A stretch of DNA of 64,000 nucleotides, from positions 18,677,543 through 18,741,542 of the forward strand of contig NC_057751.1 in the NCBI RefSeq assembly GCF_004010195.1, written 5' to 3'. This document shows, in pieces, positions 1 through 64,000 of the stretch. The number at the start of each line of letters is the position of its first letter. Within the stretch, counting starts at the first letter, position 1. The translations under genes were made by a program, and so were the position numbers. A model generated the notes under the pieces. That model was not told the DNA's origin. It did not search any database and worked only from the letters and a program-made list of their open reading frames with translations. The stretch is from Chiloscyllium plagiosum. Its lineage: Eukaryota.

Positions 1-2500
1 TTGAGAGGAGAACTGCCACCAGACTGTTGACTGCTCGTCAGAACTGTCTGAGAGGTACCTGTCTAGAGAAGGGGTTAGCACAGAGAAAGACACTGACACT
101 GACCTGGAGAGTAAATCTGCAAAGAGAAGATTCCACCGCTGACTGGTTTTCAAATTTGAATTTTTCAGTAAATCTTAATCGGGGTTTTTATTGGACTAGT
201 AGAATAGAAGAGGGGAAAAGGAAAAGGAAGATCCTTAGCTCAGCAAAAAGAGAGAATTTGAACTTGAGAACTTGTGACTCAGTCATCGAAGTCAAGTTAA
301 CAGGACGGAGATTAAAAGAGAAGGTATATATAAAAATGTCAAAACTGCCACATTTTGATGAGAAAACAATTGAAGTCTTCTTCATTTGATTTGAAAGCTT
401 GGCTGGGCATATTGAGTGGTCCGAGGCTTTATGGCTAATGGTAGTTCAGACTAAGCTGGTCGGCAGAGCTAGTGAGGTATCTGCTGTGCTGTCAGATGAG
501 GTGTCAAGAGATTATGAAGATGTTAAACAGGCTATTTTAAGTGCTTATGATTTAGAGAGATTAATTAAGTAGGTGACTTAGCTAAACAGCATCTAAAGAG
601 GGCACACAAATGTTTGTAGCCTGTGGCAGATAAAAGCTCTGAGAATCCAATGCTTTCCTGAGAGGTTGACGTGTTAGTACTATAACCAGTGATATGAGAT
701 CCTTTCAAAGCCAGGTTTAGTGGTCCCTATCAAATTGAGAAAAAGAAATGAGTCAGGTGAACTATCTGGTAAAGATGCCAGGTAGATGTGAATATGTTGA
801 AACCACATTATACTAGAGAGAAAGAGCTGGAGAAACAGGTGTAAGTTACTGCCTCACAGAGTGAGGAATTAAATCCAGATGATGTGAATTTTGAGGTGCC
901 TTAAAATATATTTTTAAAATGGAAAATCCTTGAGGAGTGGGATTGGTTAGTAATCTATCTGTCTCAGGAGCATAGAACTTAGTTGAAAGATTTGTTACTG
1001 CAGTATAAGGGCATATGTAAGAATCAGGTGGGGAGGACAAATGCTATTGTCCACGAAGTAGACGTAGGGAATATTGCTCTGATTAGACTCCACCCCTATC
1101 AGCTTAATCCTTTCAAAGCCAGGCAGGTCCAAATGGAGGCGGAGGCAATGCTCGAAGAGGACATCATCGGGAGAGCCAGAGTAAGTGGAGTTTGCCAATC
1201 ATCTTAGTTCCCAAACTGATGGGACTCAACAATTCTGCACGATGATTGCCGTTACAAACTCAGACTAACATCGAATTCCTAGATTGGAGCACTCCATCGA
1301 GAGAGTCGGACAAGCCAGTTACATCACCAAGTTGAACTTAATGCATGGTTACCTTTATCTGAGATGTCAAAATAAATTTCTGCTTTTGTAACTCCAAATG
1401 GGCTATTTCAGTTTAAAGTGATGTCCCTTGGAATGAAGAACACGCCCACCACATTCCAAAGACTCATGAACAGACTTGTGGCTAGGTTAACAAACTGTGC
1501 AGTCAAGTTGGACGATGTAGTGATCTTTACTAAGTCCTGGAAAGATCACATGGTATAGTTGGCAGAGCTCTTTGGATGACTGAGAAGCAAAACTGGTGAT
1601 AAACTTCAATCAAACTGAATTCGCAAAAGCAGCGGTGACGTTCTTGGGACATAACATTGATCATGTAAGGTTGACCTCACAGAAATCCAAGATGAAGGCC
1701 AGGTGAAGGAATTTCCACGACCAACCTCGGACTTCAATTGTTCGGTCTCAAAGGTTCGTTCCCAAACCTCAGCAGTGTCTAGCACCAATAACTGACTTGC
1801 TGAAGAAGAACACAAAGTTTTGATGAACAGAACCATGCCAAGAAGCATTCGAACATTTGAAATCAAATATTAAGCCCCAAACCAGTTTTAGCTGCACCAA
1901 ACTTTTCAAAACCATTTGATGAGGGTGGGATTGAAATGCCAGTTAGTTACTTTTCAAAGAAGATCAGTATCGACCAGAGGAAATACTCCACAATCTAAAA
2001 AGAACTATTGAGCTTGGCACTGGCCTTACAATATTTTAATGTGTATGTCATGAACAATGTTTTGGAGACGGTTGTGTACATGGATCACCATCCGCTTATT
2101 TTCTTAGAATGTTTTAAAGACAAGAGTATGAAAAGATTTCTTTGGACCGTTATGTTACAGACTTACAATTTCAAAATTGTACATGTGGGTCGTAAAAAAT
2201 GTAACCACAGATGCGTTATCACGGATTTAACTGATAAAGTTTAGATGAGATTTGCCTTTGTTTAATGTTATATACATAGTTATCGGGGAAGAAGTTAACG
2301 TGAACTTTAGATTAAAGTAATGTGTTTCAAGATTAGAGGGAAGAAAACATATTTTCATTATGATGGCTCGTTTTTACTTAAGGGCGGAGTTGTTATGAAG
2401 ACGTGGGTGTACTGTACCTTTAAGAAAGTTAAAAGCTAGCGGAACTACCTGAAAGCACCAAGTGTTCTCAACAAGATACAATGTCGCATGTGGTCCAATT
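1..2500 (+). mobile_element. Degenerate, internally deleted Gypsy (Gmr1-like) LTR retrotransposon
   Basis: Gag LPHFDEKTIEVFF...VKQAILSAY at ~340-550, then a jump to the integrase C-terminal FSGPYQIEK module (~715). RT (HEVDVGN...HPYQ, LDD at ~1508) and RNase H (YMDHHPL) follow. A PPT-like AAGGGCGGAG precedes the 3' LTR start TGTTATGA at 2391. Confidence 0.85.
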
Positions 2501-2889
2501 TTCAATTGTGGATTATTAGGAACAAAAGGGAGAAATTAAATTGGAATCGAAACCAATGTATCTTAGCGATAATTGTTTCTTGCAATAGGAGATGAATGGA
2601 TTTATTGTGGATAGTCAGCGTGGCTTTATACGGGGGACGTCTTATCTTATCAATAAAATTGAGTTTTGTTAGGAAGTAACGGGAATTATTCATGAGTACT
2701 GTATAAATGGACGGATTTTGTATGCATGGATTTTCCTAAAGCTTTTGACAAGCATGATGGGCTGGTTTCATGGCCTCACTGTGAATCAGCAAGTTAGAAA
2801 AAATTTGGTTAAAGGAGAAAAAGCATAGTTGTGTTTCTGAGAGAAATTTTGTAATTAATAGTGTTCTGTAACGATCAGTGCTGAGATAA

Positions 2890-3985
2890 CAAGCAACAAA
2901 GATCAACACAGCACAGGAACAGGCCCTTCGATCCTCCAAGCCTGCACTGACATATTTTGCCCTTCCATACTATAACTGTCTTCACTCACAGGAACTGTAT
3001 CCCTCTCATCATTTCCTAATCTTGCAATCGTCCAGGTGTTTTTTCAATGCTGCTATTGTGCTTACTTCCACCAATTCCTCCGCAGCGCATTCAGTATTTT
3101 CAACACCCTTTGTGTAAAAAAGCTTCCTCAACGTCTCTTTTAAACACACCCGGTCCCCCTCTCCCCAGCACATTGGATCTGTTACCCCTAGTAAATGACC
3201 CCTCCAGCACGGTAAAAAAAAAGCCTCATACTTTCCAGTTTGTTTATGCCATTCACAATCTTATAAACGTCTGTGCGGTCACCCCTCAACCTCCGGCATT
3301 CCAGTGAAGACAAGCGAAGCCTCTCCAATTTTCTTCATATTTAAAATCGCCCATACCAGGCAACACTCTGTAAAACTTTCCTGTAACGTCTCCAAAACAT
3401 CTACATCCATCTAGTGGTGTGGTGATCAGAACTGTACACAATATTCCTAATTTGGCCAAACTAAAATTGCATAACGCAGCAGCATAACTTGTCTATCCTT
3501 AAAATCAATGTCCCTTCCAATGAAGTCAAGCATGCTATAGGCCTACTTTACTATTTTACCTGAGTGCAGAGCCACCTTCAGGGAACTACGGATGTGCACG
3601 CTCAGATCTCTCTGTAGTATATCAATACTCCGAACTACTGCCATTCACTGTATATTTCTACCCGTACGTGACCTTCCGAAACGCATCAATTCACATTTGT
3701 CCGGATTAAACTCCATCTGCCATTTTTTTTCTGAGCATGCCTCCAGCTGACCTATATCCTGCTGTATGCTTTGACTATCCTGTTCATTTTCTGCAACTCA
3801 ACTTTCTGCATCGACCACAAATCAATTAGACCAGCAACGTTTTCTTCCTGATAATTTATGTAGATCGGGAAAAGCAGAGGTACCGATGTGATCCCTGTGG
3901 AACGTCACCGGTCACAACCTTCCTATTGCAAAAGCAAACTTTCACAATTACGCTCTGTCTCCTAGGACGAAGGATCGTCTGTTTT
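2890..3985 (-). mobile_element. CR1 LINE 3' fragment, decayed
   Basis: Minus strand encodes VTGDVPQGS and the CR1 C-terminal region. 3' tail-type ACAGCACAGGAACAGGCCCTTCG on the plus strand. Confidence 0.75.
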
Positions 3986-4039
3986 CTAAGTTTATGTGTT
4001 TCTGTCTGTATGTCTACGTATATGTGCATGTTTGTACAC

Positions 4040-4950
4040 AAGTATATAATACATGAATTTGTAGATGAAACGAAAATTGATAAAGTTGTGGGTCGTGACG
4101 AAAATTGTCACAAGTTAGCAGGACCGAGATCAGTTCGAAAGATATGTATCGAAAGGGCAGATGGAGTTTAATCTGGACGAACGTTAGCAGATGCATTTTT
4201 GGATGTTGAATGCAAGAAAGAAAGCAGAAATAAATGGCAGGACTCAGAAAAGCACTGAGACACCGAGGGGTCTTGTGATGCAAGTGCATAGCTCCTTGAA
4301 AGTGGCAATACAATTGCGTAAAGAGCTAACAAAGACATCCAGCATGCTTGCTTTCATCAGTTGGGGAACTCAGATAAAAGTTGGAGATCTATAATACTTT
4401 AGCTGGGTCGCAGTTGAGGCATTGAGTGCAATAGTAGTCACTGCACTTTAGAAAGGATCTGGAGGTTTTGGAGAGGGTGCAAAACATGTTCACCAAGGCG
4501 TTGTCTGGTATGGAATGTATTAGCTCTAAGGAGAGTTTTGACAAATTTGGACTGTTTTTGCTGGGCCTTACAGGCAGACTGAAGATCTGAAAAACGTCCA
4601 TGAAATTATGAGAAGTATGGACAGGGTAGATAACCAGAGTTTAAATTGAAAGGGTGTAAGTATCAAATACGAGATGGCATATGCATCAGGTGAGAGGGAA
4701 AAGGTGTAAAGTAGATGTGCAAGGGAATTCTTGCACAGTGGGTGGTAGGTGCTTGGAACTCACTTCCAGGTGAGGGGTAAAAACTGATATTATATCAATG
4801 TTTAAGGGGCATATCGACAGACAGTTGAACAGTTAAGGAGTAGATGGATATGGACCATGTCTACCTAGACGGGATTGTTTTAAAACGACACCATTGTTGC
4901 CACATACATGAATCAAGAGCCCTGAATTTGCACTGCAATCTTGTACGTTC
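4040..4950 (+). mobile_element. CR1 LINE 3' fragment, decayed
   Basis: FVDETKI (FADDTKI-like) and VQVHSSLKV-like segments, followed by the CR1 C-terminus and 3' UTR. Confidence 0.75.
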
Positions 4951-5688
4951 TTGAGGATGGGAGGGTCATCACAGGACTGGATACATGTAGTTAGTGACAC
5001 AACAAATTATGTACAGACAAAGAGACTAATTGAGGGAGAGGAACACAATGGAGGGGCTGGACACACTCAAGGGATGGAGAAATACAATGAGAGAGGGGGT
5101 AAAACGGAGAGAGGCAGCGGGCAGACAGACAGATGGAGAGTCAACCACAACATGTGAAGAGAAAAATAGACTGACGTGCAAGTAGTTTGCAGTGGCAGAA
5201 ATGGCTGGGAAGGAGGAAGGCTGAGACTGGAAAAGGGCGGACAATGCAAGGACAAGAGGGCAGACTTGCATGAATTCGACGGGCACAGAACTTTAATAAT
5301 GATACAGCAAGGCTGAAAAGCCTTGAATATTTGGCCACGATGCAGACCTGGCAAGAACAAGCGTGCGTGTGAATGGCTAGGGTACATGTTGGAATATAGC
5401 TGTACTAATGGGACTGGGAGAAACGATTGGTCACAATGGGGCAGTGGAGAATGGGAGCCAGGGCGGGATCAAATATGAACGAATTGGGAGGGGACATAGA
5501 GAACTGTGGGAAAGGGGAGGGCAGTACGCTTCTGCTGGAAACAGTTAACAGGCAGGGAATATGGAACTGATAAAGGGAGTGAGAAACCCAATATGATTCA
5601 TCAAAAAAAAGAATAGTGGAAGAACAGAATCCAATGATATCACTACTCATTTGAAAGGTTTGTGAGTCAGACAATGGCCAAATGATGT

Positions 5689-6768
5689 GGATGTAGGTTT
5701 GCTCACTGAGCTGGAATGTTCGTTTTCAGACGTTTCGTCACCATACTAGATAACATCATCAGTGAGCCTCCGGATGAAGCACTGGTGGTATGGCCTGCTT
5801 TCTATTTATGTGCCTAGGTTTCCTTGGATTGGTGATGTTATTTTCTGTGGTGATGCTATTCCCTCTTCATTTTCTCAGGAGGAGGTAAATGGGATCCAAG
5901 TCAATGTGTCAACAGACCAAATCATGAACTACAGAAGCAATCATCTCAACATCCACAAACGAAGCTGCATTAGAACATCATTTCAATGAGCCACCACACA
6001 CTGCAGCACAGAGGAACTACGAAGAGCTCATTGGATACTCGTTCTTTTTGAAGTGTATTCAAAAAGAACGAGTATCCAATGAACAAACTCCACTGATTTC
6101 TCGCAAATAAACCCAAACAAGCAGACGAACCACATCCAAAACCCTAACCACTCTCCACTACATCAAAGCCATCTCAGAAGTGACTGCCAGATTACTCAGA
6201 CCTCTTGCCATCATGGTAGCCCACAAACCCACCAACGCATTAAAACAGAGCTAATGAACTTGAAAGACCCTATACAGATAACAAGCAAAACTAATGTAAT
6301 TTACAAAATACCTTGCAGGAAAACAGTTCATTGGACAAACAGGCAGAAAACTAGCCACCAGGATACATGAACATCAACTAGCCACAAAAAGATATGACCC
6401 ACTCTCACCAGTATCTTTACGTACAGATGAGGAAGGACACCACTTCGACTAGGCCAACACATCCATTCTCACATCCATTCTCATGTGAGAATTCCCAGAA
6501 GCATGGCATTCCAACCGGAACTCTATCAACAAACACATCGACTTGGATCCCATTCACCACCGCTGCGAAAAAGAACAGGAAATGACACCACCAATCCAAG
6601 GAAACTAAACACATAACTAGAAAGCAGGCCATACCACCAATGCTTCATTTGGAGGCTCATTGATGATATTACCTGGTATGGTAACGAAATTTCTGAAAAT
6701 GAACCTTCCAGCTCAGTAAGCAAAACTACATCTAGAACCTCAACCTGAGCTACAAATCTTCTCAAAAC
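5689..6768 (+). mobile_element. Penelope-like element, 5'-truncated with inverted terminal repeat segment
   Basis: GIY-YIG remnant KTNVIYKIPC...IGQTGRKLATRIHEHQ (~6290-6380). 5689-5910 is an inverted copy of the 3' end. TSD TGGCCAAA[T/C]GATGT at 5675-5688 and 6769-6782. Confidence 0.85.
5726..5765 (-). ncRNA. Minimal hammerhead ribozyme motif in a PLE terminal repeat
   Basis: UCA-CUGAUGA-U-GUUAUC(UAGUAU)GGUGAC-GAA-ACGU-C-UGA: conserved core, helix II, palindromic helix III and a 3-bp helix I. Confidence 0.6.
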
Positions 6769-7417
6769 TGGCCAAACGATGTATGGGTCCGAATTTCACA
6801 GTGTACTTTGTCAGATATTTTATGTCAGCACAATCTACCGCTATTGCTGGCTGGGACAGAATTTGTTGCCTCTCCCAATTTGCTCCATAGAAAGGTGGTA
6901 GCGAGCTGCCAGCTTGAACTGCTGCATTAAACGACTCAAACTCAGTGTCACTGAAGGAACAGTGATATAATTCCAAGACAAAGTTATGAGTGTCCTGGAG
7001 GAGAATTTGCAGTGGCAGACTTCCCAGTTAAATGCTGCCCCGTCCTTCTCATTGGGAGTCGTGGTGATTTATGACCATGCTTTGGCGTTGCCTTAGTTAA
7101 GTTCTGCAATATGTCTTTGATGCACATACGCTCTTATTACAGAGCATCACAGGTACAAGGATTGGATGTGGTGCCACACAAGCGGATGCTTTGACCTGGA
7201 TGGTGTCGAGCTTCTCAAGTGCTGCTGGACGGGCACCAATACAGGAATATGGGGAGAATTCCACATTACACCTGACTTGTGCCTTGTCAATGATGGCCAG
7301 GCTTTGCGGAGTGAGATAGTGAATTCCTCGTGCAGTGCTCCTCGGATCTGACCTTCTCTTGCAGCATTGATCTGGTTAGTCAAGTTTATTTTATGGTGCA
7401 TTGAACTCCTAACATAT

Positions 7418-8111
7418 TGTTATGATTCTGTGGGCATACCGTACCTTTAAGAAAGTTAAAAACTAGCAAAACTACCTGACTGCACCAAGTATTCTCAATG
7501 AGGTAACAATGTAACACTTGGTCGAAAGCTATATTACTTGGGTTGCCTGGAGGCAAAAACAGATTTGAATTAGGCCAATCAGTTTAACTTATAACCCGAA
7601 AACATATTAAATTCCAATCAAGCTTGATTTTAGTGTATTGACAATCTTAAAAGAACAACGAAACAACCGATACTTTGGCGGTATAAGACCAGGGTAATTG
7701 AACAGTTGTGGGAGGACAACTGTCAAGCCAACGACATCTGGAGACTGCCCAGAAAATTGCTCTCTTAAAGGTACCTTTATCGAATAGTAACCTGTGAAGC
7801 AGAAATCGCTAAGAAGAAGGAACGAAGATTTGCTATCTGGCTGGTTTTTGAAAAGTTGAATTTTGGTAAACCTTAATTGGGCAGTTTTATCAGACTAGTA
7901 TTGTAGAAAGTGAAAGTAAAAAATAGGTTAGATGAAGGAGTTGTAAATAGTGGTTAGTTAATTATTCTCTTATACTTTAAGAAGTAAAGTAGTTAATTTC
8001 TACTTTAAATAGTTCTTGGCCTCTCGAATTTTCACAGGTTACTGCATGGGATAAATCTTTACTGTGGGTGCTAGCTTACATTAAGCAGAGGCTTTACCCC
8101 GTGTCATAACA
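7418..8111 (+). mobile_element. Solo Gypsy LTR
   Basis: TGTTATGA...TCATAACA perfect 8-bp terminal inverted repeat, with ATAT on both sides. The 5' part is similar to the LTR at 2391. Confidence 0.85.
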
Positions 8112-8320
8112 ATATGGCCTCTCCTCTTCTCGGCCTACCTACATTTTGAGTCAGGAATCCCTCCTGGATGCACTTGACAAAATCTGATCCATCAAGAATA
8201 TTTGCACGAAGGTGGTTCCAATATATATGAGGGATGTTGAAGTCACCCATGACAACAACCCTGTTATTTCTGCACCTTACCAAAATCCACCTCCAAATCT
8301 GCTCCGCCATGTCAAATGCA
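8112..8320 (-). mobile_element. CR1 endonuclease-domain fragment
   Basis: VVVMGDFNIPHIYW...FVKCIQEGFLTQNV..PRRGEAIL. Confidence 0.75.
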
Positions 8321-8869
8321 AACACAATGTAACATCCAATGTAGAAACATGCAGGTAGGATGCTTTCCATCATTTCTTCAAAACTTTCAGCAGTTTTAAC
8401 ATTTATCTCCCCACAGCCAGTCTATCTGCACTTTAAGATCGAGCCTTATATGCCTTTCGTTTCTCATCTCAGTATCAGAATAAGGCGATGCATGTCCAAT
8501 TCCTCAAGAATTAAAAGACAGATGATTTTTTTGAGAAGCGATTGCATAATGATGAGCAAAGACCGTTACTTCAACGATTACAATCATAGAATCTTTGCAT
8601 TGTGGAAGCAGGCCTTTCGACACATTTATTTCACATGAACCCTCCGAAGAGCATCCCAAACAATGCCAGTAACTTACATTTACGGTAGCGAATCCACTTG
8701 CAAACCTTATGCAATTCATCGTTGCTAATCCATCTATCCTGCACATTGTTGGGCTGTGGGATGAAACCAGATCACCTAGAGGAAACCCACACAGACACAG
8801 GAGAATTTGCAAACTCCAAACATAGACTCAAACAAAAGTGGGATTGAACCTTAACCTACTGCGAATCCT

Positions 8870-9603
8870 CTTGCAAGGATGCCTAACTTGAAGAAGCTCT
8901 CCTCCTCCCTCTACAAGTATCTCAGCGAGTCCCTCTCTCACTGCACCCCCCCCNNNNNNNNNNNNNNNNNNNNNNNNNNNNNNNNNNNNNNNNNNNNNNN
9001 NNNNNNNNNNNNNNNNNNNNNNNNNNNNNNNNNNNNNNNNNNNNNNNNNNNNNNNNNNNNNNNNNNNNNNNNNNNNNNNNNNNNNNNNNNNNNNNNNNNN
9101 NNNNNNNNNNNNNNNNNNNNNNNNNNNNNNNNNNNNNNNNNNNNNNNNNNNNNNNNNNNNNNNNNNNNNNNNNNNNNNNNNNNNNNNNNNNNNNNNNNNN
9201 NNNNNNNNNNNNNNNNNNNNNNNNNNNNNNNNNNNNNNNNNNNNNNNNNNNNNNNNNNNNNNNNNNNNNNNNNNNNNNNNNNNNNNNNNNNNNNNNNNNN
9301 NNNNNNNNNNNNNNNNNNNNNNNNNNNNNNNNNNNNNNNNNNNNNNNNNNNNNNNNNNNNNNNNNNNNNNNNNNNNNNNNNNNNNNNNNNNNNNNNNNNN
9401 NNNNNNNNNNNNNNNNNNNNNNNNNNNNNNNNNNNNNNNTCCCTCCCCCCTACCTTTTATCTCAGCCCGCTTGGCACACCAGCCTCATTCCTGAAAAACG
9501 TCGATCCCCTCGCTCCTCGGCCGCTGCTTGGCCTGCTGTGTTTTTCCAGCACCACATTTTTCAAATCTGATACTCCAGTATCTGAAGTCCTCACTTTCTG
9601 CTA
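8870..9603 (+). mobile_element. Penelope-like element spanning an assembly gap (N 8954-9439)
   Basis: The 5' end resembles the PLE segment at ~30010. The 3' end resembles the other PLE terminal repeats (...TTCCAGCACCACATT...CCTCACTTTCT). Confidence 0.7.
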
Positions 9604-10396
9604 ATTGAACCCGGATGCCTGGTCCTGTGACTCAGCAGTGCTAATGACAGAGCCACCTTGTCACCAATTGTCCTGCTCTTTAGGAGATGCAGAATTGGCA
9701 TGGTGGTGGTCAAAGTGGCCAACCTATGTCGTACAATGAACATGAGAGTGAGATGATTTGATTTTGAAGTTGTTTTGGAGAAGCGGGATGATCTTCCACA
9801 TGAGAGATGTATAGAGTTGGGAGTGAACATTATAAAAGAGGTGAAAACATTCACATTACCTACGACTCCTGAGCCTTGCTGATGTTGTCATTCCTGATGT
9901 CAACACTGATATCATCCCTACTCAAGGAGGCCTCAGACCAATCAGAAACACACCCACATCCCCATTAGATCCCTCTGTATGCAGATTCCCGCTCTTCTCG
10001 AGGCTACATATTTGAGGAGTTCCACATGTAATGTCTCTGGGGAGAGGAAGCGACTAGTAAATGGTTATGTCGAAAGTGAGAGGAGGGAATGGGGAGCATT
10101 GGTGACGTCTGTGAATTTAAGTCATTGTTTCAGCTATGTATTATTCAGAACAAAACAAAATTAATGACACAATGGAGAGCCGAATGTGCTCCACGCACAA
10201 AGCACTGTACCCACTCGGCGAAGTTCTGCTCACAGCTTGTCAATTCAAGCTCACCACCAACTCATCCTTGCCACTCAATAAAAGATGCACCAGTTGATGG
10301 CTGGGGCGATAATTGAAGTTTCTTTCAGATTGAGGCTTATTCTGGCCTGGACATCGTTCCTGTGTTACCGACAGTATATTTGGGCCAAGGATAAGT

Positions 10397-12063
10397 TTAG
10401 AGTTGTTCTAAACGGGATCGAGCTTTTACTAATTTTGCAATGTGTGGGAATGGGTAGTTTACACTGTTCTTGAGTTCATTTCCGAATTCTCGCTGGGTCA
10501 CAGTGTAAATGGAAATGTTAGTACATGTACTGAGGAGCTGTTACATGCCTGACGTCTGTTCTGTTATATAAGTAGATCTGAGCAGGATGCAAAAACATAT
10601 GTTTGCAATTTGCAGATAAATGTGAGGTGAGGATTTTGGGGAGAATAAGAGGAAGGCAGAGTACTGGGTCAATGGAAAGATTCTTGGTAGTGTGGATGTG
10701 CAGCGGGATTTTGGAGTCTATGTACATAGATCCCTGAAAGTTGTCACCCAGGTGGATAGTGCTGTTAAGAAGGCATACGGAGTTTCATTCGTAGAGGGAT
10801 TGAGTTCTGGAGCTGCAATATGTGCTGCAACTATACAAAATGCTAGTGCGGCCACACTTGGAATATTGTGTACAGTTCTGGTCCCCACTTTTGGGGAAGG
10901 ATGTGGAAGCATTGGAAAAAGGTGCAGAGGAGATTTATCAGGATGTTGCCTCTCTGGAGGGAAGATCATATGGGGAAAGGCTGAGAGAGTTGGCTCTGTT
11001 CTCTTCGGAAAGAAGAAGGCAAAGAGGGAATTTGATAGTGACATACAAGATGGTCAGATTATTAGATTGGGTTCACAGGGAAAATCTTTTCCCTAGGATG
11101 ATGACGTCAGCTTGTACGAGGGGGCATAATTATAAATTGAGGGGTGTTAGATTTAAAACAGATGGCAGAGGGAAGGCTCTTTACTCAGAGTGGTACCTGC
11201 TGATATCGTCAACTCAGCCACTTTAGGGAGATTTAAACAATTCTTGGATAAGAACATGGATGATGATGGGATAATGTAGGGGGACGAACTGAGAATAGTT
11301 CACAGGTCGGCGCACCATGGAGGGCCTGATCTGCACTGTATTGTTCTATGCTCTATATTCTATTATAAACAACCCAAGTTACCAATAAAACAATGAAAGT
11401 GCCAGATATACTGAAGAATTGAATAATGGAGTTTCTTCGCTTCTCCATCTCTTGGTCTTTGTGATTCCCTACAAAGGTGCAGCCATGGAGGCCATGTCGG
11501 ACTCGACTTGTCACTTTAATGCGCCTGACAGTCAGAATATTGAGGAGCAAAACAAGAAAAAACAGGAGAATGGGAGTTAATATGAAACAAAAGATGACAA
11601 ATGTGGTCCATGCCGAGAAGCAACAAAGTTTCGTTTCAATCTACATTCCCAGGGAACAGCAGCAACAATCATAAATCGAGCTTCCTGTGTAAAGTGGGCA
11701 CGAAGAGTCTCCAAACAGCTCAGTATGCTCACTGTTGTTAGAACCAGAGCCGCTGGGTTTTTTTTCAGTGCAGTACTTTGTTTAGCTTCTCACAGCAAAT
11801 GGCCACAAATCGATCACGGGTGAAAGTCACAGTGAGCCAAATGGAAACAACTGTGGCTGCAAAACTCAACGTGGTCATGAGACAACAAACAGGAGTAATC
11901 AGGAGATATGAATCTCGGAAATAAATTGCAGCCAACCACCTCAGTTTACCTTCCGTGACAGCGAATAGAAGAACAGCCACTGCCATCCCAACCAGGTAGC
12001 TAATGATGCATTTGGACAAAGAACACTTTCTGTGGGACAGGATGACGACTGCAATGAGGCTAA
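10397..12063 (-). pseudogene. GPR139-like pseudogene B (exon 2 equivalent) split by a CR1 insertion
   Basis: Acceptor TTTCCCTTTTAG|TTAGC, then ILSHRKCSLSKCIISYLVGMA and SIWLTVTFTRDRFVAICCEKL. Frameshifts follow, then LLNILTVRRI...DQEMEKRRNSII. Beyond the CR1 it resumes with QLLSTCTNISIYTVTQREFGNELKNSVNYPF...stop at 10397. Confidence 0.88.
10611..11356 (+). mobile_element. CR1 LINE 3' fragment inserted in pseudogene B
   Basis: QRDFGVYVHRSLKV and LYKMLVRPHLEYCVQFWSP. Tail TTGTTCTATGCTCTAT. Confidence 0.9.
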
Positions 12064-13914
12064 CTAAAAGGGAAATAAAAATAATCAGGGAATATTCTGA
12101 GCTGATGCAGAGCAGAGTGAAAGACATAACTTTTCTGTGTTGAAATTTTCGTCGTTTCCCACTTCTTTAATGAGCTGCAAGAGGAGATATTTTGCTCAGT
12201 ATTTCTTTTCAATTTTCTATGGCATAAAAGGAAGATTGTTTATCATTTATTTACACAACACCAGAATTGAGAATTAAAAGCATGAGATCTATTTGAACGT
12301 CTGAAGTAGAATGCAGTGAAACAAGCAAGAGATAAAATGCTTTTTAATTCAGGGTACACAACAGCAAATGTTGGATCTAGCACCAGCTTGAAAGCTGGAG
12401 AGGACTGATGACAGTTCATTGCTTTCGAAATGTTCAGTAAACTGAGACACTGCGGTGTGCAAAGGCATAATGCATGAGGAATATGGGGATGGAATTAAGA
12501 CCTTGTAAGACGTTTGGATGGTACATTGGATTTCTCAAGAACGCAAGGATTATGAAACTGAAGTGAACACAGTTTGAGAGAAGCAGTTACTTTGGAATAA
12601 TTGATACAAGGAGGGATGTCTTTTCTTAATAATTCATGCATGCAAGATCGCGCTGTGCCAGCTTTTACTGCTCACTGAATATTGCTGGAAGACAATGAAC
12701 AAAGAAGCACATTTCTGGAGTCACATGTAGGCCGACCAGATTCCTCCATTATAGGGGACATGGAGAAAATTTGCCATTACTCTCTAGAGTTCATTATTTA
12801 ATTACTGAATCCAAATTTAATCTGCTATGATGGAGTTTGAATCTATGTCCATATATTCAGTGGCTCTGAGATTACGCCATCTGTGGTGCTACTAATGTGC
12901 CAACTCATTTACTTACAATTCAATGAAATGAAAGGAGATATTTGAAAGGATATATTGTAGCAGTGTTTCAGTCAATGTATTTTCTAGGAAATGCTTCAAG
13001 AGCCACATCAGCCATTAGTCCCTTTGACCACTGATGTTATTGACCAAGTAACCTAAGTGTGCAAAGCAAGTTTAATAATTCCACACTACCGATTTGGATA
13101 GGATTCAATTTCATTGCAGACAATCAGACCTGTGTTTCCTTGTTTTCTATGGGAACAACCATTTGAGGCTCAGGTTCAAAATTATGCGTTATCACGAACT
13201 ATGTTGTTCACAAATGTAATGTAAAACTTCGAAATGGTAAGAGATTGGTGGAAGAGACTGAGATACTGAAAGGAAAAAAGCCACAGGAGTGAGACCAATT
13301 TGAAATATCACTCAAAAAGACAGCATTCTGACAGAAAGTAAAAACACAGCTACTCTCGTGAATCATTGTGAATGGTTTATTAGTTGTGCAGCTTCTCCCA
13401 TCCATCTCAATAAATCTTTATTGCTATCTCTCCCTTTAATTTATTCTACGCTCCCCTCCCCTTCACTGTCTTTCGGGCACTTTGACCTGCCATTTCATAT
13501 CTCCATCTCAACTCTGTGAAACTCAGTCTCCACTCTCAGGCACAATTATTTCCTCCATATCGTTCTTCATTCTGTGTGACCTGTTCAACCTTCATTCTTT
13601 ACCAATCTGTTACCGATCTTGCTTGCTCTGCCCATATCTACATGTCCTCCTCGTGAACAATTGCTGTCACGGCACATACTCGACATTACTTTCTTCTGAA
13701 CTTATTTTAGTATCTGACGCTTGTTTCCCCTTATTTCTTGCCTTCCAAAAATCTGAAACTGCCTCAAAACACAACATTGTTAGTACCTATAGTTAATTTC
13801 CAGGTAAATTAAGCCCCAGAGTAGCTTCACAATATTTCCAGCTTCTTCAGTGTAATAATTAGGTTGGAGACGAACTAGTTTCTCACTGAAAATGCCTCCA
13901 AAAAAAGTTTTTTG

Positions 13915-14075
13915 GTGGCAGTATGGCTCAGTGGTGAACACAGTTGCTTCACAGAGACAGAAAACTCCGATTAATTGCAACCTCGGGCAATTTATGGAAT
14001 TTACACATTCTGCCTGTGTCTGCGTGGGTTTCCTGCGGCTTCTGCAGTTTCCTCACAGTCCAGAGATATGCAGAG
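13915..14075 (+). mobile_element. HE1-type V-SINE fragment
   Basis: GGTGGCAGTATGGCTCAGTGG A-box-like start and the V-domain GTGTCTGCGTGGGTTTCC. Confidence 0.6.
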
Positions 14076-15731
14076 TAGATGGAGTAGACGTTTATGGGTG
14101 CCAAGAATATCGATAGGTCTCCGTTCTAGTATGGCGATATCGATGACCAAATCCTTCCACCAGGCATCAACTATGCGTTTGTTTCACTGATAAGTGAACA
14201 CCTTGAGCTGAGAAAAATGATTTGAGGTCCAAGAGCATAGAAGCTGTATCTCTGCTCTCAGCAGTAAGAGTTTCAGTCATTTTAAAGGAAACAAGTTCAT
14301 ATTTTCTTTAGTTGTGCTTGCAAGCTGTGATTTTGAACTAATAACTTAAGGATTTCAGTCAGTGACCAAGCCATAATAATGTTGGAAGCATGGGGAGAAA
14401 ACAAAAGTGACATTGAAAAATGTTTTCGCTAGCATCTGAAACAAAAGGATCATCTAAGCAAAGAGTGAAGTGGAACCACTGAACTTGCTTCAAATTTCGT
14501 TTGTTTCTAATTCATTTGTCTGTGTCTGCTGGCTTGTCGCCATAAGAATAAGGGAGATTTTGTTTGCTTTGGAAAGGCAATCAGAAATTATACCTGCAGA
14601 GTAACATTTGACGGTTGATCGCTGCTTTCATGGCGTTAAAGTCTAAGTACTTGCAATAAGTAGTGATCCATGTTTCAGTGGAGACCTAATCCAAGCTTTG
14701 GATCAACATGAGTCTGAAAATCAGTTAAACCTGGAAAGTTTAAGTGAATACTTTAAAATCGTGAAGTTTTATTACAACACTGTAACAAGTTCCGATTGAT
14801 TTATAGGATGATACGTAATGAATTGTGACAGGCAATGACATGTCAGTGACAAAGAATATGCATGATGAGAATAAGATGAGCGTATAATTTTACTCTGATA
14901 TTGGGATAAAATATATATACTCCAGTGGTCTGCTTTACAGACCTCAATGTGATCATGACATTTTGCTTCAATTATATAGTAGCGTGTTTACAAAACATTG
15001 AGGTCATTGTGTACAGTTTCCTCTCCGTTTAGAAGGAAAGATATCATTGTCATCGAGGGTTGACCATAAAATGTATGCTATAATTGCACGACAGAATGAA
15101 ATGATTCTCCTATAAAGAGTGATTGTGCAAAATTAACCGGCAAACTTTAAAGTTTCGAAAAATTAAAGGTGATCTCATTGAAGCTTATTAGCAATTGACA
15201 GTACAGACAAGATAGATGCTTGTAGATGAAGTTCAACATCAGAGGGATGCAACCGACGTATGTGAGTCAGAGAAAACTTTTATTATTATTCAGACAATAG
15301 CAAAATGTTGGAATTCTCCACCACAGGGCACTGCAGCGACTCATGTCTGAATATATTAAGTCATAGAATGATAATTTTCGGATTTTCAAATTTGTCAGAA
15401 CTAAATGTGTTCAATCAGCCATGTTCGTGTTGGTGTTGCATGGTAAGGTCGATGTGCTAAATGACTGAAGACTCCTCACATTTTCCAGTGCTCTTCAGAG
15501 TACACCTTTCCAATGCGTGCGATTCATGGGGCCGCAGACAAATCTAACCATCGCTGCATCATCGAACTTAGGGATGAAGGTTCTCTTCACTATGCCTAAA
15601 TCAGAGATCCCGTGAGGGAAGAGATTGTTACAATTATGTCACCATCACTGAAATAGTTGATGATCTTGTCCAGTTCATCAGTGCCAGAATGGCCTTTGCT
15701 GCTGGAATATCCATTTTTATAGGTTTTCTAA

Positions 15732-16630
15732 TCATTTAATGAAATTAGAAATTGCAATGAAGGGAGATGTCACAAAATGTTTCAGCTGAAGCCTGAACTT
15801 TGTTTGGGTCACAGCATAGATGCCAGTGTTTGTGCAGCAACTCAGGAGTTGCAACATGAATCCCATTTCTTGAACAAATTCGTGGAGATACCCAGTACTG
15901 TAGCCCAACCATGACATTCTGTACCATATAGAATAGACCATGAGCATGGCCCATAAGAGGATGAAATTCGCAGATATAACAAAGAGTAGAATTATGGATT
16001 TCCTCCGGTTCTCAATCTCTGGGTCTCTGGGTCTCTCTTTGTTGCTGCTAGCCTTCAGTCTTGTGCGGGCTCTGCTGGCCATTAAAATATGTCTGACAGT
16101 CAAAGCATTAAGCAGCAAGATAAGAACAAACGGGATGCAGGGATTCAGAATGTAGTGAATCGTTTCGATGACTATCCAGGTCTGTGATAGCAAAGCCATG
16201 ATTGTTACAGCACAAAACCAGGGGCTGTGGCCAAGCAAATATCTCTCAGTTAACATAAAATACCAGAAAATATTTTTTGAAAAGTTTACTATAATCAGTG
16301 TTCCCAAAACAATAACTTGAGTTTTCTCAGTGCAATATTGGCACTTCAGTTTCAGACAACAAATTGCCACAAATCTATCAAAGCTGAATGCAACAGTGAA
16401 CCACACTGAACAGTCTGTCACTGTATAAAGCAGGATGGCATGGACGTTACAAACAGGGATGGAATACAGAAAATAAAAATGTTCCCGATAAATAATTGGA
16501 ATATGTCTAAGCATCAGGTCAATAATAATAACTAATAGATCCGCTGCTGCCATGGTGGATAAGTAACGAGTGATGCATTTGGAGAGACCACACTTCCCAC
16601 GTGAAAGAATGTGAATCGCCATTAGATTAA
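15732..16630 (-). CDS. GPR139/GPR142-like class A GPCR (gene A), coding exon 2 (end of TM1 to C-terminus); spliced product 369 aa
   Basis: Acceptor CTTTTTCTTTCTTGCAG|TTAAT joins exon 1 in frame (GVP-V-NL). Uninterrupted ORF with MAAADL (TM2), PVC, DCSVWFTVAFSFDRFVAIC (TM3), PCIPF (TM5), NFILLW (TM6), SCCTNTGIY (TM7), KFR helix 8, and TGA at 15734-15732. Confidence 0.92.
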
Positions 16631-17199
16631 CTGCAAGAAAGAAAAAGCTGAGCAGAATTATAAATTTCAAGCATTCGGTTTTAATAATTAGGTTTGTATA
16701 ATTATTGTGAGAGATTCTTAAATAGGTTACCTTATTCTGCTAAAAGTGCAAGTATTAAATTAAAACTCTAAAAATCATTAAGTATACAAATGATAAGCTT
16801 CACTGCTCAAGGCAAGAATTGTTATGTAAGAAGCTAAATGGGAAATTAATTTGAAAAAGAACAACACACGTAAATTGGTCACAATAACACCTTTGATTAA
16901 TCTATTTTTTTTCTTTGTGAATTGTGCAAGTGGATGGGAATTCTTTGCTCACCATCTTCGAAATTTCTTCCTGAAATATGTTCAAACAGTTCATTATTCT
17001 ATACAGAGCAGTTCTAAATAGAAGAATTTTTTTTTTTAAAACAGGGAGCAAAATTATAAGGATATATGCAATTCGAGATAATTGCAACTACCAGGTAGGT
17101 CGTACTGAACAGATTATTGGATCTCTATTTTTATAAGTGTGTGTGACTTTATAGTCTTTATTCTAATCTTCAAAGACGTGCCAAGTGAAAGAGTGGTGC

Positions 17200-18830
17200 A
17201 TCAGTATTAATTATCTCAAACTTGAAATGGTGTGGACAAAGGTTTGGGAAATTAAGAGAAAAATGTGAACTTGTCCCTTTTGTGTGGAAGAATAAAAGTA
17301 AATGTTACCTAAATTGTGAAAGATTTCGGGATTCGAGGATTCAGAAGGATCTGGTTGTGGGTGGCATGTAAAAGAAAGCAAGTATTCATGAAAACTGATA
17401 CAAATTTTCTTTCATCACACGGATTATTGAATCTAAAAGTAAAAGGATTTACTTTAATGAACAAAGCATCAGTGAAACTGCAACTGGACAACGGTGTTCA
17501 CTTTTGGTCTGATTTGAAGAAGGATGCAGCTGAAGTGAAGGAAATTCACTGGCCATTTGGAACTAATATTTGGAATGAATAAGGAAAGGTTGAACAATTT
17601 AGCCTTTTATCCCTCACAATCTCGATAAGAAAAGCTTAACTTGGCAGAAGCATGAAAGATCTTCAGCAGTCTTGATAGCGTACACGTGGAGAGGATGTTT
17701 ATATGCATGGCATAATTTCGATCATTGTTCAGAAACCAACATGAGGGAAATGTTTTTTCATGCATTACGTGAGCCTTAGAACCTTGCGTGTTAAAATAAG
17801 TGATATAACAAGAACTTTTAATATTCTTGAAGGCAGAGCTGCAGAGATGTTTTGACAATTAAATAGAAGGAGACTGGAAAATGGAAATGGACTGGAAAAC
17901 AGACTTGAAGCTATACTGTTATGCGCCATGAACTTGGACAAAACTGAAAGTGCTTCTGGGACGATTGACATTTTAAGACGCTATTTTATTCAAGCTACTG
18001 TTTCCAAATAAACCTGTTGGACTGTAACTTGATGTTGTGTGATTTTAAAACTTTGCCCACACCAGTCCAACGCTGGCGCCTTCAAATCACAGACAAGGGA
18101 GTATATGTTCATATGTAATGTGAGTACAAATCAGTCTGGTCACACCAGCAATGCAGTTAATGAAAAATATTGTGTACAACTTTTGACAAGCATTTTCAGG
18201 GTCAAGTGCAAGACGATTATGATTTACTCTTTACCAATCTCAAACCCGTCGAAAGCATTTATCAGACCTGATTTGTGACATGGTGTCCATTTCTGAGACA
18301 CGCAACTTCGCAAAGAGTGCACATCTTTAGTGAACACATGAAATACTGCTGCATAAATGTTCCCAGAGTTTGAAAATTCGGTCTCCAAGGAAAATTTTAA
18401 CATTTTGTAAGCTCACATCTTGAGATGATTAATAAAGACGCATGCTTAAAAATATCATTCTTGCACAACAAGTTATTTGGAAGTTAACTTGCATAACAGA
18501 AACATGAATGAAGTAGGTTAAATTATATCTCTGCTATAAACATCAACACTATAAACATTAGTGCGAGACTAAGAGCGATACAGAGAAAGAGAGATGAGGA
18601 CTGCAAATTCAAGTGCATGCTGCATCCAATGAGCAGAAGAATTCTATGAGATACAATTGCTTCTGATGGTGGGTTCTCATTCCGGGGAAAGGGATTAATA
18701 CTTTTGCGAAAATTCTGTATCAGCCTCTGAGTATGATTGGGATTTCTGGCAATGTAGACGTGATTTCAGATCATGATCGATGGTAACTAATTAAAATGGG
18801 AGAAAGAAGGACCATGAAAAAAAGTGCAGA
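17200..18830 (+). mobile_element. Old CR1 fragments and a PLE 3' end (~17990-18090) within the gene A intron
   Basis: Decayed VHFWS-type CR1 C-terminal pieces. TTTCCAAATAAACCTGTTGGACT is shared with the PLE end at 48530. Confidence 0.5.
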
Positions 18831-19058
18831 AGAGTTAGCAAAGCAAATTATTTGGTTTTGAGAATTATCAAAGCTCCTGAGAGAGCAAAGAGGGAGCGAG
18901 TCACTTGGAAGATTAGTAAAGCGGTGAGCAATCATTCTCAGCTCTATGAGCTAGATGTAAATAATGGTCAGGAATATTGATAGCAATAAAGATAAGAAAC
19001 AATTGCTCCAGTCATGTCACGTAGTTTAAAGATACAATGGCTGGATAGAAAAACTTAC

Positions 19059-19269
19059 CAGGCACACCAACAACAGCAAGTATGGGATAATAAATGTATT
19101 TTACAATCCGAAGTGCCCGATAGATCCGTGATACTAACGTCAATGTATCATAATTCACAATGAGGAGGTGAACCTCCGAAGAGAATCCCTTGCCATCAGT
19201 TGGAAAATTCCAGTCTGCTGCTCCGACATTCCAAACACTTGAGGATGCATTCCCAGCGATCCTGTTCAT
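19059..19269 (-). CDS. GPR139/GPR142-like class A GPCR (gene A), coding exon 1 (N-terminus and most of TM1)
   Basis: First in-frame ATG at 19269 (A at -3; in-frame TAG TGA upstream). Encodes MNRIAGNASS...IVKYIYYPILAVVGVP (70 codons + 1 nt), with an N-glycosylation sequon NAS. Ends at the canonical donor CCTG|GTAAGT, phase 1. Confidence 0.85.
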
Positions 19270-20046
19270 ATTGTCGAATATTGCTGCAAAGCTCAATTCA
19301 CTGATTCCAGATCGTACACCTTCACTCGTTTGTTCCACTATATCGTACCCTTTCCCCCTTGCTCACTATTCCTCTCTAAAACTGTGCGATCTCTGTTTGT
19401 TATTTGTATAATGTTCCCACGTGAACTACTACTTAACAGGCTAAACAGGCTAAACACGAATCACAATCCCCCCGTGACCCAATTAGTGTTATTTGAATCT
19501 GACATTATATGCCATCGCGGAGAATGGATTCAGTTTACTTAATCAATTACAGCACTCCTTTTATTTTTTGTGGAAAACCGAACTAAATTTGTCCAGTGCC
19601 ATACTATGCAGTAAAAGAGAAATGAAACTTAGAAAACACATATCTGGATTATGTTAGAAAAGCAGTGATGTATTAATAATGGCACCAAAACAGTAATTAA
19701 TGCAGCAAATTACTAATTTTAATGTTATTATAACATGTGGTGAAATTAAACATCAAATTATAGATTTGGATCTGCAAACAACTCTGAATAACTTTGTAGA
19801 AACATACATCTGCTTGGCAGCACAGCATATAGAGCTCTGCAGCGGAGAAACGACCATTCAAATCATCATCTCTCTGTTATTCAAAACTGAGTACATGATG
19901 ATTGTCAAGCCATTTTCGAGTACTTGGTCCTTCGCCAAGTACGCCTTAGCATCTAAATACTTATTCAATGTTCTAAGGGTTTCTGTTTCTACTGCCCACA
20001 TTTACCAGAAAATGAGTGCATGATTGAATTTGGGACGCAGGCTCAT

Positions 20047-20200
20047 GGGCAGCACGATGCCTCAGAGGATTGCACCGCTTCCTCACACCGCCAAAGACAG
20101 GGGTTCGATTCCAGACTCGGGTGGCTGCCTGTGTGGCGTTTGTGCATCCTCGCTGTATCTGTGTGACTTTCCTCCAAGTGCTCCAGTTTCTTCCCACAAT
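20047..20200 (+). mobile_element. HE1-type V-SINE 5' fragment
   Basis: tRNA-like head with B box GGTTCGATTCC and a partial V-domain. Confidence 0.65.
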
Positions 20201-20209
20201 CTCAAAGGC

Positions 20210-22090
20210 AGTAAGAGTGTAGTTAAGAAGCAAATCCGGAGGGCAAAAAGACAGCATGAGATAGCCTTTGTCAAAGATGGCAAAGGAGAATCCAAAAGGT
20301 GTTTTTACAAATACATGAAGGCGTAACTTTGGAGAGAATAGGGCCCCTGAAAGATCAACAAGGCAGCCTTTGTATGCAACTGCAGAAGATGGGGGAGTTT
20401 ATAGACGAGTATTTTGCGTCAGTGTTCACTTTGCAGAAGCACATAGCAGATGTAGCATTGAGGGAGTTAGATGGTGACGTCTTGAATAAATGTCCATATT
20501 TCAATGGAAGTCCTGAAACGCATAAAGGTGGATGCATCGCCAAGGACGTGATCAGGTGTAATCTAGAACTCTGTGGGAAGTTAAGGATGTGATTGCTGGG
20601 CCCCTCGCTGCGATATCTGTGTCATTGATAGTCTCAGGTGAGTTGCTGGAAGACTGGAGATTGGCTAACTTTTTACCACTATTTAAGGAAGGTGCTAAGG
20701 ACATGCCGATGATCTATAGACCAGTGACCCTGATGCTGGTAGTGGCCAATCTGTTGGAGGGAATCCTCAGGCTCAGGATTGACACATATTTAGAAGGGCA
20801 AGGACTGATTAGGAATACTCAACATGGCTTTGTGCATGTGAACCTGTGTCTGGCGATCTTGCCTGAGTTTTTTGAAGAAGTAACAAAGAGGATTGATGAG
20901 GGCAGATATGTGGACCTGATTGATGTGGACTTCAGTAAGGCGTTCGACATGGTTCCCCATAGGAGACTGTTTAATAAGGTCTGACGTCATTGAATTTATA
21001 TTAGCTAATTTGAAATAGCTAATTTGGATGCAGAACTGGCTCAAAGGTAGAAAACAGAGGGTGAAGATTTGCTTTACAGAATGGAGGCCTATGACCAATG
21101 GAGTGCCACAAGGATCGATGCTGGTTCCACTTCTTTTCTTCATTTACATAAATAATTTGGATGTGAATATAGGAGGTATGGTACGTAAGTTTGCAGATGA
21201 CACCAAAATTGGAGGTGTAGTAAACAGCGAAGAAGGTTACCTCAGATTACAACGAGATCTTGATCAAACGGGCCAATGTGCTGATGAGTCGCAGACGAAG
21301 TTTAATTTATATAAATGTGTGGTGCTGCGCTTTGAAGAAGCAAATCAGAGCAGGACCTACTCACTTACTAGTAGGGTCCAGCGGAGTGTTGCTGAACAAA
21401 GAGGTGTGCAGGTTCATAGCTCCTTGAAAATAGAGACGCAGTTATTTAGGATAGTGAAGAAGACTTTTATTATGCTTTATTTTATTGCTCAGAGTCTTGA
21501 GTATAGAAGTTGGGAGGGCATATTGCGGCTGTGCAGGCCGTTTGTTCAGCCACGTTTGGAATGTTGCGTGCAATTCTGGTCTCCTTCGTATCAGAATGAT
21601 ATTGTGAAACCTGAGAAAGTTTAGAAAAGATTTACAAGGATGTTGCCAGTGTTGGAGAAATTGAGCTATAGGAAGAGGCTGAATAGGCTGGAACTGTTAT
21701 CGTTGGAGCATCAGATGCAGAGTGGTGACCTTTTTGACGTTTATAAAATCATGAGAGTCATGGCTATGGCAAATAGAAAATGTCGTTTACCTGGGGTGGG
21801 GGAGTCCAGAACTAGAGGGCATACGTTCAGAGTGAAAGGGTTAAGATAGATGACAACTATTTCACGCAGAGGGTGGTGTGTAAATGGAATGAACTACCAG
21901 TGGAAATGATGGAGGCTGGTACAATTGCAACATTTAAAAGGCATCTGGATGGGTATTTGAATAGGAAGAGTTTAGAGGGATATGTGCTATTTGCTGGCAA
22001 ATGGGACAAGATTAGTTTGTGATATCTGTTCGGCATGGACAAGTGGAACCGAAGGGTTTGTTTCCATGCTGCACATCTCTCTGACTTAAT
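20210..22090 (+). mobile_element. CR1 LINE, RT region to 3' end, with stops
   Basis: EDWRLAN, YRPVTL, QHGF, DFSKAFD, GVPQGS, FADDTKIGG and CVQFWSP. Confidence 0.92.
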
Positions 22091-22713
22091 AAATCTATGT
22101 GCAAGTTCGATGAATTGTCCATCTTTTTTTCATTGTGTTCAGGGATGTATAAGTTTAGATGCATTAGTGTGGGGATGTATAGTTTTAGGAGGATGGCAAT
22201 GGGTCTGGGTGGGATAATGATCGAAGGGTTAATGTGGACCAATTTGGTCTAAATCGCCTGTTTCACATTGAAAGGATAATGTGATTCTAATTTAAAAGTA
22301 CAAATTTACAATGACTGATCTCAGAACAGCATTTCCTAAATCAACTAGACTTCCCGTGGTTTCTGTTAGGTGAAAAAATAATTTAAAATATAAGAAAAAA
22401 ATCAGGGAACCACAAATTTTAGAACATCTTAAATTTCCTTTCAGTGCTCACTTTATGGAATTACAGTAGGTGTAGCGAACGAATAACCTGAGTATTGGCA
22501 CAATCTCTGCCTACAGTAATGGATACAGAGTGTCATTTGCACATCTCATACAATGTTCAAGTAAACAGATATTATTCCAAGCAGAAACTATTACTTCATT
22601 GTTTGCTTTCCTCACAACTAAGTAGTAACATTTGTGATCTTGTCCCGGAAAAAGTGTTCTCTCCGAATGTGTCTTTCGCTATGGATATGGCAATGGCAGA
22701 TCTCCTGGTGATT

Positions 22714-23472
22714 ATAGAACATAGAACATAGAAGAATACAGCGCAGTACAGGCCTTTTGGCCCTCGATGTTGCCCTGATCCAAGCCCACCTAACCTACAC
22801 TAGCCCACTATCCTCCATATGTCTATCCAATGCCCACTTAAATGCCCATAAAGAGGGAGAGTCCACCACTGCTACTGGCAGGGCATTCCATGAACTCACG
22901 ACTCGCTGAGTAAAGAACCTACCCCGAACATCTGTGCTATACCTACCCCCCCCCCCCCTTAATTTAAAGCTATGCCCCCCCGTAATAGCTGACTCCATAT
23001 GTGGAAAAAGGTTCTCATAATCAACCCTATCTATACGCCTAATCATCTTGTACACCTCTATCAAGTCACCCCTAAACCTTCTTTTCTCCAATGAAAACAA
23101 CCCCAAGTGCCTCAGCCTTTCCTCATACGATCTTCCTACCATACCAGGAAACATCCTGGTAAACCTCCTCTGCACCCATTCCAGTGCCTCCACATCCTAC
23201 CTATAGTATGGCGACCAAAATTGCACACAATACTCCAGATGCGGCCGCACCAGAATCTTATACAACTGCAACATGACCTCAGAACTCCGGAACTCAATTC
23301 CTCTACCAATAAAAGCCAGTACGCCATATGCCTTCTTCACCGCACTATTTACCTGGGTGGCAACTTTCAAAAATCTGTGTACATGGACACCAAGATCCCT
23401 CTGCTCATCCACACTACCAAGTATCCGACCATTAGCCCAGTACCCCATCTTTTTGTTACTCTTACAAAGATG
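22714..23472 (-). mobile_element. CR1 LINE 3' end (relatively young)
   Basis: (ATAGAAC)n tail. VRPHLEYCVQFWSP...RGDLIEVYK...FFTQRVVSSWNALP. Confidence 0.92.
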
Positions 23473-23594
23473 CACTGGGACAGCATTCCAATGTTGTCCT
23501 ACTTCTCTGTAGTTCAGGCACTGACAGCCAGCTGCATGACATTAACATGAAATCTCCAAATTAGCAAAGAAGGTGGCTTTTTCAACCATCTGGA

Positions 23595-23745
23595 TAACGA
23601 ATGTCCTTTAGGGAAGGAAATCTACCATCATTCTGCAGTCTGACCTCTATGTGACTTCTGAAACCAGTTGATGTACCTTGATTCCTAATTGCTCTCCAGC
23701 AAGCCAGTGAATTCAAGGGCAATTTGGGATGAAGAGTAAATCTCC
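23595..23745 (+). mobile_element. Probable Deu-domain SINE fragment (related minus-strand copies at ~12630-12900, 37030-37330, 39180-39420)
   Basis: AATGTCCTTTAGGGAAGGAAATCT...GTGACT...CAAGGGCAATT resembles the DeuSINE central domain as I recall it. Confidence 0.45.
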
Positions 23746-23883
23746 GACATGCCTCTCACTCACCTCCCATCTTGCTGATGATCCCTACTAAATGGAGTCC
23801 TTATGAGAATCACAGAGTTTACAGCATAGAAACAGGCCCTTTGGCCCACCATGTCTATGCCAAATGACAAAAACCAAACAATT

Positions 23884-24222
23884 GGGGTGGCACGGTGGGA
23901 GTACTGCTGCCTCACAGAGCCAGGGACCCAAGTTCGATTCCAACCTCGGATGACATGTTTGTGTCGAATTTGCACATTCTCCCTGTGTCTGCGTGGGTTT
24001 CCACTCATTGGGTGCTCCGGTTTCCTCCCACAGTCCAAAGATGTGCAAGTTAGGTGAATCGGTCATGTTAAATTGCCCGTAGTGTTCAGGGATGTGTTGA
24101 TTAGGTGTATTAGTCAGGGGTAAATATAGAGGAACGGGTCTGGATGGGTTACTCTTCGGATTGTCAGTGTAAACTTGTTGGGCTGAAGGGCCTGTTTCCA
24201 CACTGTAGGGAATCTAATTCTA
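23884..24222 (+). mobile_element. HE1-type V-SINE
   Basis: tRNA-derived head, V-domain, and CR1-like tail GAAGGGCCTGTTTCCACACTGTAGGGAATCTAA. Confidence 0.85.
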
Positions 24223-24239
24223 ACACTAATCCAAGTCAT

Positions 24240-25230
24240 TAATATAAATAACAAACAGTACAGGTCCGAGCACTGAGCTCTGTGGTATGCTGCTGGTCAG
24301 TTTTCCAATTACAAAAACAACTGTGCACCACCACTCTTTGCCACCAATTTCGGATCCAATTGCTATTGCATTGAATCCCATTGGCTTTTACCTCTTGGAC
24401 CAGCCTTCCATGTTGGACTTTGTCAAAGGCCTTATTGAAGTACATGTAGACCATATTAACAGCACTATGCTCATCAGCTTTTTTAGTCACCTTTTCAAAA
24501 ATCTCAATTGAATTTGTCAGGCAGGATTGCCCTCTTGAAAAATAAAAATCCGTGCTGACTAGCCCTGATCAATTCCTGCCTTTCCACTTATTGATTAATC
24601 CTGCCCTTCAGAATTTTTCCAATAATTTCCCTACCACTGATGTCAGGCTAATTGATCTGTAATTACCTGGCCTATCCCTGCTGCTCTTCTTGAATAAAGG
24701 AACCATATTAACTATTTTCCAATCATCTGGTACTTCACTTGTGGCCAGCAAGGTATTAAGTATCTCTGTTTTGGGCAAAAGCCCTTCATCAGGGCTTTTG
24801 CCCAAAACGTCAAATTTGCTCGGATGTTAACTGAACTGCTGTGCTTCTCCAGCGCCAATCTAATCTTGACTCTGATCTCCAGCATCTGTAGTACCCACTT
24901 CTGTCCTATTAAGTATCTCTGCCAGGGCCCCAGCAATCTCCTCCCTTGCCTCCCATAGGAGCCTGGGGTACATCTCATCAGGCCCCGTGGATTTGTGCAC
25001 ATCCTCCTCCTTAATTAATATTAACATGTTCTATAACCTCACCAACCCACCTGAAATCCTCAGCTACAACGTCTTTCTCCTCTGTGAACACAGATGAAAA
25101 GTATTAATCTAAGACTTCATCCATATCCACTGGCTCTATGCACATGTGGCTCTCTAATCGGTCCCACCCTTTTCTTGGTAATTCTTTTACTTTTAACATA
25201 CTTATAAAAAGTCTTTGGGGTTTTCTTGAT
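24240..25230 (-). mobile_element. CR1 RT fragment hosting a mini PLE insertion
   Basis: PDDWKIVNMVPLFKK..PGNYRSISLTSVVGKLLE and FNKAFDKV. Confidence 0.85.
24769..24906 (+). mobile_element. Minimal PLE terminal-repeat insertion with 5' foldback
   Basis: Perfect 15-bp TSD TATTAAGTATCTCTG at 24754-24768 and 24907-24921. Starts with an 18-bp inverted repeat. Confidence 0.85.
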
Positions 25231-25687
25231 CTGAAGATGACCTGATTCCTTTTGATGGTGCATTGCCACTGGTCTCATGCATACCATTCCCCAATATTAA
25301 CTGAGGTAACTTACTGAACCTTACAATGGTAACAGAATTACTGGTGTCCCAAGTGCCAATCAATGTGAATAGCTAGTGCTACATTGGTAGGTTGCAATCT
25401 TGACCTCCTTCTCTTCCTCAGATTTGACTGCAGATGATATGCACTGCAGGTTCAAAACTCTCTGCTGTACAGTATTGAACAAAGCACAGCACACAGTGAC
25501 CACTCTAGACATCCAGTTGGTTTTTGCCTGAAGATCTGTCCAGATCAATATGGCATAATACTGTACAGGTACATGTCCATCCCATGATTGAAGACTGCTG
25601 ACAATCATGAAAAGCTGCAGTTGTCTGGGTCTATGCTAAGCAGCATGTCAATACTGAAGTACTGTGAGCATTGCAGAGAATGCAAGG

Positions 25688-25832
25688 TAAGCGACCCCCA
25701 CCTCTGACCCTACTAAAACATTTAAACCCTGGAACCTGCAACAGCCAATCCTGTCCCTGTTCTACACATGTCTCTGTAATAGCCACAACATCGAAGTCCC
25801 AGGTACCAACCCACGCTGCAAGTTCACCTACC
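25688..25832 (-). mobile_element. CR1 endonuclease N-terminal fragment
   Basis: KVGELAAWVGTWDFDVVAITETCVEQGQDWLLQVPGFKCF. Confidence 0.8.
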
Positions 25833-26844
25833 TTATCATTAACCTCATGCTGCCACACTTTCCATTTGTATATAAGGAAAGGCATAATATCTTCGACGGC
25901 ATCCCTGTGGATAATACCCACGCTGTCCTGATTTATGCAGCCACCGACTGTTCTGTCTGGTTCTCCATCACCTTCACCTTTGATCAATTTGTGGCCATTT
26001 TTGCCCGATTTCTGAAAATTAAATATTGCAATATGACAACAATGGCGTTGGTTCTGGGAATTCTGACTGGATTGAGCTGTTTGAAGAATATTTTCTGGTA
26101 TTTTATGTTCAAAGGTCAGTATTATCCGAGGGTAAAAAAACATGGTTTTGTTGCATCATAAGAGATGTCAAGTTTTCTCAGGTGTCAATTGAGTTCTTCC
26201 ATTACATAGTAAGACCAGGAGTTCTCTTTATTCGTATTCTGCTTTTCACTCTTTTAACGGTCAGAATATTATAGTGACCAACAAAACCGGCAAGAGACTC
26301 CAGCATTAAAGGAATAGGAAGAGCGCCAGATACCCAGAGATGAAAGATCGAATGAATTCCATCATTTTATTGTTTCACATCGCAGGGAATTTTCTACTGT
26401 TGTCAGTATCAATGGTATTTTCAATAAATTGGAGAACGGTAAGTTTGGGATATCAATTCATTGATCTACCTCTTTGCGTAATGGGACTGGGCTACATGCT
26501 CCAGGAGCTCAGTCGCTGCACAAACACTGCAATGTATGTCATCATATATCCTAAGTTCAGAGAACAGTTGAATAATATGTTCAACTATCCCTTTACTCCA
26601 CTTGTTAGTTGGATTAAACGTTGAGACTGACTGAAAAATTACACCATCAACAATCAATTCCGCAGCTATTTCTATGCAATCTGTACTCTCTGTGTCTGAT
26701 TTGTAGACATCTGTGAAACTCGGTTATATGTCTAGTACCTCTGATTTGTGAGTGTTGCCTCTCTAAATTGCCTGTGCAGCGTATTTTTCTGCATACTAAT
26801 TGGTTGCGTTGTAACAATACTGAGGTTGTTTGCTGTACCAAGTG

Positions 26845-26906
26845 TTGTGTGTGTGCGTGTGAGTGTGCGTGTGTATGTGTATGTGTGTGTGCGTGTGTGT
26901 GTGAGT
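26845..26906. repeat. Imperfect (GT)n microsatellite
   Basis: Direct reading. Confidence 0.9.
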
Positions 26907-27783
26907 GACGTTTGCACATTCTCCCTGGGTCTGCACAAAATCATAAGATAGAGCATAAGACAAGCTTTAGTAACATGGGCAATGATCCAGAGTGATCACA
27001 AAGTGGTGTAATGTCGTTTCATTTCGAGATTGATAAACTTAGCAATGAAACGAATCTATAATTTTAAATAAAACAAGTAAAAACATGTGAAAGTACACTT
27101 CCTTATGGTGGACTGAAATGTCCAAAAAAAGAGGAAAATCAGGCGCTAAATTGGGAGAAGGGAGAAGGGAGGAAGAATCATCACCAGTGAAGAACATGTA
27201 TTGTACTGCAATGAAAGAAATGGATGGCAAAAGGATTATGGAATAGTGGGAAATTAGAACCTGGCAACGATACTGTCTTGAACAGCTAATGTAGATGAAA
27301 TGGTGAATATTACTTCTATTGGTGCTGTATGAAGCCTGTGATTCTATCGGGAAAATTAAGTGGGCAAAACATTTAACAGTTCCCTGCACCAGAAAATTTG
27401 TATTGTACAATCTTAAACTAAGTGACGGAAAAAGTCGTGCAAGTTATGGTTTCATTTATCTAAATTCCTTTGTTCTAGCAAGGGCCCAGTTGATTTGAGA
27501 AACAGAATATCAGCTAGTATCATCTTACAAAAGGCTTAGTTTCAAGTAGTAAGTTAAGGCCGTTAAGCTCAATGCCTGGTTTGCTCCCTTTGAACTATGT
27601 GAGAATCCAGGCTCATTTCCAGTTCCCAGGTCCGGGATGTGAGCAGGAAAAGACTCCAAGTGCAACTCCTGAGAGCCCGTAGTTTGGAACTGGAGTGGCC
27701 CATGGGAACACCATGGAACATTCACTGAGCGAATCACCTCTGTCAAGTCACCTCTCTTCCTTCTCTACAGTAAGAAACACGAT

Positions 27784-28114
27784 GGGCGGCACGGTGGCAC
27801 AGTGGTTAGCACTGCTGCCTCACAGCGGCAGAGACCCGCGTTCAACTCCCGCCTCAGGCGACTCTCTGTGTGGAGTTTTCACATTCTCCCCGTGTCTGCG
27901 TGGGTTTCCTCCGGGTGCTCCGGTTTCCTCCCACAATCCAAAAATGTGCAGGTTAGGTGAATTGGCCATGCTAAATTGCCCGTAGTGTTAGGTGAAGGGG
28001 TGAATGTAGGAGTATGGCTCTGGGTGGTGTACGCTTCGGAGGGTCGGTGTGGACTTGTTGGGCCGAAGGGCCTGTTTCCACACTGTAAGTAATCTAATCT
28101 AATCTAATCTAATC
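27784..28114 (+). mobile_element. Full-length HE1-type V-SINE
   Basis: A box TGGCACAGTGG, B box GTTCAACTCC, V-domain, CR1-like 3' end and (TAATC)n tail. Confidence 0.92.
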
Positions 28115-28169
28115 ATAGCTCACTCAACCTGAACTACCGGTGCTGTGAGGCTGCAGCGCTAACCACTGA

Positions 28170-29700
28170 GCCATCATACCGTCCATGCAGCATCCTGGTA
28201 AATTCCCTCTTCCCCCCCCCACAGCCTTTTTATAAAAAGAAAACCAGAAATGGCCGCAATATTCCAAGGGTGGTTTGACAAGAGTTTAATAGACCTGCAG
28301 CAAAACCGTGCTGCTCTTAAACCCAAACCCCCGTTAATGAAAGACAATACATCATGCGGCTTCTGAACAAGTTGGGTGGCAAATTTTTGGGATCGATGCA
28401 CATGGGCCCCAAGATCACGCTGTTCATCCTCACGGCCTGTAATCTTATCTTTGACTGTGTATTCAACGTTCAAATTCGACCTTCCAAAATAAATCACTTA
28501 ACATTTATCAAGGTAGAACTCCATCTGTGTCTTCTCAGCCAAGCTCTGCATCCTGTCAATGTCTTGTTGGATCCAGCAACATCCCCTGACACTATTTACA
28601 ACAGCAACAACCTTTGTGTCTTCGGTAAACTTACTAACTCATTCTTCCACTATTTCAAACAAGTCATTTATAAAAAGAAAATAAAAAGCAGACGCCCAAG
28701 ACCAGATTCCTGAGGGGCACCACTGAAAATGACCACCAGGTGGAATACTTTCCATACACTGCCACATTTTCTTCACGCCAGCCATTTCTGTACCAGAAAG
28801 CCAAAATCCCCTGTGTCTCATACCTCCTAACGTTCTAAATGAGCTACCGTGGGGAACCTTATTAAATACCTCACTGAAATTCTTTTATACCACATCCACT
28901 GCTTAACCTCCGTCAACTTATCTCATCACATCCTCAAAGAACGCAATAAGGCTGGTGACGCATGACCTACCCCTCACAAAGCCACGTTGACTATCTTTAA
29001 ACAAACAATGTACTTTAAAATAGTCGGAATCCTTACCACAGACGTAAGACTGACTGGTCTGCAATTCCCAACAGAGGAAGAAAATCTGCCTCCCTCCACA
29101 AATCTGGTACTACTTCTGATGCGAGTGAGGATGCAAAGGTTAACGCCAGAAGGACAGCAATCTCATTCCTCACTTCCAGTAGTAACCCTGGATATATGTG
29201 GGGACCGTTTATCTTGATGCTTCCCAACGTTCCAGCTTATCCATTTTCTTAATATCAATCTGTTCAAGCATATTATCATGGGCCACGGTGTTCTCACTAT
29301 CATTATGGTTACTTTCTCAAGTAAATACTGAAGCAAAAATCACACTTAGTGGCACACCACCTCTTCAGACTCCAGGCACAAGTTCCCTCACTGCCCCTGA
29401 TTGGCCCTACCCTCAATCTGATCTTTATCTTGTTCCTCTCCTTAGTGTAGAACACATTTGGGTTTCTCGGATTCTTTCCTGCCCGGGATTTTTCCTACCC
29501 ATTCTAGCTCTCTTCAACCCATTTTTGAGTTCGTTTCTAGCTACCATGTACTCCTCTAGAGATGTGCCAGATTAGTCATTCCTCAATCTTAAGTAAGCTT
29601 CTTTCTTCCTCTTGATGAGAAGCTCCTCTTCTCTTGTCATGCAAGGTTCCTTCACTTTACTATTCCTTGTCAGTCATAGTTGGTCAAACTTATCCAACTT
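28170..29700 (-). mobile_element. CR1 LINE RT fragment, decayed
   Basis: EQRDLGAHVHRS and SEVVPDLWR.., with a GAPQES-type RT segment. Confidence 0.8.
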
Positions 29701-29867
29701 GTCAAGTTCTTTTCCCTAGGACAGGAGAGTGCAAATCTAGAGGTCACTGGTTTATGGTGAGAGGGAAAATATTTTAAAAGGAGTAATGAAGTGATAACTT
29801 TATCACAAATTTTTTTTCAAGGTGGGTATCGTTGGGAGATGCATTGCAGTAAGTTTATAATCAACTA

Positions 29868-30256
29868 TGAGAAACTGAGAGCTACAGATGCTGGAGATTA
29901 GAGTCAAAAAGTATGGCGCTGGAACAAAATACAGCCAATCAGGCAGCATTCGTGGAGCAAGAACATCGACGTTTCGAGCATAAGCTCTTCATCAGGAATT
30001 TATCTTCCAAGGATGCCCACCTTGACGAAGATCTCCTCCTCCCTCAAGGATCTCAGTGAGTCTCCCTCTCACTGCTCCCCTCGCGAGCTTGAAACTCTGG
30101 CCATTTATTTCTGATCCACCTTGGCAACACCTCCAAACTCCCACATTCCTGATGAAGAGCTTCCCCTGCTCCTCTTATGTTGATTAACCAGCTGTGATTT
30201 TCAAGCACCCCACACTTTTTGACTGTGATCCCAGGTATCTGAATCCTCACTTTTTC
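29868..30256. mobile_element. Internally deleted PLE with inverted terminal repeats
   Basis: Both ends are opposite-orientation PLE terminal repeats. Hammerhead motif on the minus strand at 29965-29999. Confidence 0.75.
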
Positions 30257-31184
30257 ATAGTTTCTTTGCAGATAAGGGGATGTCCAGGCAGCAAGAGCCC
30301 TTTAAATGAGTGATAGCTGGAGTTGAAGGCGCATATGTTCATGTGAGGGTGAAGGGCAGAGTAGGAAGGAATAGGAACCCTGGATGACAATTGAGATTGA
30401 CCTTTCGATCAGAAAAAAAGAGGAATGGATCAGATACAGGCTTCTGGGATCACGGGAATCTGAAGGTAGCGAGGGGATACAGGAATGTACTGAAAAAAAA
30501 AGAAACAGTATGGCAAAAAGGGGGCACAAAATAGGCTTGGTTGAGAAAATTAATCTGAATACAAGGAGATGCTTTAAGGATATAAAAGGAAAAAGAATAA
30601 AGGGGGAGAGAATGGAAACCCTACAGATCAGAAGTTAACAAGTCTGGAAAAACCACAGCAAATAGGGTGAGATCGTGAATGAATATTTCTCCTTCGTGTA
30701 TACCATGGAGAGGGACATGAAAACCTGTGAACTTGGGGAAGTTGGAAGTGATACCTTAGGGAGAGTTCATATCATGGTAGTGGAGTTTTTGGACGTATTA
30801 GAATATATGAAAGTGGGTAGATCGCCTGGTCATGACTAGATATTTCCAAACACACTGCAAGAGTTGGCAGAACCCATTGCGAGGGCCCTGGATGATATAT
30901 TTGCACCATCAGTAGCACCGAGTGAGAATCCAGGGGACTGGATTGTAGCAAACATTGTGACATTATCAAAGAAGGGCTGTGAAGAGAAACCTGGGAACAA
31001 AATACCAAGAGGTCTAGCGTCTTTGGTAGGTAAGTTACTTGAGAAGATTCTGAGAGATAACGCATACATGCATTTGGAAAGACAAGGTCGGATTAGGAGT
31101 AGTCAACAAGGCCTTGTTTGTGGCAGATCATGCCTCACAAATTTGTTAGATTTCTTTGATGAAGTAAATAGGATGTTGACAAGA

Positions 31185-31526
31185 TTCTGGATTAGTGGTG
31201 CTGGAAGAGCACAGCCGTTCAGGCAGCATCCGAGGAGCAGTAAAATCGACGTTTCGGGCAAAAGCTCTTCATCAGGAATACAGCTTTATCGACGTTTCGG
31301 GCAAAAGCCCTTCATCAGGAATACAGGCAGAGTACCTGAAGGGTGGAGAGATAAATGAGAGGGGTGTGGCGGCGGGGAGAAAGTAGCATAGAGGTATTCC
31401 TGATGAAGGACTTTTGCCCGAAACGTCGATTTTACTGCTCCTCGGATGCTGCCTGAACTGCTGTGCTCTTCCATCACCACTAATCCAGAACCTGGTTTCC
31501 AGCATCTGCAGGCATTGTTTTTACCT
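31185..31526. mobile_element. Palindromic PLE-derived mini-element, copy 1
   Basis: Inverted arms of ~100-130 bp around a purine-rich spacer. TSD AGGAT[G/A]TTGACAAGA at 31170-31184 and 31530-31544. Confidence 0.85.
31288..31323 (-). ncRNA. Minimal hammerhead ribozyme motif (second of two tandem copies)
   Basis: AUUC-CUGAUGA-A-GGGC(UUUU)GCCC-GAA-ACGU-C-GAU. Confidence 0.6.
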
Positions 31527-32276
31527 ACCAGGATATTGACAAGAGCAGAGCAGTCGATGAAGTCAATATTGATTTAGGTAAGGCCTTTCATGTGGTTTTA
31601 AACAGCAGACTGCTCTGGAAGATTAGATCGAATGGAATCCAGGGCTAACGGATTGGAGAAGGTCTGGAGTCTTGCATGGGCTGGCTGAGGAATGGAAGAA
31701 GGAGACATGTTAATACTATCCACAGCTGAGCTGGTGCAGGTTGTACCGATAAAGGAAGTGAATTACTCACTGTGGTATTCTCAGCCTTTTGATTGCGCTT
31801 TTAGCCGTTGTATTTATATGTTGAATCCAGTCATGTTTATCGTCAACACTAACCCCCGGGACGTGGCGAATTCAGTTCCAATGATGCAGCAAATAGTTGA
31901 ACATATTTTAGGGAAAAAGGTGCATTTTCATTACAGTAGCTGCGGGCAAATTGGATGGTATGAAGCAGAAGGAAACAGTAGAGGGATTTGTGTTGGACTG
32001 GAGGCCTGTGAACAGTGGAGTTACTCAGGTGTCCTTGGTGAATCCATTACAGGTTGTTGTCGATATCAGTGATTTGGATGAAAATGTTCAACGAATGAAA
32101 GGACAAAGTAACCTGGAGGGGTCCCAGTTTGCAGATGACACTAAAATAGTATGGATCGTTGACAGTAAGGAAGGTTGCCATAAATTGCAGTAGGACTCGA
32201 CCAGCTGGGGAAGTGGGCTGAGAAAGTCTAACCGAAGTTTAATGTAGATAAGTGTGAGGTTTTGCATTTTGGAAAG

Positions 32277-32573
32277 GTAAAAACAGTGACTGCAGATGCT
32301 GGAAACCAGATTCTGGATTACTGGTGCTAGAAAAGCACAGCAGTTCAGGCAGCATCCGAGGAGCAGTAAAATCGACGTTTCGGGCAAAAGTCCTTAATCA
32401 GGAATACAGGCAGAGTACCTGAAGGGTGGAGAGATAAATGAGAGGAGTGTGGCGGTGGGAAGAAAGTAGCATAGAGGTATTCCTGATAAAGGGCTTTTGC
32501 CCGAAACGTCGATTTTACTGCTCCTCTGATGCTGTCTGAACTGCTGTGCTTTTCCAGCACCACTAATTCAGAA
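32277..32573. mobile_element. Palindromic PLE-derived mini-element, copy 2
   Basis: Same spacer and junction as copy 1. TSD TTTGC[A/C]TTTTGGAAAG at 32261-32276 and 32574-32589. Confidence 0.85.
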
Positions 32574-33519
32574 TTTGCCTTTTGGAAAGTCAAGTCAAGG
32601 TCGGAGTTTCATGGAGAATGATATGGACTCAAGGAGTGTAGTGGAACAGAGGCACCTTAGAGTTCAGGTACACTGGTGGACAAGACAGTGAAGAATGCTT
32701 GTGGCATATTGGTCTTCAGTCAGGGCATTAAGTACAGAATTTGGAAAGTCATGTTATAATTAGAAAGGACTTTGGTTACCCACACTTGAAGTATTGTGTT
32801 CAGTTTTGGTTGTGTTGCTTCAGGAAGGATGTTATTAAACTGGAAATAGTGCAGAATAAATTTACAACGATGTTGCCGTGACTCAAGGGTTAAAGTACCA
32901 CTGAGAGTTTGGACAAACTAGGACAACTCTTTATGAGGAGGTAGGATACTGAGGCGGGATCTTATAGAAGTGTATAAGATCCTGAGAGGCATGGATAGGT
33001 GAATGCACTCAGTCTGTTTCCCAGGCTTGGAGAATTGAGGACGAGAGGTCACCAGTTTAAGGTTGCAGGGGAAAGAATAAAAGGGAATCTGAGGGATAAC
33101 GGTTTTGCACAGATGGTGGCACACAGATGGAATAAGTTACCAGCAGATGTTGAGATGTGTCGATTAACAAGATCGAAACGCATTTGGACCAATTAATGGG
33201 TAGGAATGGTTTAGATTGTTATAGACCAAGTATAGATAAATGAGATCTATACCGTCACTCTGAAAATTACTTCTATGACATCGTATCAATTACTCTGAAT
33301 CACTCCAAAATTTACTGACAGTATGCCATCGCAGTCCCTTCCTATCACTTAGTGCATTACCCCGTTGACGTGCTGTCAATCACTCCCTATCATAATGTAA
33401 ATGACGTCGTGTCGTCCTATCATTAGTTCCCCAAACACTCTGTTATTCCAAAGAAGTACTCTGAATCATTCTGTCTTATTTTTAATTAGTCCCCATGCCG
33501 TCCTACAACGAAACGGGTG

Positions 33520-34737
33520 GGCGAATTGTATTATTGATTAGGGATTACATCACAGCTGTGATTACATCATATGTCGGAGAGATCTTGCTGCTAGGATGTA
33601 TGAGTGGAGCTCAGATATAGGATGGATGAATTCCAATTTTTAGTGTGCTCTGTAGATCTCCCAACAGTGCATGGGAGATAGAGGAACAGCTGTGTCGTGA
33701 GATATTAGACAATTCTGGAGAAAGCAGTGTAGTTATGGTGACTTCAGCTTTCCTTTTACTGACTGGGATTCTCTTCGAAAGAGGGACTCGAATGGAGAGC
33801 ATGTTCTTAGATGTGCTCGTGAGGGAACCTTGAGACAGTATGTTGACAATACAACCAGAGAGGAGGCCCCATCAAACTTGTTATTCGGGAATGAGGCAGG
33901 TGACTTTGGTTTCAATAGGAGTGCCATTTTGGGCTTCGTCAGCATAACTCCACAAGATTTCGAGTAGTTATGTGCAAGGACAAGAGTGAGAGTGATTTTG
34001 GGGGATCATAAATTGCATTAAGGTAGAAAAGTCCGCAGGGCCAGATGGAATCTCTGCGAGGTGTCTGCGAGACACACGTGAAGAAATATTTTGGGCAGTA
34101 GCAGATGTCTTCACATTCTCTTTGAACATAGGTGAGCTTCCAGCCGACTGGAAATTAGCCAATACTGCTCCCTTGTTGAAGACAGGAAATAGTGATAGTC
34201 CAGGAAATTATAGGCCAATAAGCCTGACATCTGCGTTGGGAAGCTCTTGAAGAAGATACCGAGGAACAACATATATGCACATTTGGGCGAAAATGGAATA
34301 GTTAGTGACAGGCAACATGGTTTTCTATAGCAAAGGTCATCACCAACCGGATTAAACTTTTTGAAGAGGTGTCAAAGATAATTGATGAGGGAAGGGTTGT
34401 ATATGGACTTCAGTAAGTCATTTGATAACGTCTCACGTGGAGAAAAAAATAAAATCACACGGGATTCGGGATGTGTTCGGTGGACAGACACAAAATTGGC
34501 TTGAAAATAGAAGATACAAGGTTTTTTCAGAATGGAAAGGGTACGCTACTGGTGTTCTACTCAGATCAGTCTGAGGATTTCTGTTATTTATCATATGTTT
34601 AAAAATTCTGGAGGAACGTTTGGGTAGTCTTATTAATACGTTTGCCAATGAGGCGAATATTGATGAAGTTGTTAATAGTTCCAATGATTGTGAAAGGATG
34701 TTACAGAATGCATATGTGTCTGTGTGTGTATGTGTGC

Positions 34738-34774
<37 letters not shown>

Positions 34775-35430
34775 CACTGATGGACAAGATCTTAAAAACG
34801 GATTCTGGCATGCTTGCCTTTTGGACCAGGGCATCAAGTACAAGAGTTTACAAACTACGTTGTGGCCAAATAAGAGCCTTGCTCGGCCACATTTGGTTTA
34901 TTGAACGCAGTTCTGGTCTGAACACTGCCAGAAGGACGGAAAAACTTTTAAGATAGTGCAGAGAAGATTCATCAGGGTGTTGTCTGGTTTTGAGGGCATT
35001 GGTTATGAGTGAACGCTAAAAAGACCAGCACTGTTTTCACTTAAAAAAAAGACAGCTGAGAGGAGAACAGATAGAAGTCTACAAAAATTACGAGAGGCAT
35101 GGTTAGAGTTGAAGTTTTAAATACAAGGGTCCACTCATTGATGTTGAGAGGGGGAATGTTTAAAGGACATGTGTGGACATGTGCGAGGGAAGGTATTCAC
35201 ACAAAGAGTGGTAGGAGCCTGGAACCACGTCCTGCCAGACGAGGCAATGTAATCAGGCAAGGTGGCGATACTTAATAGGCATCTGGATGGTTACATGAGT
35301 AGAAAGGGAATACAGGGATATGGATAAAATAAGAGCAGAAGTTTATTTTAGTTTGGTTAGGGCATAATGATCGGTACAGTCTCGGAGGGCTGAAGGGCCT
35401 CTTTCTTTACTGTTCATATCTTTTGTTCTT
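33520..35430 (+). mobile_element. CR1 LINE, decayed, with an internal (TG)/(TA)n microsatellite at ~34715-34770
   Basis: LCRSPNSAWEIEEQLC, PADWKLAN, PGNYRPISLTS and MDFSK. Confidence 0.82.
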
Positions 35431-35591
35431 TTCTCATTTATTGCATATCACTATAAAATGCCCTCACGAGGCCCAGTCATTCATTCCCCATCACTATGTA
35501 AATTATTGCATGACGTCAATTATATCACTGTACAAATAAGGCATATGACACTCTTAAATGAATACTAAACAATCTGAATTTGCCCCATGAC

Positions 35592-36910
35592 ATAGAACGT
35601 AGAACATAGAACAATACAGCGCAGAACAGGCCCATCGACCCTCGATGTTGTGCTGACCTGTTAACTGCAATCTAAATCCATTCTCCTATACTATTCCATC
35701 ATCATCCATGTGTTTATTCAGGGATTGTTTAAATTTCGCTGATGTGACTGAGTTAACTACATTGGCAGGTAGGGAATTCAACACCCTTACCACATTTTGA
35801 GTAAAGAACCTACCTCTGACATCTGCCTTAAGTCTATCACCTCTCACTTTGTAGTTATGCATCATCGTGCAGGCTAACGTCATCGTCCTAGGGAAAAAAA
35901 AGTCTTTTACTTTCTACCCGAACTAACCCTCTGATCATCTTGTATGTTTCTATCAAATTGCCTCTTAGCCTTCTTCTTTCCAGTCCCAAGTCTCTCAGCC
36001 TTTCCTCATAAACCTTCCCTCCCAACCAGACAACATCCTAGTAAAGCTCCTTTCCTCTAATGTTTCCAGATCATTCCTGGAAACGAGACGAGAACTGTAC
36101 ACAGTATTAAAACTGCGGCCACAGCACTTTTTTTTTATATTGTAGCATGACATTATGGCTCCAGAACTAAATCCCTCTACCAATTAAACCCTAGCATGCC
36201 GTATGCCTTCTTAACAGCACTATCAACCTGGGTGGCATATTTGAGGCATCTACGTACATGGACTCCAAGATGTCTCTACACATCCATATTACCAAGAATC
36301 TTCCCACTTACCCAGTATTCTGCATTCCTGTTATTCTTCCCAAAGTGAATCACCTCACATTTAGCTGCATTGAACTCCATTTGCCACGTCTCAGCTCAAG
36401 TCTGCAGTTTATCCAAGTACCCTTGCAATTTGCAATGTTCTTCCACACTGGCCACCGCTCCACCGACTTTAGTGTCATCTGCAAACATACGAACGCATCC
36501 ACCTCTGCCTGTGTCTACGTTATTTGTAAAAATGACAAGCAGTCGTGTTCCCAAAACTGATCCTTGTAGCACACCACTAGTAACGGGACTCCAGCCTGAA
36601 TATTTTCCACCACTCGCTGCCTTTTTACAGAAAGCCAGTTTCAAATCCAAACTGCTAAATCACCCTCAATCCCATGTCTCTTCATTTTCTCCAGTAGTCT
36701 ACAATATGGAACTTTACCAAGGCTTTACTGAAATCCATGTACACCACGTCAATTGCCCGACTCGCATCCACCTGTTTGGTCACATTCTGGAAAAGCTCAA
36801 TAAGATTCGTGAGATATGACTTGCCCTTGACATGTTTACTATCTGCAATCAAATTATTGCTTACTAGATGATTATGAATCCGGTCTTTAATAATCCTTTC
36901 CAAAGCTTTC
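35592..36910 (-). mobile_element. CR1 LINE 3' portion
   Basis: (ATAGAAC) tail, SGVLQGSVLG, FADDTKVGG and VVYMDFSKA. Confidence 0.9.
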
Positions 36911-39900
36911 ATCTGTACATTACCTCCATCACACACGTGATTCACTACGAAACACTCAATAAGGTAACCCTAATTACGATTGTGCAGGACTTCGTAAAAA
37001 AATTATTCGCAGAATGATGTGTGTCACTGGATAGGGCAATGCCTATTGTCTATCAATAGTTGCCCAGATAGCATTTTAAGAGTCAATTTTATTTCTGCGG
37101 ATCTCAAGTCACCTACAGTGCAGACGAGGCAAAGATAGTAGATTCTTTCACTGAAGAGATTTCGTGAACTAGATGTTTTATTCCCCCCACCCCCCACCCC
37201 CCGACAATTGGCAATGGTTAAACTCTTAATCCCAGGCTTTTATTCATTTCAATTCTCATCAACTTTCTCCAAGTCATCACCTGGCGTCTGTATTAACAAC
37301 CCTGTAATAATATTGCTCGGCCATCACCTCCCATGTTCCATTTCACTCTGTAAATTACCCGCAATTATGTCATTTCACTCACTCCCTATCATGAATATAA
37401 TTCCTTTATGACACCACGTCAAGCACTCCATAAGACTCCATGAATTATACGCATGACTTCCTGCATTAATTACTCATCACGGTGTAAAATATGATTTTGC
37501 ATCCTCCACGTCATGCTCTATCTGCAAGTTACCACATGAAAACATTTAAACCACTCCTTGTCACTCTACATATTACCTACATGAAGTGTCATAACTCAAT
37601 CCCTCTCACTCTGTGAATTATCCACATTGAGCTCCATCAATCCTTTCATATCTCTCTGCAAATAATCCCCATGAAGCCTGACAATTATCTTTATCACGAT
37701 GTAAACTAAGCCTATACTCTCCTACGAACCATTCCCTATCAATCTGTATATTACCACAGAACGCCCTCCATGTCACTTCTTACCACACACTGAGTTACCC
37801 CAATCATACATACGACTTTGTACTTCACCCCAAGGAATTCCTCCAAATCCCTCCCTATTATGAGTACATTTAAACCCATAACACTCTCACTTATGCTTGA
37901 GGACTGTATAAATTATTCCATGATGTCTTTTAAATTACCTGTCATACTGTAAATTACTCCAATTACATCTTATCACTCACTCGCTCTCACTATAAACAGC
38001 TCACATGAAGTCTGATTCATTACTCTCGATCACAATGCAAAATATGGCAATGACGTCCTGTTATTCTCAAATGTTCTGCAAATTATCACCATGAGGTTCC
38101 TTTTAATAACTGGAGACCATGCTGTAATTGAACTGTTTGTCTTCCTTTCAGATATTGTTTTTCACAGGGAAGGACGGCAGCGAGGAGCCAGTTTCGATTC
38201 CAGACTCGGGTGACTGTCTGTATGCAGTTTCCACATTTTGCCTGTGTTTGAGTGGGGCTTCCTTCCACTGTCCAAAGATGTGTGCATGAGGCATGAGAAA
38301 TGCGAGATTGCAGGTTGTGGGTGGAGTGCTCACTCTGTAAATTATCCCCTCGATTCCTTGTCATTCTATAAATTCCCTGAGACTCTGGAGTGCCTGCGTT
38401 ATCACATATGATCAATTACTTCTTAAATAACTGACATGGTGCCAATGTGATGTACTCCAACTCCATTTCACGATGGAAATTACCCCCGACTCCCGTCATT
38501 CACTCTGTAACAGTCTACAATTTACCAGAGTGTCTTTTCAATTACCTCTTCATGATCTGAAAATTACCACTGCGACATTCTATCAATTACTGACTATCGC
38601 TCCAAATTATTCCCAAATGCTGTCCTCTAAGTACTCCTTCTCAGTATGCAAAGTAATCCCATGATGTGCTTTAAATCGCTTCCTCACTCTCTGTAAATTG
38701 CCCCATGACATCGACTTGAACTCTTATTATCTCTAAGATCCAGTCAATCGTTCCCTATTGCTCGATAATGTACCTTTACATTTCCTCTAATTGTACTCTC
38801 CCTATGATTCAGTGAGTTATTCCGATGACACTCTCTAATGTATTCCCAATCACTATGCAAAATACATGGTAAATTCTGTCAATCCCTCCCTACTGCTCGA
38901 TAAATTAAGCTGATGGCATACTATTAATTAGTCTCTATCATCTGTAATAACTATTAATTGCGTAGTCATTAGCTATCACTTTGAGTTACCCAACGATTTC
39001 CAGCAAATTATATAAAACTTTGCTGTATGGCAGCGCCCAGTCCTCCTTTAACTAACCTGTTTCTCTGATAAATGGAAGCATGTTGCAAAACTGAAATCCT
39101 CCAGTTACCACATGAGCTGTTTGGCTCAAGACAAGGATTTAAATTCAAAGTCAGAACACATTCTTTTCCACATCCTTTCCAAGTTTACAGGGGTCGCTGA
39201 CAGGACTTTCATTAATTATCTGGCCCTTATTGTCATTGAGCAGAATTTATTGTTTCATCACTTCAGAGGCTATTTAAGAGTCAATCACGTTTTTGTGTTT
39301 CTGGTGTCACATGAAGTCCAAATCGGGTAAGGGTGGTAGGTTGTCTTCTCTATCGAAGTCAGATAGATATTTATGATGTTCGATTGTCAAAGAGTGCAAC
39401 GTTACTGATGATTGCTGTTTGAATTATGTGTCTAGACAACAATGATCTTGGAGATAATAAAGTGTTGCTTAATGAGGAGTGACATGGATCGAGTTCGACG
39501 GGAGTAACTAGAGACAATTGAATGTGAGAAGGAGTGGTCAAGGATGGTAGTGATCAAGAACTAGTGCTTCGTTGCGACAACGATGCAATAGGTTTTTAAC
39601 CTGGAGAAGTGGTCTCAAGTAGTATTACTTGGAGCTGCAGTTAAATGAGAGTTAGACTGGATTTGATAGCTTACTCAGGACGCTGAATGGGATACGTGCT
39701 GAAGGTAATGGACACGATTAAGAGCCGTGCACCTGTTTTATATATAAATACCTCAGTTCTTTTTCACTTACATTGTGACTGAGACAGAGCAGGCTATACA
39801 CTAGATACAGGATCTATCCTATATTAATGGCATTAAGCTACATTTATCAGACAGCCCTATTTGTATTACAGTAAATCATGCTTGTTCTCTCATAAAATTA

Positions 39901-40069
39901 AGAAACTCTGCCTCAGTTTGTGGGAAAAACGAAAGTGAACATATTCAATTAGTTTGAAAACGGAACGTCTCCATCAAATCTTCCACTGAAGAATAACTCG
40001 AAGTCACTGGTTGCTGGGCACTCTCAGTGATGCGATAATTGATCAATCAATTGATTTGACGAATTGATT

Positions 40070-40929
40070 AATTGAAGTCAACGGTTACTTCAGCATGAGT
40101 GTGGGCCACTCTCTAATTTTAGTCGCAATTTCTTAATTCCAGCACAAATAGATTTAAGGATACAGATTTGTAATCTTACATGCCAGTAAACACACAGAAA
40201 CATCCGAAATGTTGACCATTGCAGCTTGAAATTTCCCCACACTACATACAATCCAATAAGCCATTATGTTTGACTCTCTATCTCCTGGTCTCCGGATGTT
40301 TTCCCACTGCTGTGTGCCCAGACAGTTCTGCTGGTCCGGAAAATAAAAAAAGTGTTGTACATTGCAACGTTGATCAAAAGAATGGTGACAAATGGAAACA
40401 AGGGGAAATGATCTGATGGAAGAACTCAACTGTTTTCCAGAAAGCAGTGTATTAGATATATGCTCTTGCATCAGGAGACAGGGGAGTTCCATTAGCTGTT
40501 AGTATTTTTATTTGTCGTTTGGGGAAACTTCAAACTGTATTGGTCAAGATTTACGATGTTCCTGTGTGCATTTTGTTCTCCATCAATTTATTAACGTGAC
40601 TGAGCAGATTGGCACAATTGCTGTTCCACATCTTCGATTACCGTTTTCTCTGTGCCATGCTTAGCTTTCATTAACGGCCAGAATCTGATCAAAGCTTAAA
40701 GTGACAATGAACCAGACAGAACTGTCCATTTCTGTTTAAATTATGAGATCATGGATATTGCTCATGTATCCTCTGGAAAAGAAACATTTCACAAAAGAAG
40801 TCGTAATTCGTGTAAATAACAAGCCCTGGGTAAAACTGCCAGTTAATCCAGTAACAGAATGGAGATCAGGTAACCAGTGATGCATTTAGATACACCATTA
40901 TTTACGAAACATAATTACCAATATGTTAA
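40070..40929 (-). pseudogene. GPR139-like pseudogene D, highly decayed
   Basis: Acceptor CCCACCCTCACAG|TTAAC. Fragments in shifting frames with multiple stops: GVSKCITGYLI, DSSVWFIVTLSFDQILAV, KHGTEKT, VEFFHQII, HSSGKTSGDQEIES. Confidence 0.75.
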
Positions 40930-41179
40930 CTGTGAGGGTGGGAAATGGTCAGTTAAGTTACAACTCAGTCTATGATCAGATTGATGGAGCACTCAGCATT
41001 TCAAATGTTTAACTTCTTCCTATGATGCAGCGAAATGGCCACAACGAGTAAGGGTTCTATCTTCAGAACACAGCGGAGACAAGTGACGAAAGACAATAAA
41101 AGGTTTACATGACAATGGTCCACCAATGATGGAGGGGATACAAAGGTGACAGTTGAAGCAGGAATAAATGAGGGAGGGA

Positions 41180-41772
41180 CAAAGCCAGAGATTCGTGCAA
41201 AGGCGCAGCAGGTCTGACAGCTTTAGTGGAGATAAATTAGAGTTAACGTTTCGGCTCGAATGATTCTTGCTTAGAACTAGTGGTCGCTGTAAAATGTCAG
41301 TTTATCTGCAACATACGGTGGGATTTGGCGGAAGGAACCAGGGTAGCTCAAGTCATAAAGTTGTTGGATTTGCCATTGAGTCTAACGACAACTTGAGTTC
41401 TCTTATGTAAATACCCCAACATATACATCAAGCCATATTATCACATCAACTCCTGTGACACATTGTTGGACACCAGCAATCCCCATTAACAGTTACTCAA
41501 ACTGCTAGCACTATCGTTATCCATTTATTTTGTGTTCGACTGTTCTGTCCCATTGCCTTTTTTCCCCAACTGTGATTTACGCCAATTTACTCCCTCCCTC
41601 CAACTTAAATGCTGCATGTAAACTGGCATTTTTCTTGCTACCATCAGGAATGAGGTAGGGGCCACTCGACCAAAATGTTAACTCTGATTTTTCTTCACAG
41701 ATGCTGCCAGACCTGCCGAGCTTTTCCAGAAAATTCTGTCCTTGTTTCTGATTTCACAGCTCTTCTAGTTTC
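41180..41772. mobile_element. Old PLE derivative with inverted terminal repeats
   Basis: GCAGGTCTGACAGC...AGAGTTAACGTTTCG (left) is the reverse complement of ATGTTAACTCTG...GCTGCCAGACCTGC (right). Confidence 0.55.
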
Positions 41773-42294
41773 AATAAATTAGGGAGACAGAGTGGGCAAG
41801 TGTCTTTGAAGGGGTAGGATAGCAAGGTAAAACACGGAGTAAGGCCAAAATCAGAAGTGAGACAATGCTGTCAGAGAGTAGTGGACTGGAAAGACTGTCT
41901 GCTGGGAAAGCCCGAGGTTGATGCAACATTCCAACTGGGAATGCCAGCGTTTGAGTTGGTTTACAGAAACAAGAGCATTTCCGTTTTCCTGTTGTCTTCT
42001 CGCCCTTTGCCCAGCATTCATCCGATATAAGTTCTGCGAAATTCAATGTATTAAAAAAACGATATGAGTTCTGAGCAGTAATCTCAGCTTGCAGCTGGCC
42101 GACCCTCGCGGAGTCCTACGTCTGGACTTTGCAAACTATAATGTTGCATTTTGACTTAACAGAACTGCACATTTCTGGCCACTAAGATGAAGTTGCTCCT
42201 TTAACAACCTTCTGTTGCCCATGTTCTTTTTTCACGAGGAGTTACAAAAAGCAGTGGTTCCGATTTGTCTGGGGTTTAGGAGTGCTAATGCCTC

Positions 42295-45200
42295 TGACGC
42301 TCTAAAACAGATTAATCTGCTGAAAGAATTTTAAAAACTCAACTTCCAAATGTGGTAAGAATTCATATGAATGAGCAGAAAGTTCAAGAAGTGTAAAAAG
42401 CCACAGAGATGTCAGATGAATATGCATTGGAGCATAATGCAAAACTTAAATTCCAGCAAAGGTTTCATCCTGTGAGTGATAGAAATCGGGAGCAGGGGAG
42501 ATCCAAAACTACAAAACAAAGATGATAGCGCACTGGTAAATGTTTCCCACGGGTTAAAAAAGAAACCCAAGAGGCTGGAAGAGAGGTGAAAGGCCTCAGA
42601 TCTTTCCACTGTGATAAGTTGGGACATTTAAAGTCATAGTGCTGGTCATTGAAGAAAGGCACCGTGGGAAGAGGTGTGGTTAACAAAAGGCTTTACTGAA
42701 ATTAGTAACGGAAACCACTGATCTTACACGGGGGAACGCAAAATTCCAGTCCATGATTCCACAAATTAATGCTCTCTTGAGCAACATATCAGCAGGTCAA
42801 ATACGTTCATATCTCACAAATAAGACTGATCAGAATCCGTGTCTCAGAAAATTATAATTTCTTTCCCTTCTCCCCCTGTTCTTATTGAGTAAATTGTACT
42901 CACAGAGGTGAACATTTTTTATAGAGATCGGCACTAACTCAGTACCCAGCACCTGCTTAGATCGTGCACACGCCTGCAACTTCTCGACATTTCTTGAGGT
43001 TTGTAGAGTCGTAGAGACATCTATATGACTTTATGACTATAAACACCAAGAAAATTGGACGAGCTGCAGGAGAGTGCACAATCTCGGCAGGTGCTAGATG
43101 GCGAGTTAGTGCTTGATCTCTATTTTTAAAAAAACTCTGTTGGTATGACTTATATGATAATAACAGAGGGGAGAAGAGAAGGAAATTATAGCTTTGAGAG
43201 ACTGATCAGTCTCTCTTCGTGACCTCTTTCTGACATGTTACCCGAGAGAGAGGTAATTTGTGGAGTCATTGGACGGAAATTTCGCGTTCCCCTGCGTAAG
43301 ATCAGTTTGGAAATCCAAATCAAGACTCAGAAATTAACAGTGCGAGTCATTGACAGAATATCAGTTCCAGGGATACAGTTTCCTCTTGGGCAGGATTTAG
43401 CTGGATCCAATGTGGGGTTATATCTCCTGTTGTGGAGAGGCCAATGGAAGACCAGAGAACTGATGAGTTAAAGGAAAAATACCCTGAAATCTTTCCAGAC
43501 TAGGTAGCAACAAGGAACCAATGTCACATGTCACAGCAAGAAGCCAAGACTGAGGAAAAAGACAAAGAAGTTGATGTTCAGTTAGCTGACACCCTGTCTG
43601 ATATAATGTTGCTGAAAACAAAACATGAACAGGTAGCGGATCAGGCAGAAATGTTTAGTCCTGAAAGGCTAATGGACTTACAACAGAAAGACGAGGCAAT
43701 AAAAGATGCATATATTTATGCATACTCAGAAGCGAAATCAGAATTTAATTCTAAGTGTTATTATCTTTTATATAGAATACTAAGACGAAAATGGAGACCA
43801 CAGATAGTTAGTACAGTGGCGAAATGGTATTGCACCAGAGGTGTGCTGTAGGTACCACAGAGACCGGAAGTATTATGGATAGTACATAAATTACCAACAG
43901 GAGGTCACTTGGCATTTCTATTGGCCTGGACTGCACAAGAATGTTATTAAATTTTGCCATACACGTCAAACGTGCCAAATGGTAGGTATGCCTCATGCAG
44001 TGAACAAAACCAAGACCTTTGTTGCCAATTCCTGCATTAGAAGAACTCTTAACGCAGAGTATGATTGATTTTGTACGTCCCCTCCCAAAATCTAAAAGTG
44101 GAGCTATTACTTGCAAACTATACCAGATTTCTGGACGTAATTCCATTACGGAGTATTAAGGCAAAACGTGTGGTGGAAAAGTTGGTAGCTTTCTTTAAAC
44201 GGCATGGGCTACACAGAAAGATTCAGTCAGACCAAGGATCTAATTTTATTGCTAGGCTGTTTAAGGAAGTCATTGATGGCTTACGCACACAGCACTTTAA
44301 ACCCTGTTGACCACGTTAAGAGCATACTGTCAAGATTACCCGTATGATTGGGAAAATGTATCCCAGTCATATAGCTTGCCATTAGAGATATCCCAAATGC
44401 ATCTATTCATTTTACACCATTTGAGTTAATTTTCGGACATGAAGTGAGAAGATCTTTGAAACTAATGAAAAGAAAATCCATTGGACTGAAGTCGAAGTTC
44501 TCACACGTCTATTATATATTGAGGGAGAGATGAAATCGTATAGAAGAGTTAGCTAAACAGCAACTGAAGAGGTCACATTATAGAATGAAGCAGGTGGCAG
44601 GTCCAATCTCGAATATTCGGACATTTTCCCATGGCGATGACGTATTAGTGTTATTCCCACTTTTATGAGATCAAGACAACGCCAGCCTATCAAATTGAGA
44701 AAGAGTTGGATCAGGTAAACTACCTGGTAAAGAGGCCCGATAGAGAAACACTGTATCGGGTATATCATGTGAATATGTTCAAACCTCATGAAAATAGAGA
44801 CAAGGAAGTGTGGATTCAGGTGCTTGTGACTGCGAGGAATCAAATATAGACGTTGTGGAGTTTCATGTGCCTCAAAATACGTTAAATCGTGAAGAAGTCC
44901 TCGAGGAGTGGGGTAGGTTAGTCAGGTTTCAGTCTCAGCAGCAATGAACCGACTTCAGAGATTTTTTGCAGCTGTATGGATGCATGCTATGCAAGAGGTT
45001 GGGGAGGAATAATACTAACATGCATGAGATGGAAGTCGGGAATGCTGTTCCGATAAGACTAGACATTCATGATTCATCCTCTCAATGCTATGCAGGTCCA
45101 GAAGATATCATCGAACTGAGCCAGGGTGGGTGGAATTCGCCAATCGTGTTCGTTCCCAAATCTGACGGGATTCAATTTGTATGGACTATGGGCAGGTCAA

Positions 45201-46340
45201 CGCCATAACAAAATTGGACTCCTATCCAATACCATAATTAGATGACTGTATGGAGACAGTTGCACAAGTCACTTACATCACAAAGTTGCTCTTACTGCCT
45301 GGCTATCAGCAGGAACTATTATCTGTGAAAGTGAAAAATGTTTCTGTATTTCAGTTCAAAGAGATGCTCTTTGGAATGAAGAACGCACGTTCCAAAGACA
45401 CATAAACAGAGTAATGGCAGGACTAACAAATTATGCAGTTTATCTGGATGATACAATGATCTTTCACAAGACATGAAAAGATCACATGGCAGATTTGGTT
45501 GGACTCTTTGAAACATTACGAGCAGCAAAACTGGTAATAAACATAAAGAAAGTGGAATTTTCTAAGGCAGACGCGAGTTCCTTGGGACATAACAGCGAAT
45601 ATTGAGGGTTGCTCCTAAGGAATGTGAAGACGAAGGCCATCAATGAATTTCCACGGACAACCTTGAAGGAAGAAGTGATTCGATTTTTGGGACTAAGCGG
45701 TTTCTACCAGAATTTTCTTGAAAGATTTGGCAGAGCGATGGCACTGCTAACAGATTTACTGAAATAGAACAAAAGATGTCGGTGGACAGTACAATCCCAA
45801 GAGGCATTTGTGAATTTACAAGAAGTATTAACTACCACCCCAGTTTTAGTTGCACCACTTTTTTTTTAAACCCTTCAAATTTGCAATCGAATCTAGCGGT
45901 ATAGGAGTTGAAAGTATAGTGCTACAAGTTCATAATAATGGAATTAAACGGCTAATTGGATACTTTTTAATGAAACTCAACACCCGCCAGAGATAACACA
46001 CTACCATCAAGAAAGTTTGGTCCACGTTTTCCAACACTTTAATGCTTATGTCACGACCAATGTTTCGGAGACGTTTATATACATAGATCACGATCCTCTT
46101 ACATTCTTGGAAAGATTTAAAGACAAAAATATGAGACTTTGCATTGGAGGCTTGTATTTGCAGACATTTAATTTACAAATTGTACAAGTTGTGGGTCAAA
46201 ACGATGTCATAGCAGATGTGTTACCGTGGATTTAAAGGAAAAGGTACAGGTGCGTATCTAACAGATTCAAATATTTTATATATTACATACATACACACAC
46301 CCACACACGTACACACGAAGAAATTAACAGGAAAGTATAA
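42295..46340 (+). mobile_element. Degenerate Gypsy (Gmr1-like) internal region: gag, protease, integrase, RT, RNase H
   Basis: Gag EMSDEYAL and zinc knuckle FHCDKLGHLKS*CW (~42605). Protease end GIQFPLGQDLAG, integrase HGLHRKIQSDQGSNF and PFELIFGHEVR (~44200-44450), then RT YLDD (~45440) and RNase H YIDHDPLTFL...NDVIADVL. Confidence 0.88.
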
Positions 46341-46519
46341 TTTAGTTGAATGAAGTTAAAACTCAGACAAAACCAGATTATATCCAACAAATTTATTTGG
46401 AACCACCAGCTGCTCCTTCATCAGGAGTTTGTGGACAACAGGATTATAAGACACAGAATTTATAGCCAAAAGTGTACAGTGTCATGGAGCTGTAACGATA
46501 TATTAAACAAATTTAGATC

Positions 46520-47540
46520 TAGCAGCAGACAGCGGCAGGAACTGGGCGGAAGCGAGGTCGGAGCACAAAGGCTATTGGAAAGTTAGTGAATACTATTTAA
46601 GTATTTACCTCGAAGCCAGCATTCTTCTTTGCAGCAGAGAGCGGCGGAAGGTGGGTGCAAGTGAGGTCGGAGAACAGAGGCTGTTGGGAAGGTAAGTGAG
46701 TGCTGTTAAAGTAGGTGAGTCAGTGTGCTGCGTGAATGATGTGGCAGGTCAGGGACACTGATGGTGTCTCTGACTCGTATAGCTGTGGAAAGTGTGTACA
46801 CCATCAACTTTTGACAGAGCATGTAACAGAACTGAAGAAAGAATGAGATAACCTCAGACTCATCTGAGAGAACGAGAATTATCTGGACAGGACTTTCCGG
46901 AGGTCATTACACTGAGCGTACCAGCAGAGAGAAGGGAGATGACGATGAGGAAGGAAGAGATTATTCAAGCACAAGAGACCCCGGGGGAAGTACCTCTGGT
47001 GAACAGGTTTACTTTCTTGGAAACTGTCGAGACAGACGACACTGCCAGTCTAAGAGGCGCACAGGTCTGCCAATTGAAGATTGGCATGGAGGCAGAGCGG
47101 TGGCATCCAAAATCATGCAGGGCCGTAGTAATAGGAGACTCTACAGTCAGAGGGGACTAAAAGGTGTTTCTGCGGCAACAAGGCGAGATTTGAGAATGGT
47201 GTGCTGCCGTCCTGATGCCAGGATCCTGGACGTCAACGACAGAGTGCAGGGAATCCTCAAGGTGTAGGTGAAGGGCCAGAGGTGGTGGTCAGAAAGAAGA
47301 GGAGAGTCATTCTACAGCAGGACGTCAGAAAACTCGGAAGATGGTTGGAAAGGAGGACTTCCAGGGTGGTTATCTCTGGTTTGCTTTCTGTTCCTCGGGA
47401 ACAGGGAGAGAATACACTTGAATGTGTAGCTGAGGAACTGGTGCAGGAAGCAAGGATATAAATTCTTGGATCACTGATGTACGTTTTGCCGTAAGGATAA
47501 ATTATACAAGAGGGGCAGATTGCACACAAATAGGTGGGGT
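46520..47540 (+). mobile_element. CR1 5' UTR and ORF1 remnant (zinc finger/leucine zipper and SGNH esterase-like)
   Basis: MWQVRDTDGVSDSYSCGKCVHHQLLTEHVTEL, VPLVNRFTFLETV and AVVIGDSTVRG. Confidence 0.8.
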
Positions 47541-47779
47541 CTGAATCAACATTGGGACACAGATAGTCTTAAACCTCACACCTTTAAGCCATTGTCGGAG
47601 TTGGAGATGACACTTATTGTTAGAAAAGCTAAATAAATCTTGAGAATGTAACTTAAAATGAGTTCTGGGATTTACATATTAATGAATTGAAGCTCGCACG
47701 GATTCTAAAAGATGAAAACTTACTCTAAATTTGTTTAATGTATCATTACAGCTCGATGACACTATAACACTTTTCCTAT

Positions 47780-48450
47780 TGTGACGACATGGGGTAAATC
47801 CTCCTGCTTAATTTAAACTACAACAAAGATTTATCCCGTGCAGTAATCTGAGAAAACTCGAAAGGCCAAGAATGAGTTAAAGTTAAGTAACAACGTTATT
47901 TCCTAACGTATAATAGATAATAATTCACTAACAACTATCTGCAAATCCTTCCTAGAACTTTTCTTTTACTTTCATCTCTATAAGACGTGTTTGATAAAAC
48001 CTCCGATAAAGAGTTACAAAAATTCAACTTTTCAAAAACTAGCCAGATGTCGAATCTTCTTTTCTTCTTCTTCGAAATTTCTGCTTCACAGTTTACTGAT
48101 CGATAAAGGTAGCTTTAAGCGAGCTATTCCCTGGGCAGTCTGCAGATGTTATCGACTTGGCAGTTCTCCTCTCAACTGTTCAGTTTTCGCCAGTCTTACA
48201 CCCCCAAAACATTGTCTTTCAAGATGGTTAATATACCAAATACAAAGTTGACTGGAATTTGGTATTTTTGGGGATATAACTTAAACTGATTTGCCCGAAT
48301 CGAATCTGTTTTGTCATTTTCAGCAACCAGCTAATCTAGCTTTAAACCCAGTGTTGCGGTGTTGCCTTATTCAGAACGCTTAGTGCTATTAGATAGTTCT
48401 ACTAGCTTATAACTCTCTTAACAGTACACCGCACCCACATTTTCATAACA
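47780..48450 (-). mobile_element. Solo Gypsy LTR, same family as 7418-8111
   Basis: Minus strand starts TGTTATGAAAATGTGGGTG and ends TTTACCCCATGTCGTCACA. Colinear with the LTR at 7418. Confidence 0.82.
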
Positions 48451-48614
48451 TGCTCATAAATTCTGTGTCTTATGATCCGATCCTCGAGAACCACCTGATG
48501 ATGGACCGGCGCATCAAAAGCTAGCATTTTCAAATAAACCTGTTAGATTATAATCTGGTATTGTGTGATTTTTAAACTTGTTCAACACCAGTGAAACACC
48601 GGAAACTCCAAATT

Positions 48615-49475
48615 TAGATTAATTACATATACATTTCATAGTAATTCGATTAAGAATTAGAGGGGAAAAAAATGGAATCCATCATGATGGCACATTTTTT
48701 CTTCAGAGATGATGTTTTATGAAGCTGAAGGCGTGTAATGTACCTTGAAGAGAGAGAGATGTTGTTCTGAACTGCGAGATTACGAGCACCTGAGTATATA
48801 ACTAGCTAGCAGTCCTCTAGTGCACTGGAAAATTATTAATATGTAATGTTTGGCTGTGAAATGGAGACCTGAGTTTTGGTTGCTCTTTTGACAACATTTG
48901 AAATGTAACAAAACATTTTAAATTATTCCTCAAGAAACTAAAAACAAATTAAGTTTGAATTTATTGAGTTGCCATCATCGAAATTATGAGACGGTCCAAT
49001 GGGAGTATCTTGCGGGCAGCTTGGAAGCTGGAGAAAGAGGAACTGCTATTAAGACCGACAATCCTATGGATGTAAGAGTTTACTCTCCAATAAATTAGAA
49101 AACGCGCTCCATCAAAATTATCTTTCCATATGAATATACTTGCAGTAAAAAGAAAGAAGACGACTCTGAGAAATTCACAGCCAGAAAACGAAAGACACAG
49201 AAGACGACTGCGGCTATGTGACCTTGTAATTTTGTTGGAACAGCATATTCTTAGAGTTGGAGGCAGATAATAAGCAGTTAACAGAAATGGGGACTTACAG
49301 CTGTGAATAGTTGTTTACTGTTTAGATTTAGAATACAGAAAATAAATTGATGTTATTTTCTTTAAATACTGACATTTGAGAGGTCACTGTCAAACATAAT
49401 TTAACAGATGACGAAACGTGTTGAGCTTTTCTGGGTATTTGGATTCATCAAAAAAGTGTCCCAGCACCTCTGTTG
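48615..49475 (+). mobile_element. 3' UTR and 3' LTR of the Gypsy element at 42295
   Basis: Sequence before ~48713 parallels 2300-2390 (GATTAGAGGG...ATGATGGC). The LTR-like start TGTTTTATGAAG...TGTACCTTGAAG follows. Confidence 0.65.
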
Positions 49476-50129
49476 AAATCTTATGTTTTATCTGTCTAAT
49501 GGCACAAATGTTGTGATTCTGAAGCAACTAATGAAGTCCAGCATGAAGCCCAATTCCATCATGAACCACCTAGATGCACAGAGTGATACAATAAACTCTG
49601 CATCCAGTTCTAATTCAATAAACCATTAATGTAGATCAGAACAGAATCAAATTGGTTGTTAAAACAAAATTTAAATTTATGGATTGCCTCAGCTCTCCAA
49701 TGCTGCAACCCGGTGAGATTGTTTACTTCTGTGAGACCGAAGTCTCATGCAGTCTCTGTTAATCATTAAAATGTGTCTGATCGTGGAATATTTGAGCAGC
49801 AGAATGATGAGAAATGGGATAGTCGAAATTAGAATGTGGTGGACGAACGCAATTGATGTGGAGACTCAAAGATTATATATATCGACTGCTACACTATAAG
49901 TCTGAATATAAAATATAAGAAAATGATGTTAAATCAGCTTTTACCTGTGATATTCCAGAATAAAAAAACAGCCGCTCTTTTCACGCTGCCATATTGCATT
50001 ATCAGTTTCTGGACAAAATCGGTAACAGTGACTCAGAGACAAAAGTCAGCGTCTGCATAATGCAATATGTGTGGTTATTATATTATATAGTACATCAGGA
50101 GAATACAAGTCTCCACAGTACAGAAGCAG

Positions 50130-51018
50130 AGCTGGAAATGTGTTGCTGGAAAAGCGCAGCAGGTCAGGCAGCATCCAGGGAACAGGAGAATCGACGTTTC
50201 GGGCATAAGCCCTTCTTCAGGAATGAGGAAAGTTTGTCCAGCAGGCCAAGATAAAAGGTAGGGAGGAGGGACTTGGGGGAGGGGCGTCGGAAATGTGATA
50301 GGTGGAAAGAGGTCAAGGTGAGGGTGATAGGTCAGACTGGGGTGGGGGCGGAGAGGTCGGGAAGAAGATTGCAGGTTAGGAAGGCGGTGCTGAATTTGAT
50401 GGATTTGACTGAGACAGGCTGGGGAGAGGGGAAATGAGGAAACTGGTGAAACCCGAGTTCATCCCTTGTGGTTGGAGGGTTCCTAACCGGAAGATGAGGC
50501 GTTCTTCCTCCAACCATCGTTTCGCTGTGGTCTGACGATGGAGGAATCCAAAGACCTGCATATCCTTGGTGGAGTGGGAGGGGGAATTGAAATGTTGAGC
50601 TACAGGGTGGTTGGGTTGGTTGGTCCGGGTGTCCCAGAGGTGTTCTCTGAAACGCTCCGCAAGTAGCCGGCCTGTCTCCCCAATATAGAGGAGGCCACAT
50701 CGGGTGCAGAGGATGCAATAGATGATATGTGTGGAGATNNNNNNNNNNNNNNNNNNNNNNNNNNNNNNNNNNNNNNNNNNNNNNNNNNNNNNNNNNNNNN
50801 NNNNNNNNNNNNNNNNNNNNNNNNNNNNNNNNNNNNNNNNNNNNNNNNNNNNNNNNNNGGCGGAGGAGCGGGAAGTGGAAGAGATGCGGTGGAGGGCATC
50901 GTCAACCACGTCGGGGGGGAAATTGCGGTCCTTGAAGAAGGAGGCCATCTGGGTTGTGCGTTTCCAGCAACACATTTCCAGCTCTGATCTCCAGCATCTG
51001 CAGACCTCACTTTCTCCT
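50130..51018 (-). mobile_element. Penelope-like element 3' part with GIY-YIG endonuclease (gap 50739-50858)
   Basis: IIYCILCTRCGLLYIGETGRLLAERFREHL. Perfect 16-bp TSD CACAGTACAGAAGCAG at 50114-50129 and 51019-51034. Hammerhead motif (CUGAAGA) at 50190-50224. Confidence 0.92.
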
Positions 51019-51034
51019 CACAGTACAGAAGCAG

Positions 51035-51335
51035 GACTATCAGCCCAACGTGCCTGCACAGACCCTCGAAAAAGCATCCCACACAACGAAGCTCTCTCCC
51101 TGAAACATTGTAATTCCCATAGCTCATCCAACTAGCCTGCACATCTTTGGGACAATTTCACATGGACAAGCCACTGTTACATGCAGAGCACTCGACTGTG
51201 GGAGGAAATTGGAACATCCGAGCATAACCAAAGTAAACACAGGGAGAAAACACAACCTCCATAAAAACTGGGTTCGAAGGCTGGAGTGGTACTTGGGACC
51301 CTGGCGCTGTGCAGCAGCAGTGCTAACCACTGTAC
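51035..51335 (-). mobile_element. HE1-type V-SINE, decayed
   Basis: GCAGCAGTGCTAACCACTGT head and CCTGCACATCTTTGG on the plus strand. Confidence 0.7.
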
Positions 51336-51574
51336 TTCAGTATCACGTACATTCATTGTGAAGGATCAGAATGTATCTCACTCCCAGATCGAAGATAACA
51401 ACTGAAACATTAGCTGCTGCTGTGGACCAGCATGACTAACTCATGGAGGGAACACACAGTTTTTTTTTAAGAAAGGGAGGAAAATCATTCCTATATTTAC
51501 GGTGAGGAAAGAAAACAAACAAATATAAATTGTCTCTAGCCTGAAGGCAAAGGTAGCAGATGAGTTGAGGACCC

Positions 51575-52210
51575 GTTGCGATGTCACCATTTGTTGTGAG
51601 ATATTGAACACCAAATACTGCACTGAGGAAACTGCAACTGTAGTTCTCGCAGCAATCAGCCATCTGCCCTGTTTCCAGAACAGCATCCAATCTACATTAG
51701 TATTGAATTTTCCAAGATTATTAACAATGTACTCTGGAGCCATACGAATTCAGGTGGAGATTATGAAAACCCTGCATGGAGAGAATTTGACATCTTTGAA
51801 TAGATACTGACACCAATACTTTTTTTTACCTTAAGTCTGTTCCTCAACGCTCTGACAGGAAAATGCATTTTATTGGCCAGTCGAGTCCATAAGGGACAGA
51901 AGGTTCAGAATAAGGGAGACAATTCCAAGGACACAGGGATGGAAATTAGAAGGCAGTGAGTAATTTTACTCTGCTCTATATCTGGCAGCTTCATTTTTTT
52001 TGGCTATGTGCCGTTGTATACATAATTTTGATATTGATGATCGTTTAGATAGTGTTGATATATATAAATTTCAATGAGTTGCATAATGGATGCGGAGTTT
52101 GAACTATTGCACGAGCACTACTGTCAATGTGACATCCCTGTCCGAGTTCAGAGTACCTCAGCAACCCATTCGAAGCTACTTTTGCATAAAATATTCAACC
52201 CACTAACAAT
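51575..52210 (+). pseudogene. GPR139-like pseudogene E, 5'-truncated (TM3 end to C-terminus)
   Basis: VTICCEILNTKYCTEETATVVLAAIS, PAWREFDIFE*ILTP and LFLNALTGKCILLASRVHKGQKVQNKGDNSKDTGMEIRRQ*VILLCSISGSFIF. Contains stops and frameshifts. Confidence 0.8.
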
Positions 52211-52669
52211 CCATGCAACTGAGAGAGCAGCTCTGATTATGGGATCACAAAAATAAGCGAATGGAGTAAATCAATGGAGGAAGTACGTTATCATTTGGGA
52301 AGATGAGACTGCAATTTGGAGCATCACAGGAACACGGGAAGCAGATGTCAGATACCAAATAGCAAAGAGCAAAGGAGAAGAGATGGCTGTCAGATAATGT
52401 GAAGTTCCATAATGGAAAGGAGGATCTGTCATGTCAAAGAGCAGCAGAACATCCGCAAGCAAGAATACGAGACATAGTTGGACGTAAACAACATTGCGTG
52501 TGTTTGAGCTCTTCTATTGAGCAAAAAAAACAACTGAGTGGACTATAAGCAACAGTAAAACAATAATATCTGTTTATTTGACACAATTAACATTAGAACA
52601 ATAATATGAAATAATGGTAAAAGAAACCCATATATTTTCCTTATGCTGTAACTAACATTAAAAAGTCAT

Positions 52670-53350
52670 GTACCATCACACGAGGACTTGGCCAGGCTCC
52701 ACGTAGTGATGTCGTCTGATCTTCTTCCGATTGTTTCAGAGAAGTCTTCTTTTTTGGTGGTTGTTATCGATTTACTGCTCTCCAGTTACCACTCGAGTTA
52801 GCACTCCTGAGGTTGGTGTGGCAGCAATTTCTACTCTTTTGGGAGAATCTTGAGTTTCATTAAATGGATTGATTACATTCGATCACCCTGATAGATCGAC
52901 TGCAGCGAATTGTTGGCATGCTGAAGGCAGATGGTTCTGAAGTGCCCATTACTGCAGATTCTGGTAGCACATAGCCTCCTCCAAATAAGGATGTGAGGCA
53001 CCTCCGTGCCGGGCGCAAACGTTGATGATTCGGATTGTCCCGTGGGGGTCATTCTAGTGACCCATTCAAACCCAAATTCTAGTCTGTGTTGCAGGGTCTG
53101 CTGCTTTCCAATTTGGTTGGAGACTGTGGGCAGTTGCAGCCTGTCTGGATTCTGCAGCATATGAATTGACACGATCACTTCAGTCAAGACTGGCTTCATT
53201 TTGCAGAATATTTTAGTACTTGCCCACTTTATTAAATGCAATTTAGATTTATCATTTGGAACGGTCTGTCCACCACAGTCGCTCCTCTTGATCCTGAATG
53301 CGTGATGGATCACATAATAAAAGACCAGTCTGATGTGCGGTGAGTACAGG
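52670..53350 (-). pseudogene. Unrecognised ORF remnant, paralog 1
   Basis: 163-codon open stretch that aligns by eye to 55185-55850 (VSIHML, EW..., GQS, H..IWRR, ITTWS). Confidence 0.5.
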
Positions 53351-54331
53351 ATCATCAAACTCAAGCAAAACGTAATCTGTACTTAAACCGCTTTACACCA
53401 CACATGAGAATCAAGCAGCTATTGTAAACAAAATAAATCAGGAGCAATGAGCAAATACAAAACAAATTCATAACGAAAAATGAAAAGAAAGCAAACATTA
53501 TAGACCACACAACAGCAACAACAAAAATATCAACAGATACAAAAAAAACTTGTACTGAAACAATGTTATCAAACCACCGGAAAGAAAAAGTCGTAACAGA
53601 AATTTTCAGTAGGGAATTTGAAAATTGAAAAAAAAGGGAAATATATTACACTTTGGAGAAATAGCCAAAAATATCAAAAATCTCCGAAAAAAGTCAGAAA
53701 AAATGAAAAATCAAATGAACGCTACAAACCCAGAAAAGATACATTGATAATAAGAAGAAATGCAAAACAAAATTGAAGAACATGCTCAATGCTAAATAAA
53801 ATTCATGACACACCTAGTCAAATATTTTAAATGTTTCAGGGATCAGGGCGGGGTACCGTAATTTTGCGTGAGGTCTCCAGGCATAGTTCCTGGTCAAATT
53901 GGCGTCTTGTGGGCATTGTTTTCGATGACAATTATAATCCTGATGAGGTACATCTTGATTACATTCCATCCAGTCATGATTGTCCTGGAGAGAGATCAAG
54001 GTCATTTCTAATTTTATCCTTGTTGACCAGTTGAATACTTTTGAAGCAAAGAAATGCCTATGATGCATATGCCCTAATCCTCACTCACGTTTCTTCTCTA
54101 CACAAATAATTGAAGAAAAGTAGGAATGAGAACCCCGTATAGAATGTTGAGTCAGGTTTAGAGGCCTAGGAGGCTCCAACATCGGTTTTTCAGTGTTAGG
54201 GATAAGGGTGGTTGAGATGACGTGACCACGATGCGGTTAGGAATGACTGAGATGAAGTGATCATAATGCCCCATGTTTGACAGACAATGTAAAATGAAGA
54301 TGCTTTGTCTAGTGGGCTACAACGAGGCGGT

Positions 54332-54655
54332 CATAGAATCTCTACTATGTAGAATCGTGTCTTTCGGCGCATCAAGTCCACATTGACCCCCAAAGAATAT
54401 CGCACCCGGACCCATTCCGTTACCCTATTTACTATACATTTCCCCTGACGAATGCACCTAACATACACATCCTTTAAAAAAGGATGGACAATTTAGCCAA
54501 TTAATCTATCCTGCACATCTTTGGACTGTGGAAGGAAACCCACACAGAAGCGGGGCGAATGTGCAAACTCCATACAGCCAGTAACCCGAGGCTGGAATCG
54601 AAACCAAGTTCTTGATGGGATGAGACAGCAGTGACAACCACTGAGCCACCATGCT
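54332..54655 (-). mobile_element. HE1-type V-SINE
   Basis: CCACTGAGCCACC head, CCTGCACATCTTTGGACTGTGG V-domain and CATAGAATC tail. Confidence 0.8.
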
Positions 54656-54940
54656 GTCAGAACGGCCTAAAATGTAAAAATAAGTGAAGATGAAAGACGA
54701 TCTCAGGAGATCAATGCTTTAAATCTCAGGAAAGTGAGAGGCAGTTGCAGAAACATTATATTGGTTTGCCCAACAGCGTCCACAGAAATCAGAGTTGAAA
54801 TACTTAGCAGGTGCAAGCAAATTTAGAATACCAGAAACAGTTGCACCTTGCTTTTGGTGCCTGGTAGTACTTGTTTCCTCACCTGAATTCGTGAAGGAGT
54901 GCACCAATCAAATAGGCACCCAACATTCATTCCAACTGTG

Positions 54941-55175
54941 ATTCCTGATGAAGGACTTTTTTCCAGAAACATTGATTTTCCTGCTGCTCGGAGACTGCCT
55001 GACCTGTTATGGTTTTCTAGCACCACTCGAATCTTGACTCTAATCTCCAGCATATGCAGTACCCAATTCTGTCTACCCAGCAGTCATCATCAGTGTGTTC
55101 CGAATCTTCCGCTGCGCTTTTCCAACAACACATTTTCAGTTCTGATCTCCAGCATCTGCAGTCCTCACTTTCTCC
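54941..55175 (+). mobile_element. Two PLE terminal-repeat fragments
   Basis: ATTCCTGATGAAGGAC...; TCTGATCTCCAGCATCTGCAGTCCTCACTTTCTCC. Confidence 0.7.
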
Positions 55176-55184
55176 TTAAATTTG

Positions 55185-55850
55185 AATGATCGTATACCCC
55201 CCACGCGAGAACTTGCCCGGGCTCCAGATGGTGATGGCATCTTCTTCTTCCAATGGTCTTGGAGGTGTCTTCTGTTGCTGTGGTAATTCTCGAGTTACCA
55301 CCCTGCGCAGCGTTTTTAGGCGATTGTTATCCTTCTGAGTCTTTGCGCCCTTTGGGAGTGTCAGGATGAACTGCCAATAGATTGACCAGATGTAATTACC
55401 CTGATCAATCAGACCCAACGAGGCGTTGGCACATTGACACTTATGGTAGATGTCGTTATGGTAGGTGTTGCTTTCACGTCGCCTCCTCCAAATAAAGGTA
55501 TGAGATGTCTCGTGTCTAGCAAGTAACTCCCTGTTCCCGATTGTCCCAAGGGCGCAATTCCATTGTCCCATTCAAGTCTAACTTCGGGTTCATACTGCAC
55601 AGTATTTTTTAATAAACCAGTCTGGGGTATCTGTAGCTTGACTGGAATCCACAGCATGTGGATTGACACAGTTACTCCCGTAAAGGCTGGCTTAATTTCC
55701 CAGCGTGATTTAATCATTGTCCACCTTTAGTCACTCGATGATAGGTTTTGTTTTCTCCATCATAAGTTCATTATTTCCTGTGGCCCGTCTGCCAGAAACC
55801 ATGTGCCTCTTTCCGTGCTGTCGGCTCTGGTGACTCTGCAATGCAGAAAT
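55185..55850 (-). pseudogene. Unrecognised ORF remnant, paralog 2
   Basis: Overlapping ORFs 55409-55717 and 55176-55571, joined by one frameshift, align to paralog 1. Confidence 0.5.
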
Positions 55851-56453
55851 TTATCTAGCTTAATACTTGTATAACAGCATGGCTTAGAAATTCGGCACTC
55901 ACGTCACTGACATCATCCTTCACATTTCCTTCGCTTAGGTGAATGCAAACACAAAATATTCATTTGGGACCGCCCTTAGCTTTTCCATCTCCATACATAT
56001 ATTGCCTGATTTTCCTCGAGTGGGCCAATCCTTTCCCTTTCTACATAGCCTAACCTGTCTACCTTTCCCTAATATTTTAATCTACTCATTCCAGATAGAA
56101 ATTTCGCAAATCTTCTCTGAACAAATCCAAAGTATTAGCAACTTTCCAACGGGATGGTGAGCAGTATTGTAAACAGTATTATCAATGCGCTGTCCATCTG
56201 AAGCTCCATCTCTGTGCATGAACATCCAGTTTTGCTTCAAACAAACACTGGCATTTTATTAGAATCATAGAATCATAGAGCACAGAAACACACCCTTCCT
56301 CCAATCAGTCCACAACGACCATGTTCTCAAACGAGTTCACAAGCACGCGCTTGGCCCATCTGCCTCCAAACCTTTCCTCGAAATGAACTCATCCATATTT
56401 TCAAAATTTGTTACCAATTCCTGCATTCACCAACTCACCTTGCAGATCATCTC

Positions 56454-58654
56454 GGTAAAAAAAAAATGACTCCAGATGCTGGAAACCAGATTCTGGATTA
56501 GTAGTGCTGGAAAAGCACAGCAGTTCAGGCAGCATCCGAGGACCAGCAAAATCGACGTTTCAGGCAATATCCCTTCATCAGGAGTATCGGCAAAATGCCT
56601 GAAGGGTGGAGAGATAAGTGAGTGGAGGGTGGGGGTGGGGAGAAAGTAGCATAGAGTACAATAGGTGAGTGGGGGAGGGAATGAAGNNNNNNNNNNNNNN
56701 NNNNNNNNNNNNNNNNNNNNNNNNNNNNNNNNNNNNNNNNNNNNNNNNNNNNNNNNNNNNNNNNNNNNNNNNNNNNNNNNNNNNNNNNNNNNNNNNNNNN
56801 NNNNNNNNNNNNNNNNNNNNNNNNNNNNNNNNNNNNNNNNNNNNNNNNNNNNNNNNNNNNNNNNNNNNNNNNNNNNNNNNNNNNNNNNNNNNNNNNNNNN
56901 NNNNNNNNNNNNNNNNNNNNNNNNNNNNNNNNNNNNNNNNNNNNNNNNNNNNNNNNNNNNNNNNNNNNNNNNNNNNNNNNNNNNNNNNNNNNNNNNNNNN
57001 NNNNNNNNNNNNNNNNNNNNNNNNNNNNNNNNNNNNNNNNNNNNNNNNNNNNNNNNNNNNNNNNNNNNNNNNNNNNNNNNNNNNNNNNNNNNNNNNNNNN
57101 NNNNNNNNNNNNNNNNNNNNNNNNNNNNNNNNNNNNNNNNNNNNNNNNNNNNNNNNNNNNNNNNNNNNNNNNNNNNNNNNNNNNNNNNNNNNNNNNNNNN
57201 NNNNNNNNNNNNNNNNNNNNNNNNNNNNNNNNNNNNNNNNNNNNNNNNNNNNNNNNNNNNNNNNNNNNNNNNNNNNNNNNNNNNNNNNNNNNNNNNNNNN
57301 NNNNNNNNNNNNNNNNNNNNNNGTTGGAGGGCATCTTTAACCACATGGGAAGGGAAATTGCGATCTCTAAAGAAGGAGGCCGTCTGGTGTGTTCTGTGGT
57401 GGAACTGGTCCTCCTGGGAGCAGATATGGAGAAGGCGGAGGAATTGCGAATACGGGATGGCATTTTTGCAGGAGTTAGGGTGAGAAGAGGTGTAATCCAG
57501 GTAGCTGTGAGATTCGGTGTCAAATCGGTCATCATTAATAGAGATGGAGAGGTCCAGGAAGGGGAGGGAGGTGTCAAAGATGGTCCAGGTAAATTTAAGG
57601 TCCGGGTGGAATGTGCTGGTGCAGTTGATGAATTGCTTAACCTCCTCACGGGAGCACGTGTTGGTGCCAATGCAGTCATCAATGGAGTGGAGAAAGAGGT
57701 GGGGAGTGGTGCCGGAGTAATTACGGAAGATGGACTATTCTACGTAGCCAACAAAGAGACAGGAATAGCTGGGGCCCATACGGGGCCCATACGGATGATC
57801 ATGGCTGCCCCTTTGATCTGGAGGAAGTGGCATGATTCAAAAGAGAAATTGTTAAGAGTGAGGGTCAGTTCGGCCAAACGAATGACAGTGTCATTGGAAG
57901 AGTGTTGTTGGGGACGTCGGGCGATGAAGAAACGTAGGGCTTGGATGCCCTGGTCATGGCGGATGGAGGTGTAGAGGGAATTGGATATCCATGGTGAAGA
58001 TATGGGGGCCGGGAAACGGAATTCTTAGAGAAGGTGGAGGGCATGGGTGGTGTCTCGAACGTATGTGGGGAGTTCCCGGACTGGGGGAATAGGTAGAAAT
58101 GAATTCAGTGGGGCAGGAGCATGCTGCGAAAATGGGTTGGCCAGGGTGGTCAGGCTTGTGGATCTTGAAAAGGAGTTAGAACTGGGCAGTGCAGGGTTCA
58201 CGGACTGTGGGTGAGAGATCTCCTGAGGTGATGAGGTTCCATGTGGTCTGGGAGATGATGGTTTGGTGATGGGGATGAGGTCATGGTCGAGGGGGCGGTA
58301 GGACGAGGAGTCCTCGAGTTGGCGCCTGGCTTCAGCAGTGTAAAAGTCAGTGCGCCAGACTACCACTGCACATCCTTTGTCTACTGCCTTCATGGTGAGG
58401 TCGGGATTGGAGCAGTGGGAGTGGAGGGCAGTACTTTGTGAGGGTGAGAGGTTGGAGTAGGGGAAAGGGGTAGACATGATGAGGCGGCTAAGGTCCCGGT
58501 GGCAATTGGAAATGAAGCGGTTGAGGGCGGATAATAGGCCAGCACGGGTTGTCCAGGTGGGTGCAGTGTGTTGGAAGTGGGCGAAGGGGTCCTCGGAAGG
58601 TGGGCGGGAGTCCTGATTGTGAAAATAAGCTCGGAGGTGGTGGCGGCGGAACAA
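56454..58654 (-). mobile_element. Penelope-like element with decayed RT (gap 56687-57322)
   Basis: LRAYFH..., KAVDKGCAVVVW, YVRDTTHAL, RMGP and SIDDCIG (YIDD-type). Terminal repeat at 56454-56590. Confidence 0.9.
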
Positions 58655-60363
58655 GTCATAGAGCCATAGACTCATAGAGATATCCAGCATGGAAACAGAC
58701 CCTTTGGTCCAACCTGTCCACGCCGACCAGGTATCCCAACCCAATCTAGTCCCACCTGCCATCACTCGGCCCATATCCCTCCAAACCCTTCCTATTCATA
58801 TCCCCATCCAAATGTCTCTTAAATGTTGCAAATGTACCAACCTCCACCACGTCCTCTGACAGTTCATTCCATACACGTACCACCCTCTGTGTGAAAAAGT
58901 TGCTCCTTAAGTCTCTTTTATATCTTTCCCCTCTCACCCTAAACCTATGCCCTCTAGTTCTGGACTCCNNNNNNNNNNNNNNNNNNNNNNNNNNNNNNNN
59001 NNNNNNNNNNNNNNNNNNNNNNNNNNNNNNNNNNNNNNNNNNNNNNNNNNNNNNNNNNNNNNNNNNNNNNNNNNNNNNNNNNNNNNNNNNNNNNNNNNNN
59101 NNNNNNNNNNNNNNNNNNNNNNNNNNNNNNNNNNNNNNNNNNNNNNNNNNNNNNNNNNNNNNNNNNNNNNNNNNNNNNNNNNNNNNNNNNNNNNNNNNNN
59201 NNNNNNNNNNNNNNNNNNNNNNNNNNNNNNNNNNNNNNNNNNNNNNNNNNNNNNNNNNNNNNNNNNNTATCTGAATTAAACTCCATCTGCCACTTCTCAG
59301 CCCATTGGCCCATCTGGTCCAGATCCTGTTGTAATCTGAGGTAACCCTCTTCGCTGTCCACTACACCTCCAATTTTGGTGTCATCTGCAAACTTACTAAC
59401 TGTACCTCTTATGCTCGCATTGAAATCATTTATGTAAATGACAAAATGTAAAGGGCCCAGCACCGATCCTTGTGGCATTCCACTGGTCACAGGCCTCCAG
59501 TCTGAAAAACAACCCTCCACCACCACCCTCCGTCTTCTACATTTGAGCCAGTTCTGCATCCAAATGGCTAATTCTCCCTTTATTCCATTAGATCTAACCT
59601 TGCTAATCTGTCTCCCATGGGGAACCTTGTCAAACGCCTTACTGAAGTCCATATAGATCACATCTACTGCTCTGCCCGCATCAATCTTCTTTGGTGCTTC
59701 TTCAAAAAACTCGATCAAGTTTGTGGCACATGATTTCCCACGCACAAAGCCATATTGACTATCCCTAATCTTTCCTTGCCTATCCAAATACATGTACATC
59801 CTGTCCCTCAGTATTCCCTCCAACAACTTGCCCACCACTGAGATCAGGCTCACCGGTCTATAGNNNNNNNNNNNNNNNNNNNNNNNNNNNNNNNNNNNNN
59901 NNNNNNNNNNNNNNNNNNNNNNNNNNNNNNNNNNNNNNNNNNNNNNNNNNNNNNNNNNNNNNNNNNNNNNNNNNNNNNNNNNNNNNNNNNNNNNNNNNNN
60001 NNNNNNNNNNNNNNNNNNNNNNNNNNNNNNNNNNNNNNNNNNNNNNNNNNNNNNNNNNNNNNNNNNNNNNNNNNNNNNNNNNNNNNNNNNNNNNNNNNNN
60101 NNNNNNNNNNNNNNNNNNNNNNNNNNNNNNNNNNNNNNNNNNNNNNNNNNNNNNNNNNNNNNNNNNNNNNNNNNNNNNNNNNNNNNNNNNNNNNNNNNNN
60201 NNNNNNNNNNNNNNNNNNNNNNNNNNNNNNNNNNNNNNNNNNNNNNNNNNNNNNNNNNNNNNNNNNNNNNNNNNNNNNNNNNNNNNNNNNNNNNNNNNNN
60301 NNNNNNNNNNNNNNNNNNNNNNNNNNNNNNNNNNNNNNNNNNNNNNNNNNNNNNNNNNNNNNN
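58655..60363 (-). mobile_element. Young CR1 LINE (gaps 58969-59267, 59864-60363)
   Basis: Open RT: YRPVSLISVVGKLLE...DFSKAFDKVPH...PQGSVLGP...FADDTKIGG. (ATAGAGTC)-type tail. Confidence 0.93.
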
Positions 60364-60752
60364 TCCAAAGCAGTCAGTGACATCTGATTTGTGACACAAT
60401 TCCATACATCAAACTGTACCCCAAATAACTTAATGCCCAAGGTAACAAGAAAAATGCAATCTCAATTTAAAGTCAAGAAATTTTATGGCACATGGGTGGA
60501 ATCAGCACCAAATTCATCATGATCACCAATTGTACTGGAGGATGTAGTGGTGAGCAAACCTTTAACTGCCACACCTCTACAGTACAGGTCGAGCTGAGGC
60601 AGCGTTCCAGGATTTTGTTCAATGACAATGAAGGAACAGCAACACAGTTAAGTTAGGTTGGTACGTTGATTGGAAGATGCCTTGGTGTTGGTGATGTGCC
60701 CGTGTCTTCTGCTTTCATCTGGATGAGTGCAGTTCCAGCAATAAAGAAACTT

Positions 60753-61077
60753 GGGGTGGCACGGTGGCACAGTGGCACAGTGGTTAGCACTGCTGCCTCA
60801 CAGCAACACAGACCTGGGTTCAATTCTCACCTCAGGCCACTGTCTGTATGGAGTTTGCACATTCGCCCTGTATCTGCGTGGGTTTCCTCCAGGTACTCCA
60901 GTTTCCTCCCACAGTCCAAAGATGTGCAGGTTAGGGGGAATTGGCCATGCTAAATTGCCCACAGTGTTAGGTGCATTAGTTAGGGGAAATGGTCTGGGTG
61001 GGTTGCTCTTCGGAGGGTCGGTGTGGACTTGTTGGACTGAAGGGCTTGTTTCCACACTGTAGGGAATCTAATCTAAT
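60753..61077 (+). mobile_element. HE1-type V-SINE
   Basis: Duplicated A box GTGGCACAGTGGCACAGTGG, B box GGTTCAATTC, V-domain and (AATCT) tail. Confidence 0.9.
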
Positions 61078-61237
61078 TATATTGTCAGTTTACAGGGAGG
61101 AGCATCCAAGTAAGGCCACATGCATACTGATTGGGTGATCCTCACTGATTGTAACGGTCAGTAGTAAAGATTAAGCCATCTGCTGTTACACAATGAATGT
61201 TCTTAACTTTAACTGGCTTGACATAATGAATACTTTT

Positions 61238-62460
61238 CATAGAACATAGAACAGTACAGCACAGAACAGACCCTTCAGCCCACAATGTTGTGCCGACCAT
61301 TGATTCTCATGTGAAGTAGGAGAACGTGAGGACTGCAGATGCTGGAGATCAGAGCTGAAAATGTGTTGTTGGAAAAGCGCAGCAGGTCAGGCAGCATCCA
61401 AAGAACAGGAGAATCGACGTTTCGGGCATAAGCCCTTCTTCAGGATTCATGTGAAGTAAACCTAATGTACGAACTCTCAAATTTCTGTGACCATATGCAT
61501 GTCCAGCAGTCTCTTAAATTCCCCAATGATCTCGCTTCCACAACTACTGCTGGCAACGCATTCCATGCTCTCTCAACTCTCTGCGTAAAGGACCCGCCTC
61601 TGACATCCCCTCTATACTTTCCGCCAAACAGTTTAAATCTATGACCCCTCGTGTTAGTTATTTCTGCCCTGGGAAATAGTCTCTGGCTATCAACTCTATC
61701 TATGCCTTTCATTATCTTGTACACCTCAATTAGGTCCCCTCTCCTCCTCCTTTTCGCCAATGAAAAAAGTCCGAGCTCAGTCAAACTCTCTTCGTAAGAT
61801 AAGCCCTCCAGTCCAGGCAGCATCCTGGTAAACCTCCTCTGAACCCTCTCCAAAGCATCCACATCTTTCCTATAATAGGGCGACCAGAACTGGATGCAGT
61901 ATTCCAAGTGCGGTCCAACCAAAGTTTTATAGAGCTGCAACAAGATCCCACGATTCTTAAACTCAATCCCCCTGATAATGAAAGCCAAAACACCATATGC
62001 TTTTTAACAACCCTGTCCACCTGGGTGGCAATTTTAAGGGATCTATGTACCTGCACGCCAAGATCCCGCTGTTGCTCCACACTGCCAAGAATCCTGTCTT
62101 TAATCCTGTACTCAACTTAAGTTTGACCTTCCAAAATGCATCACCTCGAAATTATCCAGGTTGAACTCCATCTGCCACCTCTCCGCCCATCTCTGCATCC
62201 TGTCAATGTCACGCTGCAGCCTACAACAGTCCTCTATACTGTCAATGACACCTCCAACCTTTATGTCGTCTGCAAACTTGATAACCCATTCTTCAATCTC
62301 CTTATCCACGTCATTAATAAAAATTACAAAGAATAGAGGCCCAAGAACAGAGCCCTATGGAACACCACTCACCACTGACTTCCAGGCAGGATATTTTCCT
62401 TCCATTATCACTCGCTGTCTTCTGTCGACCAGCCAATTCTGTATCCAGAAAGCTAAATCT
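61238..62460 (-). mobile_element. CR1 LINE 3' portion
   Basis: FADDIKVGG, LYKTLVGPHLEYCIQFWSP and RGDLIEVYK. (ATAGAAC) tail. Confidence 0.92.
61319..61446 (-). mobile_element. Minimal PLE terminal-repeat insertion beginning at the hammerhead
   Basis: TSD TCATGTGAAGTA at 61307-61318 and 61447-61458. The minus strand begins AATCCTGAAGAAGGGCTTATGCCCGAAACGTC. Confidence 0.85.
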
Positions 62461-62479
62461 GATGAGAAGGATATATTTA

Positions 62480-62965
62480 TACAAATCCCCACCAGGTTTT
62501 TGCCTACCATGGGTTTGCTCTTCCTCACTCTCTTCCCACTAAGCTTACTTTCAGCCTTCATTTCTCTTCTCTTAAGTTGACTTTCCTTCCTAAGTGCCAA
62601 TTTCTGAAGTTCAAACTCCCTCTCTTTCTTCCTTTGGTCTCTCTCTGTCTCTATTTTCTCTCCCTCTTTCTTTCTCTTCTCTCTCTCTTTCTCTCTCTCT
62701 CTTTCTCTCTCTCTTTGTTATTGTTCTTCTAAAACGATTCTATCATTTTCTTTTTTGTTCTTCGAGAGTCTTGCGTTCTTTTTCTGATTCCTCTGCTTTT
62801 AATCGTAGTTCAAACAATTTCATTTCTTGTCCCCTTTCTTTTTCTTTTGCCTATAACTCTAGCTGTTTCATTCTTAATTGAATTGTAGCTATCTCGAAAG
62901 ATTGTGATGGTCTTTCCAGCAGATGTACATGCGGAGCTATAGCGGTAATTATCTCTCCTTTCCAG
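62480..62965 (-). mobile_element. Gypsy gag N-terminal coiled-coil remnant with (CT)n-rich tract
   Basis: E/K/R-rich ...KKEREFELQKLALRKESQLKRREMKAE. Confidence 0.55.
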
Positions 62966-63079
62966 ACTCATTCCCCTACATTTACCCCTTCATCTAACAC
63001 TACGGGCAATTTAGCATGGCCAATACACCTAACCTGCACCAAATTTCTATTGAGCCTCTTGGAGGAATCTGTTCATTAT

Positions 63080-63548
63080 TGGAAAGATTTGGAGAGGGTG
63101 CAGAGTAGATTTACCTGGATGCTGTCTGGACTAGAGAACATATCTGATGAAGAAAGGTTGAGGGACCACGGACTTTCCTTATTGAAACGAAGAAGATTGA
63201 GGAGTGACTTAATAGAAGTGTAGAAGGTTTTCAGAGGCAGGGATAGACTAGATAGGCAAATATTTTATTCCCCATGGCATAAATGTCCATCGCAAGGGGC
63301 AAAATTTAATACAGTTGGAGGAAGGTGCAGTGGAAATGTCAAAGGTAAGTTCTTTAAACAAAGAATGCTGGATGCGTGGAATGCCCTGCATGCAGTCGTA
63401 GTACAGTCAGATACATTAGAGACTTTTCAGCGACTCTTGGATAGGCACATGGATGACAGTACAGTGAACGGTACTTTGGTTAGACCGATTTTAGTGGAGG
63501 ACAAAATGAGGATTGAGGGCCAGAAGTGCCTGTCCTATGTTCTATGTA
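63080..63548 (+). mobile_element. CR1 LINE 3' fragment
   Basis: LERVQSRFTWML and AWNALH. Tail TCCTATGTTCTATGT. Confidence 0.85.
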
Positions 63549-64000
63549 CACACAATTAAACATTTAGTAAGTGTTCCCTCATATTGATTCAGGTATCCAA
63601 ACCGAAGAAGGCTGTAGCACTGGGGAAGTCAAACAACAACATGACTTTTCTTCCCCATCGATGTCATCAACGCCAAATATATCTTGACGCATAGTAATTT
63701 AGGCAACCCAGTTCTTTAATTCGTCTGGTAACTTTTGATGAACGAGTTAAACATTAGATGGCCTGGTACCCTTAAACGAAACCAGACGTTTTCATCAACA
63801 ACTTTTAACCATGAGCAATTATTTCTGATCTCTCGTATAGGAGATGCCTGGAAGTATGTTTCTGACTGTCAGATCGTTGGGTATGTCCCGGTATGTTGGT
63901 TTCAGAGATCACTTTCCTCGAATTGGGGGCAGGTGGAAAATATCTCAGGCAAACAAATTAAAACTGGACTTCCTGGACGTGGAAAAAATGCAAGTACAAT

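Follow-up and report, generated by a model that had tools for sequence, protein, structure and literature searches.

The window, i.e. the whole 64,000-nt stretch of Chiloscyllium plagiosum DNA analysed here, was searched with a DNA profile built from 26 copies of the receptor family described below, the reversed window serving as the control. Six family copies (A to F) were located from position 10424 to position 52206; A, B, D and E lie on the minus strand, C and F on the plus strand. The E-values of their main pieces ranged from 1e-236 to 6e-11, the best match in the reversed window having an E-value of 1. Copy B, encoded on the minus strand, is an intact gene of two exons. Its exon 1 (19059–19269), recognised by the exon-1 profile with 62 bits, is open from the ATG to a phase-1 donor (G followed by GTAAGT) and encodes the N-terminus and the first half of TM1; exon 2 (15732–16630), preceded by an AG acceptor, extends from the second half of TM1 to helix 8 and the stop codon. 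Stop codons and frameshifts were found in all of the other five copies, in agreement with the one intact and five decayed genes on both strands described in the initial annotation.

Insertions split three of the pseudogenes. Copy A (minus strand) consists of a frameshifted and stop-containing exon-2 part that spans TM1–TM6 behind an intact AG acceptor (11362–12087) and, past the insertion, of a TM7/helix-8 piece (10424–10547; DNA profile E 1.6e-13). In copy C (plus strand) the 5' piece of exon 2 (22591–22715, profile positions 20–152) has a mutated acceptor, and the frameshifted rest of the exon (25833–26634, profile positions 149–958) follows a 3.1-kb insertion. Copy E (minus strand) comprises an exon-2 5' piece with a mutated acceptor (51357–51527) and a TM3–TM7 piece detected by the DNA profile (49492–50067). 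The insertion between them (50068–51356, no strand assigned) includes an N gap (50739–50858) and a fragment of a GIY-YIG endonuclease (PF01541, E 5.8e-5), which we take to be Penelope-like. The exon 2 of copy D (40039–40971, minus strand) is badly decayed and retains the AG acceptor, and the 5'-truncated copy F (51582–52206, plus strand) belongs to a subfamily other than that of copy B, its best matches being L035, L099, L032 and L062. The first exon of pseudogenes A, C, D, E and F was not found inside the window.

The phase-1 acceptor proposed to be common to the copies wherever preserved is indeed present as AG in A, B and D; C and E have lost it, and copy F has no 5' part. The motifs said to unite the copies could be recovered as loose forms in every copy except E, but not as strict forms across them: ILSRxKCxLSKC and SVWFTVxFxFDRFVAIC occur strictly in copy B only, KYCTEK in copy A only and PEMExRRxS in no copy, and these motifs are features of the family as a whole. 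Pairwise identity of 42–61% in the DNA alignment of the six copies, together with the closer similarity of copies B–F to copies elsewhere than to one another, rules out a recent tandem array. Continuation of the cluster past the window was likewise dismissed, the 30 kb to the left being devoid of copies and the 30 kb to the right containing one fragment. The cluster makes up a minor and old part of a far larger family.

The coding sequence of copy B (1110 nt) specifies a protein of 369 amino acids, which matches the Pfam family 7tm_1 with an E-value of 1.3e-14 and 54.7 bits, the curated cut-off being 30.5, and which harbours DRF and NTGIY (DRY-like and TM7 NxxxY motifs), W6.48 and helix 8. A structure model built from 96 sequences reached a pLDDT of 90.2 (30 close sequences gave an unusable model, pLDDT 51.6) and resembled solved class A receptors with TM-scores of 0.60–0.74. 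Judged from its domain match and predicted seven-helix fold, the product of copy B is a class A (rhodopsin-like) GPCR. It shares 69% amino acid sequence identity with protein P0003 of Scyliorhinus torazame and 24% with human GPR139. A single-sequence search of the PDB retrieved nothing at E 0.001. In the fold search with the model GPR139 ranked only 22nd, and this search cannot rank ligand classes because many peptide receptors obtained similar scores.

The helix-3 motif of the family yielded 1,877 exact matches in the genome and none in the control, far more than the few copies that would have spoken against an expanded family, and two further motifs gave 1,355 and 821 exact matches (controls 1 and 2). 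By these counts, the family is estimated at about two thousand loci in C. plagiosum. Haplotype duplicates do not lie behind this number, as no two of 60 copies from chromosome-scale contigs were more than 96.2% identical (58 of the 60 gave comparable alignments); some inflation from small unplaced scaffolds is possible, the check having covered chromosome-scale contigs. Among 60 consecutive sampled copies, exon 2 was intact in 17, broken in 29 and gapped in 14, and of the 17 intact ones at least five possess an intact and at least two a broken exon 1. A protein cluster search returned 2,188 clusters, of which the best 120 are all from sharks (62–71% identity), and relatives are present in sharks, skates, rays and a chimaera. 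The names that RefSeq gives to shark, skate and ray members (“probable G-protein coupled receptor 139”, “capa receptor-like”, “vasopressin V2 receptor-like”, “B0563.6”) are automatic labels only, and the name GPR139 is wrong.

Selection was analysed in 25 young copies of one subfamily, which does not include copy B. Omega amounted to 1.61 across 71 loop codons versus 0.33 elsewhere (2 x lnL difference of 15.2 against omega = 1), a loop mean that homogenisation of exon 2 may have raised, because synonymous divergence of the young copies (0.10–0.13) is below that of their introns (0.12–0.20). Pairwise estimates were 1.69 for the loops (95% CI 1.26–2.28) and 0.30 for the rest (0.23–0.40), to be read with the difference between loop and non-loop trees (RF 42) in mind, as recombination can bias the omega test. 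Amino-acid heterozygosity above 0.7 was reached by 12 of 72 loop codons and by none of 225 elsewhere, and by at most 0.7% of pseudo-codons taken from introns and 3' flanks. Purifying selection acts on the helical bundle, while a dozen codons of the three extracellular loops diversify at a rate above that of neutral DNA. The lineage-expanded birth-and-death repertoire with variable extracellular loops envisaged in the initial annotation was thereby borne out by the motif counts, the 60-copy sample and the loop dN/dS, and its extent had been understated.

Like chemosensory repertoires of the OR, V2R or srw kind, the family comprises many copies that arise and decay and shows, in the 25 young copies, diversifying selection at ligand-facing sites. 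The six window copies, one intact and five defunct, belong to a class A GPCR family of cartilaginous fish with some two thousand loci. With a probability of roughly 0.45, we consider this family to be a repertoire that diversifies to meet varied ligands of external or non-self origin, probably peptides, borne probably by sensory or barrier-surface cells. That it is a likely overlooked repertoire for varied outside molecules is suggested because the outer loops change unusually fast. Two-exon genes were duplicated to many chromosomes and then mostly decayed; each copy would have its own specificity and would signal through ordinary G proteins. The ligand would be read chiefly by the loops above a conserved bundle, and for that reason a peptide or protein would be more probable than a small amino acid. 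Ancestry points the same way, protostome relatives of GPR139/142 being peptide receptors (PMC8557429, in part), and the nematode srw family offers a precedent. RNA reads matching a young copy numbered 214 among 12.96 million records of one run with coded tissue, a weak signal; the second run of the same sample contained none, no matching read crossed the splice joint, and the contigs extend into the intron. In the available part of PMC11979771, the 50 most specific genes of catshark brain and olfactory epithelium include no GPCR, an absence tempered by the low abundance to be expected of any one member of a large family. The family could fill two gaps: the catshark olfactory repertoire is small, with 34 V2Rs and 4–9 genes per other family (excerpts of PMC10116579), and relatives of MAS1 are reported absent from cartilaginous fish in the portion of PMC8455134 at hand.

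The same absence of MAS1 relatives also favours a role in innate immune surveillance, with the receptors residing on leukocytes such as granulocytes or mast-like cells and binding peptides of microbes or parasites. The confinement of omega > 1 to the extracellular face in a subfamily only ~10% diverged has the look of an arms race. Formyl-peptide receptors and MRGPRX2 bind such peptides. About two thousand loci, however, are far above the sizes known of immune GPCR families, and one nurse-shark spleen single-nucleus supplement, available as 4,750 characters, has no GPR139 entry. Such a role seems unlikely, though not remote.

Loop-restricted positive selection would equally be expected of receptors whose ligands are pheromones or polymorphic endogenous molecules acting in mate or gamete recognition, or of loops that diversify to evade pathogens binding them. 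Such roles are in line with the peptide-receptor ancestry, which includes the MIP/sex-peptide receptor group; pathogen escape, by itself, does not explain thousands of paralogues. Taken together, these possibilities appear rather improbable.

Trees were computed for an 88-row set by a quick method and, more carefully, for 30 rows without the long-branch row P0260. The family groups with GPR139/142 and amphioxus GPR139-like proteins (support 100/99 in the 30-row tree, SH-aLRT 100 in the quick tree) against 30 other shark GPCRs, the outgroups all being the 30 best Pfam matches of this genome rather than protostome peptide receptors. The AU test rejected a clade of the family with GPR139 (p 9e-28; eight family and four GPR139 rows) as well as one with GPR139 and GPR142 (p 0.0012). 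The placement in the GPR139/142 clade made earlier therefore holds for the wider, related clade, but not for either narrower one. Judged from these trees, the family is a sister lineage, “cousins” rather than copies, and an expansion of neither GPR139 nor GPR142. Its direct sister (support 100/99) is an unnamed amphibian/sturgeon gene, listed in RefSeq as “probable GPR139” (Pleurodeles XP_069092602.1 = P0232, Xenopus P0282, Acipenser P0298) and 33% identical to the protein of copy B; none was found in amniotes among the matches listed. Unlike the shark family, this gene retains K6.51 and N7.38, is 66–74% conserved among the amphibians listed and forms about one cluster per species, with no expansion seen. 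GPR139 and GPR142 themselves (human GPR139, PDB 7vug/9m42) are, like the family, class A GPCRs encoded by two exons; unlike it, they are single genes, as opposed to thousands of shark loci, and lack the TM3 cysteine found in the family.

Membership in the GPR139/GPR142 pair would entail Gq signalling in response to L-Trp or L-Phe. Taken narrowly, the first reading makes the shark receptors sensors of amino acids in smell or taste that keep the ligand class of GPR139/142. This is consistent with GPR139 being the top profile match among solved structures (E 1.9e-12) and with the shared position of the phase-1 intron, whose AG acceptor falls one base inside the codon that precedes the TM1 Asn in GPR139 (L092), L097, L099–L103 and copy B. 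The pocket for Trp/Phe is formed by E3.32, F3.33, H5.43, W6.48, R6.51 and N7.38 (PMC7318219, partial text), and all six residues are kept in 16 of 16 true GPR139/142 rows. Copy B has L, Y, H, W, L and F at these positions: H5.43, W6.48 and an aromatic 3.33 are retained in its subfamily, but E3.32, R6.51 and N7.38 are missing from copy B and its subfamily, W166 is replaced by M in copy B, and E3.32 occurs in 0 of 33 family rows. On these residues, the polar Trp/Phe pocket is lost in the family. Moreover, true GPR139 (L092, the single match) and GPR142 (a single gene) are intact elsewhere in the same genome. The proposed tie to aromatic amino-acid sensing finds no support in a sister lineage without E3.32, R6.51 and N7.38, and a retained amino-acid ligand seems very doubtful.

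Mostly passive amplification, in which a segment prone to duplication carries the gene along, only a few copies function and the others drift as debris, is just as poorly favoured: copies on different chromosomes are collinear across 16–26 kb of repeat-rich intron, 29 of 46 gap-free copies are broken and no exon 1 was found within 36 kb of five young copies, yet the youngest subfamily shows the contrast in omega between the loops and the rest, the AG acceptor is kept in 17 of 17 intact exons, many deep subfamilies are common to sharks, skates and rays, and the 3'-flank alignment revealed no sharp shared end or terminal repeat of the kind expected of a transposon-borne gene. Similarity fades there ~350 bp past the stop codon into two alternative pyrimidine-rich tracts, and the alignments stop short of the 5' end. 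Whole two-exon genes with introns of 4–35 kb have been copied at the DNA level onto many chromosomes; a retrocopy origin was rejected because the copies share intron sequence and acceptors.

A diversifying repertoire for outside ligands has several counterparts. The OR, TAAR, V1R and V2R families, and likewise rodent MRGPRs, are clustered, rich in pseudogenes and comparable to or smaller than the shark family in size. They differ in origin, the shark family matching Pfam 7tm_1 only and standing beside GPR139/142 in the tree, and its variability lies in the loops, not in a deep pocket. Caenorhabditis srw genes underwent a similar birth-and-death expansion, and their domain (PF10324) also marks true GPR139 rows. 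They are related to myosuppressin/FMRFamide receptors and were proposed to sense environmental peptides; their expansion in nematodes is independent, with 148 C. elegans promoters listed (available part of PMC2576165), and the protein of copy B has no PF10324 match.

No paper was found that describes these shark receptors as a family. It is not described in the accessible portions of PMC10620051, PMC11979771, PMC8455134, PMC7677710 and PMC10116579, nor in the text of bioRxiv 2025.06.08.657570, whose tandem-cluster figure or Table S4 could name it; no GPR139 entry occurs in any of the 24 supplements of PMC8455134, PMC11886862 yielded no passage bearing on the family, and no such description of sharks was found in the part of the GPR139 review PMC12208981 at hand. 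Cartilaginous fishes have been described as relatively GPCR-poor (PMC8455134, in part) and as combining large olfactory organs with very small olfactory repertoires (excerpts of PMC10116579).

Tentatively, and slightly short of an even chance, the family would represent a further cartilaginous-fish repertoire of independent origin, with hundreds of intact genes among the ~two thousand loci, derived from a sister gene of GPR139 that is single in amphibians and sturgeon, similar in size to the mammalian odorant receptors and marked by positive selection on its loops; as the principal chemosensory or non-self-sensing system so far missing in sharks, it would overturn the GPCR-poor view. Three further unnamed vertebrate lineages stand beside GPR139 and GPR142, and the shark expansion parallels that of nematode srw from the same ancient peptide-receptor group. 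A mislabelled family of this size, with about two thousand loci evolving under diversifying selection, contradicts the GPCR-poor picture whatever its tissue, and the question of which receptors lie behind shark chemical sensitivity or innate non-self recognition becomes directly testable.

A DNA profile built from 26 family copies located six receptor copies in the window (the reversed window, as a control, gave a best match of only E = 1) and confirmed the one intact gene, the five pseudogenes and the anatomy proposed in the initial annotation. Copy B (15732-19269, minus strand) is intact and encodes 369 aa in two exons of 211 and 899 nt, separated by a GT-AG phase-1 intron. Pseudogenes A (12087-11362 and 10547-10424), D (40971-40039) and E (51527-51357 and 50067-49492) lie on the minus strand, C (22591-22715 and 25833-26634) and F (51582-52206) on the plus strand; all five contain stops and frameshifts, and no exon 1 of theirs was detectable within the window. 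The motifs described as common to the six copies are shared in a loose form, not as strictly written. A recent tandem array was ruled out, since the copies are too diverged (42-61% mutual identity). Copy B pairs with P0003 of Scyliorhinus torazame (SH-aLRT 97) and is therefore probably a long-standing one-to-one orthologue that has survived among pseudogenised neighbours. The window is repeat-rich, with five N gaps, and sits on a contig of 19.8 Mb, whose end is ∼1.05 Mb away. The spaces between the copies are filled with decayed reverse-transcriptase (PF00078 at 21022-21621, plus many similar stretches) and LINE-like fragments, and no other host genes were seen in the window. Taken alone, the cluster is an old and unremarkable section of the family; the finding is the family.

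When exon 2 of copy B was used as the genome query, 8,315 first-look candidates were obtained; all 131 that were scored reached at least 409 bits and 121 lacked a stop, in a sample biased to the best matches. Exact genomic matches numbered 1,355 for a narrow helix-3 motif (control 1), 1,877 for a broad one (control 0) and 821 for a helix-7 motif (control 2). Since the broad helix-3 and helix-7 motifs also fit 49 and 20, respectively, of the first 60 narrow matches, the family would comprise roughly 2,100-2,500 loci, a figure that misses decayed copies (e.g., five of the six in the window) and to which duplicates on unplaced scaffolds may add some. The suggested lineage-expanded repertoire is upheld, with far more than a few loci genome-wide. 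In the 60-copy sample (first narrow matches, contigs C1-C8 only), exon 2 is intact in 17, broken in 29 and gapped in 14; the closest pair is 96.2% identical. Scaled up, this gives about 380-690 intact second exons genome-wide, and complete genes may be far fewer. The AG acceptor is kept in all 17 intact second exons. Exon 1 of these copies was intact in five (4-35 kb upstream), broken in two and not found in 10. For five of those 10 the search covered 36 kb, for the others 4-26 kb; four of these others represent divergent subfamilies, which the exon-1 profile may miss. Of the first 100 narrow helix-3 matches, a set that ends within contig C8, 68 are scattered along the first 41 Mb of that contig, not in one cluster.

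Between copies from different chromosomes the intron is collinear over 16-26 kb, which rules out a retrocopy origin and shows that the copies spread as DNA segments; no sharp terminus was found. Introns of young copies (e.g., L071) contain two tandem repeats with units of about 40 and 65 bp, in arrays of variable length (up to about 10 kb) that could promote unequal exchange. The 3' flank of the young copy L081 is interrupted, about 2.5-3.3 kb beyond the helix-3 motif, by frames on the opposite strand that resemble a retroviral envelope fragment. At four loci (L033, L063, L065, L070), exon 1 encodes an extracellular N-terminus with roughly 14-residue repeats, many carrying an N-glycosylation sequon; their variable number is a second axis of variation in the family.

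Of 2,188 matching protein clusters, the best 120 are exclusively from sharks and carry the label “probable GPR139”. The 30 representatives looked up include members in sharks, in skates (Leucoraja, Rhinoraja), in rays (Hypanus, Narcine) and in Callorhinchus (P0174), so that the expansion probably began before the split of holocephalans. True GPR139 (L092) and GPR142 (L093, 55%) are single in the genome; beyond them the search score falls to at most 69 bits, and eight of the 10 next loci read are members of the family. Two trees (quick, 88 rows; careful, 30 rows) agree in topology, the outgroups being the 30 best Pfam hits of the genome (six in the careful tree), with protostome peptide receptors left out. 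The shark family is monophyletic (98/97), with a conserved amphibian and sturgeon gene as its sister (100/99); two further unnamed lineages (98/98) and, weakly, amphioxus (84/77) join next, and the branch so formed has GPR139 plus GPR142 as its sister. The AU test rejects a clade of the family with GPR139 (p 9e-28) and with GPR139 and GPR142 (p 0.0012). Hence the “GPR139/142-like” assignment stands as a wider kinship, which the trees and the phase-1 intron common to the family and GPR139 support, but not as an expansion of either gene. Another GPR139-like gene with this same intron, L097 (G000:C98156:21311-22198), is orthologous to anchovy P0266; it represents one of three unnamed vertebrate lineages beside GPR139/GPR142, along with coelacanth/silverside (P0238, P0246) and amphibian/sturgeon. 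On contig C21, two weak matches resembling the expanded family (59.22 and 59.42 Mb) lie 0.5-0.7 Mb from true GPR139 (58.73 Mb); they could be a trace of where the family originated or reflect a mere clustering tendency near chromosome ends.

The strong differences between extracellular loops remarked on earlier were borne out in 25 young copies (>88% identity to L002, from 42 intact exons; copy B not included), a sample leaning to copies picked for intact frames. With regions defined by topology, dN/dS is 1.4-1.9 in loops versus 0.08-0.62 in helices and inner loops. Codon models give omega 1.61 over 71 loop codons (2 x lnL difference 15.2 versus omega = 1) and 0.33 over the other 225; the codon bootstrap gives 1.69 (1.26-2.28) and 0.30 (0.23-0.40), respectively. 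The mean loop omega may be inflated by gene conversion, as synonymous divergence (0.10-0.13) falls short of that in introns (0.12-0.20) and the trees from loop and non-loop regions conflict. Site-level loop diversification survives this concern: amino-acid heterozygosity exceeds 0.7 at 12 of 72 loop codons and 0 of 225 elsewhere, compared with at most 0.7% of control pseudo-codons from intron and 3' flank.

No run annotated as RNA was among those listed by a sequencing-run search. Four sequencing runs were mapped to L081 at 85% likeness. One single-cell poly-A run (tissue given as a code) yielded 214 reads, including a pile-up close to the stop codon, oriented as sense RNA would be, and poly-T loose ends on opposite-orientation reads. 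No splice joint was found among them and no L081 reads in a second run of the same sample; both contig sets extend into the intron, and only 4 of the 214 reads are at least 99% alike to L081. The reads could reflect weakly expressed relatives and are no proof as to tissue or copy B.

The family has a class A fold, has undergone massive DNA-level duplication and decay, and combines a conserved helical bundle with hypervariable loops. Its ligands would be big enough for the loops to read, and variable or fast-evolving; peptides seem the likeliest class because GPR139/142 have peptide receptors as their protostome sisters (PMC8557429) and environmental peptide sensing is proposed for the related srw family (PMC2576165). 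We tentatively favour detection at sensory or barrier surfaces, with a probability of about 0.45. Immune surveillance is rather unlikely, and pheromone, gamete or pathogen-escape roles are less likely still. Amino-acid sensing is improbable: the Trp and Phe pocket of GPR139 (PMC7318219, PMC12775434) is invariant in 16 of 16 GPR139/142 rows, whereas copy B keeps H5.43 and W6.48, has Y in place of F3.33, and reads L, L, F and M, respectively, where the pocket has E3.32, R6.51, N7.38 and W166. E3.32 is absent from every family row, R6.51 is kept in only two (both of one subfamily), and pocket residues vary from subfamily to subfamily; a TM3 cysteine is present in the family and absent from GPR139/142. 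That the duplication and decay were mostly passive amplification is equally improbable.

The genes are already present in RefSeq under an automatic, misleading name, and no description of the family was found in searches of the open literature, including work on shark genomes, olfaction and GPR139. The size of the family contrasts with the paucity of GPCRs in cartilaginous fish of which the shark genome and olfaction literature speaks (PMC8455134).
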